A DNA stretch of 64,000 nt from contig CM121343.1 of the NCBI GenBank assembly GCA_051530055.1, positions 3,876,389-3,940,388 on the forward strand. Direction: 5' to 3'. The notes under the pieces are model-generated. The model was not told the origin of the DNA, did not search any database, and saw only the letters and a list, made by a program, of their open reading frames with translations. Positions within the stretch are counted from its first letter, which is position 1, and each line of letters opens with the position of its first letter. Both the position numbers and the translations under genes were made by a program. Shown in pieces: positions 1 through 64,000 of the stretch. This DNA comes from Neoechinorhynchus agilis (taxonomy: Eukaryota; Animalia; Acanthocephala).

Positions 1-370
1 ATAAAAACAAACGTTACCCTCGTTAGGACCAAATTCTAAAGAACCAAAACAAATCGGCCCCTCACTTGGACCAAATTTTAAATAACGAAAACAAATAGGC
101 CTCTCATTAGGACCAAATTTTAAATGACGAAAACAAATGGGCCTCGCATTTGGATCAAATTCTAAAGAATCAAAACAAATGGGCCCCTCATTAGGACCAA
201 ATTCTAAAGAACCAAAACAAATGGGCCCCTCATTAGGACCGAATTTTAAATGACGAAAACAAATGGGCCCCTCATTTGGATCAAATTCTAAAGAATCAAA
301 ACAAATGGGCCCATCATTTGGACCAAATTCAAAAGAACCAAAACAAATGGGCCTCCCATTAGGACCAAAA
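1..370. repeat. Tandem minisatellite, 42-bp unit, ~9 copies (may continue left of the window)
   Basis: Unit GGGCCCCTCATTAGGACCAAATTCTAAAGAACCAAAACAAAT recurs every 42 bp (GGGCC at 139, 181, 223, 265, 307). Confidence 0.95.
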
Positions 371-1766
371 CGATCGTGTCCCGATGTGGTCCGATATATG
401 CACCCAAATCGACTTTATTTAGATTTGTTTTGTATCTATAGCGACCTTACATTATACTGAAACATTTATTGAAATTTTGATTTTCTGTTTTAAAAAGCAT
501 TTTGTTTTCACGTGAACAGTTAGCCGAACTCCTTTTATGTCGCTCTGTTTCTATAAGATATTCTCAAACACGAAGGCTTGTCTTTGGCTAGCGCCTAGAG
601 GTTGAGAGAAACCCTAGTGAATTGTCCCGGATGAGTACGCAGTTCGAAGTGCCTTCTTTTCTCGAAAAGTTAGCGAATAAAAGACCCTTCTAACGGATTC
701 CTTTTTCTCCTTCATTTAGTGAAGAATAGCAATAACGGTCGCATGTATTTGGTACATCTTCGTGAGACCAAGAATACTAGCACGTCTCAATCATCGTTAC
801 CTAGAATATCGGCCTTCTTTAGATCTCAAACTTTACAATTTTCATTCTATCGCTCCATTCGACGCGTCGATGATTTACGATATCGTTTATTTGGTTTAAA
901 ATATTTAGAACGTCCAAGCTTTCGGATTTTTTACTTTTGCGTTCCTTATCCTTTGCTCACTTCATTGAATGATTTAAAATTGCTTGGAATTCGAATCATA
1001 AGATTACGTCCCGTGAAGAATATCGGTTCTTGAAATTTTGTTACACTCCAACTGCAAAATAAAAATTCAATGAAAATGGATGTTTCGAATGAACAAAGAA
1101 CTTGTTTTAATGAGATGGAAGCCTCTTTTGCCTATTTTCAACGATAGCTTTAACAAAATGACCAATAGTTACATGGAAGAGCTTAAAATGGATTCCACGT
1201 ACGAACTTTACTCTTTCTAACTTTACAAATCAGTCAGACCCTCTTTACAAGCCCGAAGTTCGTAATTTTGAATTTAAGTGATCGAATAAGATTAGAATTT
1301 TGCGATTTTAAGGAAGTCAAAAGTATTGCTCTCCCGCCTGAATTATGCTCATAGGCGTTGAAGATTATGAACTCAGATGGAAAACGTCTCAAATGTTCAT
1401 GTTGCATTTAGTCACTTATGATTCAGAGTTCTAATGTGTTGCTGGCCTGAGATAAACTTGACTCTTAATTTCTAAAGCAATAAGAAAAGCATTTTTATGT
1501 GAAAAGAACTACACAGACTGAAAAGTGTGAATCTTTTTGCAACAAAATCGTCCATTTTAACCTTTTCCAGTTGACCTTTCCTCACTTTCGAAATGTACAT
1601 TGTCCACAGAGAGTCGTCTAGTCGACGCGCTTGAGTAAAAGTTACTTTTTAGCATTCTTCGTCCTGGCGATCATTTCGAAAAGATCGACCGAAAAACTCG
1701 CGTTGCACTTGATATGAGTTCCATTTTAGAAATTCTTTAGCTTATCCACTACTTTTTCGCAACTCA

Positions 1767-2699
1767 TTGCATCTAACAATGTTCCAGATTTCCTTAGTAC
1801 AAAGAGAAATGATGGCGGTTGATGATTCGACGAGTGCTAAAAACGAACACCGAAACACTGGCATTTCGCAAACGTTCATTGAGCTGGATCTTGTAATCGC
1901 CAAGTTGGAATATATCCTTTTATGGAGAAACCGGGTATTATCACTTACGTTTTTGATCCTATTCGATATTTTGATGATGTATGTTCGCCCCTATCGCCCA
2001 TTGACTCAATTCTGTATACTGTTAATGTCCTTGGCAATTTTCGACTTGGGCAGTCGTTCACTTCAACTAATGTATCCTAAGAACGATGTTCGAAGTATGG
2101 ACGTCGTCAAATGTTCTAGAATGACTCAATCGATATACCGACTGACCAAATTCCAGCGTCGTAAGACAATTATGATCTGTGTCTCGATCGCCATTGTATT
2201 CTATTTTTTGAATAACAGACCAATTAATGCTCTGTGGCACTTTTGTGTAATCATCCTCTTTTTCTATCCGAACCTTGTCTATAACGGATTGCCTCCACGA
2301 ATAATGAAGCCGCTTGCGAAAACCCTATGGCATTTGGATGCTGCGATGAAATACGAACGCAGATCGATCAATGTCGATGAAGATGATCCACTTGAGAATT
2401 GTGATCGGAACTCAGCATCGATCTCTAATTTTAGTTCGGATGATAGTGCGGCTGATTCAACCATTGACACGAAACGTACCGTCCTGGTGAGCAACACGGA
2501 GGACGAATACGATGAAGTTGTATATAGATCCAGGCACGTACCCAGAAGCGAATCTGTCCAAATACATAACGACGGAGTAAAAGAGAGAAGTCGAAAAGGC
2601 GGGTCAGGAATCGAGAAGCAATCAGGTCTAAGATCAAAAGCGAGTCATCGTGGAAATCAACAGACACGACACGGACGTAAACGATGTACTCAGAAGTAA
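1767..2699 (+). CDS. Reticulon-homology ER membrane protein, RETREG/FAM134-like (start probably MMAVDD at ~1809)
   Basis: Two long hydrophobic hairpins. ILLWRNRVLSL and YPNLVYNGLPPRIMKPLAKTLWHLD resemble FAM134 motifs. Acidic tail carries a LIR-like YDEV. Family call is from motif memory. Confidence 0.55.
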   Translation: MHLTMFQISLVQREMMAVDDSTSAKNEHRNTGISQTFIELDLVIAKLEYILLWRNRVLSLTFLILFDILMMYVRPYRPLTQFCILLMSLAIFDLGSRSLQLMYPKNDVRSMDVVKCSRMTQSIYRLTKFQRRKTIMICVSIAIVFYFLNNRPINALWHFCVIILFFYPNLVYNGLPPRIMKPLAKTLWHLDAAMKYERRSINVDEDDPLENCDRNSASISNFSSDDSAADSTIDTKRTVLVSNTEDEYDEVVYRSRHVPRSESVQIHNDGVKERSRKGGSGIEKQSGLRSKASHRGNQQTRHGRKRCTQK

Positions 2700-3929
2700 G
2701 GCCGATATTCTTATTCAATCCTTGAAAGTCACATTGTTTAAACGCTGCTAGAAATAATGTTCTTATATTTTTTTATAAAAAAAGTCGATACCACACGAGG
2801 GGAAATTAATACTTTGGAAACCTGGAGCAAGTCGGTATAAAAATCTTATAGGGAATTCCCAATGCGATTATCTTTGTCATTTCAAAACTTGTTCCTAAAA
2901 TGAATTTTTCAATTACGGTCCCTACTAACAGTCTGAAATTAATCCAAATAACTCCATTTAGCTATATCTTTTATTGATAAATTTAAATTTTTTGATGCGC
3001 TTGTCTGCTTAATTGACTCAAGATTCCATAATTTTCGTAATTTCTCGGCTGCAGTGTCAACGTTGAAAAGTCATAGTGTCTATGCAAATTAGAGCATCGA
3101 AGAGACGAGACCAAACAATCTTTTTTTAGCGGATACTGAATGCTTTTCATAGAGCTGAAATGCGCACCCGATATTGCTTGGTGCCATTGCTACAATCGAT
3201 GTCGTCGGACCAAGCAGAATTTTTAGCCAACATTCGAAAATGATTGATCGCAAAACTATTTTTGTCAGAGAATGAACGATTCCGAAAGGGAATGCTACAT
3301 CCTCGAGGCAATGGAGGATAACTATGTTCCTTTTTTCCCGTTGGAACTTTTACCATTAAAGGAAATCAAGGAATACGGATAACAAACAAATAGACTGTTA
3401 TTTAATCGCACAAAGGATACATGCCAAAGACAACAGCAATCCTTCCCATATATCCATGCAGTTTCGAGAGATTATCAGTACAAAAGGTTCGACGAGCGTT
3501 ATTTGGAAACATTCCTAATTATTTAAGACATCACGGAGCTTAATAACTATTTCTCCTCTCATCAGAACGACAATTAGATAAACAATATTGTCTAAATGTT
3601 AAGGAAAGGGGCATCTTTTTAATAGCTTTCTTATTTGTGATAATAACATTGTTTACTTTACAGTGATTTGTTTATAGCTTATAAACAAAACGTGATTTCC
3701 GGATTTTATACATTTTAAATCGCCACAGAAAATATATAAAAATGTCCTTCATGATAACATTCGGGTGAAAAGTAATCCTCTTGTGGCGATTCACATCCCG
3801 AGAATCAGTTTTATTTTGTTTTCAAACATTGTCATCGGAAAAAGAAACCGTTCCGAAAAAAATGGATAATTTCACCTGTTCAATTCCGAAAATGAACCTC
3901 AACTTTCTTCATGCTTTTCAACTTGCAAT

Positions 3930-4030
3930 CCTAAGACTTCACACACTCCTCTGCCCGGTTTCTCTCTCGAACGTCGGTCCTCAACCACACAATCTTTCCA
4001 TCGTTTTCTCGGCTTTCCACGCCTCCTGGC
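3930..4030 (-). mobile_element. Short remnant of the ORF2 C-terminus of an RTE/LINE-type retrotransposon
   Basis: RRRGKPRKRWKDCVVED resembles the RGRPRKRWxDxVxxD motif at the end of RTE-clade ORF2. Confidence 0.35.
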
Positions 4031-5149
4031 CCCGATGCCAATAAATAGCGACGACCTATATCTTAATGACGTCAGAGAACGATCGGAAGATTGTGAACCT
4101 GGAAGAATCAATAGTTTTTCAAAGACCATGCTCGCTACATTTTGATCGGAGCATTGATTGATGTTTGCCTTATTTTCAACGTTTCATTTTCTTTGATTGT
4201 GTGCGTGAGGATGGTCACTGAGGATTCGGGATGATGATATTTGAACATTTACCAGTCTTCCTGAACTTCAGGTATTTGTACTTTTCAAATGGAGACATTG
4301 ATTTACATGATTGTTTTAAGATTTGTTTTAGAATTTCACGTTTTGCGATTAGCAAACAAAAATAATAAAGATCGGATGATTTATCTTGCTATAGTTTTCA
4401 CTTTTACAACTGGAAAGCATTGGTTTTCACTTTTTATTCTTGGATTATCGGTTTTTATTGGGGAATATTTTATTTGCTATTCAATACCTTTCAGATGGCT
4501 ATACTTCGTTATTTGCTTTCATTTGCCGTTGGAGCGTATCTTGGCGCGTACTCTGCTCAGAATTATAAAATAGAGCCTCTCCTCAGTTTTTCTTAATTCC
4601 GTCCTTCAAGGTTAAGAAACTCTGTATTAGCTAGTCCAGAGGAGCTTTATTCGCGCGCTAAAGCCTTTTTAAGTGAATTCGCATCCAGCGACGCTGTGTC
4701 CAAGGCACGAAATGTGAAAATTGATGACATTGTGAAGGAATATCGTAAATAAGATAAATACGCTTCCAGTGGTAGTAACTGAGTAAATACTATTAAAACT
4801 CATTGAGAGAAAATCCTTCGAGATGATAGAGTTTGAATTGCAGTGATCGTAATCAACGCCAGGATAAAACATATTGAGATATTTCGAAAGAAAAAGCCTC
4901 ACCCGGAAAGGTTTTTGGTTGTTTTGTATGGCTCGGTAGCCCGAGGTTCGGAGACCTCATGTCCGCTCTACACGTCCCTGACCGGTAGCGCTTTAAGCTA
5001 AAGTTTCCTTCCATTTGGACACCAAGACGTCTTTTAAGACTACAAAATACGTACTATGGAAATGTTTGCGGGATGTTGTATTCTTGGTGATTTTTTGACA
5101 TTTTATTTTTATACGCAATCTATGCATTGTTTACAACCTCTCCGCTCCT

Positions 5150-5660
5150 ATTCATCGGCGCTGGCCAAAATGCTGGCTGCATTGCCCCGCTGTACCGCAA
5201 TGCTTATTTTCTGCGCCAAGAACGACGTCGATCTTGGCTCTCCAGCCGCCGCGTTGATTCGTTTCCCCAAGTCCTTCACGGGGCCCAGTTCCGACCCTCC
5301 CAAGGTACGTTTCCACACCGAAGGGGACAAAATGGTAATTTCTTGTTAGCTCCCTGTATTTCGAGCATTTCCGCTCCTCCGGCGCCGTCGCCGCTCCTCC
5401 TGGACCTTTTTTCGAGTGGCTGATGTTGGAGTGTGCCAACGTGTCCACACGCGTTGCTTCCCACAACAAACATTTTCCCTCCCGCCAAGGAATCCATCTA
5501 ATCTACAAAGATCAGTGGGTTCTAGAATGTTCGGGAGGGAAAGCGTTTTTAGGATCCTACTCAGAATGGCATTGATTTCAGCATGGGATAAGGCGAAGTG
5601 CTTAAATCGGTCTTCCCTTGTCTTCTTGATGAAAAGCATCGTTTTACATTGTGCGCTCAT
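5150..5660 (-). mobile_element. Decayed non-LTR retrotransposon fragment, restriction-like endonuclease (RLE, CRE-like) C-terminus
   Basis: Frameshifted pieces read NILEPTDLCRLDG, LWEATRVDTLA, KYRELTRNYHFVPFGVET and KISIAVQRGNAASIL. Confidence 0.85.
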
Positions 5661-5661
5661 T

Positions 5662-5802
5662 TATTGAGACTGTTTTATTATTCTCAACATTTCGTCCATT
5701 TCGTCGGACTGCTTCAAAGTTCACAGTTAAAAAAACTTACAAGCAACTTGCTGAAGTCCGACGCAACGGGCGAAATATTGAGAATAATAGAACAGTCTCT
5801 AT
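5662..5802. mobile_element. Palindromic MITE-like element (family also at ~40345-40410 and ~51905-51960)
   Basis: Arms GAGACTGTTTTATTATTCTCAACATTTCG.. / ..CGAAATATTGAGAATAATAGAACAGTCTC. Confidence 0.8.
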
Positions 5803-6001
5803 TTTTATAATCACCAAAGAACAAATAAATTCTGTATAGTCCGTGAGTTGGATGAGTCTTTTTTTGAGAGCGTTTGCTAGAGTGAACAATCAGAATCTTT
5901 TTAAATGACTGATGAAGCCAATTGAAAATATGTTTTATCCGGTTGAGGGTTATTATCACTACAGATCAAGCTATTAAAAGCGCTCGTCGATTGGATTTTA
6001 G

Positions 6002-7631
6002 ATGCCATTCTTCGGTACGGGAGTTGGTGAGATGATGATATTGAGTGGTAGATCCCACCCAGAACTTTCTGGTTTAATCGAATCGTGAGTTGTTTGTGAG
6101 TCTCAACAAATTTGGCAATGTATCATATTTATATAGGCGCTTTAAAAAGTCGGGAATTGTTAAGTTCTCGAAAAAAGAAAACGGCGGTAAGATTGCGGTC
6201 GCTGATCGACCAATATAAGATTGATTTTAGAAATCAAGTTAGAATTGGAGGATTCAGTAAGGGGAAAAGACATTTATATTATCCAAACTGGTACAAGGTC
6301 AGTTTTCTTTGATATTTTTTGATAAAAATTCCTTAAAATTTATTAAAATCTAAAGAAAGCCCGATGATGATATCATCGAATTAATGATACTTGCATATAC
6401 GTGTCGTACAAATTGTGCCAGAAGGGTTATTGGTGTGGTTCCATATCTGCCATACAGTAGACCGCATGTGCATCACTCAATGGGAATGTTCATTTGTTGA
6501 CTGAGTGATCACTAAGCAGAATAGACAATGTAGGCAGAAAAAACGAGGCGGAATCGTGACAAGTCTACTCGCAAAAATGTTCAAAAGTGCAGGTATTTTT
6601 GAAGTAAATTTTTTGTTTACTTTTTAAAAGTGTAAAAGGCTTTTCACATTTGATTACGCTCGATCTTCACCGTAAAGAAATTCAAGGATTTTTTGACTTT
6701 CCGGTCGACAATTTAGTTGGATTCCGTTTTCTCACCGATTATATTGCATCCGATGTAAGGCATTTAAGAAAAAAAGAGCATCGAAGTATCAAACCTTTTT
6801 TTTAAGATCCCGGACTTTGTTAACGCGGTCATTGTTGCTAGACACCCCAACCAAGTGAAGAGAGCGACTTCTTTTGCTAGTCGCTTGCATATCAATATTG
6901 CTGTTGTTCATGGCGGATCTAATGGCGACGGTGACGACGATGATGGGAATGAGGTAAATAAAGACATGATTTATGAGGACAACGAAGAGGACGAAGGCAG
7001 TGAAAATTCTGACAATGAAAAAGATGATTGCAAACTTACCAATCGCTTACTTAGGGATCTCCGCAGACTTAGACCGACGAAGAATGGTGAACTTGAAATC
7101 GTTGGAGATGTGAATGGGAAAATCGCTATTATTGTTGTAAGTCCAATTTATTTTAAGTTGTTAACTACATTCGTATGACATTTTAATATGTTTTTTTTAG
7201 TATGATCGATAAAAGTGATCAAATTAAGAATCTGTTCTCTATTTACACCATCAGTAAATTTTTAACCGCTTGTTTAGGAGGATATTGTCGATGATCTAAC
7301 GACGTTCACCGATACAATAAAGATTCTACGCGAACATGGTGCATATAAGATCTATATAATAGCCACCCATGGAATATTGGGACCTAACACCATGACCCTC
7401 GTTGAAAGTCTCGATATTGCTGAATTGGTTGTAACGAATTCGATTCCAAATGAGGCCTACGGGATACAAAGTCCCCGTATAAAGATAGTGGACATTAGCC
7501 CTTTGCTTACTGAGGCGATAAGACGTACCTACAATCAAGAATCGATGTCATCCCTTTTTAGAGAATTCGATCTTCCTACGTTTTTTCCAGGTGAAGGGCC
7601 AAGACGAATATCGAGATTCGACATGTCATAG
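6002..7631 (+). CDS. PRPSAP: Phosphoribosyl pyrophosphate synthase-associated protein; 6 GT-AG introns plus one non-canonical TA-flanked interruption
   Basis: Reconstructed protein: ILSGRSHPEL..EDSVRGKDIYIIQ..IIELMILAYTCRTNCARRVIGVVPYLPYSRQCRQKKRGGIV..LITLDLHRKEIQGFFDFPVDNL..EIVGDVNGKIAIIVEDIVDD..ATHGIL..EAIRRTYNQESMSSLF. This is the AP39/41 type. Confidence 0.92.
6458..6523 (+). other. TA-flanked hairpin insertion in PRPSAP (64 nt; non-canonical intron or IES-like)
   Basis: Direct repeat TAGAC at both ends. ATCACTCA (6472-6479) and TGAGTGAT (6502-6509) lie symmetrically, 14 nt from each outer end. Removal gives CCA TAC AGT AGA CAA TGT = PYSRQC. Confidence 0.9.
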
Positions 7632-7651
7632 TTTTTAATATAAAATCTTTC

Positions 7652-10364
7652 TCACAGTTCAACCTTCTTTACGCTTGATTCAACCTCTGTTGCGCTGACA
7701 CGTATCGGCCACATTCGTCCAATTATTCCGGCTTGGATAGCTAGGCCATAGACCACTGTCGTATCTGGATCGATTTTACAGTTCAACTTACTCCCATGAA
7801 ATCGATCTGAAATGATTTGACGAATCCGCGGTATCCTACTCGAACCTCCTACGAGCACCACGTCATCCACTTGATCATCCGTTATATTGGCAGACGCCAA
7901 AACCGCATTGATCGGTTCAATTATTTTTTGAAATACTTCTTTGTTTACTTCTTCAAACTCTGCCCGAGTTACTAATAATACCGTTGAGTTAAAATTTATG
8001 TTGCATTCATTCACTAGACTCAAATTGCGTTTGCACTGTTCACTTATACTTTGTAGCCAGTAGTGATGAGGTAGATTTGAACACTTTCTTCTTATTAAAT
8101 TCATTAGATTCTTTGTAAAGTCTTGTCCCCCTAATGCTTTAATTCTCATTTTCCATCAAATCCAAAATTAGACTCAGCTAGAAATTCAGAGAAATACCTA
8201 ATTCTCAATACGAACCTCCAATTATGAGAATGGAAAAACCTTGCGAAATATTTCTCAGATAAATGAGTAACGACAACACCGGGATTCGCCAACTTACACC
8301 TATGAGAATGTTTGAAGATTGAACTGTTTATATTGGGTTTTTTTCCTTTAGCGAATAATCAAATAATTGATTTATTTTTGTTTGATAAATTTTTGGCCTT
8401 CGCGTAGACCTTCTTCAGTCTATTGTTTGAAAGTGAAGAAGGCCAAAACTGATCAAGCAAAAAATAAAAAAGTAAATGATGAACATCTTTACAATTGAAA
8501 AGAAATTCAAATGATTGTTTTCGAAGAGGCACAAAATCTTATACGCCTTTTTATCAAGGTTGTTAGACGCTTTCATTCAATCAAAATAACTTTGATTAAA
8601 AGGCGTATAAAATTGTTGTATGCCCCTTCGAAACCAATCGACGGTTTAAAACCAAAATCATTTTAACCATCGACAGAGAAAATTCTTTGGGTTAATCTTT
8701 TTTTTTGAAAATAATCCCGGTCATAACGTATTTCGCCTATAAATCCAATGGGATTATTTTCAAAAAGGATGATAAATTTGAAAGTATTTATATAATTGAT
8801 TGTTTTAGTAAAGAAATTCAAATGATTGTTTTCGAAGAGGCACAAAATCTTATACGCCTTTTTATCAAGGTTGTTAGACGCTTTCATTCAATCAAAATAA
8901 CTTTGATTAAAAGGCGTATAAAATTGTCGTATGCCCCTTCGAAACCAATCGACGGTTTAAAACCAAAATCATTTTAACCATCGACAGAGAAAATTCTTTG
9001 GGTTAATCTTTTTTTTTGAAAATAATCCCGGTCATAACGTATTTCGCCTATAAATCCAATGGGATTATTTTCAAAACGGATGATAAATTTGAAAGTATTT
9101 ATATAATTGATTGTTTTAGTAAAGAAATTCAAATGATTGTTTTCGAAGAGGCCCAAAATCTTATACGCCTTTTTATCAAGGTTGTTAGACGCTTTCATTC
9201 AATCAAAATAACTTTGATTAAAAGGCGTATAAAATTGTCGTATGCCCCTTCGAAACCAATCATTCCTTCTTCATATAAGACAACCAATATGAATACCCTC
9301 CAGTTATGTAAATTGCATTATATAAAATGTCTACAATATCCAAGAGAACATTGTAGCTTTACTAATTTTAGCCAGTCCGAGAAAATAATTTTGATAGCGC
9401 GCTATTTGTTCGGCAAGACAATGCGTTCTGACGGATGAAGAATCTACGCTAGACATGAAAGGCCTTGGGTTTCTTGAGCGGACTGACGTAGTAAAATGAG
9501 AACTTAAGCAGTAATCTTCGATGGCCGGCCATTGCGATCGTTAGAAACATTGAGTTCTCAACTCTCATAATTGAAACGTCAGTCGTTCCACCTCCAACAT
9601 CGATGACGATCACGTTCAAAGTATTGGCAATCGACCGGTGATGTAACCCATAAGCTAGAGCGGCTGCTGTTGGCTCGTTTATGATCCGGCTCACGTGTAA
9701 TCCTAACGCAGTTGCGCATCGAGCAGTGGCATTTCGTTGAAAATCATCGAATTCTGCCGGTACGGCCATAACGCAGGCTTTAAATGAACCTTTCATTTGA
9801 TTTTCAGCCGCTCGCCTAAGTTCTTTTATGATAAGAGAACCAATGTACTCCGGACTAATACGACGCTTGTCAGATAACTCAAACAACGGTTGTCCCAATT
9901 GATTTATGTGAATTTTGAACGGATATCGATCGAACTCTGTCTTGTCTCCTCCAATTGTTGGAAAATGTCTTCCAATGAACCTTTTTGTATCGTATATAAC
10001 GTCAATATCTTGATCACCCCTCAACATTGCTTCTTGTTCAGGCATTCTTTTTGAATGTAGCCAATGAGAATGTATGAAATAGAGCCGGGTATCCAATCAG
10101 CGCACTATCATGAGTACTCTTGTGCTTAAAAGCCACAATGGATGGAATACATACTCGATCTCGTCTTTGAACTTTCACTAGGATGTATTCCGGATTCGCG
10201 TTTTTCCCACTTGAAGACCGGTAGTAGCCAACACAACTATAAGTCGTCCCAAGGTCGATTCCCATTAAGTGGGCCTTCGGTGCAGGCCAATACATTTGTC
10301 CGAAATATCCAATTAATAACAAACAGGCAGTTCCTAACCCAGCTAAAGCTGACCCACTTATCAT
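7652..10364 (-). CDS. HSPA13: Heat shock 70 kDa protein 13 (STCH); both interruptions are non-canonical
   Basis: N-terminal hydrophobic LLLIGYFGQMYWPAP, then GIDLGTTYS, VIYDTKRFIG, INEPTAAALAYGL, DVGGGTTDVS, LGGQDF and VGGSSRIP. C-terminal WPIRVSA with no substrate-binding domain. Confidence 0.93.
8132..9513 (-). other. TA(A)-flanked 1380-nt insertion with 19-bp imperfect terminal inverted repeats in HSPA13
   Basis: TA-ATGCTTTAATTCTCATTTT ... AAAATGAGAACTTAAGCAG-TA. Removal gives CGA AGA TTA GGG GGA CAA GAC TTT = RRLGGQDF. Confidence 0.92.
8499..9260. repeat. 311-bp tandem repeat (~2.5 copies) nested in the HSPA13 insertion, next to a dispersed MITE-family fragment (~8355-8500)
   Basis: AAAGAAATTCAAATGATTGTTTTCGAAGAGG at ~8499, 8810 and 9121. 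The fragment at 8395-8437 matches 11795-11840 in reverse and is related to 25318-25512. Confidence 0.92.
10034..10081 (-). other. 46-nt hairpin insertion in HSPA13 (TA at one end, AA at the other)
   Basis: Arms TTCAGGCATTCT (10037-10048) and AGAATGTATGAA (10067-10078) are symmetric to the ends. Removing 46 nt joins ORF 10038-10364 to ORF 9449-10096 in frame (GYPALEAMLRG..IYD). Confidence 0.7.
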
Positions 10365-10497
10365 ATTTATTTACTTATTCGTAGTAGTGGTGGTCAATCA
10401 TAGCCGAATTCTCCTCTTCCCATCAAGATTCTTTCTAACTAAAAATTGAGGTATCCACGCAATGGAACTCGTTATCTCTTTCTTTTTTACATTTCAG

Positions 10498-11541
10498 ATG
10501 GATTCCTATTCACCATTTCTGCAATCGCAAGATGACCAAACTTTAGCTCATCCACCGCCATCCCAAATCTCATTACCTCCCCCTCCAAGTGTGGATCCAG
10601 GCGATTATCAGTACTTGCATTTGCCTTTGTCGACCACAACCAACACCACCACCAACAACAACAACAACACAATCAACAACAACATCACATCTCATTATGC
10701 TTCAGCTACGAGCGGCACCAACAGTGGCTCAGCAACGTCCACAACGCAACCACGGCACTTTTCGTTGGCTCCGTTTCATCTCCCTTTACCTTCGGCTGGT
10801 GGAAATAGCGATGGAAATCCTATCAACACCCGAATATCATCTGACCAGTCGACGACAACTTCAAGAGATAGCTTCCAATCGAAGAGACGGAGATTGCCCC
10901 AAGATTCGTCACTCGGAGATTTAACCAGCATGCAATCACAAAGCGACTCAGATACAGTCTCCCAATTACCCGTTGCCATCTTATCGGACGCAACGGAACC
11001 TCTGAGGCCGAATCTCCAAAACATCGTATCTACCGTTAATTTAGGATGTACTCTTGACTTGAAAAAGATCGCTCTGCAAGCCAGAAATGCCGAGTTTAAT
11101 CCGAAACGATTCGCAGCGGTCATAATGAGAATCAGGCAACCCAGAACCACGGCTTTGATTTTCAGCTCCGGCAAAATGGTATGCACTGGAGCGAAAAGCG
11201 AGGAAGAGTCAAGACTAGCAGCTAGAAAATATGCTAGAATTGTTCAAAAGATCGGTTTCAGTGCTCGATTTTTGGATTTTAAAATACAGAATATGGTCGG
11301 AAGTGTAGATGTCCAGTTCCCTATTAGACTCGAAGGCTTGGTTCTGCAGCATGAGCAATTCTGCAGTTATGAACCAGAATTATTTCCTGGACTGATTTAT
11401 AGAATGATCAAACCCAAAATTGTTTTACTCATCTTCGTGAGCGGAAAGGTTGTATTGACCGGCGCAAAAGTCCGACGAGAGATTTACGATGCGTTTGACA
11501 ATATTTACCCTATTCTTAGAGGATTCCGCAAGTATAACTGA
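10498..11541 (+). CDS. TBP: TATA-box binding protein, intronless CDS (probable 5'UTR intron 10451-10497)
   Basis: Canonical core [69 protein letters not shown]-terminus is T/N-rich. Confidence 0.98.
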
Positions 11542-13430
11542 TAAACGGAGAAGATGTAAGCCATTATTATTAAATGGAAAAATCACCCTTCCACCACACG
11601 TATCCCGTCCTCTTAAGTACTGAAAATAAATGGACTTTCATCAAGTTCGGTTTTGGTGGTGTTATGATAATGTTGATATTTTCATATTTCGTATATACCC
11701 ATGCAGCGTCATGAAGAGTTTAAGCGATCACACTATAACCTTTTTTTGCAAAAAAACTTTTTTTTTATGGATAATTTTCGACTTTCGCTTAGGTTCACTT
11801 TCAAACAATAGACCGAAGAAGGTCTACACGAAGACCTTTTTTGAAGTTTTCTGAAATACAAGTTTAAATTTTATATATTTTCTCCAACCAAAAAGTACAA
11901 TATATGAATTCTTAATTACTTCAAATGAAATATTTTTATTATTTTACCGCGAAATTCAGTGGTATATTTCAGTTTCATCGAAATGTGTCTCCTTAATGTT
12001 ATTTTTAGATTGGAACAAATGTTTTTAAATTAAAGCTAAACGAGGATAAATAAGAACAGGTGTTAAATTGAAGTTTAAAAACAATCGAATGTATGATTTA
12101 ATTACAAGGATGGCGGCGTATTAATAAACCTAAGTAATAGTTTAAAATTGGTCTATCCATTTGCATTCAACCTCGCTTCCAGTAGTGGGAAACGCTAAAG
12201 TACTACCCAACAGAACTATGCCGGCTGCGACTTCGAGTACCATTTCCGGACAGGTACGCTCGGAACACTGGACACTAATGGGCACTTTCCGAAATCCTCA
12301 GCCATTATCCAGAATCTGCGGAGACCGGTGACCGCTGCAACGCCATGGACAATATGGATTTCCAAGGCCAAGCAATCGGATCTGTGACCTCATTTCTCAC
12401 TCTTCCTTAATGAAATTAATCACGACAAGGCTAGGACGTCTCCCACATCCCTCGGATGGGGCGTTTGGTCTCTCTCGTCGCCTATCGATGAACTGTGAAT
12501 GCGACTCTGCTAAATTATCTACTCTTATCAATGTTGCACTAAAGAAGATCCTTGAACGAGTTACTGATACTCTAAAGGGTTCATTATTTGAAGCGATGTG
12601 CACGATTTAGCATGTATTAATGGAGGCTATTCCGTGTGAAATAAGGTGCAAGTGGAATAAATCTAACGGTTCCAAAGAGGAATTCTAAGAAACAAGCTAA
12701 AGATTTACGGAAATCGACTAGCTTCTAAAAAGGAGAATACGCTACGTAAAACTCAAACGAAGATTTGTTGGAAACGAATGGTGTTCAGAAGACTTCGGAT
12801 GTTTCCACGATTATTAGGGACTTGGCACAACCCACAGGAGGTTAATGATTCTAAAATTTCTGTGTGGAGGAGTATGATATTAGAACTTTGATAAAAGGTA
12901 ACCACGGGAAAACGAAAGCGATTCACCTTCAGTAACTACTAAAGAAACATCTAGACGAATAGGAAAACGAGCAAAAGGAGGACAATACTATTACAACCAA
13001 TCAAGCCTCCGCGATTCATTTCGGTCATGATACGCCTTTCGACCCATCGTATCATCCACTCCTCCCTCAAGAATCTAAATCGCATCATTTTTATTAATGG
13101 TATATTGCAATCCCCTGCTATAGATCCTTTCGCCTCTGATGCACACTACCACCATAATCCTTCGTCCCTGACTTGCATTCTGCGTTCCCCCCCCAACAAT
13201 TGTTGTGCTCATATCCTCCAAAAATCCCTTTAAACCACGCTCACGTCTTCTCAATTCTCTCTTCCTGAACAGGAAATACAAGCTCCTTTCTTCACAACTT
13301 CGTTTTCGAATCTATCCACATAAAAACTCATCATCGCATCTTTCCATCACCCCTCCAAACTGAACCCAGACACTTTAAAACATATTACACATCCCAAAAA
13401 ACTCTAAGAGTAGGCGACTCACCGACCTCT

Positions 13431-14231
13431 TTGACTATTTACGATTCCGCCGGTGCTGTGCATAACACCTTCTTTAGACAAAAAGATAAGCTGGCAAAAT
13501 TAGATGAGACAGTGAAAGCCTCTCTCGAGAAAATTTTAAATACTCAGCTGTCGAACGAGACTTGGCGTCAAGCACTCTTGCCTGTGTCCTCCGACAGTTT
13601 GGTATTCTTTTTAGAAGATATATCCTTGCCGGCTTATTTGGGGTCGTATGAAGTAAGCCGGGCGACGATTACACATTGGATAAAGATTTCGTGGAGACTC
13701 TTAATCTTTGGCGTGGAGCAGGTACCCGTCAATGGTTGCAAACGATCAGTTTGGGAATCACTCCTCATGGCGAGAATTCATAACTCTTTAAATTCAGATT
13801 CTCGTGACCTGGTGGGCCGAACTCGATTGGCTGCAATCCCTACAAGAGAATCGGGTGCTTGGCTCAACGCTATGCAAATCGCTTCTGTAGATATCCTTCT
13901 CTCCAATGAGACAGTAAGGATTGCAGTGTCCCTGAGACTTGAGGTTGCCGACCGTGGAGCCATCGGGACGCCATGGAATCGTCTGTGGGCAATCAGGCGG
14001 AAGGTACTCACGACACGCCGAAATGAATCCAACTCTCTTAGTCGTGCCTTGAATGCACCCAACATCCTAGAGCCGAGCAATCTTTGCCGACTTGATGGCC
14101 GCCGCAGACCGGACGGTGTCACAGTATTCCCGTGGCGAAGGGAGGCAAATGTTAGCAACCGACAACATCAAATTCGCCGCTTAGGATCGCAAAAAGGATC
14201 TGAGTCGAAACCATTATTTCGTCCCCCTTGA
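13431..14231 (+). mobile_element. Decayed RLE-type (CRE-like) non-LTR retrotransposon fragment
   Basis: LEKILNTQLSNETWRQALLP, RESGAWLNA, ETVRIAVSLRL and NILEPSNLCRLDGRRPDGVTVFPW. Internally deleted. Confidence 0.85.
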
Positions 14232-15009
14232 GGTCGAGCCGCTCGGGTGATTTGGTACCGCGGCACATTACCTGATCAATCAATTGTCTAAGCAATTGAG
14301 AAGAATCACTGGCGATCACAGAGCAGGAACATTCCTCCTACAAAACATAAGTCTGCCTCTGCAACGGGGAGGGAACACTGCATCCGTCCTTTGGACCATG
14401 GCATGGCGTGAATGTTTGTAAGCTAATTTTTAGAGTGTCAATTTAGTACTTTAACAAATTCGAAATTTTTAATCAAATCGTTCAAATCCTTTTTGAACGC
14501 TCTCTTCGCTCTGAATAAATTACCCTATTTACTATTGACAAAATACTCAAAATAAGAAATTACGACGTTTTTTTTGTAGATGCAGGGTAAACCAAAATCA
14601 ACCGATAATACGACAAATTTAATAGACGAAATCATCAAACCCTTTCGGGATCAAATGCTGCTTAATGCTGAGTATTTGTTCTCTAGACTGGAGTCGAAAA
14701 TTGAGGACATAATCGAAAAAGAGACCGGGATTGTTCGATTCACCGAAATTCAAGATCAGCGAAACTTAAATGGTGCGCTGACTGAGGTGCCAGGCGATTT
14801 CGCAAATCAATCGACGAAAAGGAACTTACGTAATAAAGCAAACGAGGAAAATCATCCGAAGCAAAAGGACAAATAGGCAATAAAATTTATATTTTCTACG
14901 ACTGGTTTTGAATTTTCTCTCTTTTTTTGTGCTCATCGCATAATACAATCTTTGGCTTTTGATAGTGACATTTGACCAATTCGCTTGTTCGTATTGGGGT
15001 TAGTCAAAG

Positions 15010-15183
15010 TATTATTTTGGTGATAATCCCGGTAATAGCACATCTGATTTTGATTTATTGGAAATATTTTGAAGAAGATGACCCGAATTTTCCTCCGAAA
15101 ACAATGAGGCGAGGTCACCTCCTTCGAAATATTTCCAATAAATCAAATGTGCTATTACCGGGATTATTATCACCAAAATAATA
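15010..15183. mobile_element. TA-flanked palindromic MITE-like element
   Basis: Perfect outer arms TATTATTTTGGTGAT / ATCACCAAAATAATA. Opposite-strand ORFs 14972+ and 15012- translate almost identically. Related to 55854-56040, 62279-62427 and 50141-50221. Confidence 0.9.
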
Positions 15184-15618
15184 ATATTTAGTTTATGTCT
15201 GATTAAACATGCTGTTTTTCTCACTCTATAGAGTTATATAAACACGTTTTATTTGTGTAAAAAATGCAGGAACCCCACACTTGTCAGCATCTATCATTGC
15301 TAAACGGTGTATGGATGACGGATGTTGAAGGCAAGGGAAGTGGGACTGGTTTTTGAATGTGGGAACGGAGGCTTTGTAAAGGAGATGACCGATTAGGAGT
15401 CTTTCCATGTTCTCCGGTTATTAAGGAAAGATTGAGCTTGGGGGAAGAATTTGGGCTGCTATGATAAGGACGAGTGTGTTCTTACAGAAGCGATTTCGCA
15501 ATGACGCGCAAATTTTTTAAATGTTAAAAGACTTTATGGTTGCAACAATGGCCACTGTAAGCTACCATCGAATAGCATTTTGATTTCCGGAAAAATACTA
15601 CTCTACGACCAATGAAAA

Positions 15619-17263
15619 TTAAGGGATTTTTGAGTTGCTGACTTCGACAATTAAGATGAAAGAGTTTGGATCGCCATAAAAGCGCAGTTCTTGTCTGTCT
15701 GAAGTGCAATTTTCAGGACCATCTCGTCCATTGCCATGATCGTAAGCAATCGATATTTTGGAAACTGTCTTTCCAACACCGATTACTTTTCGGTTCAAAT
15801 ACTGTTTGACAGACAGAATCGACATTGACACCGAAAAACGCACACTAAATTCACGTTTCTCGTTTTCCAAATAGATACGGACAAACGCGAAATATCCTCC
15901 ATTGGCCGCTTTAACATCTCCCGTTGAAGATAAATCATATTTCTCAACAATTCGCTTAACAGTCTCATTAGTGGAAATGAACTCATCAACATCATGTCTA
16001 TTGCCGATTATATTCTTTATCCTGGCTTGGGTATATTATATCGATTGTTCAATATTACGCGTCGAGCACTAAAAAAACAACCAATATATTAATTGATTTC
16101 ACCATCGGTCCTTGCTCGTTCATCAATAACACTTCGATTGATTGTACGTAGGTTTGGAAAATGAGCAATGAATACATCCCACCAAGTGCAAGATTTCCAC
16201 GGGCTCAAATGGTCCATCGAGTAATCAAAACATAGACTCTCGAGGTTTTGTAATCCACGCGGCCAAGTCAATTCTCCATCTATCAAATTTAACATTAACG
16301 GACATCCGTTTATACTCAGCTTACGTATTGGTAACGATGAACTACATTTGTAACATAAATCTCGATTTTCGCTAATTGAAAGTTCAACGAGGTTTGGCGC
16401 ATTTTTAGCCAGTTGGTCAACAGTCAAATTCCAATCTTTGATATTATTATCGACCACGGATAAAAACTGCATAGTAGAACAGTACCAATCGCCAGAGAGA
16501 TTAGAGATTTTATTTTTATCGGCTCTTAGGAATTTAAGATTTTGAAAAACGGAAAATAATGGGAGAATATCCTTCTCAAAATCATAACCCATTCCGACGA
16601 TATTAAGTTCGGCTAAACTATTCACCACGCATTTTTTGCCGTTCGATACTTTTAGGCGACTAAAACTGACATCCAAAAATCGGAGATAAGGCAATAAATC
16701 CGATATAAAAGACGTTATCGTACTCCAGTCTCCTATAAGGCATTGAGGAATATACAGGGATTCTATATAAACCGATGCAAAAATATTTTTTAGCTCTTCC
16801 TTGTCCCCTATCTCGTTTACATGATAATTAGTTAAATCAATTACATTGTGAATCAATTTCATTCCGGAATAATAGACTTCAAACTCGCATCGATTGGTTT
16901 TATCCGCTTTAAAGAGATCACCATTTGATTGTCCTAAATATCGATCACTTATGCCAGTCTTTCTTGGAAGTTTTCGTCCGTCTAAGAATTACTGGTTATT
17001 GCATAGAGGATGCTTGAACCGAAGTTGGCCAATTTCGGCCTTATCAATGAAGCACTTTTCGGCCCCGCCGAACTAGTGGAAAAATACGTTTTTCCAGCTA
17101 CGGTGCCATTGTGGGTTCCACTGTTTAGATCATCCCATTCCACACCATAGTAAATTCCTGGATGACCGTCGACTGGACCCACGTACCGAACAGTGCCCAG
17201 CTTGTCAAGAGCGAATAATCGCTTTCCAACTTGCGCCTCGGGATCCAGCGTTTCTGACGTCAT
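15619..17263 (-). CDS. TBCE: Tubulin-specific chaperone E (CAP-Gly, LRR, UBL); two non-canonical interruptions
   Basis: CAP-Gly GTVRYVGPVDGHPGIYYGVEWDD..HNG, LRRs (LRFLDVSFSRL, LVELSISEN) and a C-terminal UBL (SMSILSVKQYL..LRFY). Confidence 0.93.
16034..16091 (-). other. TA-flanked 56-nt hairpin insertion in TBCE
   Basis: Gene-strand arms TAATATATTGGTTGTT / AACAATCGATATAATA (13/16 complementary). Removal eliminates the TAA stop and gives GEINYTQARIKNIIGNRHDVDEF in frame with the UBL exon. Confidence 0.88.
16950..16998 (-). other. TA-flanked 47-nt hairpin insertion in TBCE
   Basis: Direct repeat ATAA; arms CCAGTAATTCTT / AAGAAAGACTGG (10/12). Removal gives FGSSILYAISDRYL. Confidence 0.88.
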
Positions 17264-17786
17264 CTCAAGGTCGCACTTGTGACGTCAAACGTTAGTCTAG
17301 CAACGCAGTAGGAAAAAATGTCAGACTCCGACCACAACTACAGTCGCCGCTTAGTAAAAAAGAATCCGCAAAAATTAGGCCGATGTGTTGATTCGGAATC
17401 GCTAAAGACGATTTATCGTACAAATAACCGAATCGCCCATAATGACGAAAATTTAGAATTCTAAAGATTGCTAGTTAATACGTTAAAATCGAACACTATC
17501 GATCGTCGTTTCCTCATCATTCAGAAAATAAGGTATAAGATCCTAAGATTTAAATGAACGGGATTGCACCGTGACATCATCGGCTAAAGGCATTTTATGT
17601 TTCTTCCGTGGCAAATTCTGGGCGTGTCTGAAATCAGAAATCCACCCGCGCCCTTTGTACATTAAATACCTCGGTTCCTCCAGTAGCGATTTGCAATCGG
17701 ACACGTCGCCTATCTCGCGTCTTATTGGCTGCGTTTTCATTCTTACACCACGGCCACCGTCACATTTGACGAAATCGATTCGTTCG

Positions 17787-20303
17787 GGATTCTTCGACCC
17801 TTCGCGCATTCTAAGATGTTCACCCCAGACCAAACGCCTTTTCTCTTTGTTCCTTTGAGATTATTTAGTTTCCTTTTGATAGTAACTTTCGCTGTTTCTG
17901 GCTATGTTTCTCCTTGAATAACTTCTTGTTGATTTTTATTCGCTGAAGATTTTAAATCTTCACTTCTCCGAGAGTCCAGATTCTTCGACCCTTCTCGCAT
18001 TCTAAGATGTTCGCCCCAGATCAAACGCCTTTTCTTTTAGTTTCTTTGAGATTATTTAGTTGCTTTTTGATAGTGCCTTTCGCTGTTTCTGGCTATGTTT
18101 CTCCTTGAATAACTTCTTGTTGATTTTTATTCGCTGAAGATTTCAAATCTTCACTTCTCCGAGAGTCCGGATTCTTCGACCCTTCTCGCATTCTAAGATA
18201 TTCGCCCCAGATCAAACGCCTTTTCTTTTAGTTTCTTTGAGATTATTTAGTTGCTTTTTGATAGTGCCTTTCGCTGTTTCTGGCTATGTTTCTCCTTGAA
18301 TAACTTCTTGTTGATTTTTATTCGCTGAAGATTTTAAATCTTCACTTCTCCGAGAGTCCAGATTCTTCGACCCTTCTCGCATTCTAAGATGTTCGCCCCA
18401 GATCAAACGCCTTTTCTTTTAGTTTCTTTGAGATTATTTAGTTGCTTTTTGATAGTGCCTTTCGCTGTTTCTGGCTATGTTTCTCCTTGAATAACTTCTT
18501 GTTGATTTTTATTCGCTGAAGATTTCAAATCTTCACTTCTCCGAGTCCAGATTCTTCGACCCTTCTCGCATTCTAAGATATTCGCCCCAGATCAAACGCC
18601 TTTTCTTTTAGTTTCTTTGAGATTATTTAGTTGCTTTTTGATAGTGCCTTTCGCTGTTTCTGGCTATGTTTCTCCTTGAATAACTTCTTGCCGATTTTTA
18701 TTCGCTGAAGATTTCAAATCTTCACTTCTCCGAGAGTCCGGATTCTTCGACCCTTCTCGCATTCTAAGATATTCGCCCCAGATCAAACGCCTTTTCTTTT
18801 AGTTTCTTTGAGATTATTTAGTTGCTTTTTGATAGTGCCTTTCGCTGTTTCTGGCTATGTTTCTCCTTGAATAACTTCTTGCCGATTTTTATTCGCTGAA
18901 GATTTCAAATCTTCACTTCTCCGAGAGTCCGGATTCTTCGACCCTTCTCGCATTCTAAGATATTCGCCCCAGATCAAACGCCTTTTCTTTTAGTTTCTTT
19001 GAGATTATTTAGTTGCTTTTTGATAGTGCCTTTCGCTGTTTCTGGCTATGTTTCTCCTTGAATAACTTCTTGCCGATTTTTATTCGCTGAAGATTTCAAA
19101 TCTTCACTTCTCCGAGAGTCCGGATTCTTCGACCCTTCTCGCATTCTAAGATATTCGCCCCAGATCAAACGCCTTTTCTTTTAGTTTCTTTGAGATTATT
19201 TAGTTGCTTTTTGATAGTGCCTTTCGCTGTTTCTGGCTATGTTTCTCCTTGAATAACTTCTTGCCGATTTTTATTCGCTGAAGATTTCAAATCTTCACTT
19301 CTCAGAGAGTCGGGATTCTTCGACCCTTCTCGCATTCTAAGATATTCGCCCCAGATCAAACGCCTTTTCTTTTAGTTTCTTTGAGATTATTTAGTTGCTT
19401 TTTGATAGTGCCTTTCGCTGTTTCTGGCTATGTTTCTCCTTGAATAACTTGCCGATTTTTATTCGCTGAAGATTTCAAATCTTCACTTCTCCGAGAGTCC
19501 GGATTCTTCGACCCTTCTCGCATTCTAAGATATTCGCCCCAGATCAAACGCCTTTTCTTTTAGTTTCTTTGAGATTATTTAGTTGCTTTTTGATAGTGCC
19601 TTTCGCTGTTTCTGGCTATGTTTCTCCTTGAATAACTTCTTGCCGATTTTTATTCGCTGAAGATTTCAAATCTTCACTTCTCAGAGAGTCGGGATTCTTC
19701 GACCCTTCTCGCATTCTAAGATATTCGCCCCAGATCAAACGCCTTTTCTTTTAGTTTCTTTGAGATTATTTAGTTGCTTTTTGATAGTGCCTTTCGCTAT
19801 TTCTGGCTATGTTTCTCCTTGAATAACTTCTTGCCGATTTTTATTCGCTGAAGATTTCAAATCTTCACTTCTCCGAGAGTCCGGATTCTTCGACCCTTCT
19901 CGCATTCTAAGATATTCGCCCCAGATCAAACGCCTTTTCTTTTAGTTTCTTTGAGATTATTTAGTTGCTTTTTGATAGTGCCTTTCGCTGTTTCTGGCTA
20001 TGTTTCTCCTTGAATAACTTCTTGTTGATTTTTATTCGCTGAAGATTTCAAATCTTCACTTCTCAGAGAGTCGGGATTCTTCGACCCTTCTCGCATTCTA
20101 AGATATTCGCCCCAGATCAAACGCCTTTTCTTTTAGTTTCTTTGAGATTATTTAGTTGCTTTTTGATAGTGCCTTTCGCTATTTCCGGCTATGTTTCTCC
20201 TTGAATAACTTGCCGATTTTTATTCGCTGAAGATTTCAAATCTTCACTTCTCCTAGAGTCCAGATTCTTCGACCCTTCTCGCATTCTAAGATGTTCGCCC
20301 CAG
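17787..20303. repeat. Tandem array, ~191-bp unit (13 units) whose unit includes the CCT3 5'UTR and start codon
   Basis: GATTCTTCGACCCTTCTCGCATTCTAAGAT(G/A)TTCGCCCCAG occurs 14 times at ~191-bp spacing. The last copy is the true CCT3 start (20291). Confidence 0.97.
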
Positions 20304-22033
20304 CGCAAGTTCCAGTTATGGTGTTGAGTAGGAATACTCATCGTGAACAAGGCCGCAAGGTTCAATTGAACAACATTCGTGCTGCGTGTGCCATATCGGA
20401 AGTGGTGAAAACATGTTTGGGTCCCATGGCCATGGTAAAGATGCTAATAGATCCAATGTCCGGAATTGTGCTTACAAATGACGGAAATGCAATTCTGCGA
20501 GACATAACAGTGGCGCATCCTGCGGCTAAGATGATGATTGAAATCAGTAGAACTCAAGACGAGGAGGTTGGAGATGGTACTACAAGTGTTGTCGTCATCG
20601 CTTCTGAACTTTTGAACGCATTGAGTCCGTTTCTTGAACAGAACAATCATCCCGTTGTATTGATCAAGGCTCTCAAACAGGCCCTTGAGGACGTTGTTGG
20701 ATTTATGATGGCCAAAGATGGAGGAGTTTGCAATCCGATTGATGTGAATGACACGGACCAAATGATTCGTATTATTAAAAGCTGTCTTCAGACCAAAATG
20801 GTATCTAATTATGGTGACCTAATATGTCAAATCGCTTTAAGGGCCGTGCGCTCAGTTGAGATTCCTCCAACGGATGGTGGACGCCATGAAATCGACATTA
20901 AACGCTATGCTCGAATTGAGCGTATACCCGGAGGAAGTCTAAGTGACTCGTATGTTGTGAATGGAATCGCATTGAATAAGGACCTCCTTCATCCTAAAAT
21001 GCCACGACGTATTGAAAATCCAAAAGTTGTTTTATTGGATTGTCCGTTAGAATATAAAAAGGGTGAAAGTCAAACTATGATGGAGTTAACGAAAGAGACT
21101 GATTTCACTAGAGCTTTGGAATTGGAGGAAGAAGAGATCAGAGGAATGTGTGCTGATCTTATGAAAGTTGGAGCCAATATTGTCGTAACTGAGAAGGGGG
21201 TATCGGATCTTGCGATTCATCTCTTAATGAAGGCTAAAATCAGTGTTATTAGACGTGTTCGTAAGACAGATAATGATCGATTGGCTCGTATAACCGGCGC
21301 GACGGTGTGCTCGGATCCAAGTGAAATCCGGGACGGTGATGTAGGACTAAAATGCGGGGTGTTTGAAATGAGAGAACTCAATAACGGTGAAATGTATGCA
21401 TTCTTTGAACAATGCCAAAACCCTAAGGCTTGCACCATTCTTCTACGTGGACCCAGTAAAGACTTTATCGACGAAGTAGCCCGAAATTTAGAGGATGCAA
21501 TGTGCGTTGCTAGAAACATCTTTCTGGATCCGTTTGTTGCTCCAGGAGGTGGAGCGTGTGAGATGGAATTGTCCAAACGTATGCAAGCCAAAGCAACCGA
21601 TTCGACTAGTGATGTATTTAGCGGAGTGGGCAAATTTGTTTATCTTGCCTGTTCTAATGCCCTTGAGATAATTCCAAAGTTACTGATTGAGAACTCTGGA
21701 AACACGAGAGTTATACAGACTCTGATGGCCCTCAGAGTCGCCCATTCTCCCGCTAAAGAAGACAATGGGCCGAGTGGTAATTACGCTCAATTGAGAGGGA
21801 TAAACATCGGTATTGATGGATTTAAAGGCACCATTGTCGATTCAATGGCGGCCAATGTTGTGGAACCTAGAATTGTCAAACTTCAGGCCTACAAATCCGC
21901 TTTCGAAACAGCGATGATGATCGTCAGAATTGATGATATTGTTTCCGGATCAAGAAAAGGAACTGAATTGGATGCGAAACGTGGCGAGGAACAGAGGGAA
22001 AATATAACGAAAACCGAAAAGGATAATAATTAA
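20291..22033 (+). CDS. CCT3: T-complex protein 1 subunit gamma, intronless
   Basis: TCLGPMAMVKML, TNDGNAILRDI, EVGDGTTSVV, IDIKRYARIERIPGG, LLDCPLEYKKGESQT and VRKTDNDRLAR. Confidence 0.98.
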   Translation: MFAPAQVPVMVLSRNTHREQGRKVQLNNIRAACAISEVVKTCLGPMAMVKMLIDPMSGIVLTNDGNAILRDITVAHPAAKMMIEISRTQDEEVGDGTTSVVVIASELLNALSPFLEQNNHPVVLIKALKQALEDVVGFMMAKDGGVCNPIDVNDTDQMIRIIKSCLQTKMVSNYGDLICQIALRAVRSVEIPPTDGGRHEIDIKRYARIERIPGGSLSDSYVVNGIALNKDLLHPKMPRRIENPKVVLLDCPLEYKKGESQTMMELTKETDFTRALELEEEEIRGMCADLMKVGANIVVTEKGVSDLAIHLLMKAKISVIRRVRKTDNDRLARITGATVCSDPSEIRDGDVGLKCGVFEMRELNNGEMYAFFEQCQNPKACTILLRGPSKDFIDEVARNLEDAMCVARNIFLDPFVAPGGGACEMELSKRMQAKATDSTSDVFSGVGKFVYLACSNALEIIPKLLIENSGNTRVIQTLMALRVAHSPAKEDNGPSGNYAQLRGINIGIDGFKGTIVDSMAANVVEPRIVKLQAYKSAFETAMMIVRIDDIVSGSRKGTELDAKRGEEQRENITKTEKDNN

Positions 22034-22229
22034 TGATGATGAGGCCGTAAAATAAAAATGCTTAGCGAAAACTGCGATGATAAATTTCAATCGAATCATA
22101 GCTGCTCACTTGCAAAGTCGAATTTAATCACTTTAACCACTCTTGCTTAACTAAACCAAAATAACGATTTTGCTGCTATTGATCGTTAATCTGAAAAGCA
22201 TTTAATAGTCAGTCAATAAACAGTTAGAA

Positions 22230-22712
22230 TTGAACACTCGCTCGTTACATGGTGATGATTCATTTGCCTCTATGAAAGAAGTCTTTGTAGACTCTTCTTT
22301 TTTTCACTGTGAAAAGTTTTACATGAGTGGTTCATTCGAAGACCGAGAATCGAATACAGCGTCAGATCTTAGAATTTTTCTGTACGCTCGGCGAGGTCAA
22401 AAAGCAAGCAGAAAAAAACTGGCCGAACATTGCGCAAACGCTGCCATGGGATGCTATCTCAAAACTCTTGAACGGTATCCGGAACGTGCAAAATGCTTTT
22501 CCTCTTCGAATAAGACTTTGAACTATGTTCTTGAATTTGAGAATACGTTCAAAATCCTGGGAATTATGGCACAAGCCGACATTAAAGGTATTGTCACTGA
22601 GCTAATTTCAGATCAACCCGATTCGACGGACGCCGAGAAAAGAGAAACTTTCACAGTCCTTGGTATTGGACCGGTCGACAGGCGTGAAATATATAACATG
22701 ATGATGGCTTAA
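22230..22712 (+). CDS. Divergent peptidyl-tRNA hydrolase 2 (PTH2)-family protein
   Basis: IFLYARRGQKASRKKLAEHCANAAMGCY and TFTVLGIGP correspond to the PTH2 motifs LVVRxDLKMGKGKxAAQCSHAA and TVLGIGP. Confidence 0.7.
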   Translation: MNTRSLHGDDSFASMKEVFVDSSFFHCEKFYMSGSFEDRESNTASDLRIFLYARRGQKASRKKLAEHCANAAMGCYLKTLERYPERAKCFSSSNKTLNYVLEFENTFKILGIMAQADIKGIVTELISDQPDSTDAEKRETFTVLGIGPVDRREIYNMMMA

Positions 22713-23269
22713 ATGTGCTTTCCTTAAAGAATATCAGCTAGGAATATTCTTAAAGCACTGAAAATCCAAGATTTTTCTGCTTTTAACACAATTTAAAAAT
22801 TGTCTTCGTTTACATCATCTCCTAAATCCTCACAATTAAACAACAAAATTCAAGCTTTTGCTTTAAAATCAAAAGGTTTTCACCCCGAAAAAAGTTAAAA
22901 ATATTGGAGCTAATTAAGTGTTCCACGCGCTGTTAAAACTCGTCACGAATAAAATAACACAAAATTAATCTTGAATGAAGGTTGACAAGCAACTTTTTGC
23001 GCTTGTAAAAATTAAACTTTTGTTATTGAATTTTAAAAAACTCAAATTGAAAAACACTGTAAAGTTAATGGCTCGTTCAAAAAGGATCTTAATAATGAAT
23101 TAATCATCGCAGCTTAAGCAGTAGACACTTCTCTACTTGTTAGCAATGCTGCCCAAAGCAAAAAAATATTATTGCATCACCAGATATCAAACCTGTGAAA
23201 TGAGCTCAACCGATTATTTGCATAGGTTAACGTCTTCTATTTGTTCCTCTGCGTTGGCCGCAACTTAGT

Positions 23270-25001
23270 TTATCGCTCTCGAAATTCGGGTGAAATTCCG
23301 CAATCGATTTGTAAAGCCATAAATTAAGTCCAAGAACGAACATTGGAAATTTAGTAAGCGAGCTCTGAAGTTAATATGATGCAATATCGAAGAAAAAATC
23401 AAAGAATATCGCATCGAATTCTTGAAGATTATCTCTCAAAATTCGGGTGAAATTCCGCAATCAATTTGTAGAGCCGCAGGTTAAGTCGAAGAACGAACAT
23501 TGGAAATTTAGTTAGCGAGTTCTAAAGTTAATATGATGCAATATCGAAGAAAAAATCAAAGAATATCGCATTGAATTCTTGAAGATTATCTCTCAAAATT
23601 CGGGTGAAATTCCGCAATCGATTTTTAAAGCCACAGGTTAAGTCCAAGAACGAACATTGGAAATTTAGTAAGCGAGCTCTGAAGTTAATATGATGCAATA
23701 TCGAAGAAAAAATCCAAGAATATCGCATCGAATTCTTGAAGATTATCTCTCAAAATTCGGGTGAAATTCCGCAATCAATTTGTAGAGCCGCAGGTTAAGT
23801 CGAAGAACGAACATTGGAAATTTAGTTAGCGAGTTCTAAAGTTAATATGATGCAATATCGAAGAAAAAATCAAAGAATATCGCATTGAATTCTTGAAGAT
23901 TATCTCTCAAAATTCGGGTGAAATTCCGCAATCGATTTTTAAAGCCACAGGTTAAGTCCAAGAACGAACATTGGAAATTTAGTAAGCGAGCTCTAAAGTT
24001 AATATGATGCAATATCGAAGAAAAAATCCAAGAATATCGCATCGAATTCTTGAAGATTATCTCTCAAAATTCGGGTGAAATTCCGCAATCAATTTGTAGA
24101 GCCGCAGGTTAAGTCGAAGAACGAACATTGGAAATTTAGTTAGCGAGTTCTAAAGTTAATATGATGCAATATCGAAGAAAAAATCAAAGAATATCGCATT
24201 GAATTCTTGAAGATTATCTCTCAAAATTCGGGTGAAATTCCGCAATCGATTTTTAAAGCAACAGGTTAAGTCCAAGAACGAACATTGGAAATTTAGTAAG
24301 CGAGCTCTGAAGTTAATATGATGCAATATCGAAGAAAAAATCCAAGAATATCGCATCGAATTCTTGAAGATTATCTCTCAAAATTCGGGTGAAATTCCGC
24401 AATCAATTTGTAGAGCCGCAGGTTAAGTCGAAGAACGAACATTGGAAATTTAGTTAGCGAGTTCTAAAGTTAATATGATGCAATATCGAAGAAAAAATCA
24501 AAGAATATCGCATTGAATTCTTGAAGATTATCTCTCAAAATTCGGGTGAAATTCCGCAATCGATTTTTAAAGCCACAGGTTAAGTCCAAGAACGAACATT
24601 GGAAATTTAGTAAGCGAGCTCTAAAGTTAATACGATGCAATATCGAAGAAAAAATCCAAGAATATCGCATCGAATTCTTGAAGATTATCTCTCAAAATTC
24701 GGGTGAAATTCCGCAATCAATTTGTAGAGCCGCAGGTTAAGTCGAAGAACGAACATTGGAAATTTAGTTAGCGAGTTCTAAAGTTAATATGATGCAATAT
24801 CGAAGAAAAAATCAAAGAATATCGCATTGAATTCTTGAAGATTATTTCTCGAAATTCGGGTGAAATTCTGCAATCAATTTGTAAAGCCGCAGGTTAAGTC
24901 CAAGAACGAACATTGGAAATTTAGTTGGCGAGCTCTAAAGTTAATATGATGCAATATCGAAGAAAAAATCCAAGACTATCGCATCGAATTCTTGAATATT
25001 A
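23270..25001. repeat. Tandem satellite, 157-bp unit (~11 copies) with an alternating 314-bp dimer
   Basis: AAATTCGGGTGAAATTCCGCAATC recurs every 157 bp. A/B variants alternate (GATTTTTAAAGCCAC vs AATTTGTAGAGCCGC). Confidence 0.97.
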
Positions 25002-25317
25002 TCAATGAAACTTCTTAAGTTCAATTCTAAAGACAAAATTATTATTGATCACCTTAACCAAATTTTAAGTCCACTTATCTCGGTATTTATTATTTCTCTA
25101 TAAGAAAAGTCAACAATAAGCACTGATTGTAAATAAAGGCATTGTTTTATGTATTAAATGTCAAAATTCTAAATATACGTGTATTTAATTAGGAAAATTA
25201 TATTTCTTTGAGCTTGCATTGCGCGTAAAATCGAAGTCTCGCTAATTTACAACTATAATTTTTAACATAAAAATGCACTTTTTAATTTTGATCCCCAGCT
25301 GCCGATATTATTAATTC

Positions 25318-25512
25318 ACTTTTGATAGCAAATTATCAAATAATTGATGTATTTTTATTTGATAATTTGCGGTTTTCATGTAGGCCGTCTTCAGTCCATT
25401 GTTTCGCAAGTTTGTCATTTCAGTGTCTTGCGAAATAATAGACCGATGAAGGCCTACGTGAAGGCCGAAAATTATCAGATGAATTAATTATTATAATTTG
25501 CTATCAAAAAGT
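25318..25512. mobile_element. Palindromic MITE-like element
   Basis: Arms ACTTTTGATAGCAAATTAT..TGTTTCGCAAG / CTTGCGAAATA..ATAATTTGCTATCAAAAAGT. Confidence 0.85.
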
Positions 25513-26233
25513 AAACGATGAACATCTTTACAATTAACAATTCAATTGTCGTTTGCACATATCGAAGAATTGTGCATTGGACGCCATTTATTGTTACGGA
25601 GTTACAATTGGAAGACATTCATGGGAAGCTAAATATATACATTCGAGCATTCTGTATTTCATATTTTAAAATTTGATATTTCACTCGTGCAACGGGAAAC
25701 GCTGCATCCGTCCTGTTAGTGAACTCTTCGTGTTGAATAAAAAACTTTCGGTTCGTCAAAAGTTATGTTGTATAATGTAAAATCCTTAAACAATCTAATT
25801 ACATTTCACCAACCAATAGTAATCCCTACCCTGAATATTGTTTTTATCACATATTCTCGAGACAGCTCCATTTCAATCGAATAGTGGCGTTGCGCGCATA
25901 ATCTCATACTAATCCATTTTCTGCATGGAATGAAATTGCTCCTATAACATCAGTATTTTTTGCTATAAAGGAGAAGTTGATTTATTTAACCAATCCTTAA
26001 ACTAGAACAGAAATCGTTTCAATAGAATTCTTAAAATTGCTACTGCTCAGTTCAGTAACAGTCTTCGGCCAATCACTGTTGATTTTAAAATGCAACAAAT
26101 AATTTGCGATATCAACCAACAGCGTACTTACGTTGAAAATATCATGAAAACAAGCTTTAATAATTACAAATGATGTTGCCATGCGCCTACAAATATTATT
26201 TATGTACATTCATTGAACTTTTTCAAGTTAATT

Positions 26234-27775
26234 TCACGTCTGGACATCGATTTCCTCATCATCACTTTCGTAGTTATAGCTATTGTTAATCAACGATGTT
26301 TGACAATTATTTATATTTGGTCGGATAGGGTTCTGACAAGTATTCAGCAGTTGAGGATCGATTACTCTGATTCGTTGATACGGTTGCGGATAGATTCGGT
26401 TATTATTAAATCGATAATTGGATGTTCCACTAAGTGAGTATCTGCTTTCTGGTCTCCTCGTGGTGTTTTGTGTGGTCAAGAAAATCGGTGCCATCGGAAT
26501 AGTATGTACATCATTTAGTAATGCTGAATGTATCTTCGAATGCTTTGTTAAATGATCACTTCTCATAAATCGTTTTCCACAATGTCTGCAATGATATCGT
26601 TTCTCACCCGTATGCGTCCTAATATGTCTCTGCAGTTCATCGGATCTAGTAAATGCCTTTCCGCAATTCATCCAATTGCAGCGAAATGGTCTTTCGCCGG
26701 TGTGCCATCTCAAATGAGCCTTCAAATGTGAGGTTTTCCCGTAAACTTTGTTGCAAAAATGACATATATGCTTTCTTCTACCATCATGAATCAAATGCTG
26801 ACCTGGTAGATATCTATTCACTTTTAAATTCTCTTCCTCTCCTGGCACATTATTCGCTTTTGCATGCGGGTTTGTCCAATTCGATCGTGCACGCCCATCA
26901 GAATCGTGTCGAATTCTTCGAACCTTTATTACATTTTCTTGAACGGGAACGGATAAACTTCTCTTAAGATGCAGTGAGTCGCTTGGCTTTTCATTCTGTA
27001 GATGCAAACAGTTTGGACATTGACACTTTTGACAACGACGAGAATTCAGATCTCGTGTTCGACTTTGCCCGTCATCCATTTTTTCTACGCTCCACCAATA
27101 TCGCTTTTCTAGAAAGTCATCGATAAAACAACCCGATCCATGTTTAACTTTCTTCGTCTCCCTTGCGGCTTTACCAGCGATTAAATCATCATGTCTGGGC
27201 GCTGCCGAACGCGGCGGTATATTTGCCAATATATCATCAGCATTTATTTTCCTGTTATTAAGGCTACAATAATATCCGGGGTTCAATGCAGTGCTTGACT
27301 GCTGCCTCGTAAGCCAAAAAGCAAGCGGATTTGATCTAAATGCATCCAGCGTCGGTGGCAAGATCGGCAAGTTAGGCTGATGTCCTCTATTTAAGAAAAT
27401 GTCAGGATTATTTTGACCAAATTCAAATGTTTGCCATGAGCCCCTATTATCATTATCGTCGGATGCCCTTAAACCCATCTTTGCTTTTTTACTGTTGTTT
27501 AAAGAACAGTCTGTAAGGCTTGGAAACAATCTCTTTTGACCGATAGTTTTCGGCGGTGCATCTCGATTGGTCGATAAATTCAAGAAAGATTGTCTTTGAA
27601 GTGTGGGTAAAAATTGAAAATTGTACTTCCAGTTCAACGATTGGTGTTGCAAAATACCTAGTCTATTTTCGGAATGTGATTGATAAGCGTTAATGCGGCG
27701 GTAGTAAAGGGGGTTCTGCCATGGCTGCAATGGGATCGGACACACGAGCTTATAGTTCGGACGATCCGACTGCAT
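26234..27775 (-). CDS. Sp/buttonhead-family C2H2 transcription factor (Sp6-9-like)
   Basis: Btd box [11 protein letters not shown] and three fingers [50 protein letters not shown] splice acceptor (TTTTTATAG) lies just before the ATG, so an upstream exon is possible. Confidence 0.95.
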
Positions 27776-30700
27776 TATCTATAAAAAGAAATACAAAGGT
27801 TGAATTTTCTTTAGCCCTTGAAAGATATTAAATAAAATTGTTTATTAATAAGGAAATTCATAAAGTGTTTTTTAATGACTTGTGCAAGCGTGGCAAACAA
27901 GGGCGTGGAAAAACCAAGCAATTTTAGATGCAAATAATTTAGTAGAAATTTCATTGATAACGCCGCCCCTCTTTTTTCTTTGATCACTTGACTGTTAGAA
28001 TTGTAAGCTCAAACGCTGGTTGGTTGTCTAATATACCACACCGACCAATTAACGTCTTGTAGTACTGAAATGCTTTTCGTATACTGGATTAGAGCAGCAC
28101 ACAATGATCATTATCGCATCAAGCGATTTAATGTCTTTGTTGGCGCTGGATGGGCTAAGATTGGTGGCACTATGGCAGCCTGATTTTCTCAACAATACAT
28201 CAAAAGGAGCACATCCATGTATCAGCATCGCAATATCTTTGATAGCGCAAACAGAGAAACAGATAAGCAAATTTATCAATTACAGATGACAAAAGCGGAA
28301 TTGCAGGTGCCATTATGTACCGTATCAAGGGAGCTACAAAACTCATAATGAGAGAGAGATGCGATGGAAGCACCGAAGTCACCCGAATGAGGAGGCTGTG
28401 TAAAAGCCTAAAATACAGACGGATATAGTGCACTAATGTCCCTCTCCCAGGGTAACGAGAAATGTGGAGAACGGCGAGATCAAACAACTTTTGCTACCGT
28501 TCAATTGCACGCGTGAGTTGCAGTTTCTCCAGGTGATCACCTCAGGTTCATGATCAAAGGCGGTAAGGCACGCGGTAGAAATTATGCAATAAATAAAAAA
28601 TTTATCTTCATGAAATACCGCTTAAAATATCCTTCACCTTGTTCTAATCAAATTCTTAATATTTTCCTTTTGCTCAATAATTTTTGCCATCGTTTTAACA
28701 CGAACACTTATACTATGAGTAATTGGATAAAATAATTGCTCATTGAAATTCATGTGTAGTTAACCGTAACCCCCCCCTTTTTTTTAATAAACACTACGAT
28801 TATTTTAGAGTTAAAAAATTATTCCTAAATTTTGGACAAGATAAAATATTTTTCGCATAACTGAAAAGGAAAATTAATTCGTACGATTATTCGTGGGAAA
28901 ACGATTCTAGACGCGATTTACTTTAGAATTATACTAAGTGTAGCGGCAGGACCATGTCGCTTACTGGATGACATTTAGTGTTACGATCGATGATGGTTTA
29001 CAGAGAATCATTAAAGGGTAGCACGTTGAGGGCAAAGGTGAATTGAATGGAGCAAATTTAGCGCAAAATGAGTCGAATGGGAATTTCGTAAATTCAATAA
29101 TTTCTTCTTTAAACACCAACGAGGCCTAATACATTAATTAAGGTGATAAGCTTGAATTTAAAGCACAATAATAATTGTATCGAAAAAATCATCAAAAGTG
29201 TTATATGTAAATTTTGAAATTTTTTAAGAAAGCAGAAAATAAATTAAATTTCACAACATATGAGAATTCCGGTCTGTGAGTAAATTTTGATGCAGTAGCT
29301 GAGTGTTCTAAGCATCGTAAAAATTGACGATAATGTCAATGCTTCAACGCACCATCTCGCTATTAATTCCAGAACAAATTTGAAAGGGGAAATATTCCGG
29401 AAATTTGGAATATAAATTATTGCGAAATTAATCTGATTAAATTTGCTCTACACAAATAATTAGCAAATAAGATCTAATAATAATTTGTATATAGCTCATT
29501 TGATCAACAAGCGAAATTTCCAGAACTTTGAAGCTTTGGTTGGTGCGGTTTTAGTGGACTTATATTCCATGTTAAAGGTCAAAAGCCGCAATAGAACGCA
29601 ACGATGTTTTGACTGTCACTTGACGTGCCTTCTTCAATATATAAACGAATCAAAATGTTGTTGTTGGATGGCCAAGGTACACACCCGTGTAGGAATTTGA
29701 AACGAAAGCAAGACTGAAATCTCCATAAGGTCTAGAATTTCCTGACCATTAAAGAAACCTTACAGGATATATCTCCGTTTAATTACTTCGCGCCATCTCA
29801 CGGCCAACGCCCGTTGGTTTGCCATACATCATCCTGATTTCATTACACCTAGCGAGATAATGCCTATTATGCACCATAGGCAATGCTGGCAGCATAGCGG
29901 AAGAGGAAGTCTGACTATTTGTGGCTCGTCGAATTCACCTGGCCAGGGAAAGATTCATCAATATCTGCATTTTGACAATCTTAGCTTGTGACAGCAATTT
30001 GTAAATAATCGACAGAGTAAAGAACACGATAAGTTTTACTATACTGCGAACACAATTGGCTTAATCGTACGCTCAATGTAGAAATATACAAGAGCCGGCA
30101 TTAGACCAATCAGCACGCTAGCTCACCTGTTGAAGATATGAGCAAATAAGATCAAAAGATGATTCCGCAATAATTATGATATTTATTAAGATACCGAGAA
30201 CGCATAAAAAATTGTGCTGTAAATAGTTAAACTTGGACGATTGCCGGCAACCCTATATATTTGAATTTTAATTTTTTAGACGAATTGAAACGAGTTATCG
30301 CAGTGAGTATTTTAATTTTATTAGGCTTTTCTTAAAATTTTGAACTTTTTGTCTTTAAAATTTTGAGAACTAAAATTTAACCGATAAAAAATTTTATGGG
30401 CTTCATAATAAACGTTATTCTTTTTCTTAATGCGATCTCGATTTTAGGGATTAAGTGAGATCAGATAAAGTTTATTATGCAACTTTCATTCAGAAAATTT
30501 AGAATTTATTAATCTATTACTGCCGATACTTTAAGTCCTTACTAATAGAACATTCTAAATCGACGCGATACAAGTTTGAAAAGTCTGCAAATAAATCGCG
30601 CATTTCACCTTGAATTTAAAATCGTAAATTCGCTTTTATGCAGTGTTTCTACATTAATAATCTATAATATGCTTGTTTTCCTTTTTGATGGACATGAATA

Positions 30701-31245
30701 TGCAAACTTTTTAAGTGGGAAAAAGTAATCTTCTACTAAATATTGAAATTTTGTGCTGAAATAACAGAATGCTTGTTGAGTTTAAAGGACGTTGTAATTT
30801 CCACTGCTCATAACCGTTATAAGGTAACAAATTTAATTCTTAAATAAAATCCTAGAGAATTAGACATGTGAAGCTTAGCATTTTTTTTATTCTGTTTTTT
30901 TACGGTAAAGAATTTTTTCAAAGATCAATGCAGTGATTGATTAACGTGATCTACAGGTAAGTTAGCGATTTAAAGATGAAAAGGGCCGGCTTAGCAGATA
31001 AGTCAGTAATGCTGTTCACCTGAAGAAATTGTGACCAACTGGCGGTAAACATCAAAGCTTCTCGATTGAACGACGATGCACTCGTAGTAGCACATGATAC
31101 ACATTACCGAACCAGGTAATTGCTATAATTACAACAATCCGTGGCTAAACCGAAAATCAGTTGTAATTGAGACTATATTAAGTTTCAAAATTTCTAACCT
31201 AGCGTCGGATTTTGCTTTAAAAGTAGAATTGGTGCACAAATACGC

Positions 31246-32008
31246 GATCCAAAAAATTATTTAAAGATTTACCGTGAAAAATTTCTGTGGAATTATGTGG
31301 TTAATATACAAACGCTGCAATTAAATTTTTTTGCAATTGTCCGATCCAAAAAATTACTTAAAGATTTACAGTGAAAAATTTCTGTGGAATTATGTGGTTA
31401 ATATACAAACGCTGCAATTAAATTTTTTTTGCAATTGTCCGATCCAAAAAATTACTTAAAGATTTACCGTGAAAAATTTCTGTGGAATTATGTGGTTAAT
31501 ATACAAACGCTGCAATTAAATTTTTTTTGCAATTGCCCGATCCAAAAAATTACTTAAAGATTTACCGTGAAAAATTTCTGTGGAATTATGTGGTTAATAT
31601 ACAAACGCTGCAATTAAATTTTTTTTGCAATTGTCCGATCCAAAAAATTACTTAAAGATTTACCGTGAAAAATTTCTGTGGAATTATGTGGTTAATATAC
31701 AAACGCTGCAATTAAATTTTTTTTGCAATTGCCCGATCCAAAAAATTACTTAAAGATTTACCGTGAAAAATTTCTGTGGAATTATGTGGTTAATATACAA
31801 ACGCTGCAATTAAATTTTTTTTGCAATTGTCCGATCCAAAAAATTACTTAAATATTTACCGTGAAAAATTTCTCCAGAATTATGTGGTTAATATACAAAC
31901 GCTGTAATTAAATTTTTTGCAATTGTCCGATCCAAAAAATTCTTTAAAGATTTACCGTGAAAAATTTCTGCAGAATTATGTGGTAAATAGATAAACGCTG
32001 CAAATTAT
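31246..32008. repeat. Tandem array, ~98-bp unit, ~8 copies
   Basis: GATCCAAAAAATTACTTAAAGATTTACCGTGAAAAATTTC.. recurs every 97-98 bp. Confidence 0.96.
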
Positions 32009-34568
32009 TTGCCGTGAGGAATTACTTCCACTTGAAATTCTTAGATGCGCGCAAGCAAAGAATTCTTGGTTAATAAGCAATTTAAATGTTAGTATAAGCT
32101 CATATGGTTAATACTCAATAGTTAGAGTCCAAAGGCAATGCACTATATCCCACATTGGATTCTCAAGAAATTAATGGAAAAAAAATCTCTAGTTATCTTT
32201 AAAATGTGGATATTATTCCAACTTTGTGTGAAAAGCTAGTTTACAACAAAATTATAGATTAATACAACGAATAATTTATTAAAGGTGTGACGACTATATA
32301 TCAAGTAAGCAATGCTTCTCACCTGGATAAATTGTGACCAATTGTCGGTAAAGATGAAAGATTCTATATTATACTAGAAATAACTACGATCATCACATGA
32401 CGTATTCGTTCAGACCTACCTTAAGGATCACTTTATTATTCATAATAGTTTGGTGGTGATCCTTAAATCGTAAAAACCTTCAAGTTCTAAATTTATATAA
32501 TTTTAATATATTTATCGATAGAATTAAAATTTTCTGGTAAACGATAAAAACAGGCAATAGATATGAAACTTCGATCGAGGAGCCACATTATTCTTTTCTC
32601 ATATTTTTTTGGAAATAATCCTTAAAAACTCGTACCTGTTGTTTGTTTTTGTTGTTCGCCTTTAAAATTTAACTCTGTGGATAAATATATTAAGATTATA
32701 TAAATATGATTTTCCTTACACATAAATTTTTTCCGATATAACCCTCCTAGTCGCGATTTTTTGAGGAGATAATAATGCTGAAAAATTTACGATAGAATGA
32801 ACAATATTATTTTACAATAATTGTTATTCTTAAATATTTTCAAGTGCGGCCATGGAATTAAAAAATATATTATGTATTTTGTTAGATGATTAATTATTTT
32901 AACAAATGTTTAATTAGCATCTAGTCTGTTCCACATGGCTTCGTCGTAAATTCGGTTAGATTGACAAGTAATTAAAAGTAAAGTTGCTCTAAGAGGTAGT
33001 AAACGTGCTTGGAGTGAGTAATCGTAATCACGGTTGGAAACTGCAAAATTCACAATTTTATTGGTCTAACTACTCCGAATCGGTGTGGATAAAACCTCTT
33101 AATGTCACTTTAAAAGCTTGGACCTGGTCGCCCACCGGATTTCCATTTTGATTTTTTAAGTTTTTTCTATTAAAAATACTGTTTTCCTTTCTTGTTAGTA
33201 TTTTTCTCCTGAAAAATCTAAGTTTAATGACTCAGTAGTACTTTATATATAAAAAACAGCAAGGGAAATATTCAAACGAACAGGAAAGTTGAACAGTAGA
33301 GAAGTTAAGAAATTATTGCTGAGCAGGGTACGATAACAAAAAATTGTTTTTTTGGAGTCTAAACGAGGAGAGATAGCGGAATGCTCGTTGTGCTTGACAT
33401 TGAAAAGAAATGATTATACAATGATAATGAGAATATACATGGTATTGGTTTTCGTAGGCAATGTAAATGCATCAAAACCATCAAGCCTGAAATTGTAGAT
33501 ACTGGCCGCTTACATAGTCAATGTTCAAACCAGCGCCGTCACAAATCGAATTTAACATATAAAACGATTTTTTAAAGAATTTAAAAATATTATTAAATCG
33601 CAGTATCGGACGTTGTGATAGATGACAAAAAGTGTTACTTAGTTTCACTCTGTTTATTAGGCACGAACCAAATGAAATAATTTAAAATTTCAAGTCTCCT
33701 AAGCCCCATATGGTGCATGACGGAATCAATTAGGACATACGAGAAGATGTCCACTTTATCCATCCTTCGGTTATGCCACTAAATTAGTGATTTAAGAGGA
33801 CCACAGAAAAAAAGAGGATTTTGTATTTAAAATTCCAAATAAGTAGCCATGAAATTATTCTCTTCGAAATTTCTGATGCCAAGTGAAAAGGCGAAAACAG
33901 AAATCACTAAATTTGCAATGGTATACGATTTTTTCACTCATTGTGAAAAAGAGTTATGAAAGGATTAGAGAAATGAATATCAAATTTGTGGATATTCAGA
34001 ATGAACTCGGATTTAAAACAATCGTCGTAACCATCTGCGCTACTTTGTCCAACCCCTCAGATATAGTTGAATCTAATCTCATTGGGCAACATTCGCACGT
34101 ATTCGGGAACCGATTTACGATTGTAATTTTATTATTTGTCAAAAGTGTTTCCTGTATGGACACCATGTTTCTAGTTGCCAATTTGATAAGAGATATTAAC
34201 TCACACACCACATTCACCCTTTAATTGAGGGAAACGATAACTATCCCAAGAAAGGGACTTAGAGACCTGTATCATGAATCTCGCTTTCTAAAGGACTGTA
34301 AAACTAAACATATAATAACAATATAAAGGATTTTGCTGATCGACAATATAATTTCGGATTTTCAACATACAATAGCCGCAAACATTTCTATTGCAAATAA
34401 CTCAATTATTGGATTCTGTGGTGAACAATGGCCCGAAATGTCTTTTCAGTATCAAAACGGATATTTCCTCCATACAGATTTCATCAACAACTCCCAGTTG
34501 CGCAAATAAGATCCCAAATTTTATTGGGTCTTGAGTTTATATGTTTTAAATAAACAGGCCAAAAAATT

Positions 34569-34774
34569 AGGAGATAATTAAAAACATCGAGGATGCGAAA
34601 GATGATGACGAATTGAGTGAGGACCAGTGGATCCAGAAATTTTTTTCATAAAATTTCGATCTCAAACGATAATCAGAGTATAAGCATTTTTCCTAATTAA
34701 CTAGAAGATCTAGAACTTTCATATGTCATTGGATACTCTTTTGATATTTATAAATGGTTCGTCAACATTTTTAT
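34569..34774 (+). repeat. 206-bp duplicate of the 3' end and 3'UTR of the bHLH-Zip gene (partner 39312-39517)
   Basis: Near-identical sequence AGGAGATAATTAAAAACATCGAGGATGCG..GTCAACATTTTTAT at both sites. Confidence 0.95.
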
Positions 34775-36808
34775 GGAATTTCTTATATTAGTTTAACCCG
34801 ATCTTCAGGGCTCAAAGTAGCCAAGGGCGGTCGCAAAGAACCTGGTAATAGACAAACTGCGATTACTAAGGAGTTCATTGGAACTAGGGGTGAGATTTTG
34901 AAGATATTAGAGAACGAAACTCACTGTTTGATACCAGCGTGTACGTTTCTGAACGCCTATCACCGTCGATTTCATAGACAACTACGATTGGCCGACTATG
35001 GATGTCGAAAAATCATTTAACTATTTCAATCATTGCCCGCGTATTTACAAGTCATAGGATCATTTAATGATCAATACCTTACATTGCCTCATACCGTTCA
35101 AATGCAAAGGTTTCAATTGTCTCTAAGAAAGATATTCAGATCGACAAACAAGGAGTCTATAAATCTTGAAACTTTACTCGATTATTGGACGCTGTTAATC
35201 GGGAAGGCTTTTGATCCATATGATTTCGGCGTTACTTCAATATTTGATTTGCTGTATTGTCTTCGATCATCCAAAGAATTTAAGATAGTCACAACATCAG
35301 TGTCTTCTACAATCTTTAGATTCGTTAAATCTAAACAATGCCTTAACTTAACCAATGATATTTTGAATATTATGATTGACAAATGTGGACTTCAAATTCG
35401 ATGTTATGACTTACTAAACGAATTAGCCAACAGGCTAGGGAAACGGATAAACTGGTACTGGGAGCTAAACTAGTCAAATTGGTTTCTAGAGGCGGCCGAA
35501 ACTCGACCAACATTTCAGATTTGAAGCATTTGTGGTTTTCGGAAGAGATTGACGCATTAGTCATCAATACCAATGGATTCATTGATTTTTCTGATATGTT
35601 GATACACATGAAGGAGTATGTGAGTGTTCTTGGTAACGGCTATATAGAAATATGCCCTCGTCGAATTCTCTGTATTCTTCTATCAACTATAATTGACCTA
35701 TTAGATACCCAACTCAATTGTCCAGGTCAGATTATGTGATATCGCTTCTTGTCTGGGTGACGAATTAGTCTCAATAAAAATTTCATCATTCAAATCGATT
35801 GATACAGTTCTCATTTCTGGCACAAAGTGTCTTATGTTCGCCAAGGCAATATTATCAATTTTCTATGAGCGATATGATATGATCAGACTGAACAATTATC
35901 CGCCCGGATATTCTAAACCTACTAGTGAACTTTGCCTAGATGAAATAATGCACATTTATGAACGAAAATTCGGTTTGCCTTTAGACCCAATCAATTATGG
36001 ATGTTACTCGTATCCATCGCTTTTTTCAAGGATGCCTGACATTATCTCATTTCGACATGTTGTTACGAATGGTGGATCGGATCTTACTTTAATTTCGTTA
36101 TCCCTTGCTTTCCAGTCTCTTTATTACCATCGGGTCAATTCCGTAAAAGTTGGGAATGCGAGCCAATTGATGAGAAATAAAATAGAGCAATGCTCACCAT
36201 ACAATGTCGATAGTTCGTTCCGTAAACAATCGAACGTTGAGAACACAAATATAGCTGATACGTCTTTTGGAGCATCAACTCCAAAGCGACCTATGGCACC
36301 TTTTTCTTCTACTGTTAATCACAGTTCCCTCTGTGAAGTTAGTTCTCTGAGTGGATCGTCTGGGTCGGTAATGTCATTTGATATTTCAATTTCAAAGCCT
36401 CAACCAGAAGATCAAAGATGCGTTCAACGAAAAATCCTTGGCGAGCGAAACCGAGCAATCATGGAATCTCCTGCTGACTCCAATTATCACAATAATTCCG
36501 ATGATTTTCATTTTAAGCAATCGCGCCTTAGTTCGATTTGGAAAGAAGATTTTTCTGGTGATCAACACAAGGATGAGCTCACACGTGGATCCGCTGATTT
36601 TGATCGACTTGGCATTTTGATTGGAGATATTAACATAAATAGTGCTGGAATGAGCACCTTGAACTCTTACGATAACACTCAAGCGTGGCTATCAAGTTTA
36701 AGCATTCCAAGCCAAGCGGAATACGAGTGCAAAATCCGGCATAATAACGATGATGGCTGTCAGTATAGAAACTGCGATAACCTAAGAATGTATCTCAAAC
36801 ATTTGTGA
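34754..36808 (+). pseudogene. MARF1/Limkain-b1-like multi-LOTUS (OST-HTH) gene fragment with a premature stop and a frameshift
   Basis: LOTUS repeats LIPACTFLNAYHRRFHRQLRLADYGCRKII*LFQSLP, FDPYDFGVTSIFDLL and YERKFGLPLDPINYGCYSYPSLF. In-frame TAA at 35018-35020, frameshift near 35460, GT-AG intron 35620-35704. No NYN domain seen. Confidence 0.7.
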
Positions 36809-36918
36809 GCATTCAATGGCGACACCGTTGTTTTTCGTTTTTTGTTTTCAGTTTAAAAAGGCATCTATTGATTAGCTTTTAAGCTTTGTACCTATGCTCC
36901 ATCCCCTCTAAGACTCAT

Positions 36919-37447
36919 TACACGGCCGAATGGACTCACAGTTTATCGATTTCGGTCTTGGAAGCGCTGGTCTGCGCTCAGTGCCTATTGTACATCCCTC
37001 CGGATTCTCAGAAACCTCAAGAAGGCGGAACTCAACGCATCCTCGTTTTATAGATATATTTTATTTTTTCCATACACGGCCGAATGGACTCACAGTTCAT
37101 CGATTTCGGTCTGGGAAGCGCTGGTCTGCGCTCAGTGCCTATTGTATATCCCTCCGGACCCTCAGAAACCTCAAGAAGGCGGAACTCAACGCATCCTCGT
37201 TTTATAGATATATTTTATTTTTTCCATACACGGCCGAATGGACTCACAGTTCATCGATTTCGGTCTGGGAAGCGCTGGTCTGCGCTCAGTGCCTATTGTA
37301 TATCCCTCCGGACCCTCAGAAACCTCAAGAAGGCGGAACTCAACGCATCCTCGTTTTATAGATATATTTTATTTTTTCCATACACGGCCGAATGGACTCA
37401 CAGTTCATCGATTTCGGTCTGGGAAGCGCTGGTCTGCGCTCAGTGCC
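36919..37447. repeat. Tandem array, 154-bp unit, ~3.5 copies
   Basis: CACGGCCGAATGGACTCACAG recurs every 154 bp. Confidence 0.95.
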
Positions 37448-37449
37448 CC

Positions 37450-38600
37450 AAGGCCGTACGGTTATAAGTTTGTACATATCTCCGGATCCTCAGATACCTC
37501 CCGGGAGGCGGGACTCATCAGTGATCTTCCTACTTGCGGTCGAGAAAATCGGCTTACAGTCCAACAAACATTTTTAAGTCTGGCAAGCCGGTATGCATCA
37601 TTAAATTTTGTTATCCCTCCGGCTTATTTTTTGCATAAAGCCAAACCAATTACACCAGAGAATTGATCAACCACTAGTCTTGATGCACGTTAAGAGTTTG
37701 TACATTCCTCCGGATCCTCAGATACCTCCAGGAGGCGGGACTCATCAGTGAGCTTCCTCCCTTCAGCGGTATTTTTATTTGACCACCTCGGCCGAATGAA
37801 CTCACCAGTTAATCGGCTCAGGCCTCCCACATGCTCTATGCACGTTAAGAGTTTTACATCTCCGGATCCTCAGATACCTCCGGAGGCGGGACTCATCAGT
37901 GAGTTTCCTCCTTGCGGCCATGACCACCTCGAACTGAAGTCAAACACGCTCAGGGTGAGCGCGGTGTTCTATTTTTTAGTTTTTACTGGCAAGCCGGTAT
38001 TGTTATCATCATTAAATTTTTTAGTTTATCCCTTTGTCCGGCTTATTTTTTAGGCATAAAGCCAAACCAATTACACCAAAGAATTGATACAACCACATTG
38101 TCTCTGATGCACTGTTAAGAGTTTGTACATCTCTCCGGATCCTCAGATACCTCCGGGAGGCGGGACTCATCAGTGAGTTTCCTCCCTTAAGCGGTATTTC
38201 GTCCCCTTTGGTTGTGCGTCATTGGTGGTAACGGATTCGGACCACTTGACCCCTAATCGGGATCACGGGCATTAGTCCACTTGACCACCTCGGCACAACT
38301 ACGAAATGTCAAACTCAGCCAGTTAATCGGCTCAGGGTGAGCGCGGTGTTCTATTTTTTAGTTTTTACTGGCAAGCCGGTATTGTTATCATCATTAAATT
38401 TTTTAGTTTATCCCTTTGTCCGGCTTATTTTTTAGGCATAAAGCCAAATCAATTACACCAAAGAATTGATACAACCACATAGTCTCTGATGCACCGTTAA
38501 GAGTTTGTACATTCCTCCGGATCCTCAGATCCCTCCAGGGGTTTGGCTTTATGCCTAAAAAATAAGCCGGACAAAGGGATAAACTAAAGTTTAATGAATC
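37450..38600. repeat. Composite modular repeat with a terminal fold-back
   Basis: Module CTCCGGATCCTCAGATACCTCC occurs five times (~37480, 37710, 37860, 38135, 38515). 38392-38448 is inverted at 38540-38597. Confidence 0.85.
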
Positions 38601-38995
38601 AACAAATGATATCATTTTAGTTTGAGAGATTCTTCCGGATTAATTAAGTATAAGCTTAGTTTGTCCCTCAGCAGCGGTTCCATCACTTTCAGGTGATGAT
38701 TGGTCGTCTCCTGAACGTCGCGTTGAAGGTATGCACCGATTAATGTTCGCGAGTAGGAATGCTGGAGTGGAGATTTACGGATGCTCGAGGTAATTAGTAG
38801 TCACTTTGAGTTTAGAATAATTGTTCAGTTGTTTAGATCGAATGACGTAGTTTAGACTTGTTATAAAAGCGGCAAGGAAACGGAAGTCAATATTAAATAC
38901 GGTTAATTGCGCAGTTATTGATTGGAATTTAGCCAGTTGGAATCTTAAAAATCTGATACTGAAATTTGTGGATTTTACGTGGTTGCGTCGAATAT

Positions 38996-39394
38996 ATGAT
39001 CGATCCGTTTGATGAAGAGCACTTGAAGGATTCTTGCGATCCTCCCCCGTCCGACTCAACGCATGACGATGTATTGACAGATGAGCAAAAGGCTCGTAAG
39101 GAACGGCAACGGTATTACAATGCTCGTGAGCGCCGTCGGCGACATCATCTTCGTCAAGCGTTCGCAAACCTCCAAGAACCCCTTCAGAATATCAAGGAGA
39201 AGGCACCATCCAGATGCACGATTCTCCGAAAGGCGGTGCAATACATTCGGGCTCTTGAAGAGAGGGAGACGGAGCTTCTTCGTTCCATAAAAACATTAAC
39301 TGCCGAAAATAAGGAGATAATTAAAAACATCGAGGATGCGAAAGATGATGACGAATTGAGTGAGGACCAGTGGATCCAGAAATTTTTTTCATAA
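38996..39394 (+). CDS. Small Max/Myc-family bHLH-leucine zipper protein
   Basis: RYYNARERRRRHHLRQAFANLQ..APSRCTILRKAVQYIRALE followed by a zipper. No Myc boxes. Confidence 0.85.
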   Translation: MIDPFDEEHLKDSCDPPPSDSTHDDVLTDEQKARKERQRYYNARERRRRHHLRQAFANLQEPLQNIKEKAPSRCTILRKAVQYIRALEERETELLRSIKTLTAENKEIIKNIEDAKDDDELSEDQWIQKFFS

Positions 39395-39516
39395 ATTTTC
39401 GATCTCATACGATAATCAGAGTATAAGCATTTTTCCTAATTAACTAGAAGATCTAGAACTTTCATATGCCATTGGATATTCTTTTGATATTTATAAATGG
39501 TTCGTCAACATTTTTA

Positions 39517-40215
39517 TATGGCCGCGTTGGATCGCCGCGCTGATTCGCTGCAACAGGAAGCTGCTGGAGCGCATATCGCCGGTGGCATGTTTTAGCATCT
39601 TTCCCAGTCGAGAAAAGAAATAATCGGCTTCTTTTCCGAGGCATCCCAGTGTTTCCACCGCAATCGGGATGAATCGAGCGAGGAGTACTTCTGCCGCTTC
39701 TTTTCCTCGCTGAGGCTCGCGACTGCTCCCGCTTTTGAGGCGGCATCCCGTAAATGGAATGCTGCGAGCGTGTTGGGGCAGGTAAAATCCCAAACCAGTA
39801 ATTTCCCGGAGCACCATGGAAGGAGAGTTGCTCCATCAGGGCGTTTCCCGTCGTTCCGGGAGAGTCCAACTGGTTCGAGTCGAGCGGGAAAACCGGCCGT
39901 TGAGAGGGCTTCCTTTGAGTGCCGTGCGTGGCGAGCATTCGAACGCTTGCAGTCAAGGCCGTGAGTTCCCGACCTATTCACTGTCCCACCGCACCGACAT
40001 GTATATGAGCCTGAGAATTGGATGCTCAACCGAAGTGCCACAGCGACGGTGATGGCTTGGTCATTAGGCCTCGTGCCAACAGCCGTGATCTGGAAAGCCT
40101 TCAAGAAGTCGCTGGAGTGTGGAGCTGAGACTGCCAGGAGACGAGCTCTTTCGGTGGGACGGTTCGTTCGGGTGAGGATGTGTCCGTTCGTTTGAGATGT
40201 CCGTTCGTTCATCAC
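39517..40215 (-). mobile_element. RLE-type (CRE-like) non-LTR retrotransposon fragment with zinc knuckle and endonuclease
   Basis: CRCGGTVNRSGTHGLDCKRSNARHARH, GKRPDGATLLPWCSGKLLVWDFTCPNTLA, PIAVETLG and LLQRISAAIQRG. Confidence 0.92.
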
Positions 40216-40779
40216 TTTTGAGACCGAGTATAGTTAAAATGAGTTTCACAAATCGCTTTTTTGTTGCTTTGAAATCCTAAGGAACATATCCACCTTTCGC
40301 AAGTAGTTGCATTTTCGCTAACAGTGTAAAGCTTACTAACAACCTGAAGAAGTCGGGCGAAACGGACGAAATATTGAGAATAATAAATCAATCCCTATTT
40401 TTCTTATCACAAATATTCTTTATAAATATTTGAAGTCTGCCAGAAAACCTAATAATTGAGTTATTTGCGGGATGCGAAGGGCACAATTGATAAAAGGAAA
40501 AAATTCAGTCTTCTGAAAGCAAACGACGCTGTAGAAGGCGTGGTGACAATCGAAATGCTCAAAATGCATTTGCATCGATTATTTGAAGAACCAGAGGGGT
40601 GAGTTAACCTCCTCATTGGCCTTGTTCTAACTGCATTTGTAGATGGTGTATGTTTTGGAGGACCCGGATGAAGGAGTACAACTCCGAACTATTGGTCCAA
40701 AATAAATATTTCGTGTTAATCGCGTAAAGTGATGAAAAAACGACATTCGAAAAAACATGGCAAGAAAACCTTCTAACCA

Positions 40780-42727
40780 TTAAAATACCAGTTCAAATGA
40801 TTTAATAGAATAAACGAGTCCATCAATACTTTTTAAAAACGTACATATGAGCCAACGCTGTAAGACTGGCACCTCTTGCTACATCCGTTCCTGGAAGTGG
40901 CATAGCGGCCGAGGCAATATCCAAGTGACAATAAGGAATCGGCATTTTTTCGCTATTATCTCCGTGCTATGGTTCTATCGTGAAACTATTGATTATTAAC
41001 TGACTATGTTAATACCTCATCAAGTCCTGAAGCTCTTATTAAAAATGCAACAGGGTAAATGTGACCTCGAGGAGCTCTAGTCGACGGGGAATTTTTGCTT
41101 TGAATAATATCCGCTTTGTCTCCCTCGTATTTAATAAATTCAAAGTCTTCTCGTCGCAAAAAGGACTGCTCAATCGGATCGCCGATGTCAAACCCAATAA
41201 CTTTGAGCATTGAGCCAATACCGCATTTCAGCGCCGGTTTATTTTCGACAATCGCCTAAGTGAAGTGTATATGGTTGAGCGAAATAGGAGTTTAGTAGAT
41301 CCGGACGAACCGAATAGGAGGTTCCATAGGTGAGTCTAACATGACCAGTAAGGGTTGCGATGGTGTACAGAACGGGATTGTGTTCATTTAAAGCCTGACG
41401 AAAAAAGGAAGGCGAAGTTGACGATTCTTTTTAAAGTAATACTAACGAGCTCTTTTGCATAACAAAGAACATCAGCCATAGCCATTCGACCTTCAGCGTC
41501 AGTGTTTCCAATTGCTACCACTGTTCCGCTTCTTGAAGTGATGATTTCATCCGGAACATAAGCTTCTTCGCCAATATTGTTTCTTGCCATGGCCATTAAT
41601 CCGACGACCTTCACGTAAGATGGTCTAACCTCCGATAAGATCTAAATTGAAAATGATGTTTCCAATGCCAATGATTCTCGATGATGTTAACTTGAAAAAA
41701 CCCTGCTACAGCTCCAGCACCGCACTTATCAAAAGACATGAAGCGACTGCCTCCGTTAATTTTAACATCGATTCCGCCGGTATCAAAGGTAATGCCTTTT
41801 CCGATGAGAAATACGGCTTCCCTGGGCTCAATGCCAGTGTAAGTAAGTTCGAGTATACATCCGCGATGGCGCTCCACTTTTCGTGATCCACGATCGACCG
41901 CACTGAATAGGGGAAAATGTTTTTCCAATTCAGCTTGGTCATCGATTACTCTGACTTTAACAACGTCAGATCCATTGAATAGCTGCAGCACATAGTCGCG
42001 GACAAGTGGAGGGGTCATAACCTCTGGCGAACCACCACCAATATCCTTCATGACGATCCTTTTAATGATTTCGGGTCAATCATTCACAAATGCGGGACTC
42101 ACTTTCCCCTGTTGATAATGTCGGCACGAACAATGTCATCCCGGGCCAATAGAAGAGATCCCATGCAATCGATCTTGTGTTTGTGACTGTTCTGTCCATT
42201 TCTACGCTCAATGGGGGCATAAGTAGCCTCAAGAGCTCCAGAAGCTGCAGCGAAATAAGCCTTTCGAAAGACTGAAGGTTCGCAGAGGAAAAATGGCCTC
42301 TTGGAGCCACTACCAATCAGCCTCTGCATTCCTTTAAATCCCGCATGATAGAACTTTCTAACGTCGTCGTAATCATCGCCCAAACTTCCGGTTGGAGAAA
42401 ATACCTTTAGTTGGAAAAACGGATGCTTTTTTACGACGGCACATTTGTGGAAACCTACGATTCTCTTAATTTTAGAACTTGAATCCACAATGAGCGTTGG
42501 TTCCGAATGGAACTTTTTGTCTACCTAAAGGAAAGGTCGCCTCCAAATCTTTGAGAGAAAACATTACTCACATCTTCATGAGCGCTTAAAATACAATGCA
42601 GTGACCCGAGATTTTCGAATTTGTTGGTCGCAGAACCGACTAATAAAAGACCGTCGTATCCGTCAACATCCCACGTCTTTTCGAATTTGACAATATTACT
42701 AGTAACGAGGAGATTAATAGTATTCAA
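40780..42727 (-). CDS. M17 leucyl-aminopeptidase-family protein (W07G4.4-like), 7 GT-AG introns; 5' end unresolved
   Basis: FSPTGSLGDDYDDVRKF, KDIGGGSPE, IGKGITFDTGG, DKCGAGAVAGFFQ, GNTDAEGRMAMAD, TIATLTGH and PYCHLDIA. Confidence 0.92.
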
Positions 42728-43599
42728 TGGTGAATTTATTCATACAATTGCTCTGCTAAAGACATTAGGCAACCAAGTGTCTAGAAAAATATTTGTTAAT
42801 ACGATGTAGATATTAAAGTTTGCTGAACGTTCGGGAGATTTGAGGGGAAGTGCAAGTCGTGACAAAGGAGTTAAGACTGAATATGCCGAGAACGTTTTGA
42901 AAAACTGCGAACATAAAACTAAGTAAAAAAAGGGGAAATGTGTGAAAGCAAGATTCGATCATTTGCCTTTCCATCAAAGCTACTAAAAGCAATGATCTAA
43001 TGTGACTTTGTTCATTTTACTCAATGTTACTCATCTGCCGTGAGTACAATACACTACATAGAGTTAAAATTGTGGCGAATATACTCCCGGTTAAAACGTA
43101 TTTTATTGTTTCGAAATATTTTGAAAGAGGAAGCCTCGCTTTATCAGTCATCTAAAAGTTTTGTTGTATGTTATTCCATGGAAGGTATCAAGCTAATTTT
43201 AGCTTAAAACTAGCTACCAGCAACGCAGGGGTACAAAGGAAGTGATGCGGTCCCCGAATCTCGGGAATGTCGATCAAGCGAACTCGAGTCGTACAATACA
43301 AAATAACTAAAACCTTTTTTAGATTACTAATGAAACGAGGTTCCCGCGATAACTTAATAATGAAATACCTTTTAACCGGGAGTATCTTCAGCACAAAAGC
43401 CGAAATCTTTCTATTCGATTGTTCGTCATGAAAGCCTATTAACTCTTTGTGAGTCGCTCATTGTCATATCCGCAATATTATCAAAAATTGAAATTTGTAA
43501 ACCACCATTAAACATTTGTTGTTAGTCAGAAGGATAAATGTCACGTGCGCGTTATTTACGAATAAACATTGAATTGCGATATCCGAGAATTGTTTAAGG

Positions 43600-44450
43600 A
43601 TGGATCCTAATGTAGCGGAGCGACAGAAGATGAAATCTGAGAAAGTTGTTTTCCGGTGCAACGGTTTTAGATTCTGCTACCCTTGGCCCAAAAGATCAAT
43701 CAACCCATTTCGTGAAACGCCCCACTCCAAAGTTAAATTATCTTATAAGAATTGCAAAGGAAAACATGGGAGAATACAAGCATTCGGGATTAACTAGGAA
43801 ATATAGGTCCTAATAACCGACTGGCCCGATTTACCGGTGGTCTAATTAGCCGGCTTTGACTGTTTTTCCAAGAACATTTAACTCTAGAAGGAAATCATCA
43901 ACTATGCCACTATAGCATTAAGCGATTATTCTCTAGGAAGTTTCACACAATCGTGGTGTTTATGGACTCAGAAGAGAAGAAATTATTAAAATGCTCAAAG
44001 AAAGTGACATCAAATTTGACAATTTCTCTGGAAAGTTCACCTTCCTCATATTGAATATGACGTTGTACCGATCCACTGAAGGCTACCGATGCAATTCTGT
44101 GCTCGAGAATGATCAATGTGGCTGAAACTATCTGTTGGAGCTCGGTAAACTTTTCAAATTTCAGCGAATCAATTCATGATTTCAATATGATTTCTGCTCC
44201 GAGATTAAGTGAATCTTTATCTAAACTTATTTAAAAAATGCACCCATTGGGGGGGGTTATGCTTCATCGTCTTCAAATCGCCTCAGATGCCTGATATGTG
44301 AAGGCTCCCACACCAAAGCCTCCTGTCTGAACCCACATAAAATGGTGTAATTTCGGCCTTCCCCATATACGGCCTATGCCCGAACTTGCGTTGCAGCTAA
44401 TAAATATTATAAGGAAGGAGTAACGTCCAATAATCTAAGGTCAGCAGATG
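43600..44450 (+). mobile_element. Possible decayed non-LTR ORF1 (gag-like) remnant
   Basis: Zinc-knuckle-like RCLICEGSHTKASC at ~44300 followed by a degenerate second knuckle. Multiple stops. Confidence 0.35.
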
Positions 44451-44699
44451 AAAAATCTATTGCTTCCTTGCTATTCATGCCCTCACTGCGAAACTCCTTA
44501 TCAAGAAAGTAGAACTAACCCATGGATGGCCGAGAAAAAGGGATCTCAATTTAGTCAAATGCGATCCCGCCATTTATGGCGAATTTTACAGGGATGGAGC
44601 CATTTTAGTTTTCCCTGCGGTCACAGTCCTTCCCAAGAAAGTCCGCAAACAATCTAGTCCCTGCTCTTATGCAGGAAACTGCTAACCCCCGTAAAATGG

Positions 44700-45230
44700 T
44701 AGGATCACAGTGTCCTTAAGACTTGGTCTCCCGGTATGCACGCCCAATCGCCGTCGATGTGGATCTTTGGTTGATGCTTTCGGGCGATACGGTCTCGTTT
44801 GACGAAAGTCAGGAGGAAGGTTCTCACGCCATTCTGAGATCAACAGCGTAATTTCTCGGGCGTTGAGATCGGCGAACTTCCCGAACATCCTGGAACCCGC
44901 CCACCTTTGTCGACTAGACGGCCGTAGGCCCGATGGAATTTCGGTCTTTCCGTGGCGGACATTCCCTACTCTCTCTCTCGAAATCGCTGGAGGTGCCGCC
45001 AGTGCAGCGGAAGGGAGGAAGGTACGAAAATATAGAGAATTAGCAAGGGCCCACTATTTTGTTACCTTCGAAGTAGAGACGTATGGAGCGCTTGGCAGCT
45101 CGGCACTCTGCTCTAGGATCTCTCGAAGAAATTGAGAGAAACGACCGGCGACGCACGAGCAGGTGTATTCCCGTGACAAAATATCTCGCTTACAGTACAA
45201 CGAAGCAGCGTGATAACGACAGCCGAGGAA
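44700..45230 (+). mobile_element. Decayed RLE-type (CRE-like) non-LTR fragment
   Basis: NILEPAHLCRLDGRRPDGISVFPW, AGGAASAAEGRKVRKYREL and FEVETYGALG. Confidence 0.85.
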
Positions 45231-45615
45231 GCAGAGAAGCTTCAATTTTGCGGACGGTGGTGATTGTACGTTTTGTGCTTACACTGATTATGAATACAAA
45301 TTGGTCTTTCACTACGAGGATCAGTTTAAATGGAAAAATCTTGATCTTTAACGAGTCTAACAATTTACTACCAGTTCACACCTTTCATGCAGTGCAAAGT
45401 CCGAGGAAGCTAAAGCATAGTCCAATCGACACAATCAAGTTTATGACCACTCCTGAAAAACGAAACGCGGCTTCAAATCAGCTAATTGTCCACCAAATGG
45501 AGATGTTGTGTTCCATACCTATACAAAAAATGCAGAAGGTTTGATACTTTGCAAAGAAATGGGCTACTGGGTATTATAAACGATTTTCTGGTACATAAAA
45601 CATATTTGGAAAATC

Positions 45616-47435
45616 TTTCCTGACTTTTTCTCGAGGTCTCAGATTGCCTTTAATCTTTATGTTGTACCCAGCCGAGTGCCTTTTTCATTAACACCTATTT
45701 TTGAGTTGGTTGTAATGAAGGGTCAATTCGTTTGCTCCTTGCGGATTTAAATTCGCGAGGCTTAACCTCTTTCCTAACTTTTTCTAGAGGTCTCAGATTG
45801 CCTTTACTCTTTATGTTGTTCCCGGCAGAGTGTCTTATTCATTAACACCTATTTTTGAGTTGGTTGTAATGAAGGGTCAATTCGTTTGCTCCTTGCGGAT
45901 TTAAATTCGCGAGGCTTAACCTCTTTCCTGACTTTTTCTCGAGGTCTCAGATTGCCGTTAATCTTTGTTGTTCCCAGCAGAGTGTCATTTTCATTAACAC
46001 CTATTTTTGAGTTGGTTGTAATGAAGGGTCAATTCGTTTGCTCCTTGCGGTATTAAATTCGCGGGGCCCAATCTCTTTCCTGACTTTTTCTCGAGGTCTC
46101 AGATTTCCTGTAGTCTATGTTGTTCCAAGTAGAGTGTCTTTTTCATTAATACCTATTTTTGAGTTGGTTGTAATGAAGGGTCAACTCGTTTACTCCTTGC
46201 GGATTTAAACTCGCGAGGCTTAACCTCTTTCCTGACTTTTTCTCGAGGTCTCAGATTGCCTTTACTCTTTATGTTGTTCCCGGCAGAGTGTCTTATTCAT
46301 TAACACCTATTTTTGAGTTGGTTGTAATGAAGGGTCAATTCGTTTGCTCCTTGCGGATTTAAATTCGCGAGGCTCAACCTCTTTCCTGACTTTTTCTCGA
46401 GGTCTCAGATTGCCTGTAATCTTTATGTTGTTCCCAGCAGAGTGTCTTTTTCATTAACACCTATTTTTGAGTTGGTTGTAATGAAGGGTCAATTCGTTTG
46501 CTCCTTGCGGATTAAATTCGCGAGGCTTAACCTCTTTCCTGACTTTTCTCGAGGTCTCAGATTGCCTTTAATCTTTATGTTGTTCCCAGCAGAGTGTCTT
46601 TTTCATTAACACCTATTTTTGAGTTGGTTGTAATGAAGGGTCAATTCGTTTGCTCCTTGCGGATTTAAATTCGCGAGGCTCAACCTCTTTCCTGACTTTT
46701 TCTCGAGGTCTCAGATTTCCTTTAATCTTTATGTTGTTCCCAGCAGAGTGTCTTTTTCATTAACACCTATTTTTGAGTTGGTTGTAATGAAGGGTCAATT
46801 CGTTTGCTCCTTGCGGATTTAAATTCGCGAGGCTCAACCTCTTTCCTGACTTTTTCTCGAGGTCTCAGATTGCCTTTAATCTTTATGTTGTTCCCAGCAG
46901 AGTGTCTTTTTCATTAACACCTATTTTTGAGTTGGTTGTAATGAAGGGTCAATTCGTTTGCTCCTTGCGGATTTAAATTCGCGAGGCTTAACCTCTTTCC
47001 TGACTTTTTCTCGAGGTCTCAGATTGCCTTTAATCTTTATGTTGTTCCCAGCAGAGTGTCTTTTTAATTAACACCTATTTTTGAGTTGGTTGTAATGAAG
47101 GGTCAATTCGTTTGCTCCTTGCGGATTTAAATTCGCGAGGCTTAACCTCTTTCCTGACTTTTTCTCGAGGTCTCACATTGCCTGTTATCTTTATGTTGTT
47201 CCCAGCAGAGTGTCTTTTTAATTAACACCTATTTTTGAGTTGGTTGTAATGAAGGGTCAACTCGTTTACTCCTTGCGGATTTAAATTCGCGAGGCTTAAC
47301 CTCTTTCCTGACTTTTTCTCGAGGTCTCAGATTGCCTTTACTCTTTATGTTGTTCCCAGCAGAGTGTCTTTTTAATTAACACCTATTTTTGAGTTGGTTG
47401 TAATGAAGGGTCAATTCGTTTGGTCCTTGCGGATT
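45616..47435. repeat. Tandem satellite, ~153-154-bp unit, ~12 copies
   Basis: TTTCCTGACTTTTTCTCGAGGTCTCAGATTGCC..GAGTTGGTTGTAATGAAGGGTCAATTCG is repeated. Confidence 0.97.
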
Positions 47436-48119
47436 TCAAGGAACGCTCGTTGCAGCTCCTATGGGATTTGGCATGTCCCTGAACTCCATCTTTCCGATTA
47501 AAGGCTTGAGAAGTTTACGACTTCAATATCTAGGTGGGATTGTGTTGAGTGTAATTTATTTCCTTGCGATTTGGTCGTCAATCAAATATCTACCTGATAA
47601 AATAAATTGGCCGAGTAAGATATTAATTACTCGCAGATCGCTTTTTCTGGTTAAAAAGATTAAAAATACATCAACGTTGAAAAATAAACGCTTCTAATAG
47701 TTTTCATGTGTTTATTCGAAATTTATCCGTAACCACTAAAATGAAGTGTGAATGGAATTATGGTCTAAATTTTTTATGCTTGTGAAATGGCTGATTGTGC
47801 GGTTCTTCTCCTCACATAAAATCACAGCTGATAGAAATTCGTTGAATAGCCATAAAAGTTGGTCTGGCACACGTTAGCATTTTAATCCGCGCCGCATGGG
47901 TTATTTCGTACTGTTTTAAAAAGGACAGCAACTGAATGATCCAGAGGCAGAATAAAAGGTTTGTTTTAAAACAGCAAAGCATCGATTTCAGTGTTATATA
48001 TATTGATTATTGAGCATTAATTTGAAGCATCGTAAGTTCTGAGCGGTCGTTATTTTCAACAAAAAGAGGTGCAAATCGATGAGTCTGATACTTCAAGATT
48101 AATCATCTCTAAACGTCGG

Positions 48120-48500
48120 CCATAATTATTTTAGCCGTAAATGCGGAATGAGACGGCACCAGATACTCGGTTACATCATCAAAGCGCTGGCATATCTAAC
48201 CGCGAATCCCACATTGTCCCATCGTCTCGGCAGTTCCGCGTTGCGCCGAGTCTCCATCGATGCGCACGCGCACATAAAGCGAAGTTTGCTAGTAGCGCTA
48301 TGGCGGCGGCGGCGGCGGCGGTGCCCTTCGGATGCTGCTCGGGCGCGTCAGGCGGCGGATTACTTATTCTCGCTCGCATGCGCGCGCGCTGATGCTCCCC
48401 TTCGCTTCCATCGCGCGTCTGTGCCACATCCGCACGCCTCCATTGACGTCAGAACTATGCGTGGGTGTATAGATTCGGCGCGGCCGTCCTCTCCGAAAAA
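48120..48500 (+). promoter_or_regulatory. GC/CpG-rich promoter island upstream of Rap1
   Basis: GC-rich against an AT-rich background. Contains a (GGC)n tract with YY1-like ATGGCGGC, NRF1-like CGCATGCGCG and CRE TGACGTCA (48444-48451). Confidence 0.55.
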
Positions 48501-48530
48501 TATATTCATATCGTTTGATTGGTGTTTAAG

Positions 48531-49318
<788 letters not shown>

Positions 49319-50140
49319 AGCTGCGATTTAAGTTTGTGTGTGTATTCCATTATTTGGCAATATATTCTCCTGGTGCGCATCACTGCGTTTTCTATCGACC
49401 ATTAAACAATAAAAAGGACTTCTCGGATTTAATGCTAGCGGAGATGGAAGTTGGTCAAACTAAGTTGTAATGACATTGTGCACTCGATAATCCATTCTCT
49501 CTCTCGTTTGTCTTTTTTCTCTGTTGCAAACTTCGATGTAAATGGACCGAAATTAGAATATGCTAAAGAAACGCGAAGGAAATCAAATTTCCTTGATTAC
49601 TAATTAAGGGCGGTAAGCTAAAGAAGCAACATTCATAAAGCTTCTCCCATTTTTGTTGCATACAGAAATTTTGAGTGATTTGTACGATTTTTTGCGTTGT
49701 CGCTCCTGATTGACTTCGGTGGTTCCGATAGAAAATCACGACCAATGTTTTAGGAGTATTGTGAGATTCATGAAGCCAACTTGCAACTCATTGTCGTTGG
49801 GTTTCATGTCCTCTTTTCAGACTGAATGGTTGTTCAAATCGGTTTGGTGTTAAGGTGCAAAATACGACTTGATTTCATTGCGTAGAGGAACGGATTCATG
49901 AATCTCTTCAATAATTTGGGAAAATAGTATCATTGCAACGTACCAAAAGATCAAAGGAAGGTTTACTGAGTGATCTTACACCCTTGAAGGTAAAGTCAGG
50001 CTAATAAGAAAAATCGCCTTCTACGATATTGCGTGACTCAAAAATAATTAAAGTTGTGACAAACAATTTAATTTCACATAACCAAAATTAGAATTTCGGT
50101 GAACATTGTCCCGGACATGACATATTTGATTTATTGAAAA

Positions 50141-50221
50141 TATTTCACAAGATAACCTCCCTTCATCAGTCATTTTGTTTAAATAGAAATTCAAGTTAAG
50201 GCGAGGTTACCTCATGAAATA
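50141..50221. mobile_element. Small TA-flanked palindromic element
   Basis: TATTTCACAAGATAACCTC / GAGGTTACCTCATGAAATA. Confidence 0.7.
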
Positions 50222-50523
50222 CTTCAGTCATGCACGAGAGTACGCTCACCAAAATTCTAATTTGATTATCCCGAAGGATTTTCTGTGCCGATGATAAACC
50301 CAAATATTAACTCCATATTGTCGATATGCTCGGATCACAGGTTTTCGTCTATACAATTTACAGTCAACCGCGGACTACAAGCCCGATTTTCAATAATATC
50401 TTCCCCACCACCAGTAAAACTAAAAGAGATCAACAAGATATGTATGCAAATGTGCCTGACGCTCCTTGAATGATTCACGACCTAGTCTTGATCTCCAATC
50501 ATCATATTCAGACTGAATGTTGT

Positions 50524-53500
50524 TCAATCATTTGGTCGTTCGACCTCAATGTCCTTCGTGCAACCAATAACATCATCGGCGGCCAGTGCGCTGAATGCAA
50601 GTAAATTGGTCTTTAGCCTGTTATGCATTTTGTCGTCATAATTCATTTTCCCGGCAATGCTATGTTCCAAACTATGCTCTACAAACTGATTGAGACTTGC
50701 CATAGCCTCTTTCTCCTTCGCGGGACATTTCGCATTAATCTCGGTTTTAACTTTTTCTGCAAACGCAAGCAAATAGCGTCTTCTGTTGGGTTTAAAATGA
50801 ACCGCTATTAGGTCAATTTCCGATATGATTCTGTGAAGAGTTTCCAGTTCAAAGATTACAAAAGGAACAGCCTCAATAAGTACTGTGGTAATAAATTTTA
50901 AATGGTGTTTGCTTAACACTTGACGTTTTTCCCTTATTGTTTCCAAGACTTCAATTATCATTTCTGAAACATCAGCAATGCAATTTCCTTTAGAATTAGG
51001 GTCCACCTTGCCTTTTTGCAGGAGCAGTTCTATTAAAGTTTTAGTTACTGCTATTGGATCAATATTTACGATAGCTTTAATTGCTCCAACTGTTTTAGGA
51101 GCTTCGGGCCAAATGCAGAGCTTCTCGCGAGAAAGCTTAATAACGGAGGAATGATTACTGCGTTGATTTTCTTCTAATTCACTTTGATCTTCTTTTGTTT
51201 GGATCATTGAAAAGATCATTGAAGCCAGACAACCTTTTAAGCAGTCGCGGGTGACCGTATTACCGGCAGATTTATGGTTTGTACCGAATGAGTACATGTC
51301 CAGAAATGTAATCAGTATTCCAAGCAGGAATTTATGATACATTTTTACTTCGTAGCTGTCGTCGCTTGACTCTTCGTCATCTCTATTTTCGACTGATTCC
51401 AAGTACGATTTTTCGCGTTGGTAGCACATGATGAGCATAGCCATTAGATGTTTTGAGTGCATAGCATTTCGTTGAAACAATTTAATTACTCCGAGAATGG
51501 AGATCGCACGTACATCATAAATACTTGGTAATGATTCACGACACTGATCAATCGAAGAAGATCTTACTATTCGCCTTAATCGAATACCGGATGGCATATT
51601 TACTTTTGCCATCGGAGGCATGGCCATTTTTATATTTGACATATCGTTGATCCCCAAAGGCCATAACAAGCCTGAAATGAACGAAAACATCGACGTGTCT
51701 TGATTATAACTTCCTACATTTATCTCGGTCGTTTTCAATCAAATGCATAGTTTTGTGTTACAAATATTCCAGCATTTCAAATTTTACAGAGAGATAATTA
51801 AACCCAATTTTTCGAAATAATCCACTAAATAATATGTATTTTGTTCGGCGATATAGATATTGATTTATTAATTCCCAGAATGAAGTAACCTTGACCTACC
51901 TTTCAGACCTGAAGAAGTCCGACGAGACGGACGAAATATTGTCACAAAGGGAATTATTAAATCAATTTCTTCACAACCGAACAAAATATATTCATGAACA
52001 ACTTGTTTATAATAATGAGTATGAAAAAATTTCAGAATATTATTAGGTCCAAAAAGCATTCAGGAAGTTAAATTTGGATATCTCAGTAATCGTTCATTTC
52101 TACAACGGTTTGCGCCATCGTTCAAATTGTTGACCTTCAAAACGTGTAAAATGTTATGGAAAAAAACCTTACTAGGCTTTAAAAGTGATGGCTTCTTAAT
52201 GGTTGCCCCAATAGCAAGGTCTGCAAGTCGCATCAATTAGAAGTAGGGAAGATGATCTAACGATAACTTTAAATATTTACTACATTTTGACTGCGATACA
52301 TTGCAAAGTCAATTTGGATATTTTAGCCCATTTACACGGGTTAACAAGCAAAGGTTGAATCTTCTCGTACATCTTCAGCTTATTCACAACGAGGATAACA
52401 TATTTTGACTATAAAGGGGGAACTGAATATACTGATTTGGTTGAAAGCGACCGATTTAACTGTTCGATTGTTGCATTATGCCTTCCGATTAAGTCACATA
52501 GACCTGCGATTGCAGTAACCTTTACACGTGGTTCATCGAACGAAATTGCGGTTACAAGAATTGAAAGCACAAAGTTTAAGTGATCTAGAGGCCGTTTAAG
52601 ATTTCCTAAAACAACCAATGCTTCGACCGCAACGTTCCGTAATACTGGTAAATCGCTTTGGATACATCGAAGAATGAAATCGGTTTGAATGATCAGCATG
52701 TCAGGTGTAAATGTTCGTACACATGGATTCCTAAGCATTTCAACGGTAAGATTTACACACCGAGCCAATGTTGTCTTGGATACCCCTGCCGCCATTTTGT
52801 CATTATTCTTGAGAAAATCACTAAGAGCATTTAAATCTGGGGCAATTTCTTCTTCTTTGACCTCAGTGGGATCACGTTTGCCCATGCATTCTTGACGCAA
52901 TATCCGGTTCATCATTTCCACATAGCAGGCTACATACGCTTGCTCATCATTTTCATATAAGCGGCAAAGTATTTTTGAGACGGTACCGTAAATCGATACT
53001 GGTACTGATGACATTACGATGAGATCTTTTAAACAATAAATTATTCTTAGATGGGGAATTACGTTTAAATTCTCGTAATTCTGAGTCAGAATACCTTTGT
53101 GTCCGTCGAAAACGTGATTTGATGAGACATAGCTACTCTTTGTGAACGTCAAGAGCACCTCCAGATGATACTTTAAAATAAAGGTACAACTGTCGTCCGA
53201 AATCGATTCATTACTTTCAAACTGCGGGACCAAGTGAATCTCAAGGTGCTTCCAAAGAGCGTAAGGGGTCGGTGGCTGAATAAGTGATAAGCAATATTTT
53301 ATCGTCTCTTGACATTCACTCAGTACTGCTTCGGAATTCTTTTCACGTTGACCATAATGCATATGTTTATTGCCTCGGAATAGATTTCCCCACAAAATAT
53401 TATAACAGCATTGACAAAGAACGGACCACAAGAAGACCAACTCAACCGTAGCTGTAGGTATAATAGGTAATCTCAGCTCCCTATCAAACATAATCACGGA

Positions 53501-54787
53501 ATTTCTCATCTTGTTGATACTTGATGTCAAATCCATGCTGATTTGTGTGCTGCACTTCGAATCTTTTAATTCACTTTCCAAAATAGATGGATCGGCTAAG
53601 GTTGTAGAATCCAACTCATATCCATACGTAAATAGAAAGCGCTCGAAAAATTCAGTCATGTGTGTTAGGTTCGTTTCACCTCTTTGGTTCATAATACGTT
53701 CAACATATCGAATAATGAGCATTCTTAACAAATCTTCGTTCCGTAATAACTGGAAATACTTTAAAAGATCGGAAAATTTACCACAAGCGACATCAAGCCA
53801 ATCCTGAACAATGCTGTCGATGAAGAAATCACGGATATCCTGTTCAGGATCGAAAAGACCTGAAATCAATAATTCATATCGCATTTTTGAGCTTAATTGT
53901 TTCAGCTTAACCCTTTTATGCAACCTTTTCAAAGCAGACAGTCGAACGTTTGGGCAGCAGTCATGAGCGGATAATTTGACTAGAACTTCGAGGGTTTCTT
54001 GTCTAATGCACAAAACATCAACAGCGGCGATACGTAAATCAGAAAATAAAGATCTCGTCGCAAGGTTCAACAAAGCATTGGTTACTTCATTATGCTTGAG
54101 ACTACGTGACTGAAACGGTTTTATGGCTCGGCAGGCACATCGTTGTACGAATCTGCAGGTATCATTTAGCCGTTTCAAAAGTGCAGTCTGAAGGTGATCT
54201 AAATGTTTTAATGGGAATCCTGTTGTGTCATTGAAGCAAGTAAATAAATGACTTATGAATTTACAGCATCTTGCCCGTACAAGTGGTCTATGATCGTTCA
54301 ATCTTTCCGGTAAGCGACTAAGTAGATCGCAAATCAGTTTGTCTTTCCATTGAACACCAACACCGAAACCCTTACGAGCATTGTCAGCTACGTTCACATC
54401 ACCATTAGTCGGATCCATTGGAATGTTCTTTAGTTTACCAGATAAAATACATATTAATCCTTGCCAATAGGGTTCAATAAAAACTTGGAGGCGTTCATCA
54501 CGAGTCCAGTCGAATGAAGATCCACCCTTTGTCGAAGGTGTACACATGGCAAGGGTCATATCAAAGTACTCCAAAAAGCAATCCTTCTTCTCCGCATAGT
54601 CAACAAGCGAGTCCTCAAAAAATCCCAACGTAAGCGAATAGTTCGACATTAGTTGCTCGGAATATCCCAAAGAGGTATCGTACTCGAGTTGAACTTCTGA
54701 TTGAACAGCATTGAGAAAATCAGATAACTGCTTATGCATCTTAAATATCTTTTTGTGAATAACCTTGGGCAAGCATGGCGATTGCAC
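50524..54787 (-). CDS. NCAPG: Condensin I subunit CAP-G; two ORFs joined across one non-canonical interruption
   Basis: HEAT repeats (RLNDTCRFVQRCACRAI; DCCPNVRLSALKRL..LLISGLFDPEQDIR..QDWL). The Cnd3 domain is split between IQSDLPVLRNVAVEAL and AISILGVIKLF..LMAMLIMCY..LITFLDMY. Confidence 0.9.
51721..52458 (-). other. TA-flanked 736-nt insertion with 22-bp terminal inverted repeats in NCAPG
   Basis: TA-TCTCGGTCGTTTTCAATCAAAT ... ATTTGGTTGAAAGCGACCGATT-TA (18/22). Direct repeat TAAAT on the gene strand. Removal joins the ORFs in frame (IEQLNVGSYNQD). Contains a nested palindrome at 51831-51992. Confidence 0.93.
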
Positions 54788-55206
54788 AAAAGGTGAGAAT
54801 TAGTTAAAAATTGATCAAATAGGGGATTTTTGAGCACAAAATGTTTGGTAGGAGTCGACAGTCAATCAGTTCACAATGGAGACATTGAACGCTGAACGGC
54901 CATTGGTTCATGGAACCATTTTGACAAACAAATTAATGTGCTTCTTCCGAACTTTAATTACAAATAAAATTATCAGTTTCAAAATAGTGACGTCATAGTT
55001 AATCATTTTTAGGCAGTATATCGAAAAGCGTGAATCGATGATGAACACTCGCGGTAGTCAAACGCCTAAAAATTAAATGAATTTATTAATTTCGATATTT
55101 TGAAAAATTGATAAATTGTGCCTCCGAAAACATTCGGATTTAATAAATTCTTCTAATTTTTACGCCATAAATAAGAATTGTAAAGAAATTATTCATTATA
55201 GTTTCA

Positions 55207-56082
55207 GTTTCAATTAGCGATGTTTCATTATGAAATAGATTTATATTGAATTGTTTTTTCGGTCTTTTCATTGGCCTTCTTCAGTCAAACTGTAAATAAA
55301 TCTAATCGTTATTTACAATTGACTGAAGAATGCCAATGAAAAGACCGAAAAAATATCAATATAAATCTATTTCCTCAATGGCGAATTATTACACACTCGA
55401 GTTTTTGAAATCAATCTTGCGAATTTTCAAGGCCTCAGCCTCCCGCACACCCGAGTCAAGGCTACCAACTTTTTAGATGCTTGAGAAGGAGGCTGAGGCC
55501 TTGAAAATTCGCAAGATTGATTTCAAAAAATTCGAGTGTGTAACTATTCGCCATTGAGAATACACATCCACTCGAAGGATAAATCTATTTCTGAATCGCT
55601 AATTGAAACATAAACAAGAATCCTCTTGTGGCGATTCACACCCCGAGAATCAATTTTATTTTGAAATATTTCGTGATCCAAACCCACCTTTTCAAACATT
55701 GTCATTACTAGAAATTTTTCTTCGGAAATAATGACAATGTTTGAAAAGGTGGGTTTGGATCACGAAATATTACAAAATAAAACTGATTCTCGGGATGTGA
55801 ATCGCCACACCTGAATGTTATCATGAACGTTATAAACAAGAATGTAAACTTTTGGTGAAAATGATCAACCGGTCATCACGTATTTGATTTCGATATTTCG
55901 AAGGAGGTAACCTCGCCGTATCGGTCATTGTTTCGCAAATGAAGTGACAAATTTGCGAAACAATGGCTGGTGGTGAGGCGAGATTACGTCCTTCGAAATA
56001 TCAAAATCAAATAAGTGATGACCGGTTGATTATTTTCACCTAAAAACCCGAAGGATTTTCTCTGTCGGTGATAAACAAGAAT
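55207..56082. mobile_element. Cluster of four abutting or nested palindromic elements
   Basis: Hairpins at 55232-55373, 55374-55558, 55627-55809 and 55854-56040. Outer inverted repeat 55207-55221 / 55595-55609. ATAAACAAGAAT at 55610, 55832 and 56071. Confidence 0.9.
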
Positions 56083-57507
56083 AAATACAGCCAATCGCAA
56101 ACTTGAAAAAGAAACACTAATTTTTTGCAAATAAATTGAGTATGTGAAACAAAACAGTGTCAAAAACCGTCAAATTGGCACAATAATCATTTCCTTTTCA
56201 GGATCTAAAACTCCATAATACTCTTATAGCTCTTGTATTTATACATGTAATTTAATTCTAGACTTTCCTTACGCAATTAGTAGTTAACGCCGGAAACATA
56301 GAAATCTAAGTGTAAATAATATCTAATTAAAGCAGTTAAGATCGACAAACCTCCATTCTCTGTCACCGTTACAGAACGCGTGATCGTCCTCTTAATGCCA
56401 CGCGATATTAATTCCATAACGAGGTCGTTGGATCGCGTTTGCTGAAAGTTTAATTGACTTTCTAAATTGGCAAGCGCTTCATTAGGGCAACACAATTCTC
56501 GTCTGATTAAGCCAGTTAATTTATTAATCTGATTTAATATCAGTCGCTTTTAATTTGGATTGGTTATACATACAAAAAACGAAAACGCCTACTTTTAAAA
56601 TCTAAATCGCACCTAATTTTTTTTTGTTTAAAAAAATAATTTTGGAAATCAGTTGTTGCATCGTTCCGAATCGATAGTGTTGTTTTAAATAAACACCCAC
56701 TTGACGCAGATACGTAGTATATCGCCAAGATCCTAACGAATACACCGGATATTAGAAAGACGATTAAAGCGTACATAATCGAGATACTGAGACCATAATT
56801 ATTTTCTGAAAGAGAACCAATCCAGCTTTGGCGTAAATTAGTTCCTGATTAACAAACCATAAGATCCTTTCAAGCGAATGTATGAGTGCGTGTGCAATCA
56901 TATATATTCAACTATATAATCGGTTCAGCTTATCAATTCTTCTCTCATGCAAGAGAAATCCATAAATATATTCATTACCTTTTTGACTTTTAATTGACGT
57001 TTTTTTTTATGAAATTTTTTTAACATGCACTCTTTTGAAAATCATTTTCGCACCCAAAAACATTCGTAAATATAATCTTCCTTTGGCGTTTCCATTTATT
57101 TTCTGCGTAGTTGTTATAGTTACGCGACGACATATCCCATTGCATTTATTTATAATGGCCTAAGTAACCAATCAGAAACGGAAAAGAATTCTAAGGTATC
57201 ATTGTGGATCATTAATGCGCCTGTATTCACTAAGTATTTCTTAGTTACTTAAATGCAGACATTTCTACTCACAAGATCTCCAACGCTGTTAGTGCAAAAA
57301 GGATAGCATAGCGTATAAGTTTTCCGTTTTAACGGTAGTCACTTCTGAATTATAGCTGATTGTTCGTTACATTTAAGAGGGAAAGTCAAGTGTAAACGAT
57401 TAAAACTTGTGCTGATTAAAGACAGAACGTGCGAGTTGCAAAAAGCAACCACTGAAAGACCACTTTGCGCATTCTAACCTCTTCCAGAAATTGTAGACTA
57501 CTATTGA

Positions 57508-58221
57508 ATGAAGACGTTCATGGTTCAAGAGATGCTCAATGTCACTAGTACTGACATGGAAGGAATTAGTGTACTTGAGGAAAAGACTTGTCGGATTAAG
57601 GAAATTAAATATGACGAAAAGAATATAAATAAAGAAACAGAAATTAGACAAAATTTGAAAAGTACAAACAATGAAGTCATCGACGATCAAAGTAAAAAAA
57701 CAAGAAGAAGTAGAACAACTTTTAATAATCACCAATTAAATGCGCTGGAACAAGCTTTTGCAAAAACACAGTATCCCGACGTTTATTTCCGCGAGCATTT
57801 GGCTCGGGAGTTGACGCTGAGTGAATCGAGAATTCAGGTTTTTTGTTTCTGAAATGATCGTGCCATTAAATCTTCTCCCTGGATTTGTTAGGTCTGGTTT
57901 CAAAACCGAAGAGCAAAACTGCGAAAATTCGAAAGCAAGCATGCAATCTACAACGGGCATCTATTGCCCCATGTTCTAACTCAACTAAATTGTGCTGGTC
58001 AAAATTTAATTATGAACTCTCAATCACCTTTTCAAAGAAATGGCAATAATCAAATATTCCATTCTATCGATTGGACCACAACACAATCCGAACCGCAAAC
58101 AACTTCAATTCAACAAATTCAAATTGGATCGCAAGCACAAGTCATGGCCAACATCCATCCACTTATCTTGGCGGCTGTAAGCTCCCTTGCAGAACAAAAA
58201 AAGGAGTCGTTTAATCTTTAA
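57508..58221 (+). CDS. PRD-class Q50 paired-like homeobox protein (homeobrain/aristaless-like), 1 GT-AG intron
   Basis: [45 protein letters not shown]|[12 protein letters not shown], with the intron at the classic homeodomain 46/47 position. eh1-like FMVQEML at the N-terminus. Confidence 0.92.
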
Positions 58222-58436
58222 ATGACACAAAATGTGCAATCGGCTGTATCTATAATGAATTGTATATAAATTAATTGTTGTTCAGCAAGACAAAGTTAAA
58301 TAATTTTACATTAACTCTTTAATTTTTAATCATCGCACTAGAAATTAAAAATTAATTTTCCTGAAAAAAGAAGAGCAATTTTGTAGATGAATAAATAAGC
58401 GAACAGCGCGTGTGCGTCAAAATATTTTAATATTTA

Positions 58437-59489
58437 TTCACAATTTTTAAGATACACAATAGGACTTTTACACTATCTCGGATCTTCTTCAGCGATTTTT
58501 CACAATTTTTAAGATACACAATAGGACTTTTGCACTATCTCGGATCTTCTTCAGCGATTTTTCACAATTTTTAAGATACACAATAGGACTTTTACACTAT
58601 CTTGGATCTTCTTTAGCGATTTTTCACAATTTTTAAGATAAACATTAGGACTTTTGCACTATCTCGGATCTTATTTAGCGATTTTTCACAATTTTTAAGA
58701 TACACAATAGGACTTTTGCACTATCTCGGATCTTCTTCAGCGATTTTTCACAATTTTTAAGCTACACAATAGGACTTTTGCACTATCTCGGATCTTCTTC
58801 AGCGATTTTTCACAATTTTTAAGATACGCAATAGGACTTTTACACTATCTCGGATCTTCTTCAGCGATTTTTCACAATTTTTAAGATACGCAATAGGACT
58901 TTTACACTATCTCGGATATTCTTCAGCGATTTTTCACAATTTTTAAGATACACAATGGGACTTTTGCACTATCTCGGATCTTCTTCAGCGATTTTTCACA
59001 ATTTTTAAGCTACACAATAGGACTTTTACACTATCTCGGATCTTCTTCAGCGATTTTTCACAATTTTTAAGATACACAATAGGACTTTTACACTATCTCG
59101 GATCTTCTTCAGCGATTTTTCACAATTTTTAAGATACACAATGGGACTTTTACACTATCTCGGATATTCTTCAGCGATTTTTCACAATTTTTAAGATACA
59201 CAATGGGACTTTTGCACTATCTCGGATCTTATTTAGCGATTTTTCACAATTTTTAAGATACACAATAGGACTTTTGCACTATCTCGGATCTTCTTCAGCG
59301 ATTTTTCACAATTTTTAAGAAACACAATAGGACTTTTACACTATCTCGGATCTTATTTAGCGATTTTTCACAATTTTTAAGATACACAATGGGACTTTTA
59401 CACTATCTCGGATCTTCTTCAGCGATTTTTCACAATTTTTAAGATACACAATAGGACTTTTGCACTATCTCAGATCTTCTTCAGCGATT
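58437..59489. repeat. Tandem minisatellite, 62-bp unit, ~17 copies
   Basis: TTCACAATTTTTAAGATACACAATAGGACTTTTACACTATCTCGGATCTTCTTCAGCGATTT is repeated. Confidence 0.97.
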
Positions 59490-60284
59490 GTTAAAGTGTT
59501 TGATTCGCGTATGTGCCGCAATCCTTTATGCGCATTCGTATTGGTCCAGACTTTCGGAGGCTTAATAAAGGCGAAAATATTTTTGCGCATTTCAATCAAT
59601 AAAGGTCAAACTTGAAATTTGCAATAATTATGAGATGAACCATTACTTGAGTGTTAATAACGTTGATTTTATTTTCAATATAAGTTCCACGCAAACAATT
59701 CTGAAGAAGGTCAGCAGGCCGAAAATTCAAGTTGATGAATTACAATCTTTCTTCGCCAAGTCCTACAATTTTCTTTTCATTTGTATTCAAATTTGCACCC
59801 AAATCATTACAGTAAAAGTAATTATTTTACCTTATAAGAAGCTGTCCTTTTTTTAAGATTAATTTTATTTTTTTCTTAAGCAATTGATCGACAACATTTA
59901 TGTAGTCAGCGTTTCCAAGCCAAAATTGTATTGGCTCCTTTGTAATGCAATAGAAAGTATTTAGTGCTCTTAGGCAACCATAAAAAAATTTGGTGCCATA
60001 TTTCAACAGTATTTACACACTGATAGAAACAAGCCCAACACACAAGCAACCAATCAGTTCTCAACGACAGACATAATAAATTGTGCACGATAGAATAGCC
60101 TCTCTTATCAATGATTGCTGTACAAACTTATCTTAGCATTTAAAAATAGAGAACACAAGTCTCAAAAAATAAATACTGATTTCATTTTTTGGATTTTATT
60201 TCTTAGATTCATCTGTTTAAGGTCGTACTAAAAGCAAAAAATCCCATCCGAGCCCTTACACAAAACATAAAAATAAGTATAATT

Positions 60285-62156
60285 TTAGATCAGATCAATT
60301 GACGGATCATCAAGAAAAAACCAAATGTGCTTCTTGTCTGTAGAGTACTTTGATTTACAATACATTTTTAAAAAGTTCTTCAGCTCAGTGTCCCGAAACG
60401 AGGTATTAATAGTTCGTGCACGTGAACGGAAATCCGCGAACATAAATTTATAGTCCGATATTAGGCAGTTACACAAGCAATCTTTTAAAATATTTTCGGT
60501 ATCACTTTTATTGAGAGTACCTTGAATCGTCTTCATGTAAATAATGTCCGACCGAAACTTAGTCGGCCACCGTTTATTGATGGCAATGAACTTCAAAGAT
60601 TCCAAGCACGATGTCCACTCACCGTCGGATAAGTTAGGCTTAACATCAGTGCCGAGATTTACAATATCAATGTTGAGCTGCAATCTTATTTCACTTAATT
60701 TAAACCAAAGGCGATCTAAAAAGTGTCGTTTGATAAAAGAAACAGCACCATTAAGCTTAGATATAGAGTCGTTGTTGAATGATATGGACAAACTATTATT
60801 TGCGTCGTTCGTTACATCAGCTACGTCGTCCAGTTGTATCGATGGCTTAAGCTTCTTTAACAATTTGGCAGGAGTTAGGTTAAGTTTTCGAACGAGATTA
60901 TCACGACGTTCTTGCCATACTTTATTTTGCAGATCGTAAAAACTGGGAAACTCTTGTGAAAACTTTGAGCACCTGTCAGTCTGCGAGCATGTACGGTTTA
61001 CTGCGAATTGAAGTTTATCGATTAGATTACCAAGAATCGGACAAGCAGCCATCACAATGTCTTCAACATTGCAATTTGAAAGTCTAGATATCTTGAGGAG
61101 GTCAGCCATTCCTCCGAAGGCATAGAGAGAGAAAAACAATAAATCGCGTGCTAAATCCGGGCAAGAGTGTGGACGATCACGTGTGGAACCTTGGATGGCA
61201 TATTTAGATAGGAACATGTCGTTCCTCAACAGGAGACCATTTTCTGAAAAATGGACTAAAACATCATTTCGTTCGACCATTAAACCGCGTTCAATTAGAG
61301 TGACGTAAAACTCGGCGAAACATATCAAGCTCGACCGTTTATCATCAACAGATTCAAAAAAGAAACCACTGAATCAGTTGTGCTGTAAAAACCATATTAA
61401 TCTCAGCGGCAATAGCGTCTGAGTCACGTTCGTGAGATCCAGCGTCCTCTGGTGGTTGGCTCCAGTCCTTGAAAATAACTATATCTTGTTGTTTAAAAGA
61501 CTCTTTGTTTGCATAGTAGGCAACGTCTAAAAAAGATGAACCATCCCTATGCTGACAAAAGTCGCTTATTCCGCTTTCGGATTCAGCCATCTCATTCGTG
61601 AACCGTTTTCGTGTTATTAGTTCGGCTTCCCCGCCTTCTTTTTCGTTAGTGGTAGCATCCTGTACTTCATCTAAGGCGTCCAGATATCCGAGTTTGGACC
61701 TCATACGCAGGACTTTCCTAACTGGACGAACCATCCAACACCCATCAAAATGGGCAGCGACCACGTTGAAATGGTCATCTCTAGGATCCATGCATGAGGT
61801 AGCAGCTTCACATGCTGCGAATGTTCTTTGGTTACTTATCAGTGTAGATTTTGTGTGTGTGTGTGTGAAATAGCCCGTTAAAATCGACACTTAGGCTCTA
61901 TATCGGTTTGATCATAACCAGTTTGCATCGATAATTGTTGGCAGCGGGCTTGTGAATACAAATCAGGGTTCGTTTCAGAAAGGGAAAATATTTCAACCAG
62001 GAGTTGTAGTGAATCCATTCTAGCACCACGTATAAACTGTCTTTGGATACCAATAGATAATGGATACTCAAATAAACAGACTAAGGTGTCGTCCATGCAG
62101 CAAGCAGACAGGTCATATTCGGCAATCACTTCGTCATCTTCGTCAGAATCTACCAT
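60285..62156 (-). CDS. POLR3E: RNA polymerase III subunit RPC5 (Sin-like); one TA-type and one hybrid interruption
   Basis: MVDSDEDDEVIAEYDL..LFEYP, WMVRPVRKVLRMRSKLGYLDALD, EINMVFKRSSLICFAEF (after excision) and LARDLLFFSL match RPC5 motifs. Confidence 0.82.
61340..61387 (-). other. TA-flanked 46-nt hairpin insertion in POLR3E
   Basis: Arms CAACAGATTCA / TGAATCAGTTG (10/11). Removal gives GTT TTT AAA CGG TCG AGC TTG ATA TGT, in frame. Confidence 0.85.
61835..61893 (-). other. Hairpin-bounded 56-nt GT-AG intron in POLR3E with TA just outside the arms (hybrid type)
   Basis: Arms AGTGTAGATTTT / AAAATCGACACT (11/12). GT..AG removal (61890-61835) is in frame; symmetric TA-TA removal (55 nt) is not. 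Confidence 0.6.
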
Positions 62157-62278
62157 TGATATTTCTCTAAAATAAACTCGTATGGTTATAGGGATGAAAC
62201 CAAGCGCATTGTTGATCCGAAACAAAGGATATCCTCATGAGAAAATCCCTCGGGATGATGGAGTTGGAGGTGTGGTAA

Positions 62279-62427
62279 TATCGTCCGGATAAAAGGTATT
62301 TTATTGATGATATTTCGAAAAAGGAAGCTTCGCCTCATTAGTCATTGTAAATTAATCTAATCCGGACGAGACGAAGCTTCCTCTTTCGAAATATCCTCAA
62401 CAAAATACCTTTTATCCGGGGGGAATA
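62279..62427. mobile_element. TA-flanked palindromic MITE-like element
   Basis: Arms CCGGATAAAAGGTATTTT..GAAGCTTCG / CGAAGCTTC..AAAATACCTTTTATCCGG. Confidence 0.85.
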
Positions 62428-62439
62428 TCATCGCCACAA

Positions 62440-63690
62440 ACCCATGAGCAGTTCAAGGACTTAGAGCTCCACGTTTTTATCGAAACTGCCGTCACTTTCT
62501 CTGTAAAGAATTTCAGCCCTGCCTAGTAAACAAAAAGTTCAACTCATTTAAGGATAAATAACGACATAAATAGAAATCCTTCGGGATGATGGAGTTGAAG
62601 ATGCAGTAATCATATGAAAACCAATGATTGAACCGTTCAAGGATTTAGAGCTCCACTTCCTTATCAATGCCGTCACTTTCTCTGTAAGAATTTCAGCCCT
62701 GCCTAGTAAACAAAAAGTTCAACTCATTTAAAAAAAACATAATAAATCCTTCGAATGGATTGAAGATGCATAATCATATGAAAACCAATGATTGAACCGT
62801 TCAAGGATTTAGAGCTCCACTTCCTTATCGAAAATGCCGTCACTTTCTCTGTAAAGAATTTCAGCCCTGCCTAGTAAACAAAAAGTTCAACTCATTTAAG
62901 GATAAATAACGACATAAATAGAAATCCTTCGGGATGATGGAATTGAAGATGCAGTAATCATATGAAAACCAATGATTGAACCGTTCAAGGATTTAGAGCT
63001 CCACTTCCTTATCGAAAATGCCGTCACTTTCTCTGTAAAGAATTTCAGCCCTGCCTAGTAAACAAAAAGTTCAACTCATTTAAGGATAAATAACGACATA
63101 AATAGAAATCCTTCGGGATGATGGAATTGAAGATGCAGTAATCATATGAAAACCAATGATTGAACCGTTCAAGGATTTAGAGCTCCACTTCCTTATCGAA
63201 AATGCCGTCACTTTCTCTGTAAAGAATTTCAGCCCTGCCTAGTAAACAAAAAGTTCAACTCATTTAAGGATAAATAACGACATAAATAGAAATCCTTCGG
63301 GATGATGGAATTGAAGATGCAGTAATCATATGAAAACCAATGATTGAACCGTTCAAGGATTTAGAGCTCCACTTCCTTATCGAAAATGCCGTCACTTTCT
63401 CTGTAACGAATTTCAGCCCTGCCTAGTAAACAAAAAGTTCAACTCATTTAAGGATAAATAACGACATAAATAGAAATCCTTCGGGATGATGGAATTGAAG
63501 ATGCAGTAATCATATGAAAACCAATGATTGAACCGTTCAAGGATTTAGAGCTCCACGTTTTTATCGAAAATGCCGTCACTTTCTCTGTAAAGAATTTCAG
63601 CCCTGCCTAGTAAACAAAAAGTTCAACTCATTTAAGGATAAATGAGGACATAAATAAAAATCCTTCGGGATGATGGAATTGGAGGTGTGA
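62440..63690. repeat. Tandem satellite, ~185-bp unit, ~7 copies
   Basis: TTCAAGGATTTAGAGCTCCAC recurs every 184-185 bp; one unit is degenerate and shorter. Confidence 0.95.
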
Positions 63691-64000
63691 CGGTGGCGAT
63701 ATCGATCAGATGAACGACCCCGAACAACAAACGTACTCAGATACATGAATAATGCGAGCGATAATGACTACGGGCTAAGATTGTGTAGGTGGATAAATAC
63801 AATAACTGGAGCATTGTTAAGCCTTTCTTCCAGGTGAGTGATGATCGTGGCCCTGGCGGTGTTTCTTCGAAATCATCGTTCAATGACAAAGTAACGTGTT
63901 TTTTTGAACATGAAGTATTTGTTTTTTCGATCAAACAATGGGTTATAGCGAGGCAGATAAACACTAAGGATTGAATGTGGGTATTGGACTTATATTCGTT

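Follow-up and report, generated by a model that had tools for sequence, protein, structure and literature searches.

Seven TA-flanked, hairpin-forming inserts within coding exons of five conserved genes in the acanthocephalan Neoechinorhynchus agilis

Inserts in the coding exons of five genes

The window, by which we mean the whole 64-kb stretch of contig CM121343.1 (assembly GCA_051530055.1) analysed here, comes from Neoechinorhynchus agilis (Acanthocephala), whose 46-Mb genome was assembled from DNA of about 50 pooled whole worms together with single females; the paper describing this genome makes no mention of introns. Within the coding exons of PRPSAP, HSPA13, TBCE, NCAPG and POLR3E lie seven TA-flanked, hairpin-forming inserts of 64, 46, 1380, 47, 56, 736 and 46 nt (Table 1). 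Five of them (46–64 nt) amount to a pair of arms and a loop with little else, and the two long ones (736 and 1380 nt) contain nested repeats. All seven interruptions were found at the places and with the sizes claimed in a preliminary description of this DNA; the span drawn there ended at 61893, a position that adjoins an ordinary GT-AG intron of POLR3E and not the element in that gene.

Table 1. Elements, host genes and ordinary introns in the window. Element coordinates are on the + strand and run from the first TA through the second TA inclusive.
Feature	Position	Strand	Details
PRPSAP host gene, portion seen	6100–7631	+	four ordinary GT-AG introns
PRPSAP ordinary GT-AG introns	6298–6359, 6593–6638, 6755–6806, 7137–7277	+	
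PRPSAP element	6458–6523	+	64 nt removed; TAGAC direct repeat at each end
HSPA13 host gene	7652–10364	-	zero ordinary introns
HSPA13 long element	8132–9513	-	1380 nt removed; TTA direct repeat; terminal inverted repeat 16/18
HSPA13 short element	10034–10081	-	46 nt removed; 5' TA, 3' AA, the only such element; fold z −4.1
TBCE host gene	15619–17263	-	zero ordinary introns
TBCE 56-nt element	16034–16091	-	hairpin; TA direct repeat (TA at both ends); fold z −3.1
TBCE 47-nt element	16950–16998	-	hairpin; ATAA direct repeat; fold z −3.6
NCAPG host gene	50524–54739	-	
NCAPG element	51721–52458	-	736 nt removed; TAAAT direct repeat; terminal inverted repeat 18/20
POLR3E host gene	60285–62156	-	one ordinary GT-AG intron, 61890–61835
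POLR3E element	61340–61387	-	46 nt removed; hairpin; TA direct repeat (TA at both ends); fold z −2.0

Removal from TA to TA reopens the reading frame at all seven loci, as had been claimed, but the evidential weight placed on this was too great, each locus offering 5–32 chance in-frame TA-TA solutions. The further claim that conserved motifs are rebuilt without gaps at most junctions held for PRPSAP, for the 1380-nt element of HSPA13 and for both elements of TBCE, but not for the 46-nt element of HSPA13. PRPSAP minus its element reads PYLPYSRQCRQKKRG, which aligns gaplessly with human PRPSAP2 PYFPYSKQCKMRKRG (129 aa aligned), and HSPA13 without its 1380-nt element yields the junction AMAGHRRL/GGQDF, gapless against 13 HSPA13 orthologues. 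In TBCE, the frame entering the 56-nt element from upstream meets a TAA stop at once, and its removal gives ERARTDGEIN/YTQAR, gapless against four orthologues; removal of the 47-nt element gives LYAI/SDRY, again gapless, with LTAIKNRY as its human counterpart and ALKDRY in an orthologue. The 46-nt junction of HSPA13, LIGYPA/QEAML, comes after the conserved GY(D)A block and carries two residues more than the orthologues, in a variable loop. In the spliced NCAPG model a Pfam Cnd3 match (residues 660–864) covers the junction at residue 761, and in POLR3E, assessed by its frame, removal of the 46-nt element leaves the reading open. PDB searches with C-terminal fragments of NCAPG, POLR3E and TBCE found nothing, a chimeric query from three junction regions returned solely the genome's own NCAPG call, and the collections searched held no same-species proteins or contigs beyond the genome's own calls.

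Conserved residues adjoin the elements at both ends (LIGYPA, GGQDF, SDRY, GEINY and PYS/RQC), and these residues must therefore still be translated. The absence of convincing in-frame GT-AG ends had been overstated: alternatives whose splice-site scores lie in the ordinary range occur at five loci (PRPSAP, HSPA13-1380, TBCE-47, NCAPG and POLR3E), and for TBCE-56 no usable one was found. The gene products might thus be made by way of cryptic GT-AG sites at the cost of small protein indels, or these copies might be broken alleles or pseudogenes with the function residing elsewhere, a reading that we consider improbable. On the one hand, an 826-nt GT-AG intron of NCAPG (52497–51672) with good sites would take out the element along with 30 codons and may be a possible alternative, the public BRAKER model of TBCE adopts one of the alternative introns, and a neighbouring LOTUS-domain gene carries an in-frame TAA and a frameshift (breaks for which neither kind of intervening sequence accounts). 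On the other hand, the alternatives would add five residues within PYSRQC, abolish GGQDFTK, remove SDRY or LIGYPA, or cost the protein 30–42 residues; every one that was scored would delete or split the junction motifs, and the residues concerned are conserved across phyla and intact here. Moreover, apart from the seven insertions the coding sequence of the five genes (~9.5 kb) is free of stops and frameshifts, the consensus from some 50 worms contains the elements, and searches, which were non-exhaustive, found no second copies of the genes. Exact removal of the elements is required for the conserved proteins to be encoded.

Inverted repeats and the contrast with ordinary introns

The symmetric inverted repeat that had been reported in every element proved significant in seven of seven and was absent from 14 ordinary GT-AG introns of like size. 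Its score was 7–8.5 in the five short elements (null p 0.003–0.026 each) and 13–15 in the two long ones (p ≤ 1e-4), as against 2–6 in the ordinary introns; the short elements gave RNA folding z-scores of −4.1, −3.6, −3.1, −2.0 and −1.4, and the ordinary introns values near 0. Counting inwards from the TA, the repeat starts after 0–5 nt in six elements and after 12 nt in PRPSAP, where the core is a perfect 8-bp repeat, ATCACTCA/TGAGTGAT (score 8, p ~0.01). In whole-element folds the termini of the long elements are predicted to pair, the energy of the arm duplexes being −21 to −22 kcal/mol.

The ends of the elements are not GT/GC-AG in any register permitted by the direct repeats, whereas the ordinary introns that we could verify in the window are GT-AG in every case (15 of 15, where some 19 had been claimed). 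Ordinary introns have T-rich acceptor contexts; the elements carry terminal inverted repeats instead. These observations support the elements as a class apart from GT-AG introns and, since they are not ordinary introns, N. agilis must excise them exactly. U12 introns were rejected, the U12-type 5' site (/ATATCC or /GTATCC) being found on none of the 14 element termini, and bulge-helix-bulge or IRE1-type sites, also considered, do not fit. In a relative, Pomphorhynchus laevis, CCT3 has canonical introns only, some of 48–50 nt, an observation that is uninformative on the elements.

A relaxed U2-type spliceosome, aided by the hairpins, could splice the segments at non-canonical ends as in the larvacean Fritillaria borealis, but this appears unlikely. 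The short elements are as long as the ordinary introns of this DNA (43–66 nt), which could mean that the spliceosome is involved after all. The introns of F. borealis resemble the elements in being non-GT-AG, recent and at species-specific positions in an animal genome, and its spliceosome, a modified U2 type with extra U2AF paralogues, processes transposon-derived introns (PMC11282704, PMC13326754). However, ends in F. borealis are mostly AG-AC or AG-AT, in a class of ~95% of its introns (PMC11282704, PMC13326754), and neither these ends nor such a share is seen in the N. agilis window, where the elements stand beside a normal class and ordinary introns of the same genes are strictly GT-AG. 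In addition, no terminal dinucleotides are common to the elements in any register, and they lack the 3' pyrimidine tract that ordinary introns here possess.

A window-wide scan for TA...TA hairpins gave 141 clusters at the working threshold against ~97 expected, and therefore lacks the specificity needed to recognise further elements or to set coding against non-coding DNA; a census of hairpin-flanking dinucleotides was confounded by long palindromes. Long intergenic fold-back repeats also occur in the window, without clear TA flanks.

Transposon-like features

TA had been described as bounding the elements, and it does lie in the direct repeats of six of the seven, but these repeats are 2–5 nt long and one element ends in TA/AA. 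As a target site, TWA fits three of seven, and two elements have 5-nt repeats. The arms, said to share no sequence between elements, do so in one pair: the two HSPA13 elements are related, having the 9-mer ATTCTCATT in common at an equal offset from the TA. Further copies of this arm were not found within the window, and a leave-one-out position weight matrix of the arms gave a signal for the HSPA13 pair only, and weakly for NCAPG. The interior of the 1380-nt element contains a 311-bp tandem repeat (x2.5) and nested palindromes, and the NCAPG element contains pieces of repeats present elsewhere in the window.

Taken together, the direct repeats with terminal inverted repeats, the shared HSPA13 arm, the window repeats in the long elements and the predicted pairing of the long elements' termini support the view that the seven inserts look transposon-derived. 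Terminal inverted repeats at the element ends are the mark of TIR DNA transposons and MITEs, and the elements further resemble Stowaway/Tc1-mariner and Tourist/PIF MITEs in their non-coding content and the nested repeats of the long copies, and perhaps in TA or TWA duplications. In contrast to MITEs, which are usually larger, the short elements here measure 46–64 nt, and no multi-copy family is visible in the 64 kb. An exonic MITE of the ordinary sort is a mutation and not something that essential genes tolerate. Of the fold-back, transposon-derived interpretation in the preliminary description, then, the separate class, the transposon-like look and the need for exact removal stand, and several particulars were overstated.

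Candidate routes of removal

The explanation that we favour, and to which we give about an even chance, is that transposon-derived insertions are removed from pre-mRNA by hairpin-guided non-canonical excision. Non-autonomous, DNA-transposon-like inserts with terminal inverted repeats and target-site-like direct repeats (2–5 nt, with TA in 6/7) would have entered coding exons of single-copy housekeeping genes, to be present now in the consensus of ~50 pooled worms. Removal would be exact, with its limits at the two direct repeats, and would most likely take place on the pre-mRNA, where pairing of the arms would gather both junctions at the base of one stem; excision of the segment and joining of the exons would then need no GT-AG signals, the product being a hairpin-defined non-canonical intron of the euglenid or Amoebophrya kind. 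The nearest mechanism may be the spliceosome-independent, RTCB-dependent SOS splicing of Caenorhabditis elegans and human cells. We infer removal itself, its level (RNA) and its machinery from the sequence: excision is probably from RNA, by a route so far undescribed in Acanthocephala, and precise SOS-type, spliceosome-independent excision-ligation may be a routine step in expressing many essential genes.

Several points favour RNA over DNA. The elements are present in an assembly made from whole worms and single females; the TA/AA element would be tolerable to a structure-guided RNA route and not to a TA-dependent DNA cut; and, because the arms differ among most elements, the work of one sequence-specific transposase is improbable. 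A pathway conserved in animals detects exactly this pattern, inverted repeats that pair within an mRNA (PMC12779559). BUSCO completeness values of 54.9/71.0% for the transcriptome against 47.1/58.4% for the genome lend RNA removal weak support. Against an SOS-type route, exact removal is needed here (as at LGGQDF), whereas SOS splicing is imprecise, uses multiple sites and leaves indels (PMC12779559), and imprecise excision of this type would conflict with the conserved junction motifs. The stems are also short (~8–15 bp, with mismatches) compared with the 54-nt Tc1 repeats tested, and sense-strand mismatches number about three G-U to four A-C by our own count, which is uninformative; G-U pairs do not outnumber A-C, so selection on an RNA structure is not indicated.

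Alternatively, the segments could be germline sequences of the IES type, with somatic nuclei excising them precisely at their direct repeats and rejoining the ends, as in Paramecium, with the assembly reflecting germline-rich whole worms; we regard this as doubtful. Whole adult acanthocephalans are mostly germline and embryos, so an assembly that contains the elements is compatible with somatic DNA excision, and the DNA was obtained from entire adults packed with ovarian balls, embryos or testes. TA stands at 13 of 14 termini, and the origin of the elements is transposon-like; as with Paramecium IESs, there is a TA at each end of which one is kept, coding sequence is interrupted such that removal must be exact, and descent appears Tc1/mariner-like. 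Paramecium IESs reportedly comprise many very short and a few long, transposon-like segments, and the mix here is similar. The short sizes (46, 46, 47, 56 and 64 nt) lie near a 10-bp ladder, which has no weight because they equal those of ordinary introns and n = 5. However, Paramecium IESs are removed from DNA by PiggyMac and have TAYAGYNR ends, strict TA and no long arms, whereas the elements here have arms of 8–20 bp, no end consensus (TAYAG begins only one of 14 ends) and one TA/AA member. In addition, the window contains no transposase gene, a literature search found no paper tying Acanthocephala or rotifers to DNA elimination, and to our knowledge precise IES-type excision and rejoining is unknown in any animal. 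If true, DNA excision would mean a ciliate-style IES system within protein-coding exons of a bilaterian animal.

It is highly improbable that the segments stay in the mRNA and that ribosomes bypass them, leaving at a take-off codon and resuming at a landing codon identical to it, the mechanism known from T4 gene 60 and from byps of Magnusiomyces mitochondria. The inserts are hairpins, mostly short and repeat-flanked, identical in-frame codons occur at both ends of four (AGA, ATA, TTA and AAT), and TBCE-56 has a stop codon after the take-off position. Yet matching codons are missing at the other three, two of the four that match are the elements of 736 and 1380 nt, gaps far beyond any known bypass, and we know of no such mechanism for cytoplasmic ribosomes of animals; bypassing was rejected on these grounds.

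Returning to hairpin-guided removal from RNA, the elements have the anatomy of hairpin-type non-canonical introns, namely non-GT-AG borders, pairing terminal inverted repeats and short direct repeats. Like them, the nonconventional introns of Euglena gracilis and E. agilis are non-GT-AG, have end repeats whose pairing joins the junctions and short direct repeats that blur the exact border, occur alongside conventional introns and are suspected of a MITE-like origin (PMC12501133). Their ends tend to CAG...CTG and they are the majority class (72%; PMC12501133), in contrast to the elements here, which have no such end motif, carry TA in their direct repeats and are a minority class in an animal host. 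The closest anatomical match is provided by the introner elements of Amoebophrya, a parasitic dinoflagellate with a reduced snRNA set: these non-canonical introns have an 8–20-nt inverted repeat between their 5' and 3' ends, a 3–5-nt border direct repeat, a predicted hairpin joining the exon ends and no family-specific repeat motif (PMC7789003). Introners favour poorly conserved genes (PMC7789003), whereas the elements here interrupt highly conserved motifs within essential genes, and TA dominates their repeats.

SOS splicing, which depends on AKAP17A, CAAP1 and RTCB in C. elegans and human cells, is an animal system triggered by pairing of terminal repeats regardless of sequence; it works on Tc1/mariner-type elements with TA duplications, copes with elements of 1.6 kb and makes no use of GU-AG sites (PMC12779559). 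Predicted folds give the elements here its substrate, paired inverted repeats within an mRNA exon; genes for the three factors do not lie in the window. In C. elegans, exonic insertions are rare and purged (PMC12779559), whereas the elements here must be removed exactly, are apparently fixed and have stems of 8–20 bp.

Should removal be confirmed, a compact 46-Mb animal genome would tolerate dense transposon-like hairpin inserts in essential coding exons (in the window, 2.6 kb of coding sequence per insert, approximately). The known range of hairpin-type non-canonical introns, which to date takes in euglenids, one parasitic dinoflagellate and a single larvacean lineage, would then extend to Syndermata. 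A practical effect is already apparent in the public annotation, where models of at least three of the five genes are truncated or split at these elements; with gene models broken in this way, reports of core-gene loss from acanthocephalans may be inflated.

Interrupted reading frames in five conserved genes

Coding-strand reading and gene model building bore out the seven interruptions located in the preliminary description, with TA at both ends in six elements and TA/AA in the seventh, HSPA13-46 (elements are named for the host gene and the number of nucleotides removed). In four of them the direct repeat is longer than TA. The host genes, among them those for a subunit of condensin, a subunit of Pol III and a tubulin chaperone, were identified by homology: PRPSAP2 is the closest solved relative of the PRPSAP model, the top matches of the HSPA13 model carry that name, the TBCE model matches human TBCE, and the NCAPG and POLR3E models match Pfam Cnd3 and RPC5 respectively. 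Hairpin elements are the sole interruptions of HSPA13, TBCE and NCAPG (window 7655-17263 and 50524-54739), which contain no ordinary (GT-AG) introns; the GT-AG introns reside in PRPSAP, LAP3, Rap, POLR3E and a homeobox gene.

Positions of the seven elements and of other repeated features of the window (plus-strand coordinates; elements run from first dinucleotide to second)
Feature	Position	Strand	Removed	Ends or direct repeat
PRPSAP-64	6458-6523	+	64 nt	TAGAC
HSPA13-1380	8132-9513	-	1380 nt	TTA
HSPA13-46	10034-10081	-	46 nt	TA and AA
TBCE-56	16034-16091	-	56 nt	TA both ends
TBCE-47	16950-16998	-	47 nt	ATAA
NCAPG-736	51721-52458	-	736 nt	TAAAT
POLR3E-46	61340-61387	-	46 nt	TA both ends
Long intergenic palindromes	55627-55809, 55850-56044, 38402-38588, 55402-55529, 62285-62419, 5663-5802, 15010-15180			
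Satellite-like arrays	17787-20303, 23276-25003, 45614-47436, 58432-59489, 62451-63681, 31245-32003, 17-369			
Retroelement-like ORF copies	5350-5660, 13269-14228, 39595-40233, 44803-45132			

Cutting one repeat and the interior, from TA to TA, leaves uninterrupted reading frames at all seven sites, as first described, and the approx. 9.5 kb of coding sequence in the five genes has no stop or frameshift beyond the seven insertions. Taken alone, however, frame restoration is a weak argument, as between 5 and 32 TA-to-TA cuts per short locus are in frame and free of stops in the range searched. With these borders, alignment to distant orthologues is gapless in PRPSAP (PYLPYS|RQC, 129 residues against human PRPSAP2), HSPA13-1380 (AMAGHRRL|GGQDF, 13 orthologues), TBCE-47 (LYAI|SDRY, against human LTAIKNRY and an orthologue with ALKDRY) and TBCE-56 (ERARTDGEIN|YTQAR, four orthologues with ER.R.D.E..Y in common). 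The HSPA13-46 junction (LIGYPA|QEAML) lies immediately past the conserved GY(D)A block and adds two residues to a loop that varies. The NCAPG junction is covered by one continuous Pfam Cnd3 match. The strength of the case comes from the coincidence of these orthologue-fitting borders with symmetric inverted repeats (IRs) and, as a third line, with TA at the stem base on both sides in the correct frame; with homology, hairpin and TA taken jointly, the observation of seven elements is real and statistically sound.

Hairpins, ordinary introns and GT-AG alternatives

All seven elements contain the symmetric IR near their ends that had been noticed initially, with significant scores. The distance from the TA to the start of the IR is 12 nt in PRPSAP-64 and 0-5 nt in the other six. 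Among random TA...TA segments matched in length, 0.3-2.6% reached the scores of the five short elements (7-8.5); for the two long ones (13-15) the fraction of random segment pairs was <=1e-4. RNA folding of the short elements gave z-scores of -4.1, -3.6, -3.1, -2.0 and -1.4, while in 14 ordinary introns of the window (13 of 44-66 nt, one of 141 nt) the IR scored 2-6 and the z-scores lay on either side of zero. In whole-element folds of NCAPG-736 and HSPA13-1380, the element's own termini pair together. By IR score, fold z-score and terminal pairing, therefore, the elements are a class distinct from ordinary introns.

The preliminary description had found no convincing in-frame GT-AG ends. When scored with donor and acceptor matrices built on 15 ordinary introns (leave-one-out totals, mean 7.4, sd 4.1), five loci do have alternatives of comparable score, yet most of these damage conserved motifs: that of PRPSAP-64 (8.7) inserts five residues within PYSRQC, that of HSPA13-1380 (11.4) loses GGQDFTK, those of TBCE-47 (approx. 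8) delete SDRY, and that of POLR3E (12.2) loses 42 residues. The best for HSPA13-46 scores only 4.0 and loses LIGYPA, and among the in-frame alternatives scored for TBCE-56 none yields more than a truncated protein. Conservation of these flanking residues across phyla, and their integrity in N. agilis, speak for their translation. The weak point among the seven is NCAPG, where a GT-AG intron of 826 nt whose sites score well (10.7), and which would take the element and 30 codons, is a live alternative.

Public annotation shows several of these genes broken at the elements. The TBCE model KAL7668705.1 (ACOME3_009396; 15619-17263) is 371 rather than 513 aa long, using a cryptic 59-nt GT-AG intron (16992-16934) that loses SDRY and ending at a stop within the second element; NCAPG (50524-54739) is called as two proteins of 776 and 372 aa, and POLR3E (60285-62156) as two of 248 and 314 aa. 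Gene models and gene-loss estimates for N. agilis are affected, and annotation may account for part of its reported BUSCO losses.

Candidate routes of removal

Exact removal of the segments is required, given clean coding sequence throughout and insertions present in a consensus of approx. 50 worms; for the same reasons broken alleles or decaying duplicates are unlikely. The two routes offered in the preliminary description, RNA splicing or DNA excision, seem a reasonable interpretation, some of its supporting claims being overstated. Translational bypass was rejected: codon identity occurs at four of the seven elements, and the explanation fails at the other three and at the two long ones.

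We favour a reading in which the segments would leave the pre-mRNA with the hairpin as guide, because they are present in a whole-animal assembly, because a DNA cut that depends on TA would fail at the TA/AA element where a structure-guided one would not, and because most arms differ, making a single sequence-specific transposase unlikely. Moreover, SOS splicing, a pathway conserved in animals, senses paired IRs in mRNA regardless of sequence, cuts without GU-AG and rejoins through RTCB (PMC12779559), and it is the nearest animal system in mechanism. Against hairpin-guided removal, SOS splicing has been described as imprecise and transposons seldom occur in exons of C. elegans (PMC12779559), the stems of our elements are short, and their sense strand has no excess of G-U pairs. 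The higher BUSCO completeness of the transcriptome than of the genome (metazoan 54.9 vs 47.1%; eukaryotic 71.0 vs 58.4%; PMC12690905) hints indirectly at RNA-level removal, while other causes could account for it.

As the short elements equal ordinary introns in size, it is also possible, by analogy with Fritillaria borealis, that a tolerant spliceosome handles them. The data also allow ciliate-like excision of DNA in the soma, which would be the most unusual of the readings. Since gonad and embryos make up most of an adult acanthocephalan, a whole-worm assembly could conceivably be germline-like; however, the Paramecium end consensus fits only one of the 14 ends, and our literature search found nothing tying Acanthocephala to DNA elimination. 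By sequence, the elements were rejected as Paramecium IESs, and they belong to neither the GT-AG nor the U12 intron class.

In anatomy the nearest counterparts are the introner elements of Amoebophrya, with an IR of 8-20 nt that pairs one end with the other, a direct repeat of 3-5 nt spanning the borders, a hairpin uniting the exon ends, and arms without a family-specific motif (PMC7789003). Nonconventional introns of euglenids share terminal pairing, ambiguous borders and a suspected MITE origin (PMC12501133). The elements may belong with hairpin-type introns or with SOS substrates, a choice that turns on RNA behaviour. Our literature searches turned up no report of such elements from Acanthocephala, rotifers or any non-tunicate animal, and the word 'intron' is absent from the N. 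agilis genome paper (PMC12690905).

Origin of the elements and their genomic setting

Direct repeats around inverted repeats are the mark of cut-and-paste DNA transposon insertion. Contrary to the initial impression that the arms share no sequence, HSPA13-46 and HSPA13-1380 both hold ATTCTCATT at equal distance from the TA, and HSPA13-46 may thus have arisen by deletion within the HSPA13-1380 family. Column by column, the seven 5' arms carry more information than random 24-mers that start with TA (p ~0.003), a signal that leave-one-out scoring traced mainly to these two elements. Both long elements include repeat pieces also found elsewhere in the window; within HSPA13-1380, at 8499-9261, lies a 311-bp tandem unit in 2.5 copies of 99% identity, each holding a 74-codon ORF and a palindrome of 68-76 nt (TATACGCCTTTTTATCAAGG...). 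Further copies of any element arm were absent from the 64-kb window.

Near-perfect intergenic palindromes (arms of 41-81 nt, 84-100% complementary) are densest at 55.2-56.1 kb, and several share either ends of the TGTGGCGA type or the motif TATTTCGAAGGAGGT. Clear TA flanks were not found at the long ones in the window, which seem to represent families other than the seven elements.

N. agilis is an eoacanthocephalan parasite of fish with a 46.2-Mb genome; its assembly draws on a pool of approx. 50 whole worms and on single females, and the annotation was made with BRAKER (PMC12690905). The window is gene-dense and compact, with 38% G+C. Its CCT3, found in NCBI assembly GCA_051530055.1 on chromosome record CM121343.1, is 59% identical to that of the acanthocephalan Pomphorhynchus laevis, which with two transcript contigs stands approx. 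50-70 bits ahead of all other matches. The gene is one 580-codon exon in N. agilis (20291-22033); its P. laevis counterpart extends over 11.7 kb and has nine or more canonical introns, some of 48-50 nt, a contrast that shows strong loss of introns, and compaction, on the N. agilis side.

The gene at 34754-36805 (plus strand), which encodes several LOTUS/OST-HTH domains, is possibly a pseudogene: an in-frame TAA falls mid-domain (35018-35020; DYGCRKII*LFQSLP), and the frame change near 35410-35470 fits no clear GT-AG intron and no TA-hairpin element. Satellite-like tandem arrays (units of 42-368 bp, up to 17 copies) occupy many intergenic spaces, and a retroelement-like ORF occurs in four degraded copies with the common motif NILEP..LCRLDGRRPDG..VFPW.
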